From IMG/VR virus record IMGVR_UViG_3300017917_003742, positions 1 through 64,000 of that record: a DNA stretch of 64,000 bases, one strand, 5' to 3'. Below the pieces are notes generated by a model. That model was not told the origin of the DNA, searched no databases, and worked only from the letters and a program-made list of their open reading frames with translations. Both the position numbers and the translations under genes were made by a program. Source of the stretch: a virus. Below, in pieces: positions 1-64,000 of the stretch (positions are counted from its first letter, which is position 1; the number at the start of each line of letters is the position of its first letter).

Positions 1-144
1 ACACCAGATGGAAAGGATTCTGGTGGAACTGGTCAAGCAATCCGCATAGCACGGCAAATGAGCATTCCTGTGTTCAATTTATACAACGACAGAGAAGAAA
101 ATATTGACAGCTTCCTCACCCTGAACTATAGTGAAGAACTATGA
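1..144 (+). CDS. 3' end of SLOG/DprA(Smf)-like protein (partial)
   Basis: Frame 1 reads TPDGKDSGGTGQAIRIARQMSIPVFNLYN...; SGGT..AI..A...IPVFNL is the C-terminal SLOG motif; TGA overlaps the next ATG (ATGA). Not in the ORF track. Confidence 0.7.
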   Translation, partial: TPDGKDSGGTGQAIRIARQMSIPVFNLYNDREENIDSFLTLNYSEEL

Positions 145-569
145 ACTCTTGGCTCAAATCATACGGCACTCTACAAATCGGCAACGATGTTGTTCGGCTA
201 TCTGTGTCCGAAGATTTTGCCAAGTATTACAGAACCTTTGTTGATAAAGAAGTTCGTCTTTTTACACAACTGCCTGCTCATGGTGTTCACATCACTCTTT
301 GGAATCCCAAGATTCATGGCAAGCTTTGTCCGAAGAAGGCGAAGTTCTTAAAAGACTTCTACAAGAAAAACAAAATCTCTTTTGAATACGATCCTTATAT
401 TGTAGAAGGTGGAGGCAAAACTAAAAAGTTCCGAAACTGGTATATGCACATTCGCTCAATGGCGGCAGAAAGCATTTGCAAGTATCTTGGAAACGATCAA
501 CACGAACACTTACACTTAACTATCAGCAATACAAAAAATGGAGTAAGACCTTATATATGGATGAAATGA
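141..569 (+). CDS. 2H phosphoesterase-like protein
   Basis: Two HxT motifs: GVHITLW and HLHLTIS. Confidence 0.65.
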   Translation: MNSWLKSYGTLQIGNDVVRLSVSEDFAKYYRTFVDKEVRLFTQLPAHGVHITLWNPKIHGKLCPKKAKFLKDFYKKNKISFEYDPYIVEGGGKTKKFRNWYMHIRSMAAESICKYLGNDQHEHLHLTISNTKNGVRPYIWMK

Positions 570-1021
570 AAAACAAACTATACATACTAATGGGGCCAAG
601 CGGTTCCGGTAAAAGCACAAAAGCAAAAAAACTTGCAGCAGAATGTTGCATTTGTGAAGCAGATCAATATTGGCTCAACTGTGTAGGCGACTACCTGTTT
701 GTTCCTTCAAAAATTGGTGATGCTCACAAGTGGTGTCAGAATAAAGTTGAAAGCCTTATGAAAGAAGGTAAGAGCCGCATTGTGGTTTCTAACACCAGTC
801 TTAATAAGAAAGAACGTCAAATTTATCATGACATTGCAAAGAGAAATAATTATGATGTTGAGGTTGTATTACCTGACTCACCTTGGTTTCTCTCTGTTCG
901 CCCTCGCTTGATTGATAAAACTTTCACAGACGAAGACGTTAATATCTTTGTGGAGAAAAGCACTCACGGAGTTCCTTTTGAAGGAATGAAGCGCATGTTC
1001 TTGAAATACGAGGAAGATTAA
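566..1021 (+). CDS. P-loop kinase, AAA_33/N4BP2-like (polynucleotide kinase type)
   Basis: LYILMGPSGSGKST Walker A, DAHKWCQ, IVVSNT, STHGVP; ATGA overlap at 566-569 gives the likely start (track start 476 is too early). Confidence 0.8.
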   Translation: MKNKLYILMGPSGSGKSTKAKKLAAECCICEADQYWLNCVGDYLFVPSKIGDAHKWCQNKVESLMKEGKSRIVVSNTSLNKKERQIYHDIAKRNNYDVEVVLPDSPWFLSVRPRLIDKTFTDEDVNIFVEKSTHGVPFEGMKRMFLKYEED

Positions 1022-1554
1022 ACAGTGATATAAACCTTGTCACCGTATTTGTTACTAAAGATAAAGCGATTAGAAGTGAACTCTTTTCCAAGGAGTTCAC
1101 TTCTTAATTTCTTGTAGTGATGTCCTGCTCCTGGCATGAGGTATGCAACTGTGCAATGTGGTTTGTAATCAGGATATTTGTTGGTATGTTCAAAGTTATC
1201 GCAAACTTCTTTGTTGAGTTCATGTAAATCTTTGCTCACGATTCCTAATTTTAGTACATCAAATTTTTCATTCTCGAACAATGAAAAGTCTTTGATTTTA
1301 AAAGTCGTTGGTCGAAGATTTATCTTGTCTGTGATTGGCTTTGCTTGTTGAACATGCAATCCATAAAGAACTGTGATGTGCGGTTCGGTTTCTAAACCGT
1401 GACCGGGTTCAAGGTCATAAACTTCACAAGGACAAATCTCTTCTTGAACTTTTCGGATTTGTTCAGAAAGAAAACTGAGGTCCAACATAAGGCAGGAGTA
1501 ACTTCTGACTGCACTGCCTTCTGAAATAAAATCGAATAATTGTTTGAATTTCAT
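1018..1554 (-). CDS. 2H phosphodiesterase (T4 57B/Acb1-like or 2'-5' RNA ligase-like) with capsid-targeting-like N-terminus
   Basis: EPHITVLYGL and YKPHCTVAY HxT motifs; N-terminus MKFKQLFDFISE. Confidence 0.75.
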   Translation of the reverse strand: MKFKQLFDFISEGSAVRSYSCLMLDLSFLSEQIRKVQEEICPCEVYDLEPGHGLETEPHITVLYGLHVQQAKPITDKINLRPTTFKIKDFSLFENEKFDVLKLGIVSKDLHELNKEVCDNFEHTNKYPDYKPHCTVAYLMPGAGHHYKKLRSELLGKEFTSNRFIFSNKYGDKVYITV

Positions 1555-1555
1555 A

Positions 1556-2605
1556 TTATAAATTTGGGGTATTTTCTACTCTGTTTTGTTGATTAGGGGT
1601 CATATACTCGTCAAATGCTGAACGTATTAAATTTGCGTTCTCTTTCATTCGCTTATCCACACCATCTTTTCTACGATCATGTAAATCGTGATGCTTTAGA
1701 TAATTTGTTGCAGCAACTTCTAAGAATTTCTTACCCTTTTCTAAAAACTGAGTTGCTTGAGAATTTTGTCCTGCTTTGAGAGCAGCTTCATATTTAAAGA
1801 AAAGCTCCATTGCAGTTTTTATATTTGCACGCGCTTCGTTCTGCCCTCGGCTTTTACGAGACGAAATATCACCTCTGAAAAAGCCGTCAAGAATTGCCTT
1901 TTGTAAATTTTCAGGATATTGTAATAATCTAGGAAAATTAGATTTAGAAGTTGCCATTGCAACTTTACCATTAAAGTCTTTATTAAATATTTCTAATGCC
2001 TTCTCATCAGAAATAGTGATAACTCTTCGTTTTTCACCTTTAATAGTTTTGTAACTTATTTCATCTGGTGTGAAAAGTTTACCGGGTCCGACTTCACTTT
2101 TTAAAATTAAGTGTCCAATTCCAATTGTTGCATATCCTTTGGAATCTGCATAGGAATTGTTTCTTATGCCTAAATTGCTTATTTCATGAAATTTGATATA
2201 TTCTTTAATATCTGATAAAATTGAAGCTTGTTTTTTAGGCTGAACTGGAACTACTTGTTGTTTCTCAAAAGGTTTTTTGACAGGCTTCTCTTCTACTGCT
2301 TGCTGAATTATTCTCATAGAAGTGTCAGGATCAGCTTTTGCAATTTGATTTTTAACTTCTGGCGGAAGAGTTTTAGATATTTCCATTGCCATATCATTTG
2401 CAGATTGATACACCTGTTCTATCTGTTCTGGATTTTCCTTTAATTTTTCTGAAACTGCTTGTTTATATCTTTGATATTCAAAGTCTACAGCAGGAAAACC
2501 TAATAGCGCACCTATAGCAAATATTTTTAATTTATTAAAAAAACCTTCTTCAATGACAACTTGTTCATTCTCAAGCACTAAATTATACAACTCTTCAAAT
2601 TTCAT
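1556..2605 (-). CDS. GH24/T4-lysozyme-like protein, probably virion-associated
   Basis: HE...YADSKGYATIGIGHLI motif; N-terminus MKFEELYNLVLE; TAAATA 5 nt upstream of ATG. Confidence 0.7.
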   Translation of the reverse strand: MKFEELYNLVLENEQVVIEEGFFNKLKIFAIGALLGFPAVDFEYQRYKQAVSEKLKENPEQIEQVYQSANDMAMEISKTLPPEVKNQIAKADPDTSMRIIQQAVEEKPVKKPFEKQQVVPVQPKKQASILSDIKEYIKFHEISNLGIRNNSYADSKGYATIGIGHLILKSEVGPGKLFTPDEISYKTIKGEKRRVITISDEKALEIFNKDFNGKVAMATSKSNFPRLLQYPENLQKAILDGFFRGDISSRKSRGQNEARANIKTAMELFFKYEAALKAGQNSQATQFLEKGKKFLEVAATNYLKHHDLHDRRKDGVDKRMKENANLIRSAFDEYMTPNQQNRVENTPNL

Positions 2606-2630
2606 AAAACTATTTATCTAAACTATTAGA

Positions 2631-3119
2631 TTATGTTTTAAAGGCGTCTTTCTTTCGTTTTTTAACATCTTCTCTTGTTTCCCAAATATGTAAATCAGAA
2701 TTCTTGAAAAACTCAATATCGTCTTTTTTCTTTTTTAATATTTTTTCTAAATGAGTCTGCATCTTTTTACCGTTTTCGGTTTTCATATCAGCGTTCAAGA
2801 CAAGTTCATAAAGAACAGTTTTTAAATCGTATTTGTCAAAAAATAGTGCATCATATTTTTCATCTATTTCTTGCTCTGTTACAACTGCTTTTTTCTCAAG
2901 AACAATGTCAGCTAACCTTCCGGTGTCATAGTCGCCAATCCAACGAAATCTTTGAATATTGATTTCTTCATCATTAATACCAAGCTCTTTGAATGAATGC
3001 TTTTTGATGAGCATATTATTTCTTATAGCTAGTGGAAACGAATCTATGTCAAAAGTAAAACACACGAACTGTCGAGTTTGTGTGTTAAACAGTGAATAAA
3101 GATAAAATTCTTCGTCCAT
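2631..3119 (-). CDS. hypothetical protein
   Basis: 162-aa ORF, TAATG-coupled to the upstream gene. Confidence 0.75.
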   Translation of the reverse strand: MDEEFYLYSLFNTQTRQFVCFTFDIDSFPLAIRNNMLIKKHSFKELGINDEEINIQRFRWIGDYDTGRLADIVLEKKAVVTEQEIDEKYDALFFDKYDLKTVLYELVLNADMKTENGKKMQTHLEKILKKKKDDIEFFKNSDLHIWETREDVKKRKKDAFKT

Positions 3120-3460
3120 TACTTTCTTTCTCCGGTGTTCTTTTCAACGCCAACAGCTTTGTCATCCCAAAACTCATACATACTAGAATACTTGATACAG
3201 GTTACAGACAGTTCTTGCCCAATATGCTTTTTACACCATTCTTTAATAGCTTCTTCTGCTTGAACCTGTTCTGCTAATGGATGATCTGGTGCAACTCTTG
3301 CAGTGAATATTTTGACATTCTTGCCATCAGAGAGCCAACGCTTTACACGATTGACCATCTTTTCAATGGGTTCTCCAAGAACGTTTGGACCTTCATACTT
3401 TTCGTAAGTTGCAAGAGTTCCGTCAAAGTCAACTCCTATATATCCTTTTTGTTTTCTCAT
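3119..3460 (-). CDS. HAD-superfamily phosphatase (PNK 3'-phosphatase-like)
   Basis: IGVDFDGTL motif I, IFTAR motif II, FWDDKA motif IV. Confidence 0.85.
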   Translation of the reverse strand: MRKQKGYIGVDFDGTLATYEKYEGPNVLGEPIEKMVNRVKRWLSDGKNVKIFTARVAPDHPLAEQVQAEEAIKEWCKKHIGQELSVTCIKYSSMYEFWDDKAVGVEKNTGERK

Positions 3461-3496
3461 AAAAAAATTGGTGTAGGTTTTACCCTACACCAATTT
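3461..3496 (-). terminator. Intrinsic terminator after the vWA gene
   Basis: 13-bp inverted repeat aaattggtgtagg/cctacaccaattt followed by a U-tract on the minus strand. Confidence 0.75.
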
Positions 3497-3520
3497 ACAC
3501 TATAAGATGTGATTTGTCAA
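3492..3520 (-). promoter_or_regulatory. sigma70-type promoter for the HAD gene
   Basis: TTGACA-17nt-TAAATT on the minus strand. Confidence 0.6.
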
Positions 3521-3525
3521 AAAGA

Positions 3526-5529
3526 TTATAGATATTCTTTTGTCTCTTTAACCTTTACAACAAGACCATCATATTCAAATTCATCAGCCTTGTCAACACC
3601 TTCGAACCAAGAGTTTGTTACCATAAGGTAGAACTTTTGTGCGGAGATTTTCTGTGAGAGAAGATCAACAGTTTCCTCAACACCTTCAAGAGTCTTTTGA
3701 CAGAACTCAACAAAGGTTTCGGTTCCAAGGTCGGAAAGCTTCTTCTCATACTTCTCAAAAAGAGGAAACACGATAAGATCGCCTACGTTTGCCTTGCCTT
3801 TCTTAGTCCACTTCTCGTAGCTCTTAGAAGCAGAGATTGTGGCAGCACCCTTGAGTTGTCCTGAGATTTCAAGGAAAGGAATGTAGTCAGCATTCTCATC
3901 TTTTGGCTTGTATTCCTTTTTAGGAGAGTAACGCATCTGATAATCAAATCCCATTTCTTCAAGAAGCTTGGCACCTTCTTCGCCATACTGTTCAACACGA
4001 AGGTCAACAGAATGCTTTTGAGTTGCATGTTTCTTGATGTAGAATCGAAGAACGCTGGCATGTGCCTTTTCTTCGAGAAGGCTCTTGTTCAGGTTAACAA
4101 AGTCCTTGACGTGAATAGTTGAGTTCTTTTCATCAAAAAGATCAATGTCCTTGGAAGGAACAATGCTGTACTCCTTATCGCCTGAAAAGATGCTAAGATT
4201 TTCAAAGTTAAAGTCTCCGTTTGCAACAAGAGTATAGTTGCGGTAGGTAGAACTTTCAATTGGGAAAACAATAGGAACTTTTGCAGTCTTGTTGTAATCG
4301 GCAACCCTTTGACTCAATTCATCATTATAAATTCCAGTAACTTGTCCTTTACGAACAGTGAGGAATGAAATGTTGGCACGATCTTCGTTTCCGGTAATTC
4401 CAACAATGGTTGGCTTGGTGTCAGTTGTTTTGAATTCAACCTTGGAAGCGTCTCCGCCTTTGCGAGAAATGGAAGTATATTTTGACTTGTTCATATCAAT
4501 ATAAACAGAGCCAAGATTTTCCTTGATCTTTTTCAGGAAGTCACCAATGAAAACAGTGTCGTCTGCTTCCGCAGGAACAATCTCTTTTCCGATAAGTGCC
4601 TTTGCCTTAAGATCATTTTCTGCACGGCCTTTCTGGTTTACAGTAAAGCTTTTTTGAAGAATCTTAGCACTGGTCTTGTCGCCTGCTTTGCGAAGCAATG
4701 CTACGCCAAGGTTTGCCTTGTTCTTTTGTGAAAGCATAAGAGCAAGAGAGTAAACAAAACGACCATCCTTAAGTTGTTCAGATGTTAGATTGTCAATCTC
4801 GTTGTAATCAATAGCGAATAGTTCGCCGTCTTCATCACTTTCAAGAACTTCTACGTTGCTGTTTTCTGCGACAAGAGGAAGAACCTCTTTACTAGAAACC
4901 TGCCAAACAAGTTCGTAGTTCTTTGGAAGTTTGACATTCTTAACTTTCTTCTTGCTAGAAACAAAGTCCTTGCAGCTTTTCTTCATGTCAGAGTAATCGG
5001 AAACGTGTGCGAATGCACCGCCAATGTCCTCGGTCATTTGAAGAAGAAGCTTACGATTGTAGTAGCCGCTGTAGCCAACAATCTGCTTGTGTAAGAAAGT
5101 CTTTTTAAGAGTCTTACAAATGCGAAGAACTTCACTTTCAGGAGAACGGTCATTTGGATAACCGTCAGTAAGGAAGAACAACACGTTTTCAGTATTTCCG
5201 CTGATTAGCTGAACGTCCTTTACAACATTATCAAGACTATTAAGAACTTCTGTGAAACAGGTTAGTCCTCTTGCATAAATCTTGCTTTCAATAAGGGCTT
5301 CTAGATTTCCGCCAATGTTGGCACCCTTACAAATCCAATCAAAATCACCACTGCTAGAAAAGTAGGCTAGACTGAATGTATCACCCGACACAAGTAAATC
5401 TTTTACGGCTCGGAGAGTTTCTTTGAGGTCAGGAATGGACCCCCACATTGAACCAGACAAATCTGTGATAAAAAAGTAATTTGTTGGTTTATTCTTTGCT
5501 TCTTCGTTTTTAGGTATAGTTAATTTCAT
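3526..5529 (-). CDS. von Willebrand factor A (vWA) domain protein
   Basis: FITDLSGSM MIDAS (DxSxS), GLTCF, LFFLTDG. Confidence 0.85.
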   Translation of the reverse strand: MKLTIPKNEEAKNKPTNYFFITDLSGSMWGSIPDLKETLRAVKDLLVSGDTFSLAYFSSSGDFDWICKGANIGGNLEALIESKIYARGLTCFTEVLNSLDNVVKDVQLISGNTENVLFFLTDGYPNDRSPESEVLRICKTLKKTFLHKQIVGYSGYYNRKLLLQMTEDIGGAFAHVSDYSDMKKSCKDFVSSKKKVKNVKLPKNYELVWQVSSKEVLPLVAENSNVEVLESDEDGELFAIDYNEIDNLTSEQLKDGRFVYSLALMLSQKNKANLGVALLRKAGDKTSAKILQKSFTVNQKGRAENDLKAKALIGKEIVPAEADDTVFIGDFLKKIKENLGSVYIDMNKSKYTSISRKGGDASKVEFKTTDTKPTIVGITGNEDRANISFLTVRKGQVTGIYNDELSQRVADYNKTAKVPIVFPIESSTYRNYTLVANGDFNFENLSIFSGDKEYSIVPSKDIDLFDEKNSTIHVKDFVNLNKSLLEEKAHASVLRFYIKKHATQKHSVDLRVEQYGEEGAKLLEEMGFDYQMRYSPKKEYKPKDENADYIPFLEISGQLKGAATISASKSYEKWTKKGKANVGDLIVFPLFEKYEKKLSDLGTETFVEFCQKTLEGVEETVDLLSQKISAQKFYLMVTNSWFEGVDKADEFEYDGLVVKVKETKEYL

Positions 5530-5587
5530 TTTCTTAATATTTCTTAATTTCTCAAATTATACGTGTTTCCACGTATAAAGTCACAGT

Positions 5588-5616
5588 AATATAACACAAG
5601 AAAACCCCTGTGTCAA
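5588..5616 (-). promoter_or_regulatory. sigma70-type promoter for the vWA gene
   Basis: TTGACA-17nt-TATATT on the minus strand. Confidence 0.75.
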
Positions 5617-5618
5617 AT

Positions 5619-6098
5619 TTATTCTGCAACAACTAAACTATATCTTAAACTTTTTACAGGAGATACATAGTGTGCTGCATCATATGGAAAGTCAATATAT
5701 TGCCCTGCACTGTCAAAAATCTTTACAAGATTGTGATCAATGTCTTCGCAAACAAGACCATCCACATCTGAACTAGTCAAAGTTATTAGGTGCAGTTTTC
5801 GAATAGAATATGAATCACGGTGCGGTGCAATATAATCACCGGGTTCATATTTTTGAACTTGAATAAAATTATAAAAGTCTTTTAAGTCAGGGTCAAAATC
5901 AGCGTCACGAAAAATAGCTTCTTTTAACTCGTCTGACATGTGACAATCTTTCAGTGTTTTGAAACGACTACACACATTTGGAATAAGAGATTCATGCTTG
6001 TCAGCACCTTCTCTTGGCATAAAAAGATGATCGTGTTGTTTTACAAGATTGATTATCTCGTCAACATTTCTTATAAAATTTGGAATTGTTTTAATCAT
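5619..6098 (-). CDS. 2OG-Fe(II) oxygenase
   Basis: YEPGDYIAPHRD (HxD), distal H in AAHYVSPV, RYSLV. Confidence 0.85.
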   Translation of the reverse strand: MIKTIPNFIRNVDEIINLVKQHDHLFMPREGADKHESLIPNVCSRFKTLKDCHMSDELKEAIFRDADFDPDLKDFYNFIQVQKYEPGDYIAPHRDSYSIRKLHLITLTSSDVDGLVCEDIDHNLVKIFDSAGQYIDFPYDAAHYVSPVKSLRYSLVVAE

Positions 6099-6486
6099 AA
6101 TTATTTTTTATATATGTAAAAAATTTCAGTTCTCTATCACATAGAGGAAACCAGAATGCATTCAGTAATTCCTTTTTACCCGGTTTAACATTTCCATTAG
6201 TTATTTCATCTTCAAAAAGTTTAATCAACTCATCTTTTAAAAGACGCTTATCGTATCGTTGTTCATGAAACTCACACTTTTTTAAAATGCTTATAAAAAT
6301 ATTCATGAAATCTTTTTCAATTAAGCGATCATTAAATTCAAAGCTTAATTGAGCGTCGTTGAAACTATTAATTATTCCTGTTAAATCGTTTTTTATAAAA
6401 TTGAATAACTTTTTTGTAAAGGGAAATTTTTGTATATCATCCATTACATTTTTGCTACTCTCGTTAACCTTTTTAAAGTATGTCAT
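6091..6486 (-). CDS. small protein resembling a tail sheath (gp18) C-terminal fragment
   Basis: KKLFNFIKNDL...LSFEFNDRLIEKDFMNIFISIL matches the sheath motif RRLF..L...I....LFEFND..TR..F.N.....L (by eye). Confidence 0.5.
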   Translation of the reverse strand: MTYFKKVNESSKNVMDDIQKFPFTKKLFNFIKNDLTGIINSFNDAQLSFEFNDRLIEKDFMNIFISILKKCEFHEQRYDKRLLKDELIKLFEDEITNGNVKPGKKELLNAFWFPLCDRELKFFTYIKNNYD

Positions 6487-6979
6487 AATTTTCCCAATGT
6501 GTAAACTTACAATCGCCTTGGACCTTGTTCAAGAGAATTGCTCCAAGTTGAAATCCGCTTTGAGGAAATTCTTTTGGTGTTGGCATTGTAATTATTTCTC
6601 GTATAAAAAATCCAGAGTCCCGAACATCTTTTAATCTTGCCTTAAGAGCAAGCAAATGATTTAATGTAACAAGCGTTACAATATTATCGCTGATTTTCAT
6701 GGAATGTTCAATGCACTTACGATGCAAGCTCCAAGGAAAGTTTGTGATAATCCAATCGACCTTTTCGTTGTATTGAAAGAAATCTCGTCCCTCGTCAATC
6801 TCGCACCAATCAGGATTAACTCCAATTTGTAAAAATGCATTATAAAATGCTCCTTTTCCTCGGCAAGGGTCTAAGCACTTTTTTCCATAAGGATTGTAGT
6901 GAGTGACAATTTTCTTTGCAAGAGATTCAGGAGTGTAAACTCGATCATCGCCGCCTTTTGGAATCAGAGTTTTTTTCAC
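6473..6979 (-). CDS. N6-adenine DNA methyltransferase-like protein
   Basis: YTP, LDPCRGKGAF (motif I), DFF, IITNFPWS (variant motif IV); GTG start. Confidence 0.75.
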   Translation of the reverse strand: MKKTLIPKGGDDRVYTPESLAKKIVTHYNPYGKKCLDPCRGKGAFYNAFLQIGVNPDWCEIDEGRDFFQYNEKVDWIITNFPWSLHRKCIEHSMKISDNIVTLVTLNHLLALKARLKDVRDSGFFIREIITMPTPKEFPQSGFQLGAILLNKVQGDCKFTHWENYDIL

Positions 6980-7083
6980 GGTAAAAATTTAGAGTATTCA
7001 ATTAGTTTAGAAAAACACAGTATCAAAGAAATCAATGATACTGTGCCTAAAAATAAATGTGAATATAAATCAGCTTTGTCCAT
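6976..7083 (-). CDS. 35-aa predicted membrane peptide
   Basis: MDKADLYSHLFLGTVSLISLILCFSKLIEYSKFLP; TAATG and GTGA overlaps with both neighbours; not in the ORF track. Confidence 0.6.
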   Translation of the reverse strand: MDKADLYSHLFLGTVSLISLILCFSKLIEYSKFLP

Positions 7084-8378
7084 TAATCAAAATAGAAATA
7101 TTTGACGCTGGTAACACCTTCCTTATCGTTTACAACGAGAGCGGTTTGACGCTGACGAGAATTATAACCAGAGTTGTCTGCATGTCGGCATCCGCCTACA
7201 AGAGTTGGGAACATAAATCCTTCAACATTTGTAAGCTCATAGCTTTCGCTGTGATGTTGGTCTGCACTCAAGTAATATTTTCTTTCCACTCCTATCATTT
7301 GTTCAGGCTTTGCCATGAAAAGATTGTTGATGTAATTTTCTCTCTGTTTACCCGGTGCTGGAAGGCGATCTTTTGCAACAGATGAGTAACCGTGTTCCAT
7401 AAGGAAAAGACTGTTACCAACATTAAAAGTGATGAAACGTTTGTTTGTAATGTCAAACTTGATTCGTTTATCGCCTTTGAAATAAAGTGAAAGCATTCTT
7501 GCTAAAACATAATCACCTAATGCTGAATGGTTTCCGCTACATGCTACAACAGAAACACTGTTTGTTGAGCTTAAAATTGTTTTAACAAAATTTACAAGAG
7601 AATCAAATGCAACCTCAAGTTGTTCTTCGGCAATTGGATGCGCCTCAAGCTTTGTTCCTTTGTCGGTAAATCCTGTTAAGGTGTGAGACATGTCGCCAAG
7701 AAGAAGTAGTTTAACCTCTTTGTAACAACCCCTGCGAATTTCGGCTGCTGCTTTTCGGCCATAATCTGCAACAGTGTCTTTGGTCTTTTCAATGTTCCAT
7801 TCTTTCTGATTGTAAAGATAACGCTCATGTGCTACAAGACCATAATGCCAGTCACTAAGACCAAGAAGAAGAGTGTCCTTGCAGTCGCGTGGAGTTTGAA
7901 CTGGACGAGGCGGAACATAAGGAGGAGGTGTCCATTTTTGAAGAATCTGCTCAAACGGATCAATTTGAAGAGTCTTCATTGCACGCCATTTTTCAGCATC
8001 CTCTTGAGTTTCTTTCCAGTCACGTTTTTCAAACTTTTGAAGAATGTTAAATTTCTTAGAAGAAATTGCATCGTCAACAAGAGCTTCTTCGCTTGAGTTA
8101 CTAATAGTCTCTTCTGTGAATGGAAGAGTGTCATGTGTAATATTCATTACTTTAAGAACATGACGAATAACGTCTACTGGAATGCTCAATTTAAGTGCAA
8201 TCTCGTTTGCAGTCAAACCTCCAGCAATGCTGCTGTAAAGCTTAACAATCAAGTCAATCGAAGTTTTTGTAAAAACGAGATTTTGTCCGAATTTCTTTTC
8301 CGTGTGGAAAACGTATTTTTGAGTTGACGAATTATAAGTGTAATGCTTGTTCGTCTTGAGAGAGTTTTCTTTACTCAT
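7083..8378 (-). CDS. calcineurin-like metallophosphoesterase/nuclease with N-terminal HTH-like region
   Basis: SDWHYG, LLGDMSH, SGNH, EHG, SADQHH motifs; LTANEIALKLSIP helix-turn-helix-like. Confidence 0.8.
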   Translation of the reverse strand: MSKENSLKTNKHYTYNSSTQKYVFHTEKKFGQNLVFTKTSIDLIVKLYSSIAGGLTANEIALKLSIPVDVIRHVLKVMNITHDTLPFTEETISNSSEEALVDDAISSKKFNILQKFEKRDWKETQEDAEKWRAMKTLQIDPFEQILQKWTPPPYVPPRPVQTPRDCKDTLLLGLSDWHYGLVAHERYLYNQKEWNIEKTKDTVADYGRKAAAEIRRGCYKEVKLLLLGDMSHTLTGFTDKGTKLEAHPIAEEQLEVAFDSLVNFVKTILSSTNSVSVVACSGNHSALGDYVLARMLSLYFKGDKRIKFDITNKRFITFNVGNSLFLMEHGYSSVAKDRLPAPGKQRENYINNLFMAKPEQMIGVERKYYLSADQHHSESYELTNVEGFMFPTLVGGCRHADNSGYNSRQRQTALVVNDKEGVTSVKYFYFD

Positions 8379-8393
8379 AAGGCAATAATACTT

Positions 8394-8422
8394 AGTTTAC
8401 ACCGGAACTTTCCGGTTGTCAA
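8394..8422 (-). promoter_or_regulatory. sigma70 promoter with palindromic spacer
   Basis: TTGACA-17nt-TAAACT; spacer contains ACCGGAA-N2-TTCCGGT. Confidence 0.6.
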
Positions 8423-8423
8423 A

Positions 8424-9074
8424 CTAAATCGTTGCCGGACCTTTTGCCTGATCTAAGTTAGGAAGTAATCCTCTTGTATCACCGCTAAAGTGTTGATTGA
8501 GTAGGCGAAAAACTTCTTTGATAGTTTTCTCATTTACATCACCAATATTAATGTTGAAATTAGGGGTTCCGTGAAGAAGACAGTTAAGAATAATACGTGT
8601 CCAATAAACACGCTTACCATTATCTAATTTTTGTTCTTCTGGTAATTCCTTATTAAAATCTATGATTTTTTGAATGATGTTCTTTCCTTTAAATTCAGGG
8701 TCTTCTGTCCATTTGGATGAAACACCTTCATACTTGTCCATGGTCCATTCGATAAATCCTAATACAGGAAGAATATCTTTTGTTCTTTCAAAGTAATCAG
8801 AAATCATTTCAAAAGGAATTTCCTTTCCTTTAATCTTTAATTTTAATTTATGAACATCTTTGGAACTTGGGTTGAAATAAATTGCACGAATAGCAAGCTT
8901 GGCAAGCTCAAGTTCTTCTGGAAATCCCTCCTCTTCTTGGGGCATGATTTCGTTTTCTAAACCTTGTTCTTCGGGCGGAACATCACCTTCCGCACCTTCT
9001 GGTGGTGGAGGAGCGTCTGCCTCTTCTTGTTCAAAGAGGATGCGATGAATGTAACTTTCAAATTCTGATTTCAT
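8424..9074 (-). CDS. hypothetical protein, putative head-internal protein
   Basis: N-terminus MKSEFESYIHRILFEQ followed by an acidic Pro-rich linker. Confidence 0.65.
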   Translation of the reverse strand: MKSEFESYIHRILFEQEEADAPPPPEGAEGDVPPEEQGLENEIMPQEEEGFPEELELAKLAIRAIYFNPSSKDVHKLKLKIKGKEIPFEMISDYFERTKDILPVLGFIEWTMDKYEGVSSKWTEDPEFKGKNIIQKIIDFNKELPEEQKLDNGKRVYWTRIILNCLLHGTPNFNINIGDVNEKTIKEVFRLLNQHFSGDTRGLLPNLDQAKGPATI

Positions 9075-9075
9075 A

Positions 9076-11850
9076 TTAGGGAGTGTTGAGAGGTTTGTAT
9101 TGAAGAATATAATCGTTGTATGCTTTATTAAAGGCTTGGTTATTCTTTAATGTATTTTGAAGAGCTACCTTATTTCTATAATTAGGGTCTGCTAAAGAAC
9201 TAGAAATGTGTTGGAAAACTTGAGTGCTTGTGTCAGGGTCTTGTAATAAGTTATTAAAATCTGTACCTCTGCCAAGAACAAGTGCATCCATTTCATCAGG
9301 ACTTCTTTGTTGAGTGGATGTTTGGTTCTGACCCAAAGACTTGTTTGTTCCTGTGGTCATTGGCTGATTCACTTTTGTAGAAGGATTGGAGCTAACAGAA
9401 GGTGGAGGATTTGAACCTGTGGTGCTGCTTTGTGGCTGATTGGAATCTCCGCTCTGATTAGCGATTCCGCCCTTTGCCATGTTCAACTCTTTTAAAACTT
9501 TAAAAACGTATCCGTCAAAATTATTCATATCTCTACTTACTCCTGAAAAATCGAATTGCAGTTGATCACCACCTGAATTTATTTTTTTATAAGATTTATA
9601 ATCTCTAAGTTTTTGTTCCAATTCTTTAAATCCTAATAACTCTTCCGTAATATCAGATTCATCTTCGTCTTCGTTTGATGCATCTCTAATGCTTTCTAAT
9701 ATTCGGTAAACATACATTCCGATATTTTTGTCACCAAGAGTATTAATGTTGTCAACAGATTGATCGAAGCCTATATTTATTTCTGCTACAAGAGGTTCTT
9801 CGTAATTATGAGAATATGCTATTTTTGGTTTATTATCTAATTGCTCTTTTAATGGTTCATCAGGATTTACTATATATGCATACCGTAAATTATTTAAAGG
9901 TTTATCTAAAAACTTATCATTAAAATATATAGTTGTTTTAAAATCAAATGCTTTTAAAACATCATTTTTAACATCGTCTCCAATAGACGATAATCTTTTT
10001 TGAAAAGTCTCATCTGTTTCAGTTGAGCTTTGTTTATATATCAAACTATTAAAAACGAAATTTTTAAATTTTTCATAAAAATGGTTTGAAACAATATTAT
10101 ATAAATTTTTCAATTTAACAAATTCCATTGCTGAAACCTCAATAGCAGGATGTATAGAATCAGATAATTTTTGAGGTCTTATGATATTTCTATCATTTAT
10201 ATCTAATTTTATATTTTGATTTTCTAAAACAACGGAAAATTCATAATTATTAGAAAAATCGTTTAATAATTCATACATTTCACCATCTCCTAACTGTTCA
10301 TCAGGAACTCCTGCAAATTTTAATATTGCAGCATTAATTAATGCATCGCAGTATAGTGGAACTTCTGAACCCCTTCTAAAATCCTCTTCTGTAACTTTAC
10401 GAATAGCATCAACTATAACCTCTTGAGCAGCATCATAATAACCGTCATAATCAAAACTTGCATCATATTCACCATAATATTCGCCATAGTCATAAATAGA
10501 AGGCATTTCTACTTGTATAGCAAGATGAATATCAGAATTATCCAATTTCCAACCGTTTATTCCTTCGTTTCTCAATTTATCCATATTTTCAGGACCAATC
10601 TGTTTAATAATAGAATTTGAAATAAAATATCGAATTTTTGCTACAGTATATGCGTTATCAATGGATATATTAACATTTGTTTCTTTGTATCTGTCTTCAA
10701 AAATAGGTGCAATTATTTTAGAATCTTCATTACTGTTTAATTCGTCACGAACCTGTTCCCAAAAGTTCGCTTCATAAACATCACCTTCTTCATCACGGTA
10801 TTCCTCTTCTGTAGAGGAATCGTGACGATAACGAACATCTTTACCCCATATATTTTTAATTTCGTTACTAATTGAGTGATTGACATCTTCATATGATCCA
10901 CCAACTAATCTTAGTGTATCATCAAAATTAAAATCTGAAACATCTTGTTTTTTAGCCCAATCTACAACTTGTTTTCTAAAATCACTTGATAAACGAATGT
11001 TTCCATAAATCTTGGTTGTTGGAACAGCAAGTTCGTGACCTTGGGCGTCGAACACACGACGTATACGCATTCGTGCAATTGGTCTTGCACCACGTATACT
11101 TCTGCTAGAATCAGAGAAAATCTCATCTCTTTGTAAAGCATCATCGCTTAAAAGATTATTATTTAACGCATCATCTTCTTTTAATAAATAAATTACACCT
11201 GCATTAAGCATGGAATCTGCTAATGCACAATAAAAAAAGTCTCCTCCTTCGGAATGACACGACGTTGTATCAAAATCTGACATTCTTAAAACATCAATGG
11301 GTGCTCTTGAATATACGATAAAATAATCAGAAAGCATTGACGCTTGAACTTGTTTTTCAAGATTTGTTGTTTTTAACAAACGGTCAATTTTAACAATATT
11401 TTCTTTGTCGAACTTTAATTGATCTTGTAAAGCTTCAATTGTCCATCCGGTTTTTTCCATTCTACTATCAAACTCCTGTTTATCAGAAATTTGTAAAGAT
11501 AATACAGATTCTATTGTTTCAACGTGCTTTTCTAATCTTTGTTTTTCATTTGTTAAAGCTTTACCAATTCTTATTTTGTTTTTTGGTTGAGAAGGTTTGT
11601 AAACGATCCAATTATCAAAATCAATAACATATTTGTATTCTAATAAACTTTTTAAATCCTGAACTATAGGAGAATCTTTTGCACCTGTTTTTAATCGGTC
11701 GATTATTCGTAGCTTGTCACCAAAAATAGAATTGAATGGTAGTTCGTTATTTTTTATTTTATCTTTTAAACCTCCTGGAAGTTTATCCACATACTGTTGA
11801 GATACTTCTTCAATAACTTTTTTTCCATTTATAAAACTTTTAAAATTCAT
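9076..11850 (-). CDS. large hypothetical protein, probably a fusion of two genes (internal start at 9528)
   Basis: N-terminus MNFKSFING..IEE; conserved-looking SRAPIDVLRMSDF..SCHS block; internal TAAGTA-5nt-ATG at 9528. Confidence 0.7.
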   Translation of the reverse strand: MNFKSFINGKKVIEEVSQQYVDKLPGGLKDKIKNNELPFNSIFGDKLRIIDRLKTGAKDSPIVQDLKSLLEYKYVIDFDNWIVYKPSQPKNKIRIGKALTNEKQRLEKHVETIESVLSLQISDKQEFDSRMEKTGWTIEALQDQLKFDKENIVKIDRLLKTTNLEKQVQASMLSDYFIVYSRAPIDVLRMSDFDTTSCHSEGGDFFYCALADSMLNAGVIYLLKEDDALNNNLLSDDALQRDEIFSDSSRSIRGARPIARMRIRRVFDAQGHELAVPTTKIYGNIRLSSDFRKQVVDWAKKQDVSDFNFDDTLRLVGGSYEDVNHSISNEIKNIWGKDVRYRHDSSTEEEYRDEEGDVYEANFWEQVRDELNSNEDSKIIAPIFEDRYKETNVNISIDNAYTVAKIRYFISNSIIKQIGPENMDKLRNEGINGWKLDNSDIHLAIQVEMPSIYDYGEYYGEYDASFDYDGYYDAAQEVIVDAIRKVTEEDFRRGSEVPLYCDALINAAILKFAGVPDEQLGDGEMYELLNDFSNNYEFSVVLENQNIKLDINDRNIIRPQKLSDSIHPAIEVSAMEFVKLKNLYNIVSNHFYEKFKNFVFNSLIYKQSSTETDETFQKRLSSIGDDVKNDVLKAFDFKTTIYFNDKFLDKPLNNLRYAYIVNPDEPLKEQLDNKPKIAYSHNYEEPLVAEINIGFDQSVDNINTLGDKNIGMYVYRILESIRDASNEDEDESDITEELLGFKELEQKLRDYKSYKKINSGGDQLQFDFSGVSRDMNNFDGYVFKVLKELNMAKGGIANQSGDSNQPQSSTTGSNPPPSVSSNPSTKVNQPMTTGTNKSLGQNQTSTQQRSPDEMDALVLGRGTDFNNLLQDPDTSTQVFQHISSSLADPNYRNKVALQNTLKNNQAFNKAYNDYILQYKPLNTP

Positions 11851-11871
11851 AAAATTACTTACCTTTTACTC

Positions 11872-11900
11872 TTGACTTCATCAATGTGGCAGACTAAAGT
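11872..11900 (+). promoter_or_regulatory. sigma70-type promoter
   Basis: TTGACT-17nt-TAAAGT. Confidence 0.65.
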
Positions 11901-11904
11901 AGTA

Positions 11905-12160
11905 GTGTCTCAGTTTAAATACAAAAACGCTGCATTCCTCTAGGGGGCGATGCAGGGCAGGATGAAGAATCTTATTCGGTTTTATTAGTTCCGATGTGAG
12001 ACAAAGATTTTTTAAGACATAACTCGGCTCCAAAAACTACGGAATAGATTATGTTCTGTCAAACAGTCTTCTCTCAAAATTATTCGTTGGGGGTAGGGGG
12101 CTGTTTGACAGGATTAAGAACAAAAACTCTCACCAAAAACTACATAATAGATTATAAAAC
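11905..12160 (+). ncRNA. putative structured RNA or replication-origin region
   Basis: Long G-U-containing hairpin 12054-12113, second hairpin ~11930-11956, 23-nt direct repeats at 12030 and 12133. Confidence 0.4.
12030..12155 (+). repeat. imperfect 23-nt direct repeat pair
   Basis: ccaaaaactacGGaatagattat (12030-12052) vs ccaaaaactacATaatagattat (12133-12155). Confidence 0.85.
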
Positions 12161-12202
12161 CTTTTATAAAAATTATAATATTTTTTGGCCTTTTTTAAAA
12201 TT

Positions 12203-12667
12203 ATGAGCAAAGAATTTATTAAGAACTGGTTTAGCAACATGCTTCCTTTTGATAGTCCACTAGTGGTTGACGGAATTTCATACCCCGCTGTGGAAAATTA
12301 TTATCAAGCAATGAAATTGCACGAAAATGATTTCGAGGGCAGAAAACTACTAGCATCGGTTTCTCCAAGAAAAAGCAAAACTCTGGTAAGAGAAATGAAG
12401 CAAAGAGAGCTTTCTGTTTCTGAAAAAATAAAATTTATGCGTTTTGCAATAGAGCATAAATACTCTAACAACACAAGCTGGGGTAAAAAATTATTAGAAA
12501 CTGGCGATGAACAGATTATTGAATACAACAATTGGGGTGACGTTTTTTGGGGATTTGATGTTGAAAAGGGTGAGGGAAAAAATCTTCTTGGTTTATTGTT
12601 AATGGCTCGTCGTTCAGAACTAAACTTGGAAAATCTTTTAAATGAAAGTTGTAAACTTAAAAACTGA
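12203..12667 (+). CDS. NADAR (YbiA/DUF1768) family ADP-ribosylhydrolase-like protein
   Basis: WFSNM, VENYYQAMK, LLETGD..IIE...WGDVFWG, GKNLLG; ATG at 12203. Confidence 0.9.
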   Translation: MSKEFIKNWFSNMLPFDSPLVVDGISYPAVENYYQAMKLHENDFEGRKLLASVSPRKSKTLVREMKQRELSVSEKIKFMRFAIEHKYSNNTSWGKKLLETGDEQIIEYNNWGDVFWGFDVEKGEGKNLLGLLLMARRSELNLENLLNESCKLKN

Positions 12668-12938
12668 ACCATATGACCTTTATATAGGTCGAGAAAATAT
12701 CACTTACAATCTTGAGGAGAGTAAGTGGAAAAATCCTTTTTCATTAGAATTTTATAATCGAGAAGAAGCAGTATCTTTATACGAAACTTACGTACGGCAA
12801 AGTGAATTATACAATCAACTTGATGAGTTAGAAGGTAAAACTCTTGGCTGCTGGTGCGCTCCAAAACTTTGTCATGGAGACATTTTAATAAAACTTTATA
12901 ATGAAAAAAGGTTGAATTCTTTATTAGATTTCAGTTAA
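12642..12938 (+). CDS. DUF4326 family protein
   Basis: YIGR, SKWKNPF, LEGKTLGCWCAPKLCHGDIL. Confidence 0.9.
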   Translation: MKVVNLKTEPYDLYIGRENITYNLEESKWKNPFSLEFYNREEAVSLYETYVRQSELYNQLDELEGKTLGCWCAPKLCHGDILIKLYNEKRLNSLLDFS

Positions 12939-12945
12939 TACTGTT

Positions 12946-13842
12946 ATGGTATTACTGCTTGGTAAAAACGGATACGTTTCAAAACGTTTTATTGATTTTT
13001 TCGAATTTAAAAATATAAAATATAAAAGTCTTTCTTTAAAAGACACAAACCTTTCGCCTTCTTACGTTTTAGAATCGGTTATAGACGAAATAAAACCTCG
13101 TTTTGTTATAAATGCAATGGGTTACACAGGAGTTCCAAACGTGGACGCTTGTGAAGACAGTAAAAAAGAGTGTCTTTTTGCTAACGTAATTCTTGCCGAA
13201 GGTGTAGCGGATATGTGTCGTAAGAAAAACCTTCCTCTTGGCTTTGTTAGCAGTGGTTGTATTTACAACGAAGATGAAGTTGAATGGTGGAGAACTTATA
13301 AAGAAAAGGATTGGCCTAATTTTTCATTCTACAACACGAAAAGCGATTGCTCATGGTATAGTGGAACAAAAGCTCTTGGAGAAAGTCTTGTAAGAAAAAG
13401 CTGGGACCGAACCAGAATATTCAGATTAAGAATGCCATTTAATCATTTGGACGGTCCTAAAAACTATCTCTCCAAAATATTCACTTATGACAAAGTGTTG
13501 AGTCTTGAAAATTCTCTTACAAATCTTGATGAGTTTGTTCGTGCAGTTTATCAAGGAATGAATGCGGAAACTCCCTATGGAACATATAACATTGTTAATC
13601 ATGGAGGAATAAGTGCAAAAAGAATTCACACTCTTGCCAAAGCATACAATCTTGGAAAAGAGAGTTATGAATACTTCGAAAGTTTAGAAGAGTTTAACAA
13701 AGTTGTAAGAACACCTAGAAGCAATTGTGTTTTAGATACTAGTAAAATTAAAACTGAGGGCATTTACATGCTTCCAGTTGAGGAGAGTTTAATTAGATGT
13801 TTTGAATCATGGAATCAACCCGAAAGAAAAATATTCTGGTAA
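12946..13842 (+). CDS. rmlD: dTDP-4-keto-6-deoxyglucose 3,5-epimerase/4-reductase (NRS/ER-type RmlD-like SDR)
   Basis: LLGKNGYV, GYTGVPNVDACE, SSGCIY, YSGTK, RLRMPF, NSLT. Confidence 0.8.
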   Translation: MVLLLGKNGYVSKRFIDFFEFKNIKYKSLSLKDTNLSPSYVLESVIDEIKPRFVINAMGYTGVPNVDACEDSKKECLFANVILAEGVADMCRKKNLPLGFVSSGCIYNEDEVEWWRTYKEKDWPNFSFYNTKSDCSWYSGTKALGESLVRKSWDRTRIFRLRMPFNHLDGPKNYLSKIFTYDKVLSLENSLTNLDEFVRAVYQGMNAETPYGTYNIVNHGGISAKRIHTLAKAYNLGKESYEYFESLEEFNKVVRTPRSNCVLDTSKIKTEGIYMLPVEESLIRCFESWNQPERKIFW

Positions 13843-14807
13843 CAGGTGGACTTGGCTTTATTGGCTGGAACTTTATTAATAAAGTATTAGGTGAAAATTT
13901 AATTGAGTGTGATGTTTTAGTAAACATTGACAGTGGTGAGTATTCTGCCATTAACAATATACCGCTTGAAACTCCAAAGTATAAGTTTTACAAAGGAAAA
14001 ATGGGTGAATTGAGTGAATCTGTTTTGGAAAACTACAATATAGATACTGTGGTAAATTTTGCTGCAAGCACACACGTTGACAACTCCATCAAAAGCGTAA
14101 AAGCATTTGTGGAAAACAATGTTTTAGAAATGAGCATTCTCATGGAAAACTGCCGAAACTTTTGGAAAAAGAAAAACATAGACGGCTTGTTTGTTCAAAT
14201 TAGCACAGACGAAGTTTTTGGTAGTGTAGAAGATCAAGGAGGAATATCATTCAACGAATACACTCTTCATCATCCAAACAATCCTTATAGTGCAACAAAA
14301 AGTGCAGCAGAAGTTTTACTTCGCTCTTTTATGCACACTTACAACTTTCCAGCAATTATTACAAACTGTGGAAATAATTATGGACCGGGACAGCATGAGG
14401 AAAAACTAATTCCTAAAATTATAAAGTGTTGCTTAGAAAAGAAAAGCATTCCAATTTACGGAAACGGAATGCAAAAACGCGACTGGATTTATGTGGACGA
14501 TCACTGTGAAGGAATTGCTCGCGCAATTCATCTTGGACGAAAAGGAGATTCTTATCTTTTTGGAACAACTAAAAATGTTACAAACTTGGAACTTACTAAA
14601 ATTATTTGCCGAATTTTAGACAAAAAATTAAACAGCATTTCTCCACTTGAATCTCTTATACATTTTGTTGAAGATCGTTTGGGTCATGATGTAACATACA
14701 CTGTGGATTATGCCCGCTCACTTCAAATGTTGGGATGGGAACCAAAAACAGATTTAAGTGAAGGACTTGAAAAAACTGTTGACTGGTATTTAAATAAAAT
14801 ACAATGA
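13809..14807 (+). CDS. rmlB: dTDP-glucose 4,6-dehydratase
   Basis: VTGGLGFIG, NFAASTHVDNSI, STDEVFG, PYSATK, NNYGP, RDWIYVDDH, DRLGHD. Confidence 0.95.
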   Translation: MESTRKKNILVTGGLGFIGWNFINKVLGENLIECDVLVNIDSGEYSAINNIPLETPKYKFYKGKMGELSESVLENYNIDTVVNFAASTHVDNSIKSVKAFVENNVLEMSILMENCRNFWKKKNIDGLFVQISTDEVFGSVEDQGGISFNEYTLHHPNNPYSATKSAAEVLLRSFMHTYNFPAIITNCGNNYGPGQHEEKLIPKIIKCCLEKKSIPIYGNGMQKRDWIYVDDHCEGIARAIHLGRKGDSYLFGTTKNVTNLELTKIICRILDKKLNSISPLESLIHFVEDRLGHDVTYTVDYARSLQMLGWEPKTDLSEGLEKTVDWYLNKIQ

Positions 14808-15523
14808 AAGGAATAATTTTAGCGGGAGGGCGGGGATCGAGATTAGCACCTTTAACAAAAGCAGTTAGCAAGCAGTTGCTTCCTGTTTACAAATATCCAA
14901 TGATTTATTTCCCAATCAACACATTACTCCAAATGGGAATAGAGGATATTTTAATCATAACAACACCAGAACATCAAAATCTTTTTAAGGAAACTCTCAA
15001 AGATTTAAAATGTGCAAATTTTTCTTATATTGTTCAGGACAGTCCTCGCGGTTTGCCAGAAGCGTTTGTTCTCGCAGAAGAGTGGTTAGAAGGCAGTGAC
15101 GTTGCGCTTATTTTAGGTGACAACATTATAATTAATAACGCTCCAATAGATTGCCTTCCAAACACGGTTTTTTCCTACAAAGTTAAACATCCTGAAAGAT
15201 ATGGTGTGTTGGATTTTGACGAAGATGGTCGCATCAAAAACATTGTTGAAAAGCCTCAAACATACATTAGCGACAATGCAATGATTGGTCTTTATGTATT
15301 AGAGAATAGTGCATGTGAAATCGCCAAAAAATTAAAACCATCAAGCCGAGGCGAACTTGAAATTGTTGACCTTATCAAAGAAATGAATAAAAAACATCCT
15401 GTTTCAGTTTTAGAACTTGATGGTTTCTGGTTTGATGCAGGAACACATGACGATCTTCTTGATTGTGGTAATCTTGTAAAAGCTATAGAATTTAGAACAA
15501 ACAAGAGCTTCGATTTAGCTTGA
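14804..15523 (+). CDS. rmlA: glucose-1-phosphate thymidylyltransferase (short form)
   Basis: GIILAGGRGSRLAPLT..SKQLLPVY, LILGDN, EKP, SSRGELEI, WFDAGT. Confidence 0.95.
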   Translation: MKGIILAGGRGSRLAPLTKAVSKQLLPVYKYPMIYFPINTLLQMGIEDILIITTPEHQNLFKETLKDLKCANFSYIVQDSPRGLPEAFVLAEEWLEGSDVALILGDNIIINNAPIDCLPNTVFSYKVKHPERYGVLDFDEDGRIKNIVEKPQTYISDNAMIGLYVLENSACEIAKKLKPSSRGELEIVDLIKEMNKKHPVSVLELDGFWFDAGTHDDLLDCGNLVKAIEFRTNKSFDLA

Positions 15524-15548
15524 TCTGCCAAGTTCTTTGGTGTATAGT
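15520..15548 (+). promoter_or_regulatory. sigma70-type promoter (leaderless dda mRNA)
   Basis: TTGATC-17nt-TATAGT, 5 nt before ATG. Confidence 0.65.
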
Positions 15549-15553
15549 AGTCT

Positions 15554-16891
15554 ATGGACGAAATCACATTAAATGAAGATCAAAAAGCTGTTTTCGAAAA
15601 ACTAAAAGACTTTATTGACTCCTCTAGTCAACATATGTTTCTTATGGAAGGTGCAGCAGGCACAGGAAAAACAACAACCGTTTCGCAATTTATTGGTTGG
15701 CTTTTAGAAGAAACAAACATTTCTAACATTGCTATGGCAAGCCCAACGCACAAAGCGTTAAAGGTTATGATGGAAATGTGCCCTGATAAACATCGAGGAA
15801 GTATTCAATTTTTAACACTGCATTCTATGCTTGGATTAAAGCATGAAATTACCAAAGATGGTAAAGAAATTTTTGTTCGTGATAAAAATGTAATGACAAA
15901 GTTTCCATTTTTTGAGCTTGTTATCATTGATGAAAGTAGTATGATTGCAGACCAACTCTTTAATGAGATGGAAGATCAAAACTATCGTAAAATCAAAGTT
16001 TTGTTTGTTGGTGACAGTAATCAGATTAATCCTGTGAATCACAAGATGAGCATTCCAATGCTGCCTGAAAAGCGAAAAGAATTTAATATTGGTCACTGCC
16101 GACTTGAGAAAATTGTTCGTCAAGCGGAAGGCAATCCCATCATCAAATACTCTCAAAAAATTATCAACAACGAATTCTCGTTTAATCCCGGTGAAAAAGA
16201 GATGGTTGGAGACAGCGGCATTGTAATGCTTTCAGAAAGTCAAAACAAAGTGTTACAGCAACTCTTACAGTATTATTTTGGCTCTTCAAAGTTTGACGAA
16301 GATGCAAACTATTGTAAACTCATTGCATGGAGAAACGCCACTGTAGAATTTTACAACAAGCTTGTTCGAAATTTCAAATATGGACCTAAAGCGGGTAAGA
16401 TTGTGCTTGATGAAAAACTTATTGTTGACCGTCCAATTAAAGGAGATGATGATAAAGTTTCATTCGCAACAAACGAAGACTTGGTTGTGAAAAATATTGA
16501 AGTCAAAGAGAAAAAGCTTTTTGATAACGACTCTTGGCTTTATTACGACTGTCTTGTTCAAGGAATGGATAAATGCGGCAACATTCATATTCTTCATGAG
16601 AAAGAAGAAAAGCGTTACACAGACACTCTTCGTAAACTTGCCAAAGATGCAGTTGATGAAAAGGAAGTTTCCGCTCGTCTCAAAAAGTGGAGAAAATATT
16701 ATTCTTTCATGGAAAACTTTGCACAGGTAAAATACAACTATGCAATTACTGCTCACTGCTCTCAAGGCAGCACATATGACAATTGCTTTGTATTACACAG
16801 TGACATTGGCATTAACCGAAACGAGGAAGAAAGACGCAGAATTCTCTACACTTCTTTTACAAGACCAAGAAAAATGCTATACATTTTGTAA
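15554..16891 (+). CDS. dda: Dda-like SF1B DNA helicase
   Basis: GAAGTGKT, SPTHKA, IIDESSM, VGDSNQ, VRQ, YAITAHCSQGSTY, YTSFTR. Confidence 0.9.
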   Translation: MDEITLNEDQKAVFEKLKDFIDSSSQHMFLMEGAAGTGKTTTVSQFIGWLLEETNISNIAMASPTHKALKVMMEMCPDKHRGSIQFLTLHSMLGLKHEITKDGKEIFVRDKNVMTKFPFFELVIIDESSMIADQLFNEMEDQNYRKIKVLFVGDSNQINPVNHKMSIPMLPEKRKEFNIGHCRLEKIVRQAEGNPIIKYSQKIINNEFSFNPGEKEMVGDSGIVMLSESQNKVLQQLLQYYFGSSKFDEDANYCKLIAWRNATVEFYNKLVRNFKYGPKAGKIVLDEKLIVDRPIKGDDDKVSFATNEDLVVKNIEVKEKKLFDNDSWLYYDCLVQGMDKCGNIHILHEKEEKRYTDTLRKLAKDAVDEKEVSARLKKWRKYYSFMENFAQVKYNYAITAHCSQGSTYDNCFVLHSDIGINRNEEERRRILYTSFTRPRKMLYIL

Positions 16892-16934
16892 AAAAGTGTT
16901 GAAAGTTTAAAGAATCCCATATAGATACTTTTGT

Positions 16935-17102
16935 ATGAAAACAAAAACCTATTATATGGGATTCTTCCGATATGATGACGCAAAAATTTGGAATAAAACA
17001 AATTTGAACGAAGATAAAAAAGAACTCGAAGAGTATCTTAACAATCTTCAATATGTTGATAAGCGTTCCATCAACATCAAAACTATCGAACTGCCAGAAT
17101 AA
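16935..17102 (+). CDS. 55-aa hypothetical protein
   Basis: MKTKTYYMGFFRYDD...IKTIELPE; fills the gap, abuts the next ATG and follows a TTGAAA promoter-like site; not in the ORF track. Confidence 0.65.
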   Translation: MKTKTYYMGFFRYDDAKIWNKTNLNEDKKELEEYLNNLQYVDKRSINIKTIELPE

Positions 17103-17867
17103 ATGAAAAACGTAAACGAGACAAAACTAGAGGCACTTAATATCGCCAAGCAATTTAATGCTGGCGATTTAGATGAGCTATTAAATAATGCACAAAAAGT
17201 TCTAAACTTTTTAGAATATTATGTAGGAGACTGCTCTAATAAACTACAAGAGAAAAAAGAAAAATTTATTGAGGTTGTTGACCGACAACTAAATCAGTAT
17301 AATTACAAAGACCCTCTCAGAAAAGAGTATGCGCGTCATGCAATTGTAGCAGATTATATTGATAAGCGTTTAAAGACTGGAATTCAAGAGCTTTGCAATC
17401 AGATTGATGAAGAGGTTGGCGAGGAATACGCAACAGTAAAACCTGAATATAAGACTGGTGAAAAGATTGCAGAGGTTTTCATGAGCGGTCTTGTACCCAC
17501 CGAAAAAGATTCTGTTTTTTCTAGTGGTGACTATGTTTCACCACCCGAAGAAAAAGATACCACCTGCAAAGAAGCTGGTCATAAATCAAAGATAATTTTA
17601 ACTCACAGAGAAGAAGTGGATAAAGAACTTTTAAAAGTTCTAAACGAAAAGATTCAAGAAGACATTCAAATTTCTAAAGATAATCAAAAAAAGAAGTCAT
17701 GTACACCATTAGTTGATTCTTTCATAAAGCAGCAAGATAAAAAGGCGGGTAGTCCTATTGTTATAGGTAGCTCGGCAATTCAACCAATTACTGATTTCAA
17801 ACATATATCAAAGGATGTTCTTGAAAGAATGCATAAAATTTCAATAAGCGAAGAAAATGGAATTTAA
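17103..17867 (+). CDS. hypothetical protein
   Basis: 254-aa ORF in operon. Confidence 0.75.
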   Translation: MKNVNETKLEALNIAKQFNAGDLDELLNNAQKVLNFLEYYVGDCSNKLQEKKEKFIEVVDRQLNQYNYKDPLRKEYARHAIVADYIDKRLKTGIQELCNQIDEEVGEEYATVKPEYKTGEKIAEVFMSGLVPTEKDSVFSSGDYVSPPEEKDTTCKEAGHKSKIILTHREEVDKELLKVLNEKIQEDIQISKDNQKKKSCTPLVDSFIKQQDKKAGSPIVIGSSAIQPITDFKHISKDVLERMHKISISEENGI

Positions 17868-18570
17868 TAAACAATACTGGATAGAACAATTAACTAAAGA
17901 AGTTGGTTTAGAGGGAGTTTCTTATGAGGAACTCTCAAACCACTTTGTAAACTTTGACTCATTTTTTGGAAATGACGAAGACTCTCCTACAAGCAGAGTT
18001 AATGCTAAAGAATACGTTGATCGTCAATTAGTTGAGATAGAAAAGCAATACGAGGAATTCTCTCAAACTGAAAACGCTCTTGAGTCATTTCCTTTAGCAC
18101 CTTCAAAATCTTTAACACTTGATTACAACGAATCCGACATTTTCAGCCGACTTCACAATGTTGCAAATGAAGGTTTTAAGGAAATGCCCTTTGAACAAAA
18201 TTATCAAGATAATAAAATCTTGTATAACGGTGTTCCGCTTATTATTCCTGTTCAACAAAACATTCAACGCGAAGATATTGGCTACTACGAAGTTTTTGTT
18301 GAAGGTCGTGTGTTTGTTGTTGCAATAAACAAAAAGAACGGTGACTTAAAAACAGAAGATCAAATTAATCATGTCAAATCAACAAGTTACTTTGTAGAAG
18401 AGATCAATCCCCTAAGATTAGTTGGAGGAGAAGAAATCATTTCTTACTATCAGTTCGCAAATATGATTGAAGAAATCGTTCGTAGAAAAGGAACCGTTTC
18501 TGTTGATGTGAAACTTAAAGACAATGTTAAAACTGAATTTGATGGAGTGAAACTAGATAATTTCCTATGA
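17857..18570 (+). CDS. hypothetical protein
   Basis: 237-aa ORF; ends KLDNFL (clamp-binding-like tail). Confidence 0.75.
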   Translation: MEFNKQYWIEQLTKEVGLEGVSYEELSNHFVNFDSFFGNDEDSPTSRVNAKEYVDRQLVEIEKQYEEFSQTENALESFPLAPSKSLTLDYNESDIFSRLHNVANEGFKEMPFEQNYQDNKILYNGVPLIIPVQQNIQREDIGYYEVFVEGRVFVVAINKKNGDLKTEDQINHVKSTSYFVEEINPLRLVGGEEIISYYQFANMIEEIVRRKGTVSVDVKLKDNVKTEFDGVKLDNFL

Positions 18571-19355
18571 TTAAAAGTTTCGAATTTAAAACAGGATTTG
18601 TAATGGGCTACGATCATTTAAAAGGTCGAGAGTTCAAATTTAATGATAAGCTGAACGTGTTGTTTGGCAACGTTGGTTCGTGCAAAAGCACTGCATTAAA
18701 AACAATGGCAGCATATTGTGGCATTCGCACAGGAGGATGGAGCACCATTTCTGAACCTGCCCAGCTTGCATACGATAGCATAAAGCATTTTCCTTTTTGC
18801 TATCGTAACTTGTCTCCAAGCAATGTTGATGCAATTGTAGATTGGGACGGAACTCCGTCATTCTTCAACGACAGCGAGGCACTCTCTAAAAACGATAATA
18901 CGTGGTTTTTTAGCAATGCAAAACAGAGTGCGGACGGAATTACCACAGAAGCAGAACAAATGGAAATTTTGGCAAGTAAACCGTCTTCTGGACAGTATCG
19001 TATTCACAAGATCAACAAGATTATGAAGGTGATTCAAACACCGCCAAATCTTCTCCTTGTTCCACCATACATTAACAACAAAGTTCTTGCTCAAATAGAA
19101 GTCGAATACATTAAGAGTCTTCCAAGAAACGGTAAGATTACTCTTCTTTTAGATGAGCCTGAAAAGGCACTTTCTATTCCAAAGCAGATTGAATTGTTTG
19201 ATGTTATGGTAAAACTGTCAGAACACTTTCAAATTATTATGGCAACTCACTCTCCTTTTATTCTTGAGTATAAGAAAGCAAATCTTATTGACGTTACTCC
19301 CGGTTATGTTAAAGAATGCCGAACTCTGATAAAAAATATCGGAAAAGGTAAGTAA
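18567..19355 (+). CDS. ABC-type (AAA_21-like) ATPase
   Basis: GNVGSCKST Walker A variant, SSGQ signature, LLLDEPE, ATHSP. Confidence 0.85.
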   Translation: MIKSFEFKTGFVMGYDHLKGREFKFNDKLNVLFGNVGSCKSTALKTMAAYCGIRTGGWSTISEPAQLAYDSIKHFPFCYRNLSPSNVDAIVDWDGTPSFFNDSEALSKNDNTWFFSNAKQSADGITTEAEQMEILASKPSSGQYRIHKINKIMKVIQTPPNLLLVPPYINNKVLAQIEVEYIKSLPRNGKITLLLDEPEKALSIPKQIELFDVMVKLSEHFQIIMATHSPFILEYKKANLIDVTPGYVKECRTLIKNIGKGK

Positions 19356-19361
19356 TTTATT

Positions 19362-20012
19362 ATGCCAGAAAAACTAGATAGGTTCTATTATAGAACCGTT
19401 AAGAAGAATTGTCTTTATTGTGGCTGTGAACTTAAATTAAATAATAATAGAGATGTGGAACGAAAAACCTTCTGCAACAGAAGTCATTCTGCATACTGGA
19501 ATAAAGATAATAGGAATTTTACTAATAACAAACCTCACAAGGAAGAGACTAAACAGAAAATCAAAAAATCTGCAAAGGCGAGAGAAAATTGGAAAGGTGA
19601 TAAAAATCCTAATTACAAAGGAAAATTAAAGAGAGGTAAACGTCTTTCTGAAAACCAAAAAGAGTTTTTACGGAAGAGAATGTTAGACGGAGGGGCTTTA
19701 GTTGCTCGAAAAGGTAATAAACGGAAAAGTTCTATTCAGATAAAAGTTGAAAATTACCTGACAAGTATAGGTATTTCTTTTATTGATGAATATAGACTCA
19801 ATAATAGATTAGTTGATATTTTTATAGAGCCTAATATAGTTATTGAATGCGATGGAAATTATTGGCACAGCTTTCCGCACATTAAACTCAAAGACGAGAA
19901 ATTGAATTCTTTTTGTCGAGAAAATAATATCGAAATAATTCGTCTTACGGAAACCCAAATAAAACAATCCGAATTTATACAAATTTTGGATAAATATTTT
20001 AATGGGAAATAA
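19362..20012 (+). CDS. putative homing endonuclease (NUMOD3 + Vsr/DUF559-like nuclease)
   Basis: CxxC/FC zinc motifs, KPHKEETKQKIK (NUMOD3), VDIF...IVIECDGNYWH, IIRLTE. Confidence 0.8.
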   Translation: MPEKLDRFYYRTVKKNCLYCGCELKLNNNRDVERKTFCNRSHSAYWNKDNRNFTNNKPHKEETKQKIKKSAKARENWKGDKNPNYKGKLKRGKRLSENQKEFLRKRMLDGGALVARKGNKRKSSIQIKVENYLTSIGISFIDEYRLNNRLVDIFIEPNIVIECDGNYWHSFPHIKLKDEKLNSFCRENNIEIIRLTETQIKQSEFIQILDKYFNGK

Positions 20013-20142
20013 ACTAGATCGTTGCGTTAATAAAGTCAAAGCCAAAAGCGGTAAAAAGGTAAATCCTTGGGCCGTTTGTTCTAAATCCACCGGAATCAAA
20101 AAGAAAGAAGGCGGAGGATGGACCAAAGGTAAGAAGAAGTAA
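20002..20142 (+). CDS. 46-aa basic protein with late-promoter-like motif
   Basis: MGNKLDRCVNKVKAKSGKKVNPWAVCSKSTGIKKKEGGGWTKGKKK; TAAATA 5 nt upstream; not in the ORF track. Confidence 0.75.
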   Translation: MGNKLDRCVNKVKAKSGKKVNPWAVCSKSTGIKKKEGGGWTKGKKK

Positions 20143-20643
20143 TTAACAAACCTTTTTACTCAAATTACAAAATAAATCTTTTAAAGAGTTTTCGTCAAGA
20201 AAACTCTTTAATTTTTTAGGGTCCACAGGTGTTTTATTTTTGAGAAGCAACACTTCGTCAATAACACTACCCTCTAGTTCATTTACAAGAGCCTGATTTG
20301 GAATATCAGTTTTCTTTTTTAGGAAGAACAATTTGTTTGTAACACTTTTGAGTTTCTTACAAATTTTATTAAGAAAGTTTGTTAATTTCTCACGATCATA
20401 ATATTTGAATAGTTCGTGAGATTCAGAAAAAAAGTTGTCATGAAAAAATAACAAGTCTTTGTCGTTTGTTATTCTGTCGCCAAATCGTTTAACAAATAGG
20501 TAGAAAATTATTTTCTTTGCATTGCGATCTAGTTTAGAAAGCAACTTGTATTCGTATAAACAATCAACGATTTCTTTCTCGATAAGAAATAAGAATCGGT
20601 CTATGTTCTCAAAGCTGTATAGCATAAGATAATATAACCTCAA
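20143..20643 (-). CDS. hypothetical protein
   Basis: 166-aa ORF (start uncertain). Confidence 0.65.
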   Translation of the reverse strand: MRLYYLMLYSFENIDRFLFLIEKEIVDCLYEYKLLSKLDRNAKKIIFYLFVKRFGDRITNDKDLLFFHDNFFSESHELFKYYDREKLTNFLNKICKKLKSVTNKLFFLKKKTDIPNQALVNELEGSVIDEVLLLKNKTPVDPKKLKSFLDENSLKDLFCNLSKKVC

Positions 20644-21794
20644 CTGAACTCACATTCAAGTTCGTTTTTGAATGCTTGTTCTCCAGCCAATTTTATAAAA
20701 TCTTCTTTCCATTTTTCATCTCTATCGGGAATGTCACTCCATATTATTTTATTCTTATGAAACGTTTCGTTGTTATAAAGTTTTATAAGAATTGAATCCT
20801 CGGTTTTTGGGGTTCCTGAAATTATAAGTTTATTAGATTTTGAACTTTTTACAACAGGTAAGCACGCTTTCAAAAATTGTTCCTTATCATCTTCTTCACA
20901 AAGATCTATATTATCTAAAATTAATAAACTGTGATTTTTACCTCTTATAATATTTGTGTTTAAACTAGAAGTGCCTATTTTACTACCATTTGAGAAATAT
21001 ATAGCGTCTGATCGTTGTTCAATTATTTTAGGAAAAAGAGGATTATTAAAGAAATAACAGGTTCTTCTTAATAATTCGTTGTAATGATGTGCATTCACAC
21101 AGTTCATGGTATAAATTCCTGCGGAAAAATCTTTATTGAATAAACAACAGTGTAATGAGAATAATACGTGAAGCATAGACATTCCTGATTGACGACCTGC
21201 TATAGTTACGTTCATTTTATTTTCATTCCAGTCTTTTAATATTTCTTTTTGTTTATTATACAATTTTATAGAAGAAGACGCACCATCATGTGTGTTCCAT
21301 TTGACATGATTTTCGATAAAATAAACTATATCGTTTTTACACTTTTCATATTCATCGGATGATGAATTGTCTATAACTACTCTGTATTTTTCGATTAAAT
21401 CTTTTGGGGGACCGTTGAGACGAATGTTGATAATTCCGTTATAATAATCTTCACGAAGAATAGCATTCTCCTTTAATTGCCACATAAGTTCAAGATAGGC
21501 ACTTTCCCACTTGCATGTAGTTAATTCTAGAATTTCTCTCTTAAAGTTTTCTTTACCGTATTTCTTAAGGTCTTCTTTTAATTCATTAGAAGAACCATAG
21601 TATTTCTTCCAGTCGCTTTCTTTGACCACGCGACGACTTCTAGTTTTACCTTTTAGTGGAGGTCTTTTCTGATTGCTCCAGAATTGTTTTTTACCGATAT
21701 ACTTTTTACCATTAGACAGACAAGTGATACGATAAACAAAGCCAAACCACTCACTAATATCTTCTGGAACATTTTCCCAAGAGTTTTCATTCAT
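20640..21794 (-). CDS. GIY-YIG nuclease fused to a degenerate large-terminase (gp17) ATPase domain
   Basis: FGFVYRIT..NGKKYIGKK; then KCKNDIVYFIENHVK, LYNKQKEIL, GRQSGMS, IRGKNHSLLILDN, ISGTP, WSDIPDRDEKW...FKNELECEF. Confidence 0.8.
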   Translation of the reverse strand: MNENSWENVPEDISEWFGFVYRITCLSNGKKYIGKKQFWSNQKRPPLKGKTRSRRVVKESDWKKYYGSSNELKEDLKKYGKENFKREILELTTCKWESAYLELMWQLKENAILREDYYNGIINIRLNGPPKDLIEKYRVVIDNSSSDEYEKCKNDIVYFIENHVKWNTHDGASSSIKLYNKQKEILKDWNENKMNVTIAGRQSGMSMLHVLFSLHCCLFNKDFSAGIYTMNCVNAHHYNELLRRTCYFFNNPLFPKIIEQRSDAIYFSNGSKIGTSSLNTNIIRGKNHSLLILDNIDLCEEDDKEQFLKACLPVVKSSKSNKLIISGTPKTEDSILIKLYNNETFHKNKIIWSDIPDRDEKWKEDFIKLAGEQAFKNELECEFS

Positions 21795-21803
21795 ACTGGA
21801 TAT

Positions 21804-21989
21804 TTACTTCCGTTTTTTGCGCTTTCTAGTCTTTTTGGTTTTTACTTTTCCTCTTCTGGAATATGTTCCCATTATAAACGGAGTTCGTGGATCATCTGTA
21901 GGATAAGGACCATCAGAACCTAATACTCCTGCATCAGTCATACCGTCTTCTAAAAACATTTTTACTATTTTGTCAAAATTTTTAGTCAT
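21804..21989 (-). CDS. small basic protein with capsid-targeting-like N-terminus
   Basis: MTKNFDKIVKMFLE; Lys/Arg-rich tail; TAAATA upstream. Confidence 0.65.
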   Translation of the reverse strand: MTKNFDKIVKMFLEDGMTDAGVLGSDGPYPTDDPRTPFIMGTYSRRGKVKTKKTRKRKKRK

Positions 21990-22041
21990 TTCTTACTATT
22001 TACTTGAAATCTATATATCAAGGTGGTATTTTTAAAGCATA

Positions 22042-22446
22042 ATGAACGAAGAACCTATGGATTTACTAGAGAAATACTCTAAGGAAATAGAAATGGACAC
22101 CAGTATTGATGTTACAAACATTATGGAAAAGCAACTTTCTTGCCCTAATGTTAAACATAAATGGCTTTTCAGATTAATGAAAGCCAAGAAACATCTTATT
22201 GATTTGGTGGAACTTAAAGATAATTTTGTTAACAACATAATGAACAAAGATAATCCTTTAAAGTTGAGCAAAGCAGTTATTGCAAACAAGCTCGAAACTC
22301 AAGGAGATTATAAAGAATTACAGAAAAGAATAAAAGAGCAAGAGATTCTTGTAGAATATCTTGATAGCAGTGTGAATAAAATTTTTAGTCAGATGGGATT
22401 TGACTTTAAAAATCTTGTTGAATTGATGAAAATGGAGCAATTATGA
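22042..22446 (+). CDS. uvsY: UvsY-like recombination mediator
   Basis: Helical 134 aa, ends ...GFDFKNLVELMK; position before uvsW as in T4-like phages. Confidence 0.65.
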   Translation: MNEEPMDLLEKYSKEIEMDTSIDVTNIMEKQLSCPNVKHKWLFRLMKAKKHLIDLVELKDNFVNNIMNKDNPLKLSKAVIANKLETQGDYKELQKRIKEQEILVEYLDSSVNKIFSQMGFDFKNLVELMKMEQL

Positions 22447-23099
22447 TGAATTATTCTAATGCACTACGCGAACAAGAAATAATTAAAAATAGACACGATA
22501 GTTATTTTGATGATTTATGGGAAGTTATTAATGGGCGAGCATCCACTCCTGTAAAAGATTATGAAAAAAGGCTTGCAGATTCTATAATGAATGAATCTAA
22601 TAAACAGATGAACACTACTGAATGTAAAACTATATCCGCAGTAAATTATTTTCCTTCCGATAATTTTTACGACAAGATGTTCACTAACTCTTTTGAATCA
22701 GATGTGAAACTTTTATCGAATTTTGAAGCAACAACAAATCTGTGTCTTTCTGGAACAATTGAAAATATCAACTACTCTTATCAGACTCTTTGGCCGAAAA
22801 AGGATACTTCTCAGAAGAAAGTATATAAAAACTTTAATATTGATGATTTTAAGTATAGAGACGTTGCAAAGAGAAATATAAAAGCTGTTTTCCAAAAAAG
22901 AAAAATAAAAAACAAAGAAGAATGTATATATATTGTTGATAATCTTTCACCAGAAGGTGTAGAAATTTTTATTAAAAAATATGTTAATAGAGAAATAAAA
23001 TGCTCTATACTAAAAATGTTGAGAAAGCTAGAAGCTTCTGATTGTACTTTTAATACACAAGATTGTGTATTTGAAAAATGGCAGAAGACATCAGAGTAA
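22443..23099 (+). CDS. hypothetical protein resembling a degenerate N-terminal half of major capsid gp23
   Basis: LWEVING..PVKDYEKRLADSIMNE; SGTIENINYSY; VAKRNIKAVF; REIKCSIL in gp23 order (by eye). Confidence 0.35.
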   Translation: MMNYSNALREQEIIKNRHDSYFDDLWEVINGRASTPVKDYEKRLADSIMNESNKQMNTTECKTISAVNYFPSDNFYDKMFTNSFESDVKLLSNFEATTNLCLSGTIENINYSYQTLWPKKDTSQKKVYKNFNIDDFKYRDVAKRNIKAVFQKRKIKNKEECIYIVDNLSPEGVEIFIKKYVNREIKCSILKMLRKLEASDCTFNTQDCVFEKWQKTSE

Positions 23100-24502
23100 C
23101 ATACGATAAGAAGAGTGGATATTTAAAATGTTCACCTAACGTTTTTAAACTGGTAAGAGAAAAGTTCTCTATAAAGAATCCATCTTATCAATCTAGGAAG
23201 TTTGTTCCTAGATTATATTCTATCACGCCTGCGGGTGCGTTTCAGGTAGGAATGTGGAACGAGATTGAACATTATATTCGTTCTCTTAACATTCCTGTTA
23301 AAATAACATTATCAGACGAGTTTAAAAATCAATTTAATCCCCAAACAAACATCAAGGAAATTTCTAAGATTGATGGATTCACTTATTATGATTATCAAGA
23401 GGATACACTAAACGAGTTTATCAAGAATGGTAGAGGTATATCACTTGTTGCTACTGGTGGCGGTAAAGCACTGATTGCAGGTGGCTTGTGTAAAACATTC
23501 CTCGATCACTATCCTCATTTCAAGATATTAATCATTGTTCCAAACGTGTCGTTGTTAAATCAACTTTACTATTCTTTCCTAGATGAATTTGGAATAAGTT
23601 GTATATCTCGTTGGGGAGATGGTAAGCTTCCTGATTTATCTCAAAATATTCTCATTGCTAACTCTCAAATCTTAACAAGTGACATCAAAGCAACACTAGC
23701 TGTTGTCGGGAATTATGATGTTGTAATTGTTGATGAAGTTCATACCATTAACGAGAAGAAAAACAAAATCAGCAAAGTGGTTCATAATATAACCACACCT
23801 TTCAAGTTTGGACTTACAGGAACACTACCAGATAGTCTTATGGCAAGCTGGAATGTTATTGGCAAGATTGGTCCTATTGTTTATGAGAAGACTTCTTATG
23901 AATTACGTAAACAAGGCACTATTACAGATGTCAAAATCAAAATGGTTTTATGTCAACATGAACGTGTGCCTGTGTTTCTAACTGGTCCAAATCCAACTGA
24001 CAAATATAACGCAGAATACGATTATGTTATAAACTACGCTCCAAGAAACGATGTTATTAAAAAGCTTTGTGACAAGCTTGTAGGAAACACATTGATTGTT
24101 GTGGACAGATTGGATTATATCTCAGTCTTGAAAAAATTATTAGAGGGTGGAGACAAAAAGATTTTCGTTATCACAGGCGAGACTCCAACAAGTGAGAGAA
24201 CAGAAATCCAGAACACTATGGACAAAGAAGATGGAATCATTTGTATTGCCATGAGCAAATGCTTTTCCACTGGTATTTCGATTAAGAATCTTCATTATGC
24301 AATTTTTGCATACATGGGAAAAGGTGGTGTTAAAACAGTTCAAACCATTGGCCGAACTGTTCGTAAACACAGTAGCAAAGAAGTAGCTGTGATTTTTGAC
24401 ATAGCTGACAACTTAGAATACTCTCGTAAACATGCAAAAGAAAGACTCCAAATATACAAAGAGCAAAAAATTGAGTATTCTATTACAAAAATAAAAATTT
24501 AA
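23078..24502 (+). CDS. uvsW: UvsW-like SF2 DNA helicase
   Basis: YDYQ, ATGGGK, IVDEVH, GLTGT, FSTGISIKNL, QTIGR. Confidence 0.9.
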   Translation: MAEDIRVTYDKKSGYLKCSPNVFKLVREKFSIKNPSYQSRKFVPRLYSITPAGAFQVGMWNEIEHYIRSLNIPVKITLSDEFKNQFNPQTNIKEISKIDGFTYYDYQEDTLNEFIKNGRGISLVATGGGKALIAGGLCKTFLDHYPHFKILIIVPNVSLLNQLYYSFLDEFGISCISRWGDGKLPDLSQNILIANSQILTSDIKATLAVVGNYDVVIVDEVHTINEKKNKISKVVHNITTPFKFGLTGTLPDSLMASWNVIGKIGPIVYEKTSYELRKQGTITDVKIKMVLCQHERVPVFLTGPNPTDKYNAEYDYVINYAPRNDVIKKLCDKLVGNTLIVVDRLDYISVLKKLLEGGDKKIFVITGETPTSERTEIQNTMDKEDGIICIAMSKCFSTGISIKNLHYAIFAYMGKGGVKTVQTIGRTVRKHSSKEVAVIFDIADNLEYSRKHAKERLQIYKEQKIEYSITKIKI

Positions 24503-24503
24503 T

Positions 24504-25235
24504 ATGTGGGAAACTGACACTGATGATATTGAACCCGAAGAAGAACTTTCTGAAATAGATGTTCTTGATGAAAAGCCTCGTAAAAGAACACGCCGAACAA
24601 AGGCTGAAAAAGAAACTGAGGAATATGTTTCTAAAGAAGAGATGTGGAATGAACTATACAATTATTACATTTCTCTTGGAGAAGATTATGATTGGGAAAA
24701 TCAAAAGCTTCTTAAGAAAGATTCTTACCCCAAAATTTCAAATCGCTTAACAACCATTGTTAGTGATATTGCAACAAAAATGGGATACCGTGGAAACTTT
24801 TGCTCATATTCTTGGATTGACGAAATGATTGGTGATGCCACACTTAAAATGGTTAAAGCTGTTCGTGACTGCTCATTCAAGTGCTATACAATTGCCGAGA
24901 TAATTTCTAAAACAGAAGATAACGGAACCGTATTTATCAGCTTTATTGATAAAAAAGGCGAAGCTCAGAAAAAGCAACTTGAAGAATCCGATACATTCTT
25001 TTTTGAAGATGGCAAGGAATATATCAAGTTTAAAGCAAATCCTTTTGGATACTTTTCTCGAATAACAAGTCATTCTTATCTTAATCGCATTAAAAAAGAA
25101 AAGTTATTAGAAGAGACAAAAAGAAATTTTCAAGCTGAAACTTGGGATCGTCTTTACTCTGATGAAAACTTTCGTAATGTTCGTCGTCCGAAATATATTG
25201 AAAACGACGATAATGATGGTATATTTGAGGAATGA
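24504..25235 (+). CDS. 55: late transcription sigma factor gp55
   Basis: YVSKEE, IATKMGYRGNFCSYSWIDEMIGDA, NPFGYFSRI...NRIKKEK; synteny uvsW-55-47. Confidence 0.85.
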   Translation: MWETDTDDIEPEEELSEIDVLDEKPRKRTRRTKAEKETEEYVSKEEMWNELYNYYISLGEDYDWENQKLLKKDSYPKISNRLTTIVSDIATKMGYRGNFCSYSWIDEMIGDATLKMVKAVRDCSFKCYTIAEIISKTEDNGTVFISFIDKKGEAQKKQLEESDTFFFEDGKEYIKFKANPFGYFSRITSHSYLNRIKKEKLLEETKRNFQAETWDRLYSDENFRNVRRPKYIENDDNDGIFEE

Positions 25236-25549
25236 GAAAAAAGATAGCAGACAGATTATACAAATTATACGGTGGTGATTTTAGACATTTTCCAAAGGGT
25301 TTACGAATGTTCCTTTGGAAAATGTTTGGGCATGATTACCGATTTTATCCACATGATAGAATGTATTTTCCAAAAATAGGAAAATATGAATATTCGGATT
25401 TAATAAATGTGGAAGATGAATGGTTTGTTTATAAGACATGGGTTCCGCATCTTTGGCCTGAATTATCAACAGAAGAAATTTGTAATGCTCGACTCATGAG
25501 CGGTCCTGTTAGTCTAAAGTTTCAATTAAATTACACTTATGAAGAGTAA
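25232..25549 (+). CDS. small protein with gp23 Gol-region-like C-terminus
   Basis: LWPELSTEEICNARLMSGPVSLKFQLNYTY resembles gp23 IPNLIAFDICGVQPMNSPTGQVFALRAVY. Confidence 0.45.
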   Translation: MRKKIADRLYKLYGGDFRHFPKGLRMFLWKMFGHDYRFYPHDRMYFPKIGKYEYSDLINVEDEWFVYKTWVPHLWPELSTEEICNARLMSGPVSLKFQLNYTYEE

Positions 25550-26306
25550 AGAAATTATAGAACAAAAAAACAAAGATAAAATAGATAGACTTTTATTAGA
25601 GATAGAAGTCTCACCTATTAACGAAACGGTCAATATCGACTATGTTATTAATCTCTGTTATATAACAAAAAATACTATTAAAAAATATATAAAGGATAAA
25701 AAGTTAGAATGTTTATGGGTTGATAACGAACCTGTTTTTTTACGAACACATCTTTTGAATTTTTTAAAAAATAATTATATAAAAGTTAGGACCGAATCTA
25801 AAATGTTAAAAGCTAGTATAGCTGGAAGTTCTATTTATGAAGGGAAGACCTGTGAAATCTGTAAAACCAAATCTAGATATATTTCTAATAGTAGTTGTGT
25901 TGATTGTTCTACGAGAAAAGGTATTATTAAGCTGAACGACCAAGAGCTTATGAAACAATATAGAACTCCTGAAAAAGTTAAACAATATACGAAAAAATAT
26001 CGAAGTTTAGGAAAACATAGATGTTCTCCCTCTAATTCTAAAGTTAGTAAATTTAATCACAATTTAATCAAAAATTACAATATAGATGCATCTATGTATA
26101 ATAAATTACTAACTGAACAAAATAATGTCTGTGCTATATGTAAACGCTGTTGCGTATCAGGGAGACGTTTAGCAGTAGATCATGATCATAAAACTGGAAA
26201 GGTTCGTGGATTGCTGTGCGGTAGATGTAATACGGGATTAGGTAATTTTACTGATTCCATTGAATTTTTAGAAGAAGCTATAAAATATTTAAAACATGAA
26301 AAATAA
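25539..26306 (+). CDS. Endonuclease VII-type HNH homing endonuclease with N-terminal HTH/Zn ribbon
   Basis: QNNVCAIC, LAVDHDHKTGKVRGLLCGRCNTGLG. Confidence 0.85.
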   Translation: MKSKEIIEQKNKDKIDRLLLEIEVSPINETVNIDYVINLCYITKNTIKKYIKDKKLECLWVDNEPVFLRTHLLNFLKNNYIKVRTESKMLKASIAGSSIYEGKTCEICKTKSRYISNSSCVDCSTRKGIIKLNDQELMKQYRTPEKVKQYTKKYRSLGKHRCSPSNSKVSKFNHNLIKNYNIDASMYNKLLTEQNNVCAICKRCCVSGRRLAVDHDHKTGKVRGLLCGRCNTGLGNFTDSIEFLEEAIKYLKHEK

Positions 26307-27309
26307 TCTTATCCTGTGCGTTGGAGACATACACTTAGGAGTTAATAAGAATAATCCGTTGTTCTTTAAAACTGCATTACGTTATGCAGACTGGATTAAT
26401 TCTGTTTGTCAAAAAAACAACATAAAAACAATTGTTCAGCTTGGTGACATATTTCATAATCGGGAAATGATTCACCTTCCTGCTATAAATTGTGCATACG
26501 AGTTTTTCGATAAACTCAAAGATTATGATTTGCATATAATTTCTGGAAACCATGACTGCTTACTGAATAATACTAGTGATGTTAACTCTCTTAAACTGTT
26601 AAAGCAATGGCCTAACATCACTGTTCATGAAAAAGTTTCTGTGATAGACGAGATTTGTTTTTGTGGATGGGGAACCAAAATCGAAGATATTCCGAAAAAC
26701 AACAAAATTATTTTTGGTCACTTTGACATTAAAGGATTTGAAATGAGTTCTTTTAAAATTAGTGAACACGGCTTTTCTGCATCTGATCTTATGAGCCGTT
26801 GCAGTTTGCTTATGAGTGGTCACTATCACAAGCCACAAGTGCGTTTTTACGACAAGAAACCTCTTGTTTATACTGGCAGTGCATATCAGCTTAATTGGGG
26901 AGAAAGTGGTGAGGATAAATATGCATACATTCTCGACACCGAGACATTACAATACAGGCTTTTAGAAAATAAAATTAGTCCTCGCTTTCAGTATATAAGA
27001 AAGCCAGAAGATTATGACAAAGTTGAAAATAACTTTGTTTCAATCGAAGTTGAAAATGTTGAAGATGTTCCAAATGCAGTTGCAAAGCTTTCTGCACTCA
27101 AAGCACTGGATATTAAAACAACGCAAAAACCCCTTGAGTATAAACGCGAAATTTCTCTTGAGAATGGCGATGTTGTGACATTTGAGGAAAACGCATCGTC
27201 TGTTCTTGAGTGTATCGAAGAATACGCATCTCTTCTAGAAAATATAACAGACGAGGAAAAGAAAATTGTTGCAGAAAAGCTCAATGACCTTTATAGTCGC
27301 TGTGTATGA
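26296..27309 (+). CDS. 47: recombination endonuclease subunit gp47 (Mre11/SbcD-like)
   Basis: GDIHLG, QLGDIFH, GNHD, FGHF, SGHYH, YTGS. Confidence 0.9.
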   Translation: MKNNLILCVGDIHLGVNKNNPLFFKTALRYADWINSVCQKNNIKTIVQLGDIFHNREMIHLPAINCAYEFFDKLKDYDLHIISGNHDCLLNNTSDVNSLKLLKQWPNITVHEKVSVIDEICFCGWGTKIEDIPKNNKIIFGHFDIKGFEMSSFKISEHGFSASDLMSRCSLLMSGHYHKPQVRFYDKKPLVYTGSAYQLNWGESGEDKYAYILDTETLQYRLLENKISPRFQYIRKPEDYDKVENNFVSIEVENVEDVPNAVAKLSALKALDIKTTQKPLEYKREISLENGDVVTFEENASSVLECIEEYASLLENITDEEKKIVAEKLNDLYSRCV

Positions 27310-27866
27310 GTGCTGAAAAACAAAGACGCTGGTTTCCAATCAATTTTGAAAAGATCAAGGGAATTCCTATTAATTCCCATCCCGGTGCATTTGGTTGTGC
27401 TCGTAAATACAACTTTCACGAAGGAGTTGATCTTTATGGCGAACCGGGTGATTGGGTGTATGCTATACGTGATGGTGTAGTAATTTCCAACATGGGTTTT
27501 ACAGGACCAAAGGAAGGACACTCTTGGTGGTTAGAAACTAATGCAGTTCTTGTAAAAGATGAAGAAGGTTATTATGTTTATGGAGAACTTTTTTCACATC
27601 TAAAAGCTGGTGACAAAGTTCTTGCAGGAGATAAAATTGGAGAACTCACACCAGTTCTTCCTCCGCATAAAAAGCGAGTTGACATTCCCGGTCATTCTGT
27701 TACAATGTTACATCTTGAGCGTTGGAGTCTCGCTTATGACGAGGTTGGCGGATGGAGTGCATGGCAAACCAGAGAAAGCCGCCCAAATTATCTCTTGGAC
27801 CCAACACAGGAACTCATTCAAATTTTAAAAGATAAAAAAAGACCATTAACATTTTTAACACTATGA
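27306..27866 (+). CDS. M23 family peptidase
   Basis: HEGVDL, VYAIRDGVV, GDKV.AGDKIG, MLHLE. Confidence 0.75.
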   Translation: MSAEKQRRWFPINFEKIKGIPINSHPGAFGCARKYNFHEGVDLYGEPGDWVYAIRDGVVISNMGFTGPKEGHSWWLETNAVLVKDEEGYYVYGELFSHLKAGDKVLAGDKIGELTPVLPPHKKRVDIPGHSVTMLHLERWSLAYDEVGGWSAWQTRESRPNYLLDPTQELIQILKDKKRPLTFLTL

Positions 27867-28063
27867 CTAATGAACTAACAGACCGTGAATTTGCTTGCTT
27901 GTTATGGAACACGATGTATCCTGAAAGACGCCCATTTGGACAAATTTCAGACAGCGCAAAGGACGAGTGGGAAAAACTCGCAAGAATAGCAAAAGGTATT
28001 GCCAAATTAGAAGGCATAGATTGCATGGCAGAAATCAAAGAAATCTTAAAACCACAACTATAA
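27863..28063 (+). CDS. hypothetical protein
   Basis: 66-aa ORF with ATGA coupling. Confidence 0.6.
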   Translation: MTNELTDREFACLLWNTMYPERRPFGQISDSAKDEWEKLARIAKGIAKLEGIDCMAEIKEILKPQL

Positions 28064-28064
28064 T

Positions 28065-28718
28065 ATGAAAATTTTAATTACTAGTGGAGGAACCGATGTT
28101 CCTATTGACGATGTTCGTAAAATCTCTAACATGAGTTCAGGAAAATATGGTGCCGAAATTGCAACTGTATTACATGATAATTTTTTTAATGAACATGATA
28201 TTTGGTACTTAGGGAAAAAAGGTGGAGTGTTCCCTAATCCAGAGATAGATTTACATTTTCAAGGTAAAAAATATTTAGGTAATTTAATATTTTCTAATTA
28301 TGAAGAATATAAAGAGAATAGCATAATAGCAGCGGCAAAGATTTCACCTGACATAATTATTTCCGCAGCAGCGGTTTCCGATTACATCTTGGATAAAACA
28401 GAAGGTAAAATTTCTAGTGACAATGATGAACTTGTTATTCGCTTGAAGAAAGCTCCGAAGATTTTACCTTTGCTTCGTGAAGCGGCTCCAAATGCGCTTC
28501 TGGTAGGCTTTAAACTGCTTGTAAGTCCATCCAAGGATGAGATTGACAGTGCCGTTCAAAAGGTGTTTAAAAACGGCGCAGATTTGGTCGTGTATAACGA
28601 CTTAACAGAGATTCGCAAAGGTAATCTCATACGCTATGTTTTTACTCCTACCATGAGTTTCACTATTGCAAGAGACGCCAAAGAATTAGTAGACATAATC
28701 CTCAATTATAAGAAATGA
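28065..28718 (+). CDS. coaB: phosphopantothenate--cysteine ligase (CoaB-like)
   Basis: ILITSGGT..PIDDVRKISNMSSGKYG, AAAVSDY, GKISS, PKIL, LVGFKL, VYND. Confidence 0.9.
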   Translation: MKILITSGGTDVPIDDVRKISNMSSGKYGAEIATVLHDNFFNEHDIWYLGKKGGVFPNPEIDLHFQGKKYLGNLIFSNYEEYKENSIIAAAKISPDIIISAAAVSDYILDKTEGKISSDNDELVIRLKKAPKILPLLREAAPNALLVGFKLLVSPSKDEIDSAVQKVFKNGADLVVYNDLTEIRKGNLIRYVFTPTMSFTIARDAKELVDIILNYKK

Positions 28719-29227
28719 AAGTGTTACACGGTTTAACAGGAAGTGTCGCAACTGTTCTGAATGATAAAATTCGACAATCTTATAATTTAGTATCATTTGA
28801 TACAAAATTTATTGCAACTAACAATTCCTTTCAAATATCTAGTGTAGGAGAAGCTTATACAGATAGTAGCGAATGGTTCGTTTATAGAGAAGAGAAAAAA
28901 GTTCTTCATATCGAACTTGTTAAGTGGGCAGATGTTTTTGTCATTGCACCACTCTCTGCTAACACTCTCGCAAAAATTGCAAATGGAATTTGTGACAACT
29001 TGCTCACATGTGTCGCAAGAGCGTGGGATTTCGAGAAACCTTTCATTGTTGCTCCCGCCATGAATACAAAAATGTGGACTCATCCAATAACAGAAGAGCA
29101 TGTTAAAAAACTTCGTTCATGGGGAATATCTGTTTTAGAACCTGTTGAGAAAACTCTTTATTGTGGTGACACAGGAATAGGAGCAATGACAAATATTGAA
29201 AACATTATTAGAGCAATAAAAATATGA
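28715..29227 (+). CDS. coaC: phosphopantothenoylcysteine decarboxylase (HFCD flavoprotein, PPCDC/Hal3-type)
   Basis: GLTGSVA, VLHIEL.KWAD, APLSANTLAKIANGICDNLLTC, PAMNTKMW, LYCGDTGIGAM. Confidence 0.9.
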   Translation: MKVLHGLTGSVATVLNDKIRQSYNLVSFDTKFIATNNSFQISSVGEAYTDSSEWFVYREEKKVLHIELVKWADVFVIAPLSANTLAKIANGICDNLLTCVARAWDFEKPFIVAPAMNTKMWTHPITEEHVKKLRSWGISVLEPVEKTLYCGDTGIGAMTNIENIIRAIKI

Positions 29228-29520
29228 CAGAAGACCTTAAAAAATATTTAGAAACTCTTAAAAAACAAAATAGTCCAGAAAATCAAGACTATATTAAAGC
29301 GGTTGAGCTAGGATTAACTGGAAAAGATCGTTGGAGTGAAGGAATTCCCCATCATCCAATGTCAGAACGATTAATGAAGTTTCTAGCAAAACACGACTTC
29401 ATTGATTATGACGATTATTTCTGTTGGAAAATGGGAGGAGACGGAGATAACGGTGAAACTCTTATGTATCAAATGGATGCCTTTTTTGAAACTCTTGATA
29501 TTGAGAAAAAGAGTAGTTAA
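29224..29520 (+). CDS. hypothetical protein
   Basis: 98-aa ORF with YFCWKMGGDGDNGE motif. Confidence 0.7.
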   Translation: MTEDLKKYLETLKKQNSPENQDYIKAVELGLTGKDRWSEGIPHHPMSERLMKFLAKHDFIDYDDYFCWKMGGDGDNGETLMYQMDAFFETLDIEKKSS

Positions 29521-29528
29521 ATAACTAC

Positions 29529-29978
29529 ATGGAAAAAGATTTAACATTAGATGATCTTAAAAACGCCATTGAAGAAATGGGATATTATGTTTCGGAAATA
29601 CGTCCAAAAGGACCGTGTTGGGTTATTTTTGGAAAGGTGTTTTATGAAGGAAAGTTACGATTTGAAAAAACTGCCATCGAGTGCCGAACACATAAAGTGA
29701 AAAATATAGACCAGTTCAAATTTGATATTATAACAGACTATAAAGATATTTGGGAAGAAAATAATATCAATCCCATATTTAGTTTATACACTCTTGAAAA
29801 AATACAAGATGAACAATCAGGAGAATCTTTATATGCTGTAAGATATGCGATTACAGATCATTTATATAAAGGAGCGAAAGAAATAACAATCGAAGAAGCG
29901 AAAGAAATATTGAAAACTCGCAGAGACGATGTTTCAATGGAATTTTATCAAGATTTGAAGAACATTTACGAATTGTAA
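29529..29978 (+). CDS. small protein resembling condensed gp23 (HK97-fold) motifs
   Basis: RPKGPCWVIF...Y, LRFEKTAIECRTHKVK, IQDEQSGESLYAVRYAI in gp23 order. Confidence 0.4.
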   Translation: MEKDLTLDDLKNAIEEMGYYVSEIRPKGPCWVIFGKVFYEGKLRFEKTAIECRTHKVKNIDQFKFDIITDYKDIWEENNINPIFSLYTLEKIQDEQSGESLYAVRYAITDHLYKGAKEITIEEAKEILKTRRDDVSMEFYQDLKNIYEL

Positions 29979-30031
29979 TCTATAAAATACTTGAAAAATT
30001 CTTAAACGGGTGATAAAGTATCTATACAAAA

Positions 30032-30892
30032 ATGTCAAAATTTAATCATTTCAAAGAAAAAACCGCAGTCGCAATCATCACCTGTAACCGTGAAGAATTC
30101 CTCCATCAAGCAGTAGAAAGCATAGATCGTGAAGCTGTAGGAGAAATTTTCGTTGTTAATGCTGGTGGTCATCTTAAAAAAAGACCCGAAGGCGTTAAAA
30201 TTGTTCAGTGTAACCGAAATCCTACCGTTGTAGGAATTGCTAAGAATATTGCTCTTCGTGAAATGAAAAAGAGTGGATACGAGTTTTTATTCTTAATGGA
30301 AGATGATGTTAAAGTTAAAGATAATAATGTTTTCTTGAAGTATATTGAAACCGCAATGGACAGTGGACTTTGGGCAGGCCAGCTTTCTTATGGTGTTCAC
30401 GGAGGCGTAGGAGGCGGAAACGTAGCTCCTGACGGAACTCCCCTAAAAAGACTCACTGTTCAATACACACATCATAAAGTAGATTTATATCGCAACAGCT
30501 TTCAAGCATTCACACTTTATCATGCAAACGTTTTAAATCAGATTGGATATTTCGCAGAAAACTATCTTAATGCAGCAGAACATTTAGATCATTACTACAC
30601 TGCATACCTAAAAGGTCTTGGATGTAATTACTGGTATTTCCCTGACATTGAAAATTCATTTGAGTATCTTGAAGACATTGATGCAAATCACAGCAACTCT
30701 GTAATTCGAAATTCCAAAGATTTTACAACCAACTTTTCAACAAGTTGGGGACTGTTCAAAGATAAATTCAATTGTTATCCTCACGAAGTCACGGATTCTT
30801 CTGTTGAAGAAGTGAACGAAAGATTAAATCTTATCGAACAAAACTATTCTCAAAAATCTTTACTAGAGTCTCCCGTTGACAGCGAACAATAA
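30032..30892 (+). CDS. GT-A (GT2-like) glycosyltransferase
   Basis: AIITCNRE, GIAKNIAL, LFLMEDD, IGYF.ENY.NAAEHLD. Confidence 0.8.
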   Translation: MSKFNHFKEKTAVAIITCNREEFLHQAVESIDREAVGEIFVVNAGGHLKKRPEGVKIVQCNRNPTVVGIAKNIALREMKKSGYEFLFLMEDDVKVKDNNVFLKYIETAMDSGLWAGQLSYGVHGGVGGGNVAPDGTPLKRLTVQYTHHKVDLYRNSFQAFTLYHANVLNQIGYFAENYLNAAEHLDHYYTAYLKGLGCNYWYFPDIENSFEYLEDIDANHSNSVIRNSKDFTTNFSTSWGLFKDKFNCYPHEVTDSSVEEVNERLNLIEQNYSQKSLLESPVDSEQ

Positions 30893-30904
30893 CTGTAGTA
30901 TAAT
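30876..30904 (+). promoter_or_regulatory. consensus sigma70 promoter (leaderless mRNA)
   Basis: TTGACA-17nt-TATAAT, 5 nt before ATG at 30910. Confidence 0.85.
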
Positions 30905-30909
30905 CTAGC

Positions 30910-32070
30910 ATGAGTCTTATTGATAAACTTAAAGAGTTAGGTGCAGTTTTTGTCGAAGAAACCATTAACGCCAATGATGGGAAATTCATTCTCGGAAAAG
31001 ACGCTACAGCTTATGAGGAATTTCTCTATGTGTTGAAGTATGGTAACATTCCATCAACATCTGATGTTGAATACAAGAAAAATCGCTTTGAAGAAGTGCT
31101 AAAATTCTTTATCAAAGAAAATTTCAAAGTTGGGTTTGTTCGTTCAACATACAATCGTTGGAGTGCAGAAACCGTCTTCTTGTTCAATGACAGCATCAAA
31201 ACTATCATTGAACTTGCTGATCGAAAAAACAATGATGTTATTCTCACCACAGACGAGGAATCGCAAAATGATGAGTATGCAACCATAACAATCTGTTATG
31301 ACCTTCAAAAAGGTGGAGAATTTGCAAATAAAGTTAAAGAAGAATTTTTCGCAAAGAAAGATTTATCCGACAGTGGCAAGATTCTTTTGTTTGAAAAGAC
31401 CGAATACAATGAGATGATTCTCACTCCTCACCCAATTAAGAACTATGATCTTGATTTGAGTGAAAACTACAACGACGACTTTCTTGATGTTCATGAAAAA
31501 ATCAAAGGATGGGCAGAAGATTTCAAGAGTCGCAACAATAAGCTTGTTCTTCTTCATGGTGTTCCCGGTAGTGGAAAAACCAATTATATCAAGTATATCT
31601 TGAACAATATCAAATCCTCCAAGAAGATTTATATTCCGCCATATCTTGTGAACAGCATGGCAGACCCAGCATTTTTTCCTGTTATCAAACGTGAAAAGGA
31701 AAGCATTCTCATCATTGAAGATGCAGAAAAGATTCTTATCAATCGTGAAGATTCCTCAGACAACAGTGTAATTTCAATCTTGTTGAACCTTTGTGATGGT
31801 ATCATGGCTGATGTATTGAACTTTAAAATCATCGCAACTTTCAACACAGACGAAGATAAAATTGATGCTGCATTAAAGAGAAAAGGACGCATGTTTTTGA
31901 AGTATAAGTTTGACTCTCTTTCCAAAGAGAAAACTAAGCACTTGTTCAATAAAATTTATGGTGCAGAACCACCTAAAGAACGTATGACTCTTGCCGAAAT
32001 CTACAACGACGAAAACGAATTTGGTGCGAAAAAAGAAGAGAAGAAATCTATCGGTTTCCTTAATGTATGA
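30910..32070 (+). CDS. AAA+ ATPase
   Basis: LLHGVPGSGKT, LIIEDAE, LLNLCDG, ATFN, DAALKRKGR. Confidence 0.9.
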   Translation: MSLIDKLKELGAVFVEETINANDGKFILGKDATAYEEFLYVLKYGNIPSTSDVEYKKNRFEEVLKFFIKENFKVGFVRSTYNRWSAETVFLFNDSIKTIIELADRKNNDVILTTDEESQNDEYATITICYDLQKGGEFANKVKEEFFAKKDLSDSGKILLFEKTEYNEMILTPHPIKNYDLDLSENYNDDFLDVHEKIKGWAEDFKSRNNKLVLLHGVPGSGKTNYIKYILNNIKSSKKIYIPPYLVNSMADPAFFPVIKREKESILIIEDAEKILINREDSSDNSVISILLNLCDGIMADVLNFKIIATFNTDEDKIDAALKRKGRMFLKYKFDSLSKEKTKHLFNKIYGAEPPKERMTLAEIYNDENEFGAKKEEKKSIGFLNV

Positions 32071-32837
32071 TCGGAATAGGAATAATTACATATGATCGTG
32101 AAGAAAAGTTCAATAGAGTATTAAGTTCTATTGAACTTTCTCGCGTCGGACATGTTGTTGCATTAAAAGACGGAGGAAAACCGCCTTATAAAGAACTGCC
32201 TTACTCTGATAAAAAAATTGAATATCACCAATTAGAGGATAATAAAGGAGTTGGAAAGTGCAAAAATATTATTTTAAATTATTTAACAAGTAAAGATTGT
32301 GAACATATTTTTTTACTAGAAGATGACTGTCTTGTAAAAGATAACAGTGTGTGGGACTATTGCATATCTTTCGCAGAAGAAAGTGGACTATTACATTTTA
32401 ACTGGAACGATTATCGTCATCCACGTTTTGCAACAGCAGAGTTTCATAAGCACAAGGCTGCACTTTGTCATAACACAGAAGCAAGTTTCTCTTACTTTCA
32501 TAAGAAATTCCTAGAAGACATTCGTTTTGATGAAAATTATATGAATGCATGGGAACATATAGACATCGAACTTCAAGGAGAAGCGAAAGGATTTCTACCT
32601 CCTTTTCGTTGGTTTGTTTCGCCATCAGATTTAAATTTATATCTTGAGGATATAGACACAAATGATTCTTCTATCACAAACAGGGAACATTATCATGAAC
32701 GTGTAATGAGTGGTCATCACTATTTTGAAAAAAAGTGGGGTAAAAAGGTCAACGAAATTCCAAGAGTAGACGGAAAATCCTTCTACGAAAAAATGAAACA
32801 AATTACAATAAAATATGCAAATCGCAATAGTAACTAA
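32067..32837 (+). CDS. GT-A (GT2-like) glycosyltransferase, paralog of 30032
   Basis: GIITYDRE, GVGKCKN, IFLLEDD, FDENYMNAWEHID. Confidence 0.8.
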   Translation: MIGIGIITYDREEKFNRVLSSIELSRVGHVVALKDGGKPPYKELPYSDKKIEYHQLEDNKGVGKCKNIILNYLTSKDCEHIFLLEDDCLVKDNSVWDYCISFAEESGLLHFNWNDYRHPRFATAEFHKHKAALCHNTEASFSYFHKKFLEDIRFDENYMNAWEHIDIELQGEAKGFLPPFRWFVSPSDLNLYLEDIDTNDSSITNREHYHERVMSGHHYFEKKWGKKVNEIPRVDGKSFYEKMKQITIKYANRNSN

Positions 32838-33681
32838 TACCTTTAGAAAATATCATCGTCAAAATATAGCTTCTGAATCTTGGTTAAATCTAAAGAGATC
32901 GTTTCCTGATAATGTGCGTTTATACAATCTCCAATTCAAGGATGAGAAAACCACATTTGAAGATCATTACGAAGGTGTTGACACAGTTTTTTGTTTGGAT
33001 ACATCAAGTAAAACTTATATTAAAAATGCCTCAAAAAAACTTCCTGTAATATCAGAAATTATTTTTCGAGGTTTTGTTTATAGTAAATGTGATTATTTGA
33101 TATATGTAAATTCTGATGTTATTCTTCTTCCTAGATTAATAGAATATATTTTAACAGAAAAGCCTGATTGTATGGCAGGTCCAAGACTTGATATAGAGAA
33201 TGTTGATTCTTTTCAAAATATATTAGATGAGAAGGTCAAGCCAGTTCGAAATGAAATTGCAGGATACGACTTTTTTGTTTTCGAAAAGAGTTGGTTCGAG
33301 ACTTATAAGAAATATTTTGTTAGTAAGTTCTTGATTGGTAAACCTCTTTTTGACGTAGATTATGCAGGTCTTATGGTTCTCTTTGGAAAGAAATATCATA
33401 TCGCAAACGGTTATCCTGTTATGGCACTTCATATTCATCACGGAATTGATTCTGTAACAACAGATTGTGCCGAAAGGGATCATAATCAGAAAGTTCATGA
33501 TGAGAACGATTTGTTCAGAATAGCCAACAATGTGATGTTTTTTAACTTACAACATAACTTGTGTAAAAGAAAACCTTGGGGTGCCTTTTTACAACCGCAG
33601 GCTAATGAACAACAAATTCAGAAAAGTTTTTTTGATGTGATGAACATACATGTTGATAACCAGATTAAATACGTCGAATGA
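32815..33681 (+). CDS. putative GT-A glycosyltransferase
   Basis: YLIYVNSDVIL (DxD-like), GYDFFVF, GKPLFD, HIHH. Confidence 0.65.
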   Translation: MQIAIVTNTFRKYHRQNIASESWLNLKRSFPDNVRLYNLQFKDEKTTFEDHYEGVDTVFCLDTSSKTYIKNASKKLPVISEIIFRGFVYSKCDYLIYVNSDVILLPRLIEYILTEKPDCMAGPRLDIENVDSFQNILDEKVKPVRNEIAGYDFFVFEKSWFETYKKYFVSKFLIGKPLFDVDYAGLMVLFGKKYHIANGYPVMALHIHHGIDSVTTDCAERDHNQKVHDENDLFRIANNVMFFNLQHNLCKRKPWGAFLQPQANEQQIQKSFFDVMNIHVDNQIKYVE

Positions 33682-34316
33682 AAGTTTATACATTTTTTAC
33701 AGATAGTCATCGGAAACTTTTTGATATATTTGAAAAGAATTTTCCTTACTCAGAAGCAGAGTTAAACGTTAAGTGGTTTCCACAAGAATGCAAGACTGGA
33801 AGTTATATGGCCGAAGGTTGGACTTCTACAATGAGAAAGAAGGTAGAATATATTCTACAATCTTTGAAAGAGACGCCTGAGAACGAATGGTTCGTTCATT
33901 CAGACTGCGACATTGTTCTATTTCCCGGTTGGTCAGACATTCTTGAACGCAACAAGAACAAAGTTGATATGATGATTCAGAATGACTATACTATGCTTTG
34001 TGCAGGATTTTTCTTTTGTAAATCCAATGTCCAGACTAAATTACTTTGGGGAAGAGTTTTAAGAGACTTAGATAAGTTTGAGCATGACCAAATTGCTATG
34101 AATCATTTCATCAAACAAATGCCCGAATTAAAAGTTGGTGTTCTTCCAGATAGTTATTTCACTTATGGATATTTTAATAGGGAGAATTGGGTTGGACAAA
34201 AATTTCAAGTTCCTAATATAGATGATTTAAAAATGTTTCATGCTAACTGGACACAAGGAGTTGACAATAAGATGAAACTCTTGGAAGAAGTAATTAGACA
34301 GAAATGTTCAAAATAG
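33678..34316 (+). CDS. nucleotide-diphospho-sugar transferase (GT77-like)
   Basis: VHSDCDIV, CAGFFF, HDQIAMN, FHANW..GVDNK. Confidence 0.8.
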   Translation: MKVYTFFTDSHRKLFDIFEKNFPYSEAELNVKWFPQECKTGSYMAEGWTSTMRKKVEYILQSLKETPENEWFVHSDCDIVLFPGWSDILERNKNKVDMMIQNDYTMLCAGFFFCKSNVQTKLLWGRVLRDLDKFEHDQIAMNHFIKQMPELKVGVLPDSYFTYGYFNRENWVGQKFQVPNIDDLKMFHANWTQGVDNKMKLLEEVIRQKCSK

Positions 34317-35125
34317 TAACAATATCTAAAAATGGTTTTGGAGAAGTTTCTGACGAAGTAAAAACAGAGCAGAACGTATTTGATCTTCTGGTAAAAAATA
34401 ATAAAATATTACCAGAAGATTTAGGTTATGTCGGAATACCTTTGGCTGATAATATAAACAATCGTGGAATAAGGTATACTCAGAGCTTAATAAACGATGT
34501 TCAGAACAAGTTTCCGAATTTTAAAAAAATATATATTTGTCAGCATATAAAAGTTAATGAGTTAAATTTTTACGACAACACTGTTTTCACTCCACATGTA
34601 CTAAATTCACAGAACCATTTGTGTATTCCTCATTATAATTCTGTGATAAAACAAGATGATTATATTGAACCGCAAAAAAGAAAATACAAGTTTTCATTTT
34701 TCGGTGCATTTAATTCACATATAACTCGTAAACAATTAGCAGTTTATAATACAGATGATACACCAGTCGTTGATACTGGAACATGGCATTATTATAAATC
34801 ACCGAATGATAAAGAGAAATTTAAAAAAGATTACGTAAACAATCTAACTAACACTGTTTTTAGTTTGTGTCCAGAAGGAACAGGAGTGTCAACAATTCGA
34901 CTTTTTGAATCTATGGCTTGTGGTTCAATACCAGTTCTTTTTAATGATGTTAAAGTACCAGAATGTATTAGAGAATATTGCATCTATTCTAAGATAGAAT
35001 CTCTTCAAGATGATTTAAAAAATATCGAAAATAAAATAGACGAATATTCAAAAAACTTATACAAAATTTATTGGGATAGACTAGAAAACGAAAAGATTCT
35101 AGAGTATATATTAGATAATGTGTAG
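34304..35125 (+). CDS. exostosin-like (GT47) glycosyltransferase
   Basis: FSFFG..SHITR, FSLCPEGTG.STIRLFESMACGSIPV. Confidence 0.8.
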   Translation: MFKIVTISKNGFGEVSDEVKTEQNVFDLLVKNNKILPEDLGYVGIPLADNINNRGIRYTQSLINDVQNKFPNFKKIYICQHIKVNELNFYDNTVFTPHVLNSQNHLCIPHYNSVIKQDDYIEPQKRKYKFSFFGAFNSHITRKQLAVYNTDDTPVVDTGTWHYYKSPNDKEKFKKDYVNNLTNTVFSLCPEGTGVSTIRLFESMACGSIPVLFNDVKVPECIREYCIYSKIESLQDDLKNIENKIDEYSKNLYKIYWDRLENEKILEYILDNV

Positions 35126-36434
35126 TTTTTTAGTAACTAATAAACAAATCGAAAATTTAGATCACGTAAATTATTATCTAAAATTCAGAGGTCCAGACCA
35201 TACAGAAATTGTAGAAGAAAATGGATGGACTATGATTCATAATTTACTGTCTATTACGGGAGATTTTACAAGTCAACCAATTTCACAGAACAATGTTTTT
35301 CTTATTTTTAATGGAGAAGTTTATAATTTTTTAGATAATAATAAAGATTATAAAAGCGATGCATATTTTATATTAGATGAATATTTTTCTAAAGGAGAAG
35401 ATTTTGTAAAAAATCTAGATGGAGAATTTGCACTCGTATTATTAGATTTTAATAAAAACGTGTTGTATTTCTCTAGTGATATTTTTTGTTCAAAACCTAT
35501 TTTCGTAGCTTCGGAAAACAAAAAGATAGGCATCGCTTCTTATAAATCATCTTTAGAAAGACTAGGATTTAATAATTTTCAGAGAGTAACTCCCAATACT
35601 CTTTATAAATTAGATATAACTAATTGGACCTTAACCCACAACAATATTCACGATTGGGAGTTGACTCAGAATATTGATTCTTACGATCTTTGGGAAGAAG
35701 CTTTTTTTCAATCATTAACTAAGAGAACTATCTTTACAAGAAATTCATTTCTTGTTCCTATGAGTAGTGGTTATGATAGCGGCTCTATCGTTTGTGGTTT
35801 GGTAAATTCTCCTAACAAAAAAGATTTTATAACGTATTCGTTTTTCGGAAACGAAGATCGTTCTATCATAGAATCAAGATTACAGAATCATGACAAGAAA
35901 TATTTTAGTAATAGTATAACAACTTCTCAGAAAAATGAAATTGTTGATCTTATGAAAGAGATTGTTGAGCCTTTTTATTATGGTCCTTCACCTCAGACTA
36001 AAACTCATGAGGGGTTTGATGATAAAGGTGCTATAGGTCTTTTTTATCTTCTTAAAGAAATGAAACAGAAGGAGAATATCAAGGTCCAATTATCAGGACA
36101 AGGTGGAGACGAAATAACAGGAAATTTATCAACATATGGTTTTAACACCAGAAACCCTAATCCTTGGCCGAATGATTTGAAGAGTGTGTTTCCTTGGGGA
36201 AACTTTTACTATGGCGCAAATTGGAGTTATCTGAACAAAGAAGAGTGTATAGCAGGAAGTCTTGGAATCGAAACACGCTATCCCCTCTTGGATAAGAAGG
36301 TTGTTCAGTCTTTTATTAATCTTACACCTGAATTTAAAAATAGGTTTTATAAAGCACCTTTAAGGAATTTCATGAGTAAATATAAGTTCCCATTCAAAGA
36401 AGAAAAGTTAGGATTTAATTTACAAATTATATGA
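35118..36434 (+). CDS. asparagine synthetase-like glutamine amidotransferase
   Basis: N-terminal MC (Ntn Cys), RGPD, FNGEVYN, LDGEFA, SSGYDSG, SGQGGDEI, ETRYPLLD. Confidence 0.9.
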   Translation: MCSFLVTNKQIENLDHVNYYLKFRGPDHTEIVEENGWTMIHNLLSITGDFTSQPISQNNVFLIFNGEVYNFLDNNKDYKSDAYFILDEYFSKGEDFVKNLDGEFALVLLDFNKNVLYFSSDIFCSKPIFVASENKKIGIASYKSSLERLGFNNFQRVTPNTLYKLDITNWTLTHNNIHDWELTQNIDSYDLWEEAFFQSLTKRTIFTRNSFLVPMSSGYDSGSIVCGLVNSPNKKDFITYSFFGNEDRSIIESRLQNHDKKYFSNSITTSQKNEIVDLMKEIVEPFYYGPSPQTKTHEGFDDKGAIGLFYLLKEMKQKENIKVQLSGQGGDEITGNLSTYGFNTRNPNPWPNDLKSVFPWGNFYYGANWSYLNKEECIAGSLGIETRYPLLDKKVVQSFINLTPEFKNRFYKAPLRNFMSKYKFPFKEEKLGFNLQII

Positions 36435-37018
36435 CAGAAATAACCAAACTAGGAACAGAATATGGTAAACACTATATTGACCTAAATTACATAAATAAAG
36501 ATTCTCTAGTATATTCATTTGGAATAGGAGAAGACATATCTTTTGATATGGAAATCATCAATCGAAAAGGGTGTACAATTCATGCTTTTGACCCTACACC
36601 AAAAAGTTTAAAATGGATAAAATCACAAAACCTACCTGATACTTTTAAATTTTATGAATATGGATTATCTAATATAGATGGAATATTATCATTTGAACCA
36701 CCACCAAATCCAGAATGGGTATCATATAAAGAGTCATCAAAAGGCGAATTCTCTTTTCCTGTCAAAAAATTAAGTACAATTCTAAAAGAATTGGGACATT
36801 CAAAAAGAATAGATTTTCTGAAATTAGATATTGAAGGTTCAGAATATTCTGTTATAGAAAACATTTTAAAAGAAAATCTAAATCCTTTTCAGATGAGCAT
36901 AGAATTTCACGGCGATCCTAAATACATAATATCTTGGGTCACTGAGAATAAACAGTTAAGAGATAGTTATCATGCATACGTATTTCCTGATAACGAGATT
37001 TACTTTTTTACAAAATAA
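36431..37018 (+). CDS. FkbM-family methyltransferase
   Basis: VYSFGIGEDISFD, AFDPTP, IDFLKLDIEGSEY. Confidence 0.9.
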   Translation: MTEITKLGTEYGKHYIDLNYINKDSLVYSFGIGEDISFDMEIINRKGCTIHAFDPTPKSLKWIKSQNLPDTFKFYEYGLSNIDGILSFEPPPNPEWVSYKESSKGEFSFPVKKLSTILKELGHSKRIDFLKLDIEGSEYSVIENILKENLNPFQMSIEFHGDPKYIISWVTENKQLRDSYHAYVFPDNEIYFFTK

Positions 37019-37021
37019 AAT

Positions 37022-37585
37022 ATGGAACATTATTACCAAAATATAGGCGAAAACTGGTTTAGTTATCAAGGACTTTATACAGAAATGGTTAAGAGATACG
37101 ACAATGCAAAATTTGTCGAGATTGGTTGTTGGAGAGGACGCAGTGCTTGTTATCTCGCTGTTGAAATTTTTAACAGCAACAAAAATATTCAATTGTATTG
37201 CGTTGATACTTGGGCAGGCAGTGAAGAACATAAAGACATGGACGTAATCAAGGATAATAAGTTATATGACGAATTTTTAGGTAATATTGAACCTGTAAAG
37301 CATATTATAACTCCTGTGCGAAACGCATCATTGGAAGCGGTAAAGTCTTTTGAAGATAATTACTTTGACTTTATATTCATTGATGCCTCCCATGACTATG
37401 AAAATGTTTTAGCAGATTTAAGAGCATGGTATCCAAAACTTAAAACTGGCGGATATTTTGCAGGTCATGATTATGGTAATACATGGACTGGTGTTAACAG
37501 AGCAGTTGACCAATGGTGTCAAGAAAACAACGTGAGATTAGAAATGTCTGGTCATCAATCATGTTGGGGATTAACTAAAAAATAA
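37022..37585 (+). CDS. class I SAM methyltransferase (Methyltransf_24-like)
   Basis: VEIGCWRGRS, VDTW, DFIFIDASHDY, GGYFAGHDY. Confidence 0.9.
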   Translation: MEHYYQNIGENWFSYQGLYTEMVKRYDNAKFVEIGCWRGRSACYLAVEIFNSNKNIQLYCVDTWAGSEEHKDMDVIKDNKLYDEFLGNIEPVKHIITPVRNASLEAVKSFEDNYFDFIFIDASHDYENVLADLRAWYPKLKTGGYFAGHDYGNTWTGVNRAVDQWCQENNVRLEMSGHQSCWGLTKK

Positions 37586-37586
37586 T

Positions 37587-38294
37587 ATGAAAACTGCTTT
37601 TTGTTTCTCAGGAGAATTAAGAAGCATAGACAAAACCTATCCGTTATTAAAGGAAAAAATAATGGATAGGTTTTCTAACTATGATATTTTTTATCATACT
37701 TGGAAAGATGATCCTGATTTAAATAAATTACATTATTTTGAAAATGACAATCATACGAAAAATATCATCGTAGAGAATCGAGTCACTTTAGATGAAAAAA
37801 AGTATAACAAACATCTAATAAACAATACCAAAGTTCAGCCTTTGTTAAGACAACTATATGGTCTTGAACAAGTAAACAACTTAAAAAAAGAACAAGAAAA
37901 ACAAAACGGATTTTCATATGATATTGTTTTTAGGATAAGACCAGATATTCTTGTGTGCAACAACACTTCGCTTGAAAAAGGTGTCGAGACTTGGGATATG
38001 AAAGATTATGTATATACCACAGACCATGATGATTACGGAGGTTACAATGATAAATTCTATTTTTCGAATTCTGTAAACATGGACATATTATCCAATAGAA
38101 GAGAACTTATGGATTATTACGTGAGTATCGGCGGTTTATTACATTATGAGAAATTTTTAAAATTTTCTATAGATTACTCTGGATTAAAATTATGTCGAAC
38201 TTCTATGTTGTTTACACTCCTACGAACAAACGGAAACTTCTCAGGACAATTAGAGGATAATAAATTTATAAAAATTAATTTAGATAACTCTTGA
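37587..38294 (+). CDS. putative glycosyltransferase
   Basis: MKTAFCFSGELR, DIFYHTW, YDIVFRIRPD, YNDKF. Confidence 0.65.
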   Translation: MKTAFCFSGELRSIDKTYPLLKEKIMDRFSNYDIFYHTWKDDPDLNKLHYFENDNHTKNIIVENRVTLDEKKYNKHLINNTKVQPLLRQLYGLEQVNNLKKEQEKQNGFSYDIVFRIRPDILVCNNTSLEKGVETWDMKDYVYTTDHDDYGGYNDKFYFSNSVNMDILSNRRELMDYYVSIGGLLHYEKFLKFSIDYSGLKLCRTSMLFTLLRTNGNFSGQLEDNKFIKINLDNS

Positions 38295-39171
38295 TGTTTT
38301 TCAAAAAACCGTGTGGAGAAAAATAAGTTTCCCATAATTCTCTATTACTTTTAAGATTGAAATTTTTACTTACAATAATTTCAGGTAACTTTTCTATATC
38401 ATCAAAATCTATTAGAATTATATGGTCGTTCCAATCTATAATGTTTTCTAATGGTAAAATCGTGTTTGTATTTATAACTACAGGAACGCGCCCAAAACAA
38501 AGAGATTCGTAAAAACGGTAAGAGAAATTACCGTTACCTCTCATACAAAAAGTATATTTATTTTGTATAATATTTGAATAGAATTCTCTTTTGGCTTTAA
38601 ATTTCGGAAGTTCTGGCGACCAAAAACCAGACCTAACTATTTTATTGACAGGAAACACTTTTTCGATTTTTTCTAAAGCTTCTTTTCTATTACTGTTGTA
38701 CACCCCACAAAACCCGATACTTTCGCTACATTCTTCCATAAAGATGCAATCATCAGATATTAGAGCAGGAAATACTCTTTCGTTTTCTAAAATATTAGAA
38801 CGTCCTACACTTGTTCTGAAAAGTATAAGATTGTCTGGTAATGTGAATTTTGATTCGTTGTCGTCATTATAAAAGGCGATTACTTTTTTATCATATTTTT
38901 TTGCATCTTGGCAAATTTCATTTATTCTTGAATCGTTAGGGTGGTATTTAAATGGAACACCCACATAGTCACAATTTTCAATGGTAGTTGATTTTATCGA
39001 ATTTTGTCCTGTGAAAAATAGTTTATTTAATAATCCATGATTCCAATAACCATGTGCATTTGTTATTTTTTCAAAAGCTATTTCATTTACAAATGGTATT
39101 GCCCATAATAATTCTGATGAACATACTAAATCATTTGGTGTTAGCCGTTTTAAATCTACATGAAGGTTCAT
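38275..39171 (-). CDS. exostosin-like (GT47) glycosyltransferase
   Basis: IGFCG, YTFCMRGNGNFSYRFYESLCFGRVPV, LPLE..IDW. Confidence 0.8.
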   Translation of the reverse strand: MNLHVDLKRLTPNDLVCSSELLWAIPFVNEIAFEKITNAHGYWNHGLLNKLFFTGQNSIKSTTIENCDYVGVPFKYHPNDSRINEICQDAKKYDKKVIAFYNDDNESKFTLPDNLILFRTSVGRSNILENERVFPALISDDCIFMEECSESIGFCGVYNSNRKEALEKIEKVFPVNKIVRSGFWSPELPKFKAKREFYSNIIQNKYTFCMRGNGNFSYRFYESLCFGRVPVVINTNTILPLENIIDWNDHIILIDFDDIEKLPEIIVSKNFNLKSNRELWETYFSPHGFLKNIKSYLN

Positions 39172-39177
39172 TTCTTT

Positions 39178-39237
39178 TACTTAAACGTAGATTCGTTTTT
39201 GTCAACAGTTGACATTCATAGCTCTTCTATGTATATA
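39178..39237. promoter_or_regulatory. divergent promoters sharing a palindromic -35 pair
   Basis: TGTCAAC-A-GTTGACA at 39200-39214; plus strand TTGACA-17-TATATA 5 nt before ATG 39243; minus strand TAAGTA 6 nt before ATG 39171. Confidence 0.65.
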
Positions 39238-39242
39238 TTTTT

Positions 39243-40241
39243 ATGAGTCAAAAAACAGCTTTAGTGTTAGGTGCTGGTGGATTTATCGGAAACCACCTTG
39301 TTAATCGTTTAAAATCCGAAGGTTATTGGGTTCGTGGTGTTGATTTAAAATATCCTGAATATCAGTTTAGCAATTCAGATGATTTCATCATTGGTGATTT
39401 AAGAGATGTGTTTGTTGTAACAAAAGCTTTCTTTATACCAAAACAGACGGCTCCAAATGGCACAGGAATCTTTGATGAAGTGTATCAACTTGCTGCTGAT
39501 ATGGGTGGTGCTGGGTATATCTTTACTGGTGAGAATGATGCAAATGTAATGCACAACTCTGCTACTATTAATCTTAATGTTGCTGATGCAGCAGTTAAGT
39601 TTAATGCAGGCAAAGTGTTCTACTCGTCTTCTGCTTGTATGTATCCTGCATATAATCAAGAAGACCCTGAAAATCCAAACTGTGTTGAAAGTAGCGCATA
39701 TCCTGCTGCACCAGATAGTGAGTATGGTTGGGAGAAACTTTTCAGCGAAAGACTCTATCTTGCATACAACCGAAACTATGGTCTTGATGTTCGTATTGCA
39801 CGATTCCACAACATTTTTGGCCCACTAGGAACATGGCAAGGTGGTAAAGAAAAAGCTCCTGCTGCTATCTGTCGTAAAGTAATTTCCTCAACAGATGAAA
39901 TTGAAATTTGGGGCGATGGCGAACAAACACGTTCGTTCCTTTATATTGATGAATGTATTGAAGGTATTCGTCGTTTAATGAATGGTGATTTCCTTGGTCC
40001 TGTAAATCTTGGCAGTGAGGAAAGAGTTACAATCAATCAGCTTGTTGACATTGCTTGCTCTATTGAAGGTAAGAATCTCAAGAAAAAACACATCACTGGC
40101 CCAACAGGCGTTCGTGGAAGAAATTCTGATAACCGATTGATACAAGAAAAATTAGGTTGGGAGCCAAACTATCCTCTCGCAAAAGGTTTAGAAACAACTT
40201 ATCAGTGGATTAAATCACAAATGGAAACTAAATATATTTGA
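39243..40241 (+). CDS. GDP-mannose 3,5-epimerase-like NAD-dependent epimerase
   Basis: GAGGFIG, LAADMGGAGYI, YSSSACMYP, PDSEYGWEK, RFHNIFGP, GGKEKAPAA, GVRGRNSDN. Confidence 0.9.
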   Translation: MSQKTALVLGAGGFIGNHLVNRLKSEGYWVRGVDLKYPEYQFSNSDDFIIGDLRDVFVVTKAFFIPKQTAPNGTGIFDEVYQLAADMGGAGYIFTGENDANVMHNSATINLNVADAAVKFNAGKVFYSSSACMYPAYNQEDPENPNCVESSAYPAAPDSEYGWEKLFSERLYLAYNRNYGLDVRIARFHNIFGPLGTWQGGKEKAPAAICRKVISSTDEIEIWGDGEQTRSFLYIDECIEGIRRLMNGDFLGPVNLGSEERVTINQLVDIACSIEGKNLKKKHITGPTGVRGRNSDNRLIQEKLGWEPNYPLAKGLETTYQWIKSQMETKYI

Positions 40242-40242
40242 T

Positions 40243-40446
40243 ATGATGACTACAAAATCCGCATTTGGTATTACCCGTCCCGGCGATCATTTCTCCCATA
40301 CACAAGGACAACCTTTGACTCCTCCCGCTCCCGCACAAAATATTGAAGCGGAAAAATTCAAGATTCTTTCCGAAGCAATTCAGAAGTTTATGAATAAAGA
40401 AATCTCTAAATCCGAACTCGAAGCCATACAAAACTCGTTGAAGTAA
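40243..40446 (+). CDS. hypothetical protein
   Basis: 67-aa ORF between epimerase and gp46. Confidence 0.55.
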   Translation: MMTTKSAFGITRPGDHFSHTQGQPLTPPAPAQNIEAEKFKILSEAIQKFMNKEISKSELEAIQNSLK

Positions 40447-40471
40447 AGGAGTTCTTGGTGTAAATTACACT

Positions 40472-42214
40472 GTGAGTTCTAAAAACATCGAGTTTCAAAA
40501 AATAAAAGTTCGTAATTTCCTGTCATACGGTGACGACCCTATTGAAGTTGAATTCAAAAACGGCATTACATTTGTAACAGGATACAACAAGGACGAAGAT
40601 TCCTACAACGGCGTTGGTAAAACATCGCTTATTGTTGAGTCTTTGTCCTTTTTGCTTTTTGGTGAAACATACAGAGATATTAATCAGAAGCTCATTAAGA
40701 ATAAATTTGGTGGAAAAACTTGTATTGTTGAAGGCTGGTTAAAAGTTAATGATGATGAACTATACATTGTTCGCAGTCTTTCACCTAACAAACTTATATT
40801 AACAATCAATGGTGATTCAGACAGTTACACAAAGTCTGTTCCTGAAACTACCAAATATATTATGGACCGTATCGGTGTGTCAAAAACAGTGTTTACAAAC
40901 ACAATTGTTATGACTAACCGGGAGAGTATGTCTTTCTTAAATCAGAAGAAAGAGGTCAAAACAAAGTTTATTGAAGGTATTCTTGGACTTGAAGCATTTG
41001 GTGAATTTCTTCGTTTAGCAAAAGAAGAAGCCAAATCTGTTGATGACAATCGTGCAAAAAAGTTTCAAGAAGTTAATCTTGTTGAACGTGATTTAAACAA
41101 CGACCAGAGTTATTACGCTCAACATGAAGAGAAAAAGGTTCGGGATGAGCAGATTATAAATCAAAAAATAGTTTTACTCAAAGCCGTTCAGCCTGTTGAT
41201 AACTCCCAAAAAATACAAAATCTTCAAGAGGAGAAAAAAGCTCTTGAGGCATCTCTACCTGAAAAAGAGGAAAAGGTTGGAAGAGGAAATAAAAAGAAAA
41301 TGGAACTTGAGGCAGACAAAAATCAGAAAGAGAAAAATCTTCGTGGATTGTCTGGCAAGCTCACTGAATGTCCTTCTTGTAAAAGACCCTTTCTCGATCA
41401 CAATCCAGAAGAACTTGAAAAGGAAAAACAAACTATAAGAGACTCTATAAATGAACTAAATGTTCAGATTGAAAAGTTCAGCAAAGCTATTAACAAAGTA
41501 AACACCGACATTTTTGGAACAAAAACCAAGATTCGTGAATTATCCTCTTCTATTGATAATCTTCAAAATGAACAACAAAAATTTCTTAAGAGCGAGATGG
41601 AAATAAACAATCTTCTTGAACAATTAGAAAATGTTCGAAACGGAGAGAATCCGTTTGGGCCAAAAATTGAACGAGCAAAAGAGCGTTTAAAAACTTGCCA
41701 AGAACAGTTGGATTCTCTTATTCAAGAATCTAAGATTGCCAACATTGTTAAAGAAGGTGCATCACCAACAGGTGTAAAAGCTCTTGTTATCAAGAAAGTT
41801 ATTAGTGCATTAAACAACAGAATCAATCATTATTTGGTTCGTCTTCACTCTCCTTTCCGAATTTATTTTGATGAATTTTTTGAAGAGAATTTTAAAAGTG
41901 TGGACGGTGAAGAATATTGCTACGGCAGTTTGAGTGGTGGAGAAGCAAAGCGTGTTGATTTTGCAATGCTTTTCGCTTTCCGTGATATTCGTAGAATGCA
42001 GAGTAATGTTCATATCAATCTTACCGTAATGGATGAATTATTTGATAGTGCATTAGATAGCACTGGAATGAACGACATTATGGAAATCTTAAAAGAAAAC
42101 AAGGACGAATGTTTTATGGTTGTAACACACCGAAAAGAAAATGTGGATGATTATGGATGTAGGATAATTGACTTGCTCAAAGAAAATCATATAACACGCT
42201 TGAATAACATGTAA
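40472..42214 (+). CDS. 46: recombination ATPase subunit gp46 (Rad50/SbcC-like)
   Basis: NFLSYG, NGVGKT, CPSC zinc hook, LSGGE, MDELFD, VTH; GTG start. Confidence 0.95.
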   Translation: MSSKNIEFQKIKVRNFLSYGDDPIEVEFKNGITFVTGYNKDEDSYNGVGKTSLIVESLSFLLFGETYRDINQKLIKNKFGGKTCIVEGWLKVNDDELYIVRSLSPNKLILTINGDSDSYTKSVPETTKYIMDRIGVSKTVFTNTIVMTNRESMSFLNQKKEVKTKFIEGILGLEAFGEFLRLAKEEAKSVDDNRAKKFQEVNLVERDLNNDQSYYAQHEEKKVRDEQIINQKIVLLKAVQPVDNSQKIQNLQEEKKALEASLPEKEEKVGRGNKKKMELEADKNQKEKNLRGLSGKLTECPSCKRPFLDHNPEELEKEKQTIRDSINELNVQIEKFSKAINKVNTDIFGTKTKIRELSSSIDNLQNEQQKFLKSEMEINNLLEQLENVRNGENPFGPKIERAKERLKTCQEQLDSLIQESKIANIVKEGASPTGVKALVIKKVISALNNRINHYLVRLHSPFRIYFDEFFEENFKSVDGEEYCYGSLSGGEAKRVDFAMLFAFRDIRRMQSNVHINLTVMDELFDSALDSTGMNDIMEILKENKDECFMVVTHRKENVDDYGCRIIDLLKENHITRLNNM

Positions 42215-42234
42215 GGCATTTTTAAATATTTGAA

Positions 42235-43587
42235 ATGCCTACAATCGTTTCAAATAATGAAATTAAAAAAGTTCCTAATGTTAAGCCATTAAACGTTGGT
42301 CCCTTAAACAAGATTCAATTCTCCAACATCGTTTTTCCTTTCGGAAAACAGTTTGGTCCAAAAATCTTTGGTGAATTAGGACAAAAATTAGCGGGATACT
42401 CTCCTAACAGAAATGGAATAAAACTTCCTGTGCCGGGAGAAGGATTACCAAGAGTTATTCATTATTGTGCTGACCAAAGCGGTTGTGCTTTTTGGCGAAT
42501 GATTTGGCCCGGTGATGAGCTTCTTTCCAATAATAAAGCTGTAATCATGACTCTTTATCAGATGGTTACACTTGGACAATTCTATGGTGGCATTGATGCA
42601 GTTCGCCTACAAAGACAATGCACTGAGCCTCAACTGGAATTTATCAAGTTCTTGCGAAATGTTTCCGATCAAATGAAAGAGCAAACAGGAAAAGGCTTCC
42701 GCATAATTTGGGAAGTTGATGACCTTGTTCTTCCATCTTCTGAAATTCCTGATTACAATGTTTGTAAATCAGCGTTTGAAGGTGATACAGTTTATAAGAA
42801 CGTAAAAGAAATGATGAAGTATGTTGACGAAGTGACTGTTGTTTCTGAACATATGCGTCAACACTACAAGAAACATCTTGAATATGATAAGATTACTGTT
42901 ATTCCAAACTATGCTCCGAAGAGTTGGATTGATCGCGGATTTGATGAGAAAAAGATTCTACAAAAATATCGCAGAAAGGGCAATCCAAGAATTCTTTATG
43001 CAGGCAGCGGAACACATTTTGATGTAACAAACAAGGTTGGACAAAAGGACGATTTTGGTCATGTGGTTGATGCCATCATCAAAGATATAACTGTTAACAA
43101 AAAATACGAATGGGTTTTCTTTGGAGCACTACCTCTTCGACTAAAAGAATTTATCGGAAAAGGAATTGAGTTTCATCCTTGGTGTTCAATTCTTGAATAT
43201 CCTGAAAAGCTTCGTGAGTTTAATGTAGATGTGTCTATTGCGCCTCTACAAAATAATGCGTTCTCTCGCTCAAAGGCAAACATCAAGTTGACCGAAGCTG
43301 GTATGCAGGGCATTCCTTGTGTGGCTCAAAATATTGATTGCTATAACTCTGATGGTTGGAAATATCTTTTTGATAATGCGGAAGAAATGTTCAAAAAGGT
43401 TGACCAAATTCTTAACACTGAAAAATCATACATGGATGCATGTAAGTTTGCCAGAGAGTATAGCGAGAAGTTTCTCTTGCAAGATCACTTAGATGAGTAT
43501 ACATTGCTGTATACGACTGATTACGGGGACATTAAGAGAAAAGAAAACTCTTCTTTCTTAAAAAACAATCCTGAACAGTTCGTCTAA
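42235..43587 (+). CDS. GT-B glycosyltransferase
   Basis: SGCAFWRM, WEVDD, VTVVS, VIPN, YAGSGTH, IAPLQNNAFSRSKANIKLTEAG. Confidence 0.85.
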   Translation: MPTIVSNNEIKKVPNVKPLNVGPLNKIQFSNIVFPFGKQFGPKIFGELGQKLAGYSPNRNGIKLPVPGEGLPRVIHYCADQSGCAFWRMIWPGDELLSNNKAVIMTLYQMVTLGQFYGGIDAVRLQRQCTEPQLEFIKFLRNVSDQMKEQTGKGFRIIWEVDDLVLPSSEIPDYNVCKSAFEGDTVYKNVKEMMKYVDEVTVVSEHMRQHYKKHLEYDKITVIPNYAPKSWIDRGFDEKKILQKYRRKGNPRILYAGSGTHFDVTNKVGQKDDFGHVVDAIIKDITVNKKYEWVFFGALPLRLKEFIGKGIEFHPWCSILEYPEKLREFNVDVSIAPLQNNAFSRSKANIKLTEAGMQGIPCVAQNIDCYNSDGWKYLFDNAEEMFKKVDQILNTEKSYMDACKFAREYSEKFLLQDHLDEYTLLYTTDYGDIKRKENSSFLKNNPEQFV

Positions 43588-43592
43588 GAACT

Positions 43593-46175
43593 ATGCTCAG
43601 AAACATCTACTACGACAAGAAGAAATCAGTTATTCATCACTGGCTTTATGACGAACAAGGCGAACCTGTTTACAACAAGGTTTACTTCAAGCCATACATT
43701 TACGTCAAAGCTGTTGACAAGAAAAAGATTGATGGAGTTGGTATTGACGGCGAAGAATTAACAAAAATGGAATTCTCGTCTGAATGGGATCGAGACAATT
43801 TCTTGAAAACTTTCAAGGGTCAAGTTTATTTCAATCTTTCTGCAACACAGCAATATCTTCTTGAGAAATACTACACCAAAGATATTCAAGAGTTGACCAG
43901 CTTTCCGTTGCGCACATTCTACTACGACATTGAGGTTGTGGCTGACGAATTCCCTGACCCAAAAGAGGCAAAGTTTCCAATGACCTCGATTACAGTTTAT
44001 GATAATTTCACCAAGAAATATTATATTTGGGGTGTCAAGCCATACGATCATTACTCTTGTAAAGATCATTTACAAAACATTGAACCAGAGGACATTTGCT
44101 ATGATTACTGTCCAACTGAAAAAGAACTGCTTTCAAAGTTTGTAAAGTTCTGGCGTAAAAACTATCCAGACCTTATTGTAGGTTACAACTCATACACTTT
44201 CGACTTGCCTTACATTGTTCACCGAATTGAAAAGATTTTTGGTGAAGGTAAATCATCAATGCTTTCTCCCATCAACAACATTTATGGTCATGAGAAAGAA
44301 AACAAGTTTGCTCAGAGTTATACAGAATACACCATCGCAGGCGTTTCACATTTGGACTATCTCGTTCTTTATAAAACATTCACTCCCGGTGAACGTGAGA
44401 GTGATTCATTAGACTTTGTTTGTAAAAATGAACTAGGCAGTGGCAAGCTTGATTATGGCGATACTTCTCTTAAAGACTTGAGCGTTGTGGATTGGAATCG
44501 TTTCATCAACTACAACGTATGGGACGTTAAACTCATGGTAATGCTTGAGGAAAAGAAAAAGTATCTGAATGTTGCAATGTTCTCTGCATTTAGTGGTTTT
44601 TGTAACGTGGATAAAGCACTAGGCAAGGTTGCTATTATTGAAGGTATTATTGCGAAGCAGGGTTTGATGAAAAATCAAATTATCACAACTCAAGACAACG
44701 GAGAACATCAAAAGATTCCCGGTGGATATGTTAAAAACCCTGAAATTGGAATGTATGAAAACGTGATGGTCATGGACTTGAACTCCTTGTATCCAAACAC
44801 AATTATCACACTAAACATTTCTCCTGAAACCAAAATTGCTCGAATCGAAAACGAGGATGACCAAAACATTTCACTTTATTTCTTCAAGCAAAAGAGAAGA
44901 ATGGACATTCCAAAAGAGAGATTCAAAGAAGTTCTTGTTAAAAAGAATTGGTGTGTGAGCGCAGCAGGAATAGTTTTCGATCAGAATAAAAAAGGTCTTT
45001 GTGCAGAGTTCGCAGACAACTTATATAAAAAGAGAAAGGCTGTAAAAAATCAAATGTTATCAATCGAAAGCAAGTTGGCAAACATGGACAAAGCAGATTT
45101 GTTTGATTACACTGCTCAAAAGAGACTTGCTGACCAATTGGACACAGAACAGTATCTTTACAAGATTCTTCTAAACTCAACATATGGCGTTCTTGCTAAC
45201 CGTTTCTTTGCACTCTATGATTTGGACTGTGCCAAGAGTATTACACTCACAGGACAGGCTCTTATTCAGCAGAGCGAGAAGATTGCAAATGAATACATGG
45301 AAAAGGAGTGGAATCTCTCGAAAAAAGACCGAGTTGTTGCAGAAGACACTGACTCTGCAATTCTTTCGATTGATGACATTCTTAAAAAATTGAATGTAAC
45401 AATCGTAGATGACAACGGAGATTTGACACCAGAGTTTAAAGAGATTGAAGAGAAAATATCCGAAAACTTGAACAAAGGCGTTGTAGAATGGGCCAAGGAC
45501 AAGTTCAATACAGTTGACTGTCGCTTTGAGTTCAAGCGTGAAAGCGCATGTCCTAAAGCAATTTGGGTGGCAAAGAAACACTACGTCATGCACATCCGAA
45601 ACTCGGAAGGTGTGAAAATGGACAAACTAAAATACAAAGGTTTGAGTGTTGTGAAATCAACATATTCAGACAAGACCAAAGATATTACAAAGAGTATTGT
45701 AAAAGGTATTTTTGATGCGGTTGACAAGAAAAAAGCAGACGAGACTTTCTTCAATTCTTATGAGAAATTTTTCGATCTTCCAGTAAAGGATATTTCGGTT
45801 CGTTCATCAATTAAAGTGTTGAAAGATTATGATAAGGGTGGCGGGTTTAATACTGTTAAAGGTTGTCCTGCTCACGTTAAATATTCATTATATTACAACG
45901 AATTGGTGAAAAGGCTAAACTTGACTAATAAATATCCATTGATTACAGAAGGTTCCAAGATCAAACTTGTAGCAGTAGCCCCTAATAAATATGGTATTGA
46001 TGGAATAGCATATCTTGATGGGTTGCCCGAAGAATTTGAATTGGTTCCTGATAGAGTTAAGATGTTTGAGAAGTGTGTAGTTAAATGCCTTACACCAATC
46101 TTTGATGCATTAAAATGGAATGTTCCAGACCCTAAAAAACAACATGAAGTCTCGTTGGAAGACCTTTTTGGATAA
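43593..46175 (+). CDS. 43: family B DNA polymerase (gp43)
   Basis: YDIEV, GYNSYTFDLPY, YNVWDV, DLNSLYPN, KILLNSTYG, AEDTDS, KKHY; C-terminal SLEDLFG clamp motif. Confidence 0.97.
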   Translation: MLRNIYYDKKKSVIHHWLYDEQGEPVYNKVYFKPYIYVKAVDKKKIDGVGIDGEELTKMEFSSEWDRDNFLKTFKGQVYFNLSATQQYLLEKYYTKDIQELTSFPLRTFYYDIEVVADEFPDPKEAKFPMTSITVYDNFTKKYYIWGVKPYDHYSCKDHLQNIEPEDICYDYCPTEKELLSKFVKFWRKNYPDLIVGYNSYTFDLPYIVHRIEKIFGEGKSSMLSPINNIYGHEKENKFAQSYTEYTIAGVSHLDYLVLYKTFTPGERESDSLDFVCKNELGSGKLDYGDTSLKDLSVVDWNRFINYNVWDVKLMVMLEEKKKYLNVAMFSAFSGFCNVDKALGKVAIIEGIIAKQGLMKNQIITTQDNGEHQKIPGGYVKNPEIGMYENVMVMDLNSLYPNTIITLNISPETKIARIENEDDQNISLYFFKQKRRMDIPKERFKEVLVKKNWCVSAAGIVFDQNKKGLCAEFADNLYKKRKAVKNQMLSIESKLANMDKADLFDYTAQKRLADQLDTEQYLYKILLNSTYGVLANRFFALYDLDCAKSITLTGQALIQQSEKIANEYMEKEWNLSKKDRVVAEDTDSAILSIDDILKKLNVTIVDDNGDLTPEFKEIEEKISENLNKGVVEWAKDKFNTVDCRFEFKRESACPKAIWVAKKHYVMHIRNSEGVKMDKLKYKGLSVVKSTYSDKTKDITKSIVKGIFDAVDKKKADETFFNSYEKFFDLPVKDISVRSSIKVLKDYDKGGGFNTVKGCPAHVKYSLYYNELVKRLNLTNKYPLITEGSKIKLVAVAPNKYGIDGIAYLDGLPEEFELVPDRVKMFEKCVVKCLTPIFDALKWNVPDPKKQHEVSLEDLFG

Positions 46176-46425
46176 AACAAAAAGGTTTTACCATATCATA
46201 TTTGACGAGAGAGACATTGAAGAAATACGAAAAGATTACTTTGAGGAACGTTGGATTTCAAAAGAAGAATTAATTCGTTTATTTGAATACGAAGAACAAC
46301 AATTTATAGAACACTACAAGAATCTTCAAAAAGATTACAATGATATGCTTTCGTATTTTAATATGAATGCATTGTCGAATTATACACTTTTAGAAAGAAA
46401 ATACCAAGGAAGTTTAAAAAAATAA
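46144..46425 (+). CDS. hypothetical protein
   Basis: ORF overlapping the end of gp43; ATG at 46144. Confidence 0.55.
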   Translation: MKSRWKTFLDKTKRFYHIIFDERDIEEIRKDYFEERWISKEELIRLFEYEEQQFIEHYKNLQKDYNDMLSYFNMNALSNYTLLERKYQGSLKK

Positions 46426-46470
46426 CTCTTTTCTCTTGAAAACACACGTTTCTCTGTGTTAATACTTTAT

Positions 46471-46839
46471 ATGGAAGAAAAAGTAATAGGAATTCTTAAA
46501 AACGTCAGCGAGCTTATCGTTGCAACTCTTGTCGAAGAAACAGACACCGCCGTAAAGGTTAAAAATCCTGCATTCTTAGGAATCGCTGGTCAAAATAATC
46601 AAATCAATATCAATTTCATTCCCTTGGAAATGCTCAGTCTTCAACCCTCTGTGAATGTTAGAAACCTTCTTGCAAATCCAGCCGAAGAATTGATTTATAC
46701 ATTTGATAAGAACAGTGTTCTCAAATCCGACTTGGTTCTTGCACAAAACGTCATTGACAACTACAAGAATCTAACAACAGCAAAACCTGCTCCAACAACT
46801 GCAAAAACCGCAGAAGAAAACGTCGTAAAACTTTACTAA
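46471..46839 (+). CDS. small beta-rich (Sm-like) protein
   Basis: ELIVATLVEE...VKVKNPA...FIP...VIDNYK pattern of T4-like Sm-fold proteins; ATG at 46471. Confidence 0.55.
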   Translation: MEEKVIGILKNVSELIVATLVEETDTAVKVKNPAFLGIAGQNNQININFIPLEMLSLQPSVNVRNLLANPAEELIYTFDKNSVLKSDLVLAQNVIDNYKNLTTAKPAPTTAKTAEENVVKLY

Positions 46840-46843
46840 TTAT

Positions 46844-47086
46844 ATGAAACCAGAAGAACAAAATCAAAAAAATTCAGAGCTAAATACGCTCATGACAATC
46901 TTAAATAGTTATAATCAACTACCTGTTGATTTTTGCCTAAAAGAATTTTTAGGTTGGGATGACACAAAAATTAAAACCTTTAACAAAGAACGTAAAAAGA
47001 CAAAAAGAAATATTCTAAAAGAATATAACAAAATGTCTAAAGCTATTTCATCCGATTCTTGTTGCGGAACCTCCTGTCAAGGATAA
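46844..47086 (+). CDS. small protein resembling portal (gp20) C-terminal segment
   Basis: LPVDFCLKEFLGWDDTKIKTFNKERKK resembles portal S...[20 protein letters not shown]. Confidence 0.4.
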   Translation: MKPEEQNQKNSELNTLMTILNSYNQLPVDFCLKEFLGWDDTKIKTFNKERKKTKRNILKEYNKMSKAISSDSCCGTSCQG

Positions 47087-47094
47087 ACAATTTT

Positions 47095-47328
47095 ATGGAA
47101 ACACAAAACGAACTAGAAGCATTAACAGATAATGAGAAAGAAAGTGTGAACATTTTCAGATCATATCTTGAAAATGTTGCCAAATTCAGAGGCAAAGGAA
47201 CTGCTTCTGCTGCGGCAAGAGCAAGAAAAGACGCATCAGCTTTGACCAAACTTCTTAAGACCATTCGTAAAGAATTACAAGAAGCCAAGGCACAAGCAGT
47301 GGCAGCTAAGAAAGCTCAAAAAGCATAA
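47095..47328 (+). CDS. histone H1-like (Hc1-type) DNA-binding protein
   Basis: KFRGKGTASAAARARK...LKTIRKELQEAK. Confidence 0.7.
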   Translation: METQNELEALTDNEKESVNIFRSYLENVAKFRGKGTASAAARARKDASALTKLLKTIRKELQEAKAQAVAAKKAQKA

Positions 47329-47347
47329 AGAAAAAACCGAGTGTATT

Positions 47348-47385
47348 AAAAAACAGAGAAGGAATTCCTTCTCTGTTTTTTTTTT
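47348..47385 (+). terminator. intrinsic terminator (perfect 34-bp palindrome)
   Basis: aaaaaacagagaaggAATTccttctctgtttttt, with a T10 tract. Confidence 0.85.
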
Positions 47386-47422
47386 CTTGAAATCGCTTGA
47401 CCCATATTGTATATTGTATTGT

Positions 47423-48430
47423 ATGTCAGAACTACTTAAAAAACTCAGAAAAAATACAATATTAAAACCAGAAACATTAAAGAATAGCAAATACTTCTCA
47501 GACGAAAAGTTTATCGGAACAAATGTTCCGCTTTTGAATTTAGCCCTTTCAGGAAAATTAAACGGTGGATTACCAAAGGGTATTGTGCAAATTGCTGCAC
47601 CACCAAAACATTTCAAAACCAACTTCATGATTGAAATCATCAAAGGTTTCCAAAAAGAAAATGAAGGTCATGATTATGTTGTAGTGCTTTATGATAGTGA
47701 ATTAGGTTCCACTCCAAGTTACTTTGAAAAAGCAGGCGTTAACACTGAACGCATTGACCATAGACCAATTCGCTCTGTTGAAGAATTAAAGGCTGATGTT
47801 GCGAATCTTATGGAAGATATTAGCGAAGGTGATCGTGTATTAATTTGTGTTGACTCTATTGGTATGCTTCGTTCTCTTAAAGAAACAGAAGATGCAAAGG
47901 ACAACAAACAAGTTGCTGATATGACAAGAGCAAAACAACTCAAGTCATTTTTCCGTATCATTACGGGTGAAGCTGCAATCAAGCAGATTCCAATGATTAT
48001 TGTAAACCACTCTTATCAAACACAAGAAATGTATGCTAAAGAAGTTGCTGCTGGTGGTCGTGGCGCACAATATGCTGCACACACTCTTCTCTTCATTACC
48101 AAAGCACAAGAGAAGGAAAAAATTGAAGGAAAAGATGCACTTGCAGGTTTCCAATTCACCCTTGTCGCAGGTCTTAGCCGCTACGTGCGCGAGAACGCAA
48201 AGTTTCCTGTTTCTGTAAGATTCGGTGAAGGTGTTGATCGTTACAGCGGTCTTTTTGATCTTGCAGTTGAACTTGGCTTTATTGACAATCCTAAGCAAGG
48301 TTGGTATATGCTCAAAGGAGAAGAGAGGCAACGTCGTAGAGCAGACATCGAAGAAGATGAAGATGTTATGGAAAGCTTTATCAGCAACAAAGAATTTTGT
48401 GAAGCTGTAGAGAAAAAGTATAGTCTCTAA
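47423..48430 (+). CDS. uvsX: UvsX RecA-like recombinase
   Basis: LNLALSG..GGL, APPKHFKT, YDSE, VDSIG, ADMTRAKQLKSFFR, VNHSY; ATG at 47423. Confidence 0.95.
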   Translation: MSELLKKLRKNTILKPETLKNSKYFSDEKFIGTNVPLLNLALSGKLNGGLPKGIVQIAAPPKHFKTNFMIEIIKGFQKENEGHDYVVVLYDSELGSTPSYFEKAGVNTERIDHRPIRSVEELKADVANLMEDISEGDRVLICVDSIGMLRSLKETEDAKDNKQVADMTRAKQLKSFFRIITGEAAIKQIPMIIVNHSYQTQEMYAKEVAAGGRGAQYAAHTLLFITKAQEKEKIEGKDALAGFQFTLVAGLSRYVRENAKFPVSVRFGEGVDRYSGLFDLAVELGFIDNPKQGWYMLKGEERQRRRADIEEDEDVMESFISNKEFCEAVEKKYSL

Positions 48431-48441
48431 TAAATAAAAAC

Positions 48442-48729
48442 ATGATCGAAGCAGTTATTAAATCAACCGGAAATATTGTTGGTAAGCCCGTTGTCAATAG
48501 AATTATTATTGACAACGAGAGTGATATAGCTGTTCGTAGAAAAGATGAAGAAACGGGTAAGATCGAACAGTTTACTATTGGTGAACTGTTCGATTCTTAC
48601 AACCGTAAATCTTCGTATCGTAAGAATGAACCTGATCCATCTCTTTTTGAATCGTGGTTTAGTAGCAAATATATAAAAGGAAGAAACTTGGAAAGCCGAA
48701 TCATCAGCATCCAGTTTTACAGAGTATAA
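48442..48729 (+). CDS. hypothetical protein
   Basis: 95 aa; TAAATA 5 nt upstream of ATG. Confidence 0.7.
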   Translation: MIEAVIKSTGNIVGKPVVNRIIIDNESDIAVRRKDEETGKIEQFTIGELFDSYNRKSSYRKNEPDPSLFESWFSSKYIKGRNLESRIISIQFYRV

Positions 48730-48764
48730 CTTGACTTCCTCTCCTAAGTATAGGATAGTAGCGC

Positions 48765-50117
48765 ATGGTAAAAATAGACCTTGATTTTTTCGAGAAAATT
48801 ATCATTCAGCACTGTCTCAAAAAAGATTCCACTTACATCGCATCCATTATTGATTATCTCGACAAGAGTTTATTCAAAGACAGTAACATTGCTGAGATAA
48901 TTGACATCATCAAAACTTTCTACATTGAAAGAAATTCCATTCCAACTCTCACAGAATTAAAGAGCCGAGTGAATACTTTGACACTCAAAGAGTGTTTGAA
49001 AAAAGTTGTCGGTTACATTCGTGAATTAGATTCCGAATACAACGAGAATGAGCTTGTGAACAACACAGAATACTTTATCAAGCAAAGAAAGTATTCACTG
49101 TTAATGGAAAAAGCCATTGATGAAAAAGCCTCTAAAAAAGAATTTAATCTTGAAGAGATTCAAAAAGAGAGTGAAAAGATTCATCAGATCACACTCATTG
49201 ACAACTTTGGTTTAGATTACTTTGGAGACAATGAACGTGTTGTTGATTATCTTCAACAAAAGGACAGCTTTATTTCTACTGGATACCGAACTCTTGACGA
49301 AGCATTTGGTGGAGGCTTTCAAAAAGAAGGCAAAGCAATTTATGACATTGGCGGAGAAACCAATGTTGGTAAAAGTATTTTCCTTGCCAACATTGCACTA
49401 AATGTTGTGTTACAAAACAAGAATGTTGTAATCATATCTCCTGAAATGAGTGAGATGCGTTATGCCAAGAGAATTTCTGGAATGCTTACAGGTATTGCAA
49501 TCAATATGCTTGGAGACAACATTGAAAAGTATAAAAGAGAAATCGAAGCATTTAAGAATAAATACTCTTCAAAATTTATCATCAAAGAAGTTCCAACAAA
49601 AGGTGTTTCTGCCAAGAATGTTTATGCATATCTCAAGAAACTCAAAGACAAAAGAGGAATCAATCCTGATCTTCTTTGCATTGACGGACATGCACTTTTA
49701 AAGCCTTCTGTTTCACAAAATTCCAAGCACGCTGAACTTCAATTTATTGTTCAAGAGTGTCGTGGTATTTCCTATCAGATTGAAGCACCAATTTTAACTG
49801 TTGCACAACTTAACCGTGGCAGTCACAAAGCCAACAATCCCGGCCTTGATAACATGGCAGGTTCTTGGGACCAGCTTGCAGATTTTGATGCACACGTTAA
49901 CATTTGGCAAACTGATGAAGACCGTGAATGTAGCATGATTCGATTTGGTGGCAAGAAAGTTCGTGATGGTGCAAAAGGCGGAGAAGGCTATCTTCGCATT
50001 GACTATGATACTCTTCGACTTTTTGAAGAAGGCGACTTGCCAGAAATGGAAATGATTGATAAAGAAACAACACTTTCATCTATTTTAGACTTTGATTCCT
50101 TAATGAGTCAAAGTTAA
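48765..50117 (+). CDS. 41: replicative DnaB-like helicase gp41
   Basis: ISTGY..LD, GETNVGKSIFL, EMSE, IKEVPT, TVAQLNR. Confidence 0.9.
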   Translation: MVKIDLDFFEKIIIQHCLKKDSTYIASIIDYLDKSLFKDSNIAEIIDIIKTFYIERNSIPTLTELKSRVNTLTLKECLKKVVGYIRELDSEYNENELVNNTEYFIKQRKYSLLMEKAIDEKASKKEFNLEEIQKESEKIHQITLIDNFGLDYFGDNERVVDYLQQKDSFISTGYRTLDEAFGGGFQKEGKAIYDIGGETNVGKSIFLANIALNVVLQNKNVVIISPEMSEMRYAKRISGMLTGIAINMLGDNIEKYKREIEAFKNKYSSKFIIKEVPTKGVSAKNVYAYLKKLKDKRGINPDLLCIDGHALLKPSVSQNSKHAELQFIVQECRGISYQIEAPILTVAQLNRGSHKANNPGLDNMAGSWDQLADFDAHVNIWQTDEDRECSMIRFGGKKVRDGAKGGEGYLRIDYDTLRLFEEGDLPEMEMIDKETTLSSILDFDSLMSQS

Positions 50118-50123
50118 ATATAA

Positions 50124-50393
50124 ATGATGTTTAATGATGACTTTATTTCGCCGTGTGCTAATACACAGATTGTAAACCAAGAACTCGAAGACTTGATTAA
50201 CAAGTTTGGTAGTTTGATTACTCTTATTACTAATAAACCTGTTTCTTGTGTTACGATGTTTATTATAATTCAAAAGAATCCAGAGCTTAAGAAATTCTTA
50301 GTTGAACTTTCTGAAACTTCGTGGTATTCTATCGTGGAGTATATGGCATATCGCTATCCCGTTCTCAACAAATCAAAGAAAATTAAAAAATGA
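50124..50393 (+). CDS. hypothetical protein
   Basis: 89 aa; TAAATA upstream. Confidence 0.65.
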   Translation: MMFNDDFISPCANTQIVNQELEDLINKFGSLITLITNKPVSCVTMFIIIQKNPELKKFLVELSETSWYSIVEYMAYRYPVLNKSKKIKK

Positions 50394-51052
50394 GTTTGTC
50401 AGAAAACCAAAAACAAATTTACAACCTCTACCTAAGAGCATTCCGAATTAATAATAACCAACCATTCAGAGCCAAAAAAGATTTCTCTGATGTGGAAAAG
50501 GATATAGAAAAATTAACAGCATTACAAAAAATTGAAAAGGTGTTTCAAAAGTATCCTGCCTTTTTTAATAAAACTTATTTTGATGCTCCGTATAAAATTT
50601 ATAGCGACGATAAGAAATATTATTCGTTGAAATTTTACGGCAGTCAAAAAGGAATAAGCACTTGTATTGCTTATTATAAAACTTTGCTTCAAAGCAATCC
50701 CGAAGAGCAATTTGAATATATCAAAGACTCTTTTAAATTTGTCGCACAATATTGTGAACAGAAAAAGATTCCTTTGGAGCTTTACATCAAGCATTGTTCT
50801 GTTTCACAAAATGATTGTTTGATTCATCTTAAAGAGCACAAAATTTCATGGTATGCTGTGTTTGGCATTCCCGGTTTTTTTGAGTTGCTGAACAACTTGC
50901 CAAAAGATGAGTTTGAACTATATTATGGTTCAGATGTAGAATTAAACTCACTCTTAAATAGATACCGAGGCAGTTCAAAAACTGTTGATTATATGAGCGA
51001 GCTTAAGAAAAAAATCTCATCATATTTGCAGAAAAAACTTGCGGAAAAGTGA
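50390..51052 (+). CDS. hypothetical protein, possibly gp59-like helicase loader
   Basis: Size and position immediately before gp32; no diagnostic motif confirmed. Confidence 0.4.
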   Translation: MSLSENQKQIYNLYLRAFRINNNQPFRAKKDFSDVEKDIEKLTALQKIEKVFQKYPAFFNKTYFDAPYKIYSDDKKYYSLKFYGSQKGISTCIAYYKTLLQSNPEEQFEYIKDSFKFVAQYCEQKKIPLELYIKHCSVSQNDCLIHLKEHKISWYAVFGIPGFFELLNNLPKDEFELYYGSDVELNSLLNRYRGSSKTVDYMSELKKKISSYLQKKLAEK

Positions 51053-51069
51053 AGAGTGTGGTATAAGTA

Positions 51070-51133
51070 TACATAGCTGTCGGAGATAGTATCAAGACAG
51101 TTGATTAAGAAAAAATTAGAAAAATTAGAAATT
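51070..51133 (+). promoter_or_regulatory. gene-32-type translational operator (hairpin plus A/T-rich repeats)
   Basis: agctgtc...gacagtt stem, then attaagaaaaa-attagaaaa-attagaa-att repeats before ATG. Confidence 0.5.
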
Positions 51134-52066
51134 ATGTCATACAACCTAGAAGATATATTAAACCAAGTCAAAGCAGTTGAAGAAACTAAGATTCAGAAAG
51201 AAAAGGGAGGCTACAAAGGCGACCCAAGAATTCTAAAATTTAAGAAGAACTGCACATACGTAATCCGTCTCATTCCTTACATCAAGGATGTAAACAACAC
51301 CTTTGTAACATACAAAGAAGTCGGATTCAAGAGTCCAGTAGACGGCACATATGTCTATGGCGGGCGTTCTCCACAGGACGCAGGAATCAAGGAAGACCTT
51401 TTCAAAAAGACCCAATGGGATCACTATTCCAAGGCTAAGGAAAGAGGCGATGAAGCTGAACAAAAGGCTTCTTATAAGCTGCTCGCACAGCGTAAACAAG
51501 CAGTAAACGGCTATCTCGTTTCTGTTGATGGTGATGATCCTGATGCAAAGGAAAAGATTGGTGAAGTTCTTGCCATTCCATATCCAGCACAGGTTGATCG
51601 TGAAGGAAATCCTATCAGCGATATTTACAAGAAAATCCACTCTGCGATTTTCGGTGATATGGCTAAGAAGATTGGTGCTAAGGCACTTGACCTTTCCTCA
51701 AAGGGTCGTAGCTTAATTGTTAAGGTTACTGAAAAGGCTGGTTTCAACAACTATTCAGAAACAACTTTCGATGATGCCGAAGACCTTGGACTTTCCGACG
51801 AACAGATTCGTGACATCCTTAACAAGGCACATGATTTGACTGAATTCATTCCAGAAGTTAAGTCTCAGGACGAAATTCAGAAGATTCTTGACAAGCATTG
51901 GTTCGGCACAAGTGCATCACCAGATGATGAACTTGATTCCGAAGAAGAGGAAGAAGTCTCTCCAAAGCCAAAGATCAATCTAACTACATCAGCCAAAGAT
52001 GATGAAATCCCTATGGGAGATTCAAAATCTAACGAACCTGATGAATTAGATGCTCTTCTTGACTAA
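51134..52066 (+). CDS. 32: single-stranded DNA-binding protein gp32
   Basis: DPRIL...VIRLIP, KIGAKALDL..GRSL.VKVT..AGFNNYSE..F, acidic tail ending ELDALLD; ATG at 51134. Confidence 0.85.
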   Translation: MSYNLEDILNQVKAVEETKIQKEKGGYKGDPRILKFKKNCTYVIRLIPYIKDVNNTFVTYKEVGFKSPVDGTYVYGGRSPQDAGIKEDLFKKTQWDHYSKAKERGDEAEQKASYKLLAQRKQAVNGYLVSVDGDDPDAKEKIGEVLAIPYPAQVDREGNPISDIYKKIHSAIFGDMAKKIGAKALDLSSKGRSLIVKVTEKAGFNNYSETTFDDAEDLGLSDEQIRDILNKAHDLTEFIPEVKSQDEIQKILDKHWFGTSASPDDELDSEEEEEVSPKPKINLTTSAKDDEIPMGDSKSNEPDELDALLD

Positions 52067-52105
52067 AATTAATTGAAATTTCAACAGAAGCGGCTAAATA
52101 TTGCT

Positions 52106-52717
52106 ATGGACGATAATAGAGACATAGCACTTTTAGCCGCTTCTTGCGAAAGAGAAATGAAGCAAACACTTGCTGGAAGTGGCATCAAGTACAACCGAAC
52201 AGACTTTCGAAGATTCTTAGGAAACAGCGGAAACAATTATCCGCAACATCCATCTGCTCCTTATCCAAGTCAATACATTCAGCAGCAGATGTATCCGCCA
52301 CAACCTCCTCCTCAATATTATCCACAGGTTCCACCAGCATATAATAATCCTGTTGATCCTGTAATACCAGAAGGTGTTTTACCACCATCAAATCAACAGT
52401 TTATTCCGATGCCACAAGGAGTGGCAATGCCTCAACAAGCTCCTAGTAATTTCGGTTCTTCAATGGAATCCACTGGCGGTTTTGTAATGCCAAGTTACAC
52501 TAATGAAGCAGGAAAAACTTATCTTGAAGATGAAAAACAATTCCGTGATGCTCTTATTACAGAAATCAAAGCATTAAAGAATAACATCAAGGCTCAAAAA
52601 ACTCAACTAAACAAGTTGACTAAAACAGTAGAATCGCTTATACTACTGCTCAACAAAGAACAACCCCAATCTCAACCAGAAACAGAAATCATAGATGATA
52701 ATCCAGATCAATCCTAA
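52106..52717 (+). CDS. Pro/Gln-rich protein with C-terminal coiled coil
   Basis: TAAATA 5 nt before ATG 52106; low-complexity PQ/YP repeats. Confidence 0.7.
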   Translation: MDDNRDIALLAASCEREMKQTLAGSGIKYNRTDFRRFLGNSGNNYPQHPSAPYPSQYIQQQMYPPQPPPQYYPQVPPAYNNPVDPVIPEGVLPPSNQQFIPMPQGVAMPQQAPSNFGSSMESTGGFVMPSYTNEAGKTYLEDEKQFRDALITEIKALKNNIKAQKTQLNKLTKTVESLILLLNKEQPQSQPETEIIDDNPDQS

Positions 52718-53435
52718 AGAATTCGTAAACGAGTTCATTAACCCAATCAATGAACTCAACAGAGAAGGTAAAATTGCCCTTTTCTGTGACGGCTCAAATC
52801 TTTACTCGGTTTCCGCAACAAAGTCGCGCAACATTAATCTTTACAACACTTACAAACCTCTTCATCTTGAAGACTGTTTAGATCGTTGTAGCTTAAATGT
52901 TTTGAAACTAATCAAAGGATTAGGTTGCGTAGCAAATGACGAAATGTTTGTGTCATTAGACATTTCCAAAGAGAATAACACTCTTTCATTTGCAACAAAA
53001 GAAATTCGCTTCAACATCAGACTACTCGATGACAATCTTGTTGAAGTTCCTAAATTTAATCTTGAAGTATTCAAGAAATTTGCAGTTCACCATGAAGTGA
53101 ACATTGATGCGAGCAAGGTCGTGAACATCAAAAAGGCACTAGAATTCTCATCAGAGACATCAAAGTTTTACATTGAACAAGAAGACGAAGACGTTTACTT
53201 CTACTTTGGTGACAAGTCCTCTACATCGAATCATACAGACGATATTAAGATTCATGTATCAGAAGGAGTAAAAACAACAGTGCCGAATAAAATCTATGAT
53301 GTTGACATTTTACGACTTGTTCTAAAATCCAAAAACGATTTTTCGATGAAATTAAATGATAATGGTGTCATGTATATTGAAATCGAAAACAACAACTCAA
53401 ACCTAAAATACATAACAACTCCACTAATTAAATAA
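52695..53435 (+). CDS. sliding clamp (gp45/PCNA-like)
   Basis: 246 aa with two-domain alpha/beta pattern, ends NLKYITTPL; replication context. Confidence 0.6.
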   Translation: MIIQINPKEFVNEFINPINELNREGKIALFCDGSNLYSVSATKSRNINLYNTYKPLHLEDCLDRCSLNVLKLIKGLGCVANDEMFVSLDISKENNTLSFATKEIRFNIRLLDDNLVEVPKFNLEVFKKFAVHHEVNIDASKVVNIKKALEFSSETSKFYIEQEDEDVYFYFGDKSSTSNHTDDIKIHVSEGVKTTVPNKIYDVDILRLVLKSKNDFSMKLNDNGVMYIEIENNNSNLKYITTPLIK

Positions 53436-53436
53436 A

Positions 53437-53742
53437 ATGGACTATAACACATTCGCAGGAAAAGTTAGGAGCGCAGATTGCTCCGTATCAAAACTGGACC
53501 TAGTATATAATCACACCGATTGCAGATGTTGGTCTGCGATTGTGAATCAAGGACGCGATAATATCATTGTTACATACAATGTAAACCGTTCCGAACTTGG
53601 CTCACAAGCGTTCGACATCTTCTCTTCAACCAAAATCTTAACCGATGTTGAACCAGAAGACGTATGCGATGTGGTCGAGTTTATGATCACTAAGCCAATT
53701 ATCTCTCAAATCATTGAATCTGAACCCCTAATCGAAGAATAA
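53437..53742 (+). CDS. hypothetical protein (paralog of next gene)
   Basis: VSKLD..Y...D.RCWSAIVNQGRDNIIVT. Confidence 0.7.
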   Translation: MDYNTFAGKVRSADCSVSKLDLVYNHTDCRCWSAIVNQGRDNIIVTYNVNRSELGSQAFDIFSSTKILTDVEPEDVCDVVEFMITKPIISQIIESEPLIEE

Positions 53743-53745
53743 TTT

Positions 53746-54054
53746 ATGTCAAATAAAATATCAACTAAATCATATTGCATCAAGCGTCTGCGCGATATGG
53801 GCTACACTGTAGATAAAATTGACGCAGTTGAATACACACCAGAAGATGAAAGAAAATGGTCTTTTATCATTGATAACGGAGGAATGTCAATCTTTGTAAC
53901 TTGTTACAAAAACAACACAATCCACATCTATGATGGCGGTAGGTATACAAATACCAACATGAAACTCGATACAGATAGTATCGAAGTCCTAGCAGAATAC
54001 CTAAATTCGCGTGGATTAATTCATAAACATCCAAGATACGGTCAAAACGCTTAA
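53746..54054 (+). CDS. hypothetical protein (paralog of previous gene)
   Basis: VDKID..Y...D.RKWSFIIDNGGMSIFVT. Confidence 0.75.
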   Translation: MSNKISTKSYCIKRLRDMGYTVDKIDAVEYTPEDERKWSFIIDNGGMSIFVTCYKNNTIHIYDGGRYTNTNMKLDTDSIEVLAEYLNSRGLIHKHPRYGQNA

Positions 54055-54058
54055 TTTT

Positions 54059-54088
54059 TTTGGGGGAACAATGTTCCCCCAAATTTTT
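54059..54088 (+). terminator. intrinsic terminator
   Basis: tttgggggaaca-a-tgttcccccaaa followed by a T-tract. Confidence 0.75.
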
Positions 54089-54112
54089 CTCTTATCTTTT
54101 ATAAATACATAT

Positions 54113-54466
54113 ATGGACGAAACCCCTGAAAATCCTTCCGAGTCCGATCTTAAAAAAGTTGAAAACTTTTTAAAAGGTATCCCTGATAAAAAAGCTCCAA
54201 AAGTTAGAAAAAAACCAAAAGCTCTTTCTCAAAAAGAGAAACAAAGACTAGGCACAGCCATTGCTGGCACACTATCAGAATTTGTGGATTGTTATATTTT
54301 ATTAGGATTTGATGTCAACGGAAACTCTATGATTCTTATAAATTCTCATAATAATCTAGAAAGCCGTGCATTATCCGATCTTGTTGAAGATTTTATGACA
54401 ACAGGCGGAAGCAGCATTACAATGGGGTTGGATGAACCTGACGACGAAGACGACTCAGCAATCTAA
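54113..54466 (+). CDS. hypothetical late protein
   Basis: Exact T4 late promoter TATAAATA 5 nt before ATG 54113. Confidence 0.7.
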   Translation: MDETPENPSESDLKKVENFLKGIPDKKAPKVRKKPKALSQKEKQRLGTAIAGTLSEFVDCYILLGFDVNGNSMILINSHNNLESRALSDLVEDFMTTGGSSITMGLDEPDDEDDSAI

Positions 54467-56488
54467 TTTAGATAATTGTTTTAAAGCTGCTTTTAGTTCA
54501 GCGTATTTTGCTTCTAATTCAGCTTCTAATTTTTTTACTTGTTGCTGAATATATTCATCCGTGTACTTTTGGGTACGAACACCTTCTCCACTTGGTAAAG
54601 AATCATTTTCAGAAGTTGTTCCGGCCCAATCAGTTTTATCAATAGATAAAGTATCACAACCATTTCCGCCAAATTTATCAACCACAGTGTTTTCTGTGGT
54701 TGAATTTTTTACAGGCTGTGCCAATACAGGAGAAGGCCAATTGTTTCTTGCACCAACAGCACGAACAGCATTGTGTGGATTTGCGCTTCCACTTCCTGAT
54801 TGTGAACCAATACTTGCTTGAACATCACTATTTTGTTCAAATAGTTTTAAAGGAAGATTTTTAAAATAGTGATAATGTTTATCAACAACTGCAAAGTTTG
54901 TGCTTTCTACAGAGTAAACCTGCAAACAGTGATCATTTCCATTACTATCCTTACCTACTGCAATACCAATGAGCGCCCCTGGTAAAAGAGATGCATATGT
55001 AGGACTTTTCGGTGCATCAGCCACACAATCTTGTGGTTCCGTTGCAATCTTAATTCCATTTGCACCAAAATAACAAATTTCAGGAGATGGTGGTGGTAAT
55101 ACGCGAGGCTCAATGTTTTGATCATAAGTGAAATCACTTTCAGTTATATGATATTCACAAGGTGCAGTAACGTGATGAACAGATAGTTCACCTTCAACGT
55201 GTGCGCCCCCGCGAATCACTGCATTAATTCCAACATTCAAGTTACCATCAATTAAAACTTGTTGTTCAATTTCTGTTTGTCCGCCAGTTTCAAGAGTTCT
55301 GGATAAACGCTTAGGACGAAGAGAAATTACATCACCAGTAATGTCAACACGTTCACCATCAAAAGATAATTCGCCTCTTGAACCAATCGAAACCTCTTCG
55401 CCGTTTAAATTTACAACTGTTCCATACAAATTAAGAGGACCGCTTGTTTTAAATTCAATTCCGTTGCTGCCAACAGTTGCAGTCCAACCATCACAAACAT
55501 TTAGTTCATAAGAACCACCGGGAAATTTATCAACGTCCACATTTTCAATAAGGGATGATTCACGATATTGTGTATAAATTGTTGTTCCAAGAGGATCAAT
55601 TTTCACACCACAAGGAACAAGCTTGCCGTATGGGTCTTTTCGGAATGATTCAAAATCATTGAAAACAAGTCCAATATTTTGAATGAAATGTTTTGCAATA
55701 GTTTCTATTTTGGAACCACCATTAGGACATTTATTTTGTCCTAATTGCTTTTCGTATTCGTAAATTCTTTTTTGAATTTCTTCACGCTTTTGAGAAATGG
55801 TGTTCTTTTGCGTTTCTATGGCCCATGCGCCATCTTGAGATGACGGCGAGAGCATCTTACCCCAACAGGTCAAGCAAAGGTTTCCTCCGCTTCCTGAGAC
55901 GTTCTGATAGCCTTCCTTACCATCTCTTACACTCATCACTTCACGACTGTTTACTTTTTGTGTTGTGACAACAGTTGGAGAATTGTTTACAATCACTCTG
56001 GAAACGTTGCTGTGTGTTGGACACTTTGCAGGAGTTCCAGATTTTGTTTGGTTTGGTGCTTGATCTATGTTGTTTTCTTTGTTTACTCTTTTAACTTCGA
56101 ATAATCTTTTGACATCATGAATTTCTTGATATGCATCCTTGATATTTTGCATTGGTTCTTTCCAACGATTTGCATCACCAACAGTTTCTAATACATCGCC
56201 AAGAACAACCTTTTGACAGTTCTCGTCAACATGTTCTGTTTGTGAACCGTTTATTGTTAAAAGAGAATCGCCCATAACATGTTCACGTTTGTCATGAACA
56301 GTTAACTCGTCACGGCCAAATTTATCCAATTTGCTATGAGAACCATTTTTGTGTGTTATTGTTACACTCTCTTCGTCTTTTGTGTTGACAAATTCGATGT
56401 TTCCTGCGGGTTGGTTCAAAACAACCTTATCTTTAACGATTTCTTCTGATTGATTTGAGTCGTTGCTGTATTTACCGGGATAATGCAT
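54455..56488 (-). CDS. baseplate hub/spike gp5-like C-terminal (beta-helix) protein
   Basis: NQPAGNIEF..T...E.V.ITHKNGS, VxGD/VxG repeats; follows the gp5 OB-fold gene. Confidence 0.65.
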   Translation of the reverse strand: MHYPGKYSNDSNQSEEIVKDKVVLNQPAGNIEFVNTKDEESVTITHKNGSHSKLDKFGRDELTVHDKREHVMGDSLLTINGSQTEHVDENCQKVVLGDVLETVGDANRWKEPMQNIKDAYQEIHDVKRLFEVKRVNKENNIDQAPNQTKSGTPAKCPTHSNVSRVIVNNSPTVVTTQKVNSREVMSVRDGKEGYQNVSGSGGNLCLTCWGKMLSPSSQDGAWAIETQKNTISQKREEIQKRIYEYEKQLGQNKCPNGGSKIETIAKHFIQNIGLVFNDFESFRKDPYGKLVPCGVKIDPLGTTIYTQYRESSLIENVDVDKFPGGSYELNVCDGWTATVGSNGIEFKTSGPLNLYGTVVNLNGEEVSIGSRGELSFDGERVDITGDVISLRPKRLSRTLETGGQTEIEQQVLIDGNLNVGINAVIRGGAHVEGELSVHHVTAPCEYHITESDFTYDQNIEPRVLPPPSPEICYFGANGIKIATEPQDCVADAPKSPTYASLLPGALIGIAVGKDSNGNDHCLQVYSVESTNFAVVDKHYHYFKNLPLKLFEQNSDVQASIGSQSGSGSANPHNAVRAVGARNNWPSPVLAQPVKNSTTENTVVDKFGGNGCDTLSIDKTDWAGTTSENDSLPSGEGVRTQKYTDEYIQQQVKKLEAELEAKYAELKAALKQLSKLDC

Positions 56489-56501
56489 ATTAGATATTTA
56501 A

Positions 56502-57953
56502 TTACGCTGATTCGTAAATTCCTCTATAATCTGCCTGAGATGCAAAAGAACCAAGAATAATTGGGTAATTTAAATCACCATTTTCAAAATAAATCCAAAC
56601 ATGCGAACCAACACCGGGTATTGCGATCATGCCTTTGAAATCATTATTATAGTCTGGTGAACGCATAGGACCACGATGCATTTGAGAAACGTTTCCCACC
56701 AAGTTTGCACCTTTTGTTTTATTAGGATCATTGCTTGGTTCACGGCAACGATTCACTGTTGCACGGGACTCATTGTTTGCTCCTCCGATGTGCATATCTT
56801 TTCTTTGGAAAGTTGGTAATAATTTTGATGTGATGTTGTTGAAAATTTCTCCACCGCCTCCACCACGGGAAATCATACTCTGACCATTTGTAATTGGACT
56901 ACGTGGCATAACAGTTTTACCGTTCACAGGAAAACTGCTGCTCAAAAATCCTTTTAATGAAAGAATTTTGTTTATGTCAAAAGGATTTTTATTATGACGA
57001 ATGTTTATAGCGTTAATATTTTTTCTGTTTGCTTTAATTTTAATAGGTCCATCTTCAAAAGTAACTTCGTCATCATTATATGATGTAACTTTAAAATTAT
57101 TAGGTAAACTCTTTTTATCATTAATGATTAATCCTACTGGCAAATCACTGTAAGTGTATGATGGAGCTTCGTCAGTGTCCTCATAAAGTAATGGAGTATC
57201 AAACGGAAGCATGTTTGTTGTGTCCACTGCATTAAAGCATTCTCTGTTGAACAAAGGATTATCCTCAGATAATTTCACATCATTTAAAAAAATGCTTGGA
57301 TTTGTGACATTTACATCAATGCTCACAACAGAATTATTATCATTTGAAATTGGTGGGTCTAAATCTAAAACTTGAGGAACAAATTCCGATGGTATTTGAT
57401 CTATAACAGAATCTAGAGGAGAATTTGTTTTTTTAAGATTACTTTTAACTGCGCCTGTTTTATCGCATTTATCAGGAAGACAAAACGGCAAACCGTTGAC
57501 TGGAAAGTTTAAATCTGTGTTTGTTCTTGGTGGTTGACCGTAAGTTGGTAAAGGAGATTTAGCTGGTCGGTTTTGACTTTGTTGTTTATCCTTGGCGAAT
57601 GCTTCGGCGGATTTGTTACTGTCTTGTGAAATATAACCAGAATCATTTCCAATGTAATAAGAATCAGAAGGCGCATTATAAAAACCGGGACTGCTCATGC
57701 CCATCATTGGAAGCATAACTTCGGCCCATAGTAGTCTTTCTTTTTGACTGTCTAAAATTTGTGGACTCAAAGAAGAACCAGTATTGGCACCCATAACCTT
57801 GAAAAATTTATCTTCTTCTTGTGCTTGGTTCCAATTTTTTGTTTGATTCAAGTTGATGCCGGGAACATAAACTTTTACTCGACCACTCTGTTGTGGGTCG
57901 TTATTCTGAATAACTATTCCTCTATATAAACCATTATAAATCATATTAATCAA
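56502..57953 (-). CDS. gp5/VgrG N-terminal OB-fold protein with a large insertion
   Basis: YRGIVIQNNDPQQSGRVKVYVP...WAEV; C-terminal IPGVGSHVWIYFENGDLNYPIILG. Confidence 0.8.
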   Translation of the reverse strand: MINMIYNGLYRGIVIQNNDPQQSGRVKVYVPGINLNQTKNWNQAQEEDKFFKVMGANTGSSLSPQILDSQKERLLWAEVMLPMMGMSSPGFYNAPSDSYYIGNDSGYISQDSNKSAEAFAKDKQQSQNRPAKSPLPTYGQPPRTNTDLNFPVNGLPFCLPDKCDKTGAVKSNLKKTNSPLDSVIDQIPSEFVPQVLDLDPPISNDNNSVVSIDVNVTNPSIFLNDVKLSEDNPLFNRECFNAVDTTNMLPFDTPLLYEDTDEAPSYTYSDLPVGLIINDKKSLPNNFKVTSYNDDEVTFEDGPIKIKANRKNINAINIRHNKNPFDINKILSLKGFLSSSFPVNGKTVMPRSPITNGQSMISRGGGGGEIFNNITSKLLPTFQRKDMHIGGANNESRATVNRCREPSNDPNKTKGANLVGNVSQMHRGPMRSPDYNNDFKGMIAIPGVGSHVWIYFENGDLNYPIILGSFASQADYRGIYESA

Positions 57954-58989
57954 ATTCGTTTTTACATTCAGGCTTAGTGCCTACAACTTTATCGTTTGTT
58001 GGGTCTGTGTTTTCATTTGAAACATTATTGTCATACATTGGTCGTCCATTCATATCAACAATGTATGTCACAGGTTCTCCGTTTGGCCCTTCGTTCATGC
58101 TTATTTCAAAACCTTCAACTTCATATTTTGCAAGCTCCTGAATACAGAAAAACTTGTTTATTAATCGCAAAGAGTCGCCCGCGAGTGACAAAACCGCTGC
58201 CAATGCTCCTTCGACTGCATCAGAATTTCTTTTGCCGTTGAAAACGTCCATTGAGTAGTTATGACCGTGTGCTATTGGCCTTTCACTTGAATATGAAGGA
58301 TGCATAAAGGACATGTTGTTTCCTTTTGGCATAGAGCGTAATCTCATAGAGTTTAAGAAATTATTTGCATTATCCATCAATCCAAAAACGGATGCTGCCA
58401 TTTTTAATTGAGTATTTTTATTCATTCTACTGTTTGTGTCCAAGCAGTTTACTCCGTCCATGTTCGGCCATTTCATCGGATCAATTGATGTTTGGTTTTG
58501 TGCTATGCTTGCAAAACTTCCAACGTCTTCGCTAGTTTGTTGAAAATACGGAAAACTGTATATGTTATTCTGAATATACATATTAATGGCTGGGTGCATT
58601 TTTTGTGCCTTATTCAAAAACTCTCGCAAAAGAGGAGTTGGCATAATCGCACAAGTTTGGGGATGAGTTTTACCAACTGCACTAGGAGGCATTTGGTTTA
58701 CTGCATTATTAACACTCGCTGCTCCATACAAATTTTGTGTTGTTTGATTTTTAATCTTTTGTCCATTTCCAAGTTTTCCACCAACAAACGAAGAGAATTT
58801 TGTCAACTCCGTTGAACTACCTGTCCAAGGACCATGATATTCAGCAATCATCTGAACTGCACGGTCTAAAGGCATTTCGCTTGTTTCTAAGGAAAGGCGT
58901 AAATCGTCAAATATTGTTCCATTTTTTCTTTTTCCTGTTGGTGTGGAATAAAGAGATTTGCGAAAATTTTCTGTTACAACTTGAGACAT
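57946..58989 (-). CDS. hypothetical virion/baseplate protein
   Basis: Late motif TAAATA upstream; within the baseplate cluster. Confidence 0.6.
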   Translation of the reverse strand: MSQVVTENFRKSLYSTPTGKRKNGTIFDDLRLSLETSEMPLDRAVQMIAEYHGPWTGSSTELTKFSSFVGGKLGNGQKIKNQTTQNLYGAASVNNAVNQMPPSAVGKTHPQTCAIMPTPLLREFLNKAQKMHPAINMYIQNNIYSFPYFQQTSEDVGSFASIAQNQTSIDPMKWPNMDGVNCLDTNSRMNKNTQLKMAASVFGLMDNANNFLNSMRLRSMPKGNNMSFMHPSYSSERPIAHGHNYSMDVFNGKRNSDAVEGALAAVLSLAGDSLRLINKFFCIQELAKYEVEGFEISMNEGPNGEPVTYIVDMNGRPMYDNNVSNENTDPTNDKVVGTKPECKNEFD

Positions 58990-59014
58990 ATCTAGTATTT
59001 ACAGTCAGAAATGG

Positions 59015-60583
59015 TTAAGGTTTTATAATTAACACATCATCTGACTCAAATCTGGTTATTTCTTTGTATGTATGAGTTTTAACACCAATCAAATCGGTGG
59101 TATAGTTTCTAGTTCTGTTATCAAAATAATGAACAACATTAGTTACAAAATATTGACCTTCTAATTTATGGTCATATTCTTTATCATTTAAATTTTGTTT
59201 AGACAATCCAAAAAATCTTCCTGTTTGACGTAGAGTTAATCCTCTTGTTGAGAAATTTATAGCAAGATTTGAGAAAAGATAATATTGTAATAATTTATTT
59301 CGTCCTTCTGCTAAACGTGTAACTTCCTCTTTAGCAACCGTGACAATTGTTTTGGTATTTAAAGAATCTCTAATAAATGGAGTAAAAACAAGTCGGTCAT
59401 TGTTCTCTTTTGTAAGAACATTATCTCGGATAGTTTTTTTGAAAAATGTTTTATATTGTTCTGCACTATGATTTTTATTCTCTTCACAAAATTGCCCACA
59501 CGAAGAATTGTAAGAAACGACTCGATAATTTGTTAAATTTTTTGAGTAGTCTGAACCGTTCAAATCTACTAAACGATAGTTATAAATGATGTTATATTCA
59601 TCAGCTTTTATTTCATTTTCTGATTCAGCAGAACCTAAAGGAGCTTTTATAAGAGGAGGAGTCTTTTCTGTATCAGAAAATTCTTTGAGAAAGAAATGCT
59701 CAATTTGATATTCTTTAGGAGTGTTTTGTTCGTTTCCTGCTTTTTCAAAATATTTTGATATAGGCTTGAGTGAAAATTGTTTTGGACTCATACTCTTCTC
59801 TGCTCTTTCAAATTTAAAAATACAAGGTTCGTTATTATAAACATCTGATGCTGTTGTATAATGAAGCATGTATTCTAAATTATCTATAAACTTAGCATTA
59901 ACAGGAGAAGAATAATTCATTGTATTCTTTTCACTACCAGAGTCCCACTCTTCTTTATTATTTGTTAATTTAGAATACTTTTCAAAATCAGGGTCTTTTC
60001 TCAATAATTCAGCAATTGCTTCTGTGCATACAAGAGAGCGTTCAGTGTTATCAACCTGAGATATATTAGTTTTGTTAGAATTTTTACCAACGGTTGAAGT
60101 TGAAAAATCCGAATCCTTTTCAGTCATCATTTGGTAAACCTTTTCCCAAAAATAAAGTTTTTTCTTCTTGTCTGTTATTGATGTGCTGGGCAAATCTTGA
60201 ACTTCGTAAACTACAGTTTCTACCTCAAGACGCCATTTCTTATCATCTAATAAAAAATTAGGCAGTCCTTGCATATTAACATCTTTTGGTTTTATAGAAA
60301 TGAAAAGAGTATCTCGACCATCATTACGAAATTTATATATGATATTATTTTTATCCTGTTTAACTGATTTTTGAGTTTCCTCACTTTCTTTTTCTAAAGA
60401 TTCGTAAGGAGTGTTTATAACAATACTTCCTTTGATTTTCCAATCAAAAATATCTTCTTCTAAAATAAGATTATCCCAAGAGACGTTATTTAGATATACA
60501 TCGTTGACTCCGTTATAAAGTCTAACTGTGCATTCATAATCTTGCCCGTTAAAGGTGTAATCGCTATTTTGTTCTGCGCTCAT
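59015..60583 (-). CDS. baseplate hub gp27-like protein
   Basis: EEDIF...IKGSIVI, GLTLRQTG, LEGQYFVTNVVHYF. Confidence 0.65.
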   Translation of the reverse strand: MSAEQNSDYTFNGQDYECTVRLYNGVNDVYLNNVSWDNLILEEDIFDWKIKGSIVINTPYESLEKESEETQKSVKQDKNNIIYKFRNDGRDTLFISIKPKDVNMQGLPNFLLDDKKWRLEVETVVYEVQDLPSTSITDKKKKLYFWEKVYQMMTEKDSDFSTSTVGKNSNKTNISQVDNTERSLVCTEAIAELLRKDPDFEKYSKLTNNKEEWDSGSEKNTMNYSSPVNAKFIDNLEYMLHYTTASDVYNNEPCIFKFERAEKSMSPKQFSLKPISKYFEKAGNEQNTPKEYQIEHFFLKEFSDTEKTPPLIKAPLGSAESENEIKADEYNIIYNYRLVDLNGSDYSKNLTNYRVVSYNSSCGQFCEENKNHSAEQYKTFFKKTIRDNVLTKENNDRLVFTPFIRDSLNTKTIVTVAKEEVTRLAEGRNKLLQYYLFSNLAINFSTRGLTLRQTGRFFGLSKQNLNDKEYDHKLEGQYFVTNVVHYFDNRTRNYTTDLIGVKTHTYKEITRFESDDVLIIKP

Positions 60584-60906
60584 TAAGAATTATTTATTTG
60601 TGAAACTATTTGTGTGACAGCAGCAGTTTTTAAAATTTTAACTCTTTCTCCAGAAATTACATCAAAAGGATTTTGCTTTTTATTTGCAACAAGAATTATC
60701 CACCATAAACGGGGAGTTCCATAATATTTGTTTGATAACTCATACCATGAACGAAAATCATACGCTGTATCATAACTATAAAGTGTAGGGTCAATATCTC
60801 CTTCAATATTAACAAGATTGAAAAAATTATAAAATTCGTATCCATCACTTGTTGTATAAGTGTTGAATATGTTTGCATAGTCGTATGAATTAAGTGGTTC
60901 GCTCAT
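60583..60906 (-). CDS. 53: baseplate wedge gp53-like (LysM-like)
   Basis: LSNKYYGTPRLWWIILVAN...NPF. Confidence 0.85.
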   Translation of the reverse strand: MSEPLNSYDYANIFNTYTTSDGYEFYNFFNLVNIEGDIDPTLYSYDTAYDFRSWYELSNKYYGTPRLWWIILVANKKQNPFDVISGERVKILKTAAVTQIVSQINNS

Positions 60907-60907
60907 A

Positions 60908-62023
60908 TTATCTTGGTGGTAGTCTAAATGGGTTAACGGTTAATCTTTCCGCAGTTCCAATAGGATTGCCCATTTCTTCATCAAGCTCAAAACCTGCCTG
61001 TCGGAGAAGCTTATTAGTGTCGTTGTTTTCAAATCCTTCGCTTAATGCTTGTTGGAAAAGATCGGCAAATCTTTGTGCTTTTCTTACATCACTAATTGCT
61101 TCAACTTTGCCACCTTTTTCAAGATCGCTCATAAGATTTCTAGTTGGCATTAATAGTGCGGTGAATGTTATGGATATTCTGTAAGCTTCGGGGACAGTTC
61201 TTTTTCCGCCATCAACTACCATTGTTCTAGTATTTCCTAAATTTGTAATATTTAAGGAAGACACGTAACATGCAGGAAATTGAACAACGTCAGGAATTTT
61301 AAGAGAATATATTACTGGAGGGTCAACTATTGCAAAATTTCTTCTAGAAGGAGTATTCTGGTAAGAGAATAAATGACAAAATCTTCTGTTATTTTCCACT
61401 TCGTCCCAAGTTCCTGTGTTAAAAAGATCAAAAGTAACTTCGATGGTTTCTGTTCCTGTTCCTGTCCATGATTGAGGATTTTCAAAATTTATAGCACCAG
61501 GAAGCATGGTGTTTGCGATGGCTATTGCTGCACCACCAAATTCTTTACCACTGCTTATACTAGCTGCTATTCCTGCGCCCACGCCTTTTGCAGCGCCGAA
61601 CGCCTTTATCTCTCTGCCTAATTGTAAAAGTCCTGTGAACGGACTTTCTTCTGAGCCAAAAGTATTTGTTCTGGCTAATTTCTTAGGATTAAAATATGGT
61701 AAAATATAAGTGAATCCTGTAGCTTCGGCAAAGTATTTGTATTTGTAAACTTCTAAAGGATCATCTGGTTCAGTGAAAGCTTTTGTGCCTTCTCTTTCAA
61801 TTCGTGTGAATACGCGACCATAATATGCCAAGGCTGCTATTAATTGACCTGTGGTTTGTTGATATTCTTTAAGCTCAACATAAGGAACATCGTTATCATC
61901 AGGCAATATAGGCGAAAGAGTCCATGCCATATTTTCAATGACATTTATATCACCATTTCCTACAGGTTTGTAAAACTTACTGTTTTTATCGGATAGTGTA
62001 TACTGAATTTTGAAGCCTGCCAT
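60908..62023 (-). CDS. baseplate tail-tube initiator/cap (gp48/gp54-like)
   Basis: VTFDLFNT, DPPVIYSL.IP..VQFPACYVSSLNI, VPEAYRISITF. Confidence 0.6.
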   Translation of the reverse strand: MAGFKIQYTLSDKNSKFYKPVGNGDINVIENMAWTLSPILPDDNDVPYVELKEYQQTTGQLIAALAYYGRVFTRIEREGTKAFTEPDDPLEVYKYKYFAEATGFTYILPYFNPKKLARTNTFGSEESPFTGLLQLGREIKAFGAAKGVGAGIAASISSGKEFGGAAIAIANTMLPGAINFENPQSWTGTGTETIEVTFDLFNTGTWDEVENNRRFCHLFSYQNTPSRRNFAIVDPPVIYSLKIPDVVQFPACYVSSLNITNLGNTRTMVVDGGKRTVPEAYRISITFTALLMPTRNLMSDLEKGGKVEAISDVRKAQRFADLFQQALSEGFENNDTNKLLRQAGFELDEEMGNPIGTAERLTVNPFRLPPR

Positions 62024-62031
62024 AGAAATAT

Positions 62032-64000
62032 TTATCTAACAGATTTATTAGCTCTTTCACGGAAATCTGCGATAGGATCACTTCCACCAAGAATGATTGG
62101 TTGTTTTCCAGAATTTGCAGCAACAGCTTGCGCAACAGATGCACTGCCTTGAATTGTGGTGTTAGCAATAAGTTGTGTTCCTTGAGCAAATACGGAAATT
62201 AATGCATCAAGTTTTTCGTTCATTTCTTTGAATGCTTCATCAAATGGACCGCCCCGTTTTGCCATAACCACATCATCCGATGATGACGGAATTACAACTT
62301 TACTATTAGACACGCGAGCATCGTTAACTTTTTGAGGCATGTCCCAACGAGTTGTACTATTCTGAGAGGGAAAGTTTTTAGCATTAGCAACTGGATTATA
62401 TTCAACAGGTTTTTTACCTTTTTCAAGGTTTTCGTCCAGTTTTTCCTTTTCACCAGTGAACCAATTCCATATACCTTTGGCCCAATTAACAGGATTTAAT
62501 GCGGATAATATATCACCTATGAGTCCTAAGAACCAGTCTACTCCACTCATTAATTTATTATATACAGATGAAAACCAATCATTTATTTTAGTTTTAGGTG
62601 TAGCTTTTCCGTTTTTTCCTTCACGGTCTAAGAATGCATTTAATACATCTAATCCAATAGATATTGCAGTGCCAATACCGGGAAAGAATGATGCTATACC
62701 AGAACCTATGCTGATAAGACCACCAGCTATGTCGCCTTTTTTAAATCGGTCATATGCATCTTTGAAAGAGATAAGACCTCCAATTAAAGGAATCTTTTTT
62801 GCTATGTTTTTAAACATTGCTCCAACAAGTTTAAAAATGGAACCACCGCCTAATTTCATAAAAGACCCTACAAATTTAAAAGTTCCTCCGCCAGAAAATA
62901 TACCAGAAACAAACTTAAGTAATTGTTGCGGAATTATACCAATTTTCGGTAAAAAGGATTTGAATACGGTTGTAAATTTAGATAATGCTGTTGCAGAAGA
63001 ATTTTTAACTACAGTAAAATAATTTGAAATTACTTTCAAAGGTGCTGTTAAAGAACCAAACATTTTTGTTCCAATATCAGAAAAAACCTTTCCTATAAAT
63101 TCAATAGGTTTTGTGAATAATGGCTTTAATATTGCAGTCACTTTAGAGAATGCACTAAGAGTAAATTTATCAGAAATTGTGAAAAATAGTTTCTTCACAC
63201 CATAATATATACCTTTTGTTAAAAGAACTGCCAATCCTTCATTTTCTTTTCCAAGTTTTTCTTTTAATCCGAAAAAGTTGAATGTTTGTTTTAAGAAATA
63301 CTTTGGTAAGTCGTAGAAAAGTGCGTGTAATCCCTCCATTGAATAATCAAATAATTTCTCTAAGAAAGGTTTTAACATTTTTATAAATGCGTTTTTCATA
63401 TTACCAAAAGCATTGCCGATAGCTTTACCCATTGGTGTATCTAAGAACTTAGAAAGAAATCCTATTCCTGCCAATAATGCAACTGTTCCAATGATACCTT
63501 TGATAATTTTGCCAACAATAGACCCTTCTTCTTTGTCTTTATCTTTTTGATCTACTATATTATTAACAGTTCCCGCCTTTTTTAATACATTTGATAAAAA
63601 CGATTTAATAGCCGAATCTATACCAACGATATTAACATCTACAACAGAATTTTTACCTCTAGTAGATTTTGTATTATTCGTATTTCCTAACACTGTGTTT
63701 ATTTTTCGTGTTAATGCATTCATGTTTTTGATGTTGTTTATGAACGTATTCATAACACCAACTTTTATAGAATCACGAAAGTCGCGCATTCTTGTTAATA
63801 GACTATCTAATGTCTTTTTAAATCCTGTTAAGCTTGGAAATGTTATACCTGAAATCTTCGGTAATGAAAAACTAGATATTTTATTAGAGAAATCTTGAAT
63901 ACTTTGATCCAAAGATTGAAACGATGGAAACGCCATGCCTGATAAATTATTAGAGAAATCAGAAACACTATTATCTAATGCTGTGAATGTTTTTATCTTT
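62032..64000 (-). CDS. tape-measure/gp29-like protein (5' end beyond window)
   Basis: Frame stays open past 63936 to the window edge; amphipathic helical repeats, KKIPLIGGLIS..AYDRF..GD..GG motif. Confidence 0.65.
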   Translation of the reverse strand, partial: KIKTFTALDNSVSDFSNNLSGMAFPSFQSLDQSIQDFSNKISSFSLPKISGITFPSLTGFKKTLDSLLTRMRDFRDSIKVGVMNTFINNIKNMNALTRKINTVLGNTNNTKSTRGKNSVVDVNIVGIDSAIKSFLSNVLKKAGTVNNIVDQKDKDKEEGSIVGKIIKGIIGTVALLAGIGFLSKFLDTPMGKAIGNAFGNMKNAFIKMLKPFLEKLFDYSMEGLHALFYDLPKYFLKQTFNFFGLKEKLGKENEGLAVLLTKGIYYGVKKLFFTISDKFTLSAFSKVTAILKPLFTKPIEFIGKVFSDIGTKMFGSLTAPLKVISNYFTVVKNSSATALSKFTTVFKSFLPKIGIIPQQLLKFVSGIFSGGGTFKFVGSFMKLGGGSIFKLVGAMFKNIAKKIPLIGGLISFKDAYDRFKKGDIAGGLISIGSGIASFFPGIGTAISIGLDVLNAFLDREGKNGKATPKTKINDWFSSVYNKLMSGVDWFLGLIGDILSALNPVNWAKGIWNWFTGEKEKLDENLEKGKKPVEYNPVANAKNFPSQNSTTRWDMPQKVNDARVSNSKVVIPSSSDDVVMAKRGGPFDEAFKEMNEKLDALISVFAQGTQLIANTTIQGSASVAQAVAANSGKQPIILGGSDPIADFRERANKSVR

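Follow-up and report, generated by a model that had tools for sequence, protein, structure and literature searches.

Six ORFs dispersed over the window (the whole stretch of 64,000 nucleotides that was analysed) had been read, from the sequence alone, as diverged pieces of core virion proteins forming a functionally linked anti-defence arsenal. The locus raises the question of whether these ORFs are indeed related to virion proteins and whether they belong together. The window is a part of a T4-like jumbo-phage genome, of a lineage rich in homing endonucleases. All six ORFs (6091-6486, 20640-21794, 22443-23099, 25232-25549, 29529-29978 and 46844-47086) are open and intact. The window is the replication/recombination module and has no structural module, so that it is trivial that the six ORFs lie outside the latter.

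Similarity to virion proteins

Direct BLASTP comparison with T4 gp17, gp18, gp20, gp23 and gp24 (from AF158101; L002) detected only 20640-21794 (every other pair gave E>1), and Pfam and PHROGs agreed in recognising only this ORF as virion-protein-like. In the follow-up, a profile-profile comparison (hhalign) with structural proteins of the close relatives G001 and G002, there were hits for 20640-21794 and 25232-25549, a moderate one for 46844-47086, and none for 6091-6486, 22443-23099 and 29529-29978; the remaining off-target comparisons gave P-values of 0.07-0.88. The proposed similarity holds for three ORFs, solidly for two (large terminase, TerL, and major capsid protein, MCP) and probably for one (portal), and is not supported for the other three. 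What each of the real genes retains of a virion protein is just the interaction segment that is most conserved. We favour, at a probability of roughly 0.45, the reading that these are separate genes of putative recombinational origin, encoding a nuclease adaptor and Gol-like and portal-like mimics that would bind partners; homology, dead motifs, conservation, synteny, presence/absence polymorphism and the endonuclease/intein context were observed directly.

The ORFs for which the claim failed are the following:
6091..6486, minus strand, orphan ORF (131 aa) with no detectable sheath similarity
22443..23099, plus strand, conserved hypothetical protein (218 aa) between uvsY and uvsW
29529..29978, plus strand, orphan ORF (149 aa) in an accessory island

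For 6091-6486, taken earlier for the C-terminus of the gp18 sheath, comparison with the sheath gave an hhalign P of 0.36, and the ORF was not listed by the sheath HMM. It had no Pfam match, chance-level PHROG matches only (E ≥ 0.07) and no relatives in IMG/VR, and its Atlas matches were low-TM and helical only. Two further ORFs had been regarded as gp23 pieces. The first, 22443-23099, gave P 0.19 to MCP as a 5-sequence profile; it and its homologues (P0032-P0035 and L005 3646-4077) have only the C-terminal ~90 aa in common. The second, 29529-29978, gave P 0.064 to MCP (14 columns) and E 4.2 with the MCP HMM, a match resting on a 9-14-residue motif expected by chance. A search for relatives of this ORF found none, and in the Atlas it showed a weak lean to PD-(D/E)XK nucleases (0.80-0.83).

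A coordinated decoy system, in which six early non-activating mimics (of sheath, terminase, capsid in three cases, and portal) would saturate Avs, Lit and CapRel, is highly improbable. Three of the ORFs do mimic segments that known sensors recognise, but the other three have no detectable virion-protein similarity.

A GIY-YIG nuclease joined to a dead terminase ATPase domain

The following features were distinguished around 20640-21794:
19362..20012, plus strand, shortened HNH homing-endonuclease fragment beside the nuclease module (phrog_559, 1.3e-9)
20143..20625, minus strand, conserved 160-aa partner ORF directly downstream of the nuclease gene (92% identical to L005 5510-5992)
20640..21794, minus strand, GIY-YIG nuclease-pseudo-TerL fusion ORF, 384 aa (Pfam, PHROG, full-length relatives P0001-P0005 and L004)
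20643..21359, minus strand, pseudo-TerL ATPase domain, aa ~146-384 (hhalign, Foldseek, motif alignment)
21420..21767, minus strand, GIY-YIG catalytic domain, aa 10-125 (Pfam aa 10-122)

Judged by its sequence, 20640-21794 encodes a SegE-type GIY-YIG nuclease joined to a predicted catalytically dead TerL ATPase domain of the T4 gp17 type. Pfam identified SegE_GIY-YIG (3.5e-36) and Terminase_6N (9e-8), the PHROG match was phrog_5989 (3.5e-36), and BLASTP aligned the protein with T4 gp17 aa 108-288 (E 1.6e-20) and SegE (1.3e-7). The hhalign P-value to TerL was 1.9e-40, and the top Foldseek matches of the pseudo-TerL domain, which is ~30% identical to the real TerL of a relative and ends in ELECEFS, were T4 gp17 ATPase structures (2O0H/2O0J, E 3e-19). 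The motif alignment bore out the dead Walker motifs noticed in the sequence-only reading: Walker A is RQSGMS and Walker B LLILDN, while the C-motif SGT is retained. The Walker A Lys and Walker B Glu are substituted across all eight known pseudo-TerL members, with Walker A being RQ(S/T)G[MLIV]S in 8/8 and Walker B D-N-I-D in six aligned members (A1) and D-N-M-D in L087. The four real TerLs whose Walker A is uninterrupted have RQxGK(S/T); in the real TerL of G002 an intein interrupts Walker A after GK.

It is hardly conceivable that this ORF is the functional large terminase of the phage, entire or as one half of a split gene, after rearrangement through endonuclease insertion. It is the sole Terminase_6N match in the 75-kb record, and split and intein-invaded TerLs occur in this lineage; yet the completeness of the record is only 29%, throughout the family both the Walker A Lys and the catalytic Glu are replaced, the next ORF downstream encodes the conserved 160-aa protein instead of a nuclease domain, and in the close relative G001 a normal TerL of 572 aa occurs alongside the short nuclease gene.

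The pseudo-TerL is fused to the nuclease in this phage, P0001-5 and L004, forms a separate 249-aa ORF in L087, and is cleanly missing from L005, L006 and G002 (the L005 flanks are 92-96% identical); since it was repeatedly lost in close relatives, it is dispensable. Among four lineages the GIY-YIG domain is 88-94% identical, as against 35-49% for the pseudo-TerL. The dN/dS comparison among relatives revealed purifying selection on the GIY-YIG domain (0.03, vs L005) and on the two small proteins described below, whereas for the pseudo-TerL such selection can only be inferred. Its 245-codon frame is open in eight sequences that are only 32-49% identical. Relaxed constraint would account for its fast divergence equally well as a specificity role.

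Homologues of the 160-aa ORF, which has no Pfam or PHROG match, lie directly downstream of a GIY-YIG ORF at 24 loci, and at 21 of these uvsY/uvsW is adjacent. In position and in sequence, the nuclease and the 160-aa protein, which are located beside uvsY/uvsW in many T4-like phages, correspond to T4 segE. T4 SegE shares the SegE_GIY-YIG catalytic domain (Pfam 3.5e-36) and the uvsW/uvsY neighbourhood, but it is a single 205-aa protein with a C-terminal DNA-binding region, whereas the catalytic domain described here usually has its own 120-160-aa ORF, followed by the separate conserved 160-aa ORF, and is extended in this clade by the pseudo-TerL domain. Neither a NUMOD nor an HTH domain was detected in the GIY-YIG nuclease module. 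In a small clade, a dead-Walker TerL ATPase paralogue was presumably inserted between the nuclease gene and the 160-aa gene. We read it as a putative non-hydrolysing adaptor or specificity module of its nuclease, which, by binding to DNA or to components of the packaging machinery, would assist in directing the nuclease to the genomes of rivals, in homing or in marker exclusion.

T4 Vs.8 is comparable in being a second, nuclease-less terminase ATPase fold that a T4-like phage encodes elsewhere than among its packaging genes. This TerL-ATPase-like paralogue, for which toxicity with EcAvs2 has been reported (PMC13601566), is a stand-alone protein of 219 aa with no nuclease link and retains Walker A GKS and Walker B DE, unlike the pseudo-TerL, in which the Lys and Glu are substituted throughout the family and which is joined to a GIY-YIG gene or lies next to one; the sequence similarity between Vs.8 and the pseudo-TerL family is marginal (hhalign P 0.028).

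In favour of coordinated decoys, the ATPase domain of TerL is by itself sufficient to activate Avs2 and Upx (PMC13601566), and dead Walker motifs suit a non-functional look-alike. However, STAND sensors oligomerise and activate upon target binding, Vs.8 is toxic and not protective with EcAvs2 (PMC13601566), and the nuclease to which the TerL piece is attached is subject to strong purifying selection. An unlikely, though still plausible, alternative is that the pseudo-TerL and/or the Gol-like protein are independent decoys or blockers, the former directed against Avs2/Upx-type sensors and the latter against Lit-like proteases or EF-Tu-using MCP sensors, each gene being possibly cargo beside mobile endonuclease genes. 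The ATP-binding Lys, which has a part in the Avs2 interface (PMC13601566), is missing from the pseudo-TerL, and both genes are accessory, variable and fast-evolving, which is typical of anti-defence genes, but the pseudo-TerL is joined to an apparently active nuclease.

The Gol-like protein

Two features were defined at this locus:
25232..25549, plus strand, Gol-like protein (105 aa) between gp55 and an endonuclease VII-like gene, overlapping both
25433..25546, plus strand, Gol-region-like C-terminal segment, aa 68-105 (BLASTP, profile tests, conservation map)

The gp23 piece proposed at 25232-25549 is genuine, its last 38 residues matching the Gol/EF-Tu-binding region. The family (A3; 5 homologues, 63-88% identity) gave an hhalign P of 3.7e-8 to MCP, and the segment is 46% identical over 41 aa to aa 134-174 of G001 gp23 (E 1e-6) and 48% identical over 31 aa to the G002 MCP. 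In a set of 15,331 ORFs, the top seven non-self matches of this protein were the seven gp23 homologues that the set contains, all at the same HMM positions. On the conservation map the segment corresponds to T4 gp23 99-128, the most conserved 30-aa window of gp23, in agreement with the description of Gol as the most conserved gp23 region, binding EF-Tu domains II/III (PMC3014915). The motif is closest to the MCP of its own lineage (E 1e-5 to 1e-6; the MCPs of other T4-like phages gave 0.04-0.09, and that of T4 gave 1.2). The protein-level similarity to g23 is old, as identity at third codon positions is only 42%.

The T4 gp23 Gol region, which binds EF-Tu and serves the e14 Lit protease as a cofactor, is homologous to these 38 aa. 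It is part of a capsid protein, unlike the free 105-aa protein, which has an unrelated N-terminal two-helix region and, in this copy, RL for QP. The reported replacement of VQP applies to this window's copy, whereas the homologues retain (A/V)QP. The dN/dS value vs L005 is 0.36 overall and near 0.9 in the C-terminal segment; because of this value and the loss of QP, the Gol motif of this copy may be relaxing. The AF2 model was poor (pLDDT 53; C-terminal segment <45).

The gene begins in an overlap with the stop of gp55 (ATGA), and at its other end it runs into the beginning of the endonuclease VII-like gene. The protein would be co-produced with the late sigma factor gp55, and because of this coupling it is probably made before the capsid protein. 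As its C-terminus is a copy of the Gol hairpin of the capsid protein, its most likely, putative, ligand is the partner of that hairpin, in T4 EF-Tu domains II/III; EF-Tu binding by this protein is purely conjectural.

Sensing of MCP by Avs7 and Avs8, together with the use of the Gol region by Lit, suits coordinated decoys, but EF-Tu is far too abundant for titration by a minor protein. An independently acting Gol mimic is consistent with the closeness of the motif to the lineage's own MCP and with the likely timing given by gp55 coupling; however, an EF-Tu-binding Gol look-alike is expected to activate Lit and not to block it, unless altered. The candidates described here are true homologous fragments of virion proteins with a putative decoy role, whereas DSAD1 is, to our knowledge, not a sequence fragment of its trigger. 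The likeness to DSAD1, a phage anti-defence protein competing with the tail tube protein at DSR2, is conceptual, i.e. a small phage protein occupying the sensor's virion-protein site (PMC11087589).

The portal-like protein

The following features were distinguished:
46844..47086, plus strand, portal-like protein (80 aa, Cys-rich tail) between the DNA polymerase and UvsX genes
46889..46978, plus strand, segment resembling the portal C-terminal helix, aa 16-45, motif F.LK.FLGW.D..IK (hhalign)

The claim of a portal C-terminus at 46844-47086 is probably correct: the signal is moderate and covers 25-30 residues (P about 1e-4), and a copy of the C-terminal helix of the portal is probably present in the protein. 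With the addition of family members and of the portal of this lineage itself, the hhalign P-value dropped from 2.5e-3 to 1.4e-3 and then to 1.2e-4, and the observed score was reached by 1/200 column shuffles. The ORF was the top match of the portal HMM within its own genome, its G001 homologue ranked second in G001, and in BLASTP against 1,898 G002 ORFs the portal ranked first. Homologues P0026-P0031 and L172 are 74-86% identical, and the G001 counterpart (49076-49318) is 36% identical with the same synteny; dN/dS is 0.23. The P-value of about 1e-4 concerns an ORF that had been pre-selected by eye.

Distribution and origin of the three genes

In close relatives, gains and losses of the TerL-, Gol- and portal-like genes occurred independently of one another. 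The Gol-like gene is present and the pseudo-TerL absent in L005, while G001 has the portal-like gene and neither of the other two. This failure to co-occur argues against coordinated decoys, and nothing favours coordination among the fragments. The linked six-member arsenal was not upheld, as three members lack virion similarity, the other three come and go separately, and the TerL piece is nuclease-bound.

The fragments are quite unlikely to be non-functional debris, i.e. decaying remnants of homing-endonuclease/intein activity and illegitimate recombination. The surroundings are rich in endonucleases and inteins, the pseudo-TerL and the Gol-like gene were cleanly lost in relatives, the pseudo-TerL boundary coincides with an intein site, and dN/dS is relaxed in this copy's Gol segment. 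Nevertheless, long frames stay open in AT-rich DNA among members 32-88% identical, the overall dN/dS of the two small proteins is 0.23-0.36, the Gol-like gene is translationally coupled to gp55, and the motif skeletons are invariant: RQxG, DNID and SGT (pseudo-TerL), QPMSGPVGL (Gol-like) and FLGW.D..IK (portal-like).

According to the favoured reading of separate genes, the fragments are probably by-products of recombination that endonucleases and inteins drove within the conserved cores of the genes g17, g23 and g20, and may afterwards have been retained as partner-binding mimics. For the Gol-like gene the support for such an origin is circumstantial, because it has no endonuclease neighbour in L005. 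The terminase and capsid genes of this lineage were invaded by inteins and homing endonucleases. The real TerL of G002 contains three inteins, one split by a 429-aa ORF, and the third is located at EFEC, the exact end point of the pseudo-TerL. In G001, g23 is followed by an HNH endonuclease gene; the HNH fragment 19362-20012, which covers positions 214-411 of 607 of the phrog_559 profile, shares 36% identity over 85 aa with the 516-aa full-length HNH endonuclease of G001. In Atu_ph04, an unannotated GIY-YIG-like ORF is located directly upstream of TerL.

Phage lineage and reference genomes

The window, which forms the first 64 kb of a 75,159-bp IMG/VR viral contig (completeness 29% according to CheckV), has a GC content of ~34% and represents the replication/recombination module of a distant T4-like phage. 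Besides a Dda-like helicase, an endonuclease VII-like gene, gp47/SbcD, gp46/SbcC, UvsX, gp41 helicase and gp32 SSB, it encodes:

22042-22446, UvsY
23078-24502, UvsW-type helicase
24504-25235, late sigma factor gp55
43593-46175, gp43 DNA polymerase

A megablast search of GenBank phages with the region found no match, and the whole record (the full contig) contains no capsid, portal, sheath or complete terminase genes. Proteins of two relatives fetched whole, G001 (89.9 kb; neighbouring genes 60-86% identical to their window counterparts) and G002 (236 kb; estimated 100% complete), were used as stand-ins for the virion proteins of this phage.

Similarity of six ORFs to virion proteins

In a sequence-only reading, six ORFs of the window had been described as diverged pieces of core virion proteins. 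All six are open over the coordinates given in the following table.

ORFs, the virion protein proposed as the source of each, and the result of hhalign comparison
6091-6486, minus strand: sheath (gp18), P 0.36
20640-21794, minus strand: large terminase (TerL, gp17), P 1.9e-40
22443-23099, plus strand: major capsid protein (MCP, gp23), P 0.48 (0.19 with a five-sequence profile)
25232-25549, plus strand: MCP, P 3.7e-8
29529-29978, plus strand: MCP, P 0.064
46844-47086, plus strand: portal (gp20), P 2.5e-3 (lower with later additions)

BLASTP against genuine T4 proteins (AF158101) singled out 20640-21794 as the only scoring ORF (gp17 aa 108-288, E 1.6e-20; SegE, 1.3e-7). Every other claimed pair of ORF and virion protein had E>1, by a method too insensitive for short motifs, and neither Pfam nor PHROGs returned anything for five of the six ORFs. 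By these results, the similarity to T4 proteins noticed by eye is not statistically detectable. This picture was altered by lineage-specific comparison with G001 and G002 proteins and profiles, above all by a matrix in which each ORF or ORF family was aligned (hhalign) with alignments of MCP, portal, sheath and TerL; its remaining, off-target cells gave P 0.07-0.88. An unbiased screen of all 247 small ORFs of the record against the 115 large ORFs of G001 and G002 recovered, among the six, only the match of 25232-25549 to MCP, plus one new case:

19362-20012, plus strand, truncated HNH homing-endonuclease fragment (phrog_559), related to a 516-aa endonuclease of G001 and adjoining the nuclease module described below

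In the profile comparison, the gp17 ATPase with dead Walker motifs was confirmed (P 1.9e-40, with Lys and Glu replaced), and one of the three proposed gp23 pieces, 25232-25549, held up (P 3.7e-8). The other two, 22443-23099 (P 0.19-0.48) and 29529-29978 (P 0.064), did not, and the gp18 sheath piece at 6091-6486 had to be abandoned (BLASTP E>10, hhalign P 0.36, absent from the sheath HMM list).

A SegE-type nuclease fused to an inactive terminase domain

The protein encoded by 20640-21794 is composed of a SegE-type GIY-YIG domain (aa 10-122) and a T4-type TerL ATPase domain (aa ~146-384; pseudo-TerL). The nuclease domain matches PF19835 at 3.5e-36 (profile positions 10-123 of 123), its Y/Y/R/E/N-bearing positions are invariant in an alignment of six such fusions, and its dN/dS of 0.03 indicates strong purifying selection. 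NUMOD, HTH or zinc-finger DNA-binding domains were not detected in the protein, whose C-terminal part is the pseudo-TerL. The latter has an ATPase fold of the Terminase_6N type (ASCE/RecA-like; Pfam 9e-8) and is 27-34% identical to the TerLs of cyanophages, Caulobacter phage Cr30 and T4. The best PDB matches of the AF2 model of the fusion are T4 gp17 ATPase domain structures, and the Foldseek check suggested for this ORF did return gp17 at the top (2O0H, E 3.3e-19, 260 columns); the GIY-YIG half of the fusion model is poor.

The window pseudo-TerL reads RQSGMS at Walker A and LLILDN at Walker B. All eight pseudo-TerLs have M, L, I or V in place of the Walker A Lys, and the seven read at Walker B have Asn in place of Glu (D-N-I-D in the six aligned fusions, D-N-M-D in locus L087), where TerLs have D-E; SGT of the C-motif is retained. 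In the same data set, each of the four real TerLs whose Walker A is unbroken reads RQxGK(S/T), and the G002 TerL is interrupted by an intein after GK. The C-terminal RNase H-like nuclease domain is absent: the ORF stops at the ATPase/nuclease boundary (ELECEFS) and is followed by an unrelated 160-aa protein. A working terminase was rejected as an explanation of this ORF, which is without the nuclease domain, while G001 has a normal 572-aa TerL only ~30% identical to it.

The fusion has six full-length relatives (P0001-P0005 and L004), of which P0001-P0003 are 91-97% identical at the protein level. In two loci without pseudo-TerL (L005 and L006) the nuclease ORF ends at residue ~140 and the next gene follows, with flanks 92-96% identical in L005; the presence or absence of the pseudo-TerL relative to these loci is a clean indel of ~735 nt. 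In L087, the sole addition from a metagenome scan, an ORF of its own (249 aa) encodes the pseudo-TerL and lies between the nuclease gene and a homologue of the 160-aa ORF. Scanning IMG/VR with the pseudo-TerL domain alone gave no relatives. Pseudo-TerL domains are 35-49% identical among four lineages whose nuclease domains are 88-94% identical, a pattern compatible with a fast-evolving specificity module as well as with relaxed constraint; for dN/dS, the available DNA pairs are saturated.

The nuclease domain is much more widespread in a short form: ~85 relatives are 120-160-aa ORFs comprising the catalytic domain only, which is the norm. A homologue of the 160-aa ORF (20143-20625) directly follows the nuclease gene in 24 loci, in 21 of which the pair lies ~0.3-1.3 kb from uvsY and 0.7-3.8 kb from uvsW, the neighbourhood also occupied by T4 segE. 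The window region 20143-21794 and the 24 related loci outline a two-gene module, a stand-alone SegE-type GIY-YIG gene (120-160 aa) followed by a conserved ORF of ~160-200 aa, with a fixed position next to uvsY/uvsW in many environmental T4-like phages. The pair may represent either a homing endonuclease split over two genes or a nuclease system that has been domesticated.

A stand-alone copy of the capsid Gol segment

ORF 25232-25549 overlaps its neighbours on both sides: its start with the gp55 stop codon (ATGA, with GAGG ahead) and its end with the start of the next gene. The last 38 residues of the protein share 46% identity with aa 134-174 of G001 gp23 (E 1e-6); against the G002 MCP the figure is 48%. 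The consensus of its five homologues (63-88% identity; family A3), ...ICN(A/V)QPMSGPVGLSFQLNYTYE, is nearer still to the capsid motif, and the window copy has RL where the homologues have QP. When the A3 profile was searched against the 15,331 ORFs of all fetched loci, the top seven non-self matches, which all fell on the same profile positions, were the seven gp23 homologues in the set; next came T4 gp23 aa 102-131 (E 1.2). In the reverse search, the best match of the MCP profile in the phage's own record was 25232-25549. The matched segment spans HMM positions 68-104 only, and the full HK97 fold (P and A domains, ~400-540 aa) is absent from this 105-aa protein.

The segment coincides with the most conserved 30-residue window of the gp23 alignment (T4 residues 99-128), and by these profile matches the tail is homologous to the conserved Gol segment around T4 residues 99-131. 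Gol is the most conserved region of gp23 and binds domains II/III of EF-Tu; the suggestion has also been made that in T4-related phages gp23 interacts with the EF-Tu of each phage's own host (PMC3014915).

Codon positions 1, 2 and 3 of 25232-25549 and g23 are identical at 61, 65 and 42%, respectively. What similarity there is lies at the protein level and is old; a recent conversion of the gene from g23 was rejected because only 42% of third positions are identical. The gene is present in L005 (order gp55, Gol-like gene, gp47) and absent from G001, where gp47 comes straight after gp55. Relative to L005, dN/dS is 0.36 overall, 0.20 in the N-terminal part and ~0.9 in the C-terminal segment; because of this last value, the Gol motif of the window copy may be relaxing. 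AF2 modelling of the family resolved two N-terminal helices with moderate confidence and left the tail unmodelled; the model was too poor for structure search.

The next gene, endonuclease VII-like (25539-26306, plus strand; 255 aa, with an extra N-terminal part of ~100 aa), is absent from this position in L005 and G001; it behaves like a gene inserted between gp47 and its gp55 (or Gol-like) neighbour. Joint travel of the two genes was ruled out, L005 having one without the other. As timing evidence, the T4 late promoter TATAAATA was discarded, with two sites in the window vs. 5.4 expected by chance; the phage probably uses another late promoter, though it encodes a gp55-like sigma factor.

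A probable portal-like helix in 46844-47086

Nine members of the 46844-47086 family have ...LPVDFCLKEFLGWDDSKIKTF... in common, a motif whose counterpart in the alignment is the C-terminal helix conserved in T4-like portals (...RF.LK.(Y/F)LG(L/W)TE.E(I/M)...). With the addition of family members and of the lineage's portal (G002, ...FAQKRYLGWSDVDIKA...), the hhalign P-value against portal fell stepwise (2.5e-3, 1.4e-3, 1.2e-4), and the observed score was reached in 1/200 column shuffles. The portal profile ranks 46844-47086 first in its own record and the 36%-identical G001 homologue second in G001, and BLASTP of the ORF against 1,898 G002 ORFs places portal first. The likeness is confined to 25-30 residues; the portal fold (wing, stem and clip) is absent from the 80-aa protein, and PF07230 finds nothing in the record. 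The gene has a dN/dS of 0.23, and its G001 homologue lies in the order polymerase, 101-aa ORF, 127-aa ORF, 46844-47086 homologue, UvsX. Of the proposed gp20 C-terminal piece there remains a likeness, in those 25-30 residues, to the C-terminal helix, which on the profile evidence is probably real but unproven.

ORFs without detectable virion-protein similarity

ORF 6091-6486 is an orphan with no family, profile or Atlas signal; it was not listed by the sheath HMM at E<50, and its BLASTP comparison with T4 gp18 gave E>10. Its neighbours within 5619-6979 (minus strand) are an endonuclease-like small ORF (phrog_2297) and a fragment of 168 aa that looks like the N-terminal part of an N6 DNA methyltransferase; the region may be a decayed restriction-modification or homing cassette.

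ORF 22443-23099 is a lineage-specific gene between uvsY and uvsW. An exhaustive HMMER search with it found four relatives, short proteins that share its conserved C-terminal 90 residues, and one spurious repetitive protein; none of these is capsid-like.

ORF 29529-29978 is an orphan within an accessory island lacking from G001. Its candidacy as a capsid piece was rejected, since it comes down to a 9-residue motif (RYAITDHLY vs. RYGVIDHLF) of which several are expected by chance. The ESM Atlas offered sub-threshold PD-(D/E)XK leads for this ORF and nothing for 6091-6486, and IMG/VR scans with 22443-23099, 29529-29978 and 6091-6486 found no relatives. The island (27306-30017) comprises a 186-aa ORF and orphan ORFs including 29529-29978; in G001, the homologue of 30032-30892 comes straight after gp47.

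Possible functions

The six ORFs had been proposed to act as a coordinated decoy set that saturates host sensors. Three of the six proposed members are not fragments and no result ties the genes together as one system, so the linked set is not supported. The reading that we favour as most likely is that of three independent exapted fragments, each of which would still bind the partners of its parent: (i) the pseudo-TerL would serve the SegE-like nuclease system as a non-hydrolysing adaptor or specificity module, (ii) the Gol-like tail would bind EF-Tu or whatever else recognises that hairpin, and (iii) the portal-like helix would bind some partner of portal. As a less likely alternative, the proposed decoy action may apply to the first two.

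A joint reading of the first two, unlikely in our estimation at roughly one chance in seven, would make the Gol-like protein and the dead TerL anti-defence proteins built as homologous fragments of sensed triggers. The Gol-like protein would be a free mimic made with gp55 before capsid synthesis and would occupy EF-Tu, or a Lit/Avs7-type sensor of the capsid Gol-EF-Tu interface, with suicide not licensed; the dead ATPase would blunt terminase sensing of the Avs2/Upx type. The TerL ATPase domain alone activates Avs2 and Upx, and the T4 TerL-like paralogue Vs.8 is toxic with EcAvs2 (PMC13601566), so a precedent exists and look-alikes may trigger the sensor instead of blocking it. Between Vs.8 and the pseudo-TerL family hhalign gave P 0.028, centred on a common GRQSG motif; Vs.8 homologues were not found in the record, G001 or G002. 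MCP sensors incorporating EF-Tu exist.

The copied parts are those that bacterial immune sensors recognise (the terminase ATPase domain, the capsid Gol/EF-Tu interface and portal), and the joint reading, if true, would give the first phage anti-defence proteins made from fragments of the sensors' own triggers. A stand-alone conserved Gol copy provides a direct handle on the old question of why this is the most conserved part of T4-type capsids, and on whether Gol binds the EF-Tu of every host. In the ATP-dead terminase domain linked to the nuclease, a virion enzyme has clearly become a pseudoenzyme module. Even without a decoy role, phage genomes rich in endonucleases and inteins would recycle pieces of essential genes into new small genes.

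Endonucleases, inteins and a possible origin of the fragments

Since it is the best-conserved stretches of essential genes that homing endonucleases target, break repair may plausibly copy such segments elsewhere; the fragments would plausibly have reached their new sites in this way. The virion genes of this lineage are heavily invaded by selfish elements. The real TerL gene of G002 (L182:10831-15128, i.e., G002 130831-135128) apparently contains three inteins: (i) one after Walker A GK, divided into two ORFs by a further ORF (429 aa; zinc-finger and endonuclease-like features), (ii) one after Walker B and (iii) one at the ATPase/nuclease boundary EFEC, the exact end point of the pseudo-TerL. 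In G001, the 516-aa HNH homing endonuclease (L167:10587-12137) directly follows g23, and in Agrobacterium phage Atu_ph04 an unannotated GIY-YIG-like ORF lies immediately upstream of TerL. The UvsW-type helicase of G001 (L006:5751-8318, minus strand) has 855 aa vs. 474 aa in the window, with an intein apparently after Walker A GAGK.

Follow-up and report, generated by a model that had tools for sequence, protein, structure and literature searches.

A predicted SegE-type GIY-YIG nuclease fused to an optional, motif-altered terminase ATPase module in uncultured T4-like phages

Why would a phage attach a nuclease of the GIY-YIG type to the ATPase half of a large terminase (TerL) whose catalytic residues have been replaced? 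This question is raised by a single gene of an uncultured T4-like phage, found on the minus strand of a 64,000-nt stretch of DNA (hereafter the window; positions 1 to 64,000 of the viral record IMGVR_UViG_3300017917_003742) that belongs to a 75-kb viral contig with 31-33% GC and an estimated completeness of 29%. An ORF check of the window found the frame at 20640-21794 to be open and to encode 384 amino acids. The gene, its parts, and its neighbors are the following:

20640..21794, minus strand: whole 384-aa ORF, composed of GIY-YIG nuclease, linker, and dead TerL ATPase module (stop codon at 20640-20642)
21429..21767, minus strand: SegE-type GIY-YIG catalytic domain, aa 10-122 (Pfam PF19835, match to T4 SegE, invariant columns, dN/dS)
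21609..21668, minus strand: basic insertion KRPPLKGKTRSRRVVKESDW, aa 43-62, within the GIY-YIG domain (absent from T4 SegE; of low confidence in the model)
21360..21428, minus strand: low-confidence linker, aa ~123-145, in which the truncated alleles of relatives end (...EKYRVK, then stop)
20643..21359, minus strand: complete T4 gp17-type TerL ATPase fold without nuclease domain, aa 146-384 (Pfam, phmmer, structure, tree)
21177..21197, minus strand: Walker A remnant GRQSGMS, aa 200-206, with Lys to Met and Thr to Ser (R, Q, G, and S invariant across the fused family)
20904..20924, minus strand: Walker B remnant LILDNID, aa 291-297, with the catalytic Glu replaced by Asn (D-N-I-D invariant)
20808..20819, minus strand: coupling (C) motif SGTP, aa 326-329 (dead family: G-T-P; active TerLs: S/T-T-P)
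21804..21989, minus strand: upstream 61-aa ORF, 9 nt from the fusion gene (ORF list, translations of relatives)
20143..20625, minus strand: downstream conserved 160-aa ORF, starting 14 nt past the stop of the fusion (present in fused, split, and GIY-only loci)
23078..24502, plus strand: uvsW helicase gene (context), ~1.3 kb from the fusion gene and divergent from it

A GIY-YIG domain at the N-terminus had been proposed by the initial annotation of this DNA, and Pfam bears this out: residues 10-122 match the SegE_GIY-YIG profile over its positions 10-123 of 123 with an E-value of 3.5e-36 and 124.6 bits against a cut-off of 25. The same half aligns to SegE of phage T4 (30% identity, E 7e-9) and carries the hallmark motifs GFVY (aa 18-21) and KYIG (aa 31-34). 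Across an alignment of 21 sequences (A6), G18, Y21, Y32, G34, R86, and N119 are invariant and E87 is nearly so; the catalytic roles of these hallmark residues are those that we presume from the analogy to I-TevI. With the profile and the hallmark residues in agreement, we assign this half to the SegE subfamily and, judging by its sequence, predict that it is an intact nuclease of this family. The inserted basic stretch at aa 43-62 is probably disordered according to the model. A sequence-profile search found no solved structure for the GIY-YIG domain, and the structure search with the full model gave a listing filled by ATPase matches. The dN/dS of the domain lies at 0.03-0.08, and between the window and a GIY-only relative (L004), it is 89% identical compared to 61% for the downstream ORF of the same pair. 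Among the relatives, all of which were retrieved by GIY similarity, the GIY-YIG gene is present and strongly conserved in every case, and some relatives of the domain bear NUMOD3-type C-termini instead of the ATPase module (P0014, P0017-P0019).

The C-terminal part is a different matter, and several lines of evidence place it in the ATPase fold of TerL. Residues 199-383 match the Pfam family Terminase_6N (E 9e-8, 32.4 bits versus a cut-off of 22), and phmmer against the PDB (2O0H, 3CPE, 3EZK) aligned residues 146-331 to residues 132-315 of T4 gp17. The AlphaFold model reaches a pLDDT of >90 for residues ~141-384 and matches the gp17 ATPase domain in Foldseek with an E-value of 2e-18 and in VIA-align with a Z of 26.6 and an rmsd of 2.1-2.2 Å over 245 residues (model 137-384 versus gp17 98-357). 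The initial reading that residues ~149-384 follow the ATPase motifs of gp17 is therefore shared by phmmer, Foldseek, and VIA-align, and the mismatch to terminase profiles that had been named as its possible undoing did not arise, as the Terminase_6N score is above cut-off and the gp17 fold is matched.

What the module has lost is its catalytic equipment. In the phmmer alignment, RQLGKT of gp17 faces RQSGMS (K166 to M205, T167 to S206) and IDE of the wild-type gp17 chain faces LDN (E256 to N295), as had been suspected for the Walker A lysine and the Walker B glutamate. The coupling motif SGTP is a third altered motif that the earlier reading did not list. A six-sequence alignment shows no substitution at R201, Q202, G204, S206, or D294-N295-I296-D297 and only hydrophobic residues at position 205. 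Also still present in the module are the Walker B Asp, the adenine-binding Q, the P-loop R-Q pair specific to TerL, and subdomain II with a well-conserved W-x-D-I-P-x-R-D-x-x-W block. The C-terminal nuclease is missing, again as initially read: the protein terminates in ...ELECEFS, one residue past the E-x-E-F with which the ATPase domain ends in TerL of the same clade. Ending at the ATPase/nuclease boundary, it has no RNase H-like nuclease domain, and no Pfam match to Terminase_6C was found in the fusion protein. Compared to a packaging TerL, the module thus lacks the Walker A Lys (Met205), the Walker B Glu (Asn295), and the nuclease domain; because three catalytic motifs are replaced family-wide, the fusion cannot be the packaging ATPase. 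A search of the ESM Atlas returned generic TerL N-domain clusters only, and phrog_5989 was rejected as the family of the fusion, being a generic family of TerL ATPase halves to which real TerLs match better.

Where, then, is the real terminase of this phage? The fusion is the only Terminase_6N match in the 75-kb contig, and the initial annotation had called for an intact gp17 elsewhere. A 90-kb record (G002) that is collinear with this one gene for gene encodes a canonical TerL of 566 aa with SRQIGKS, VDEF, and STP motifs. The last bases of our record align to ~21.8 kb of G002, and TerL of the latter starts at 20,705, so that synteny lets us expect the gene of the window phage ~1.1 kb past the end of its contig. 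The separate, intact TerL is therefore present in the collinear genome, and the phage's own copy would lie just outside of the assembled sequence. The clade has no close cultured relative, with its TerL being ~36% identical to the nearest cultured TerLs. The dead module shares 31% identity with TerL of its own clade, about as much as with gp17 of cyanophages, and this low value marks it as an old paralog and not a recent duplicate.

The fusion itself recurs. Five full-length relatives (P0001-P0005) of 382-387 aa have the same architecture (43-65% identity) and without exception carry RQSG[MLIV]S and DNID, and more fused copies were found on independent viral contigs from different samples (L002, L082, L084, L085), which settles the initial concern about whether the fusion is conserved. 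Selection could be estimated best for L082 and L002, the pair with unsaturated synonymous divergence (dS 0.34-0.48; dS exceeds 1 in most pairs), for which dN/dS is 0.07 in the GIY domain and 0.24 in the ATPase module. Both halves are hence under purifying selection, with the ATPase-like half being less constrained. Since the altered motifs are invariant and dN/dS is ~0.24, the fusion represents neither decay nor an assembly artefact, the two outcomes on which the initial reading might have foundered. At the protein level, the ATPase module evolves ~10x faster than its flanks: dN is 0.37 in the module versus 0.03-0.04 in the flanks for L082-L083 and 0.47 versus 0.05 and 0.14 outside for window-L084, two pairs with dS >1 for which exchange, diversifying selection, and relaxed constraint are inseparable from dN. 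Instead of conflict, a relaxation of constraint may explain why the module diverges more strongly at the protein level. Taken together, these comparisons establish a real two-module accessory protein that is under selection. In the AlphaFold model (pTM 0.62), it consists of two confident domains with a low-confidence linker between them and no confident inter-domain interface.

Comparison across genomes revealed that the GIY module has a fixed, syntenic place near uvsW in the whole uncultured T4-like clade, and that this locus takes three states with regard to the ATPase module. The latter is fused to the GIY domain in the window and in L002, L082, L084, and L085, of which L002 is a distant relative that carries the fusion at the same syntenic site. 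In the split state, two neighboring ORFs encode the halves separately and keep their order (L083, L188; P0027 matches a split ATPase-type ORF). The GIY-only state (L003, L004, L005, L086-L091) comprises genes of 137-141 aa that end with ...EKYRVK at the domain junction (L003, L004, L005, L086-L089) or a 156-aa form (L090, L091). The same 160-aa ORF comes next after the GIY-only gene as after the fusion, DNA alignment of fused versus GIY-only alleles gives a clean indel of ~735 nt, and fused and GIY-only alleles are interleaved in a tree of the GIY domain. The ATPase module is thus optional among close relatives, and at the same locus, it can also be a separate gene or absent. GIY-only alleles are strongly constrained (dN/dS 0.08), which suggests that the nuclease works without the ATPase module, and the recurrence of fusion or adjacency in the same order argues for a functional link between the two.

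Around the fusion gene, the upstream 61-aa ORF is probably the first gene of its transcription unit. By eye and from unaligned translations, this ORF looks like a version of a 176-aa gene of L003 that has been shortened internally; the two have a very basic C-terminal tail in common. The late motif that the initial annotation saw ahead of the fusion gene did not hold up, as the motif found upstream is AAGTAAATA and not the T4 late promoter TATAAATA. The latter is absent upstream of the fusion gene and occurs only twice in the window, throughout which the variant GTAAATA is not enriched either (8 occurrences versus 13.6 expected), and a scan for sigma-70-type promoters stayed at background level. 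We note that homing endonuclease genes cluster in this region.

The module is one member of a broader family of TerL paralogs without a functional Walker A motif. An exhaustive phmmer search with residues 141-384 yielded 2,719 relatives. Among the best 150 cluster representatives, ~27 clusters (50% identity) have a contiguous ATPase domain that lacks the lysine; all of these proteins are short (236-377 aa) and free of a nuclease domain, with the exception of the tandem double P0026. Contiguous TerLs of at least 480 aa among the same 150 representatives all keep K and E, and apparent exceptions have a large insert that interrupts the ATPase domain. In a domain tree, 17 dead representatives are monophyletic with a support of 0.98; they include all fused and both split forms together with the stand-alone proteins P0025, P0028, P0029, P0032, P0042, P0044, P0059, P0125, and P0129, and fused forms are scattered within this clade. 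Its signature, after which we call it the DNID/GTP clade, is the change of K to a hydrophobic residue, of E to N (DNID), and of S/T-T-P to GTP, and the module of the window belongs to it by motifs, grouping, and a module length of ~240-250 aa. Dead forms outside of the clade may be independent inactivations. In profile scans, all 79 matches of the control profile A9 were ordinary TerLs with K and E, and profile A10 matched 78 ordinary TerLs and two dead loci. Searches for the genomic context of P0025 and P0028 gave no match among the viral contigs searched, nor did P0175 among metagenome contigs or P0042 among genome contigs and cultured phages, and for P0032, the locus search matched no more than the N-terminal ~45 residues. 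P0028/P0175 come from a contig of 258 kb and P0042 from one of 159 kb.

One dead paralog from outside of the DNID/GTP clade, P0037, lies in the 462-kb megaphage LR756500.1 (locus L186) directly downstream of a true but fractured TerL. The N-terminal piece of this TerL ends in ARQTGK followed by an apparent intein start, a free-standing MTES_1575-type endonuclease gene separates the pieces, and a 628-aa piece has a Terminase_6N match, the DE of Walker B, and a C-terminal tail that we read as nuclease-type, while Terminase_6C was not detected in the record. A dead paralog and a TerL with intact active site thus coexist in one genome. Another endonuclease gene follows P0037, making this the second association of a dead paralog with mobile nucleases that we observed. 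The existence of stand-alone dead paralogs implies that the function of the module does not depend on covalent fusion, and the absence of a GIY-YIG neighbor of P0037 in LR756500.1 indicates that the module probably serves an independent function.

What could this function be? Our preference, which is tentative and concerns a possibility more than a likelihood, is that the ATPase-like part serves as a non-catalytic binding/targeting or regulatory module of a Seg-type nuclease. The dead ATPase would occupy the usual place of the DNA-binding domain of Seg-type endonucleases, act through binding instead of catalysis, and direct or restrict the nuclease, tethered to it by the flexible linker, to the usual contacts of the TerL ATPase fold, i.e., DNA or some part of the packaging machinery. 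That the module is optional, exchangeable, and fast-evolving suggests a role in conflict with co-infecting phages or host immunity and not in core replication or packaging. Such a conflict could play out at the motor itself if the dead ATPase joined or capped the motor of a rival phage or satellite (portal, TerL, or TerS) as a poison subunit and, when fused, brought the nuclease there to cut DNA, a scenario that we consider clearly unlikely. Subdomain II of the gp17 ATPase carries motor and portal contacts, and the module keeps the whole ATPase fold including the W-x-D-I-P-x-R-D-x-x-W block of this subdomain and the TerL-specific Arg-Gln of the P-loop; presence/absence polymorphism and fast evolution would likewise fit an arms race of self versus non-self. 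However, the phage would need to spare its own motor, and stand-alone forms exist without any nuclease. It seems quite improbable that the module is a mimic that docks on packaging machinery or terminase-sensing receptors with the fused form delivering the GIY-YIG nuclease to that place. If true, this would make it a weapon that cuts the DNA of a rival phage at the packaging motor of that rival, and the fused, split, and absent alleles would be signs of an ongoing arms race.

Alternatively, two independent functions might have been joined by chance, which we regard as somewhat unlikely: the GIY-YIG part would be an ordinary upstream Seg gene fused by loss of its stop codon, and the pseudo-TerL would be a mimic aimed at TerL sensors of the host (Avs1-3, Upx), either as a blocker or sponge or as a copy evolved not to trigger them. 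The existence of split and stand-alone forms, the optional and fast-evolving nature of the module, and a model devoid of a confident domain interface are all compatible with independence, and EcAvs2 and Upx indeed respond to the ATPase domain of TerL alone (PMC13601566). Yet at least five diverged lineages have maintained the fusion, and split forms preserve adjacency and order. Regarding the mimic, EcAvs2 recognizes terminase by contacting, via a bridging ATP, the ATP bound in the active site (PMC13601566), so that a domain without the Walker A Lys probably lacks this feature and may not be bound, and the known small TerL-like proteins vs.8 and Ksap2 trigger Avs2 rather than blocking it; both observations speak somewhat against a simple decoy. 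Finally, we find it hardly credible that a homing endonuclease dragged along a partial gp17 duplicate that is now decaying, or that the module is an artefact of assembly. The clustering of homing endonuclease genes would fit such an explanation, and the dead copy of LR756500.1 next to a fractured TerL with endonuclease genes on both sides does suggest a possible origin. Against it stand a frame of 245 codons that stays open at 31-33% GC and 31% identity to TerL of the clade, the dN/dS of 0.24, replaced motif residues that are invariant across 43-65% identity, and the pLDDT of >90 as well as, for an artefact, the same fusion on independent contigs from different samples.

If the module is a targeting domain of the nuclease, as we tentatively prefer, GIY-YIG nucleases would have a specificity module of a new type. 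Whichever reading applies, the fused, adjacent, and absent states of the module on otherwise collinear genomes form a natural allelic series for testing dead TerL paralogs that links a pseudo-ATPase to a predicted DNA-cutting activity, and these alleles would be suitable for comparison in tests with DNA, the packaging motor, or terminase-sensing immunity (Avs, Upx).

Among known systems, the closest parallel to the N-terminal half is T4 segE, a free-standing GIY-YIG homing endonuclease gene located between inh and uvsW whose product cleaves in uvsW (PMC2988022). Like T4 SegE, to which its N-terminal half matches, the fusion protein is encoded near uvsW, and it shares with this and other Seg endonucleases the arrangement of a catalytic domain, a flexible linker, and a C-terminal module; its two confident domains on a low-confidence linker are also reminiscent of the layout of I-TevI. 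It differs from the Seg endonucleases in that a dead TerL ATPase fold takes the place of a small DNA-binding domain at the C-terminus, from T4 SegE in the ~20-aa basic insertion of its GIY domain, and from the T4 segE locus in being divergent from uvsW at a distance of ~1.3 kb, whereas T4 segE is directly upstream. A sporadic selfish element would look different: all relatives retrieved by GIY similarity carry the gene, and its conservation exceeds that of the neighboring genes. The module has the same fold as T4 gp17 (2O0H, 3CPE) over gp17 residues 98-357, but in contrast to gp17 and TerL in general, it is devoid of the nuclease domain, the Walker A Lys, and the Walker B Glu, has the first residue of the coupling motif replaced, and is optional in its clade.

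Our literature search for GIY-YIG/terminase fusions, terminase decoys, inactive TerL paralogs, and terminase pseudoenzymes found nothing specific. Stand-alone proteins resembling the ATPase domain of TerL have already been published in the form of T4 vs.8, an uncharacterised homologue of the terminase ATPase domain (Evans and colleagues 2026, PMC13601566), and the authors of this work suggest that non-terminase activators could be anti-defence proteins. Like vs.8, the module is a paralog of the terminase ATPase domain in a T4-like phage that comes without the nuclease half, and vs.8 demonstrates that cultured phages, too, have paralogs of this kind and that these interact with terminase-sensing immunity (PMC13601566). 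Unlike the module, vs.8 keeps GKS and DE, measures 219 aa, and is not fused to a nuclease. The two appear to be only distantly related (BLASTP E 0.26; hhalign probability 61%, E 8e-5, 118 columns), and we do not count the module among the vs.8 family. Component by component, the gene product therefore has known counterparts in the SegE nucleases and in TerL ATPase-like proteins, and it is the combination of these two kinds in a GIY-YIG/terminase fusion that is a new architecture.

In this clade, the surroundings of uvsW, near which the fusion gene (the SegE-type GIY-YIG nuclease joined to a Walker-dead TerL ATPase module) lies, are a site where mobile nucleases concentrate. Features of this region in the window and in a relative are:

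window 17857-19355, plus strand: 237-aa ORF and overlapping 262-aa ABC/OLD-type ATPase gene (Pfam AAA_21)
window 19362-20012, plus strand: 216-aa ORF, putative homing endonuclease with weak matches to NUMOD3 and REase_MTES_1575 (Vsr-like)
window 21804-21989, minus strand: 61-aa ORF directly upstream of the fusion gene
L004:5751-8249 (record G002), minus strand: uvsW of 832 aa with an intein (Hint and Hom_end)

The intein in uvsW of L004, a related locus with a GIY-only allele, contains a LAGLIDADG homing endonuclease and accounts for the length of this protein, and the 474-aa uvsW of the window (23078-24502) is free of it. On the other side of the fusion gene, the 216-aa ORF, labeled by PHROGs as an HNH or homing endonuclease, lies within a stretch of ca. 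790 nt that separates the 160-aa ORF from the gene of the ABC-type ATPase. Because this stretch is missing in the relatives L003 and L004, the 216-aa ORF resembles a free-standing homing endonuclease insertion. The 237-aa/262-aa ATPase pair itself is a conserved convergent neighbor that is also found in L002, L003, and L004. Its 262-aa member matches the defense-system ATPase subunits AriA, PtuA, and GajA (PADLOC, E down to 2e-12), and such a phage-borne, defense-like ATPase adjoining a nuclease operon may be functionally linked to it.

No family match was found for the 61-aa ORF. Comparing translations by eye, it resembles an L003 gene of 176 aa with an internal part removed, and L004 carries a longer form; an extremely basic C-terminal tail (…RRGKVKTKKTRKRKKRK) is conserved among all three.

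The 236-kb T4-like contig behind L005 (G003; CheckV 100% complete), which carries a GIY-only allele, gave no Terminase_6N match at E <= 0.001 across its complete genome, and its TerL may be fractured or come from another family. Its putative gp55 homolog (500 aa), assigned by its position adjoining uvsW, looks interrupted by a large insert that is possibly an intein.

Among other Walker-dead TerL proteins, P0026 (612 aa; 2.4-kb JGI contig) carries two such ATPase domains as a tandem duplication in a single protein (SRQTGIS…IIIEDFA in the first copy and SRETGLT…IIIKDFA in the second). P0032 (295 aa) belongs to the nuclease-less "DNID" family but has an N-terminal extension of ca. 50 aa that is of a different kind and recurs alone on other large viral contigs (L097-L102), so N-terminal modules of at least two kinds are found joined to the pseudo-ATPase.

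A further arrangement is found in LR756500.1, an uncultured megaphage of 462 kb:

L186:2315-8748: fractured TerL gene and dead TerL paralog

The N-terminal TerL piece runs as far as the Walker A GK, after which an intein appears to start. After a free-standing MTES_1575-type endonuclease gene, the later piece apparently opens with the remaining intein and continues into the remaining TerL. Beyond it lie a Walker-dead TerL paralog of 270 aa and a second endonuclease gene (DUF7487 and MTES_1575), so that the dead paralog of this megaphage is flanked by the same type of endonuclease as the 216-aa ORF of the window.
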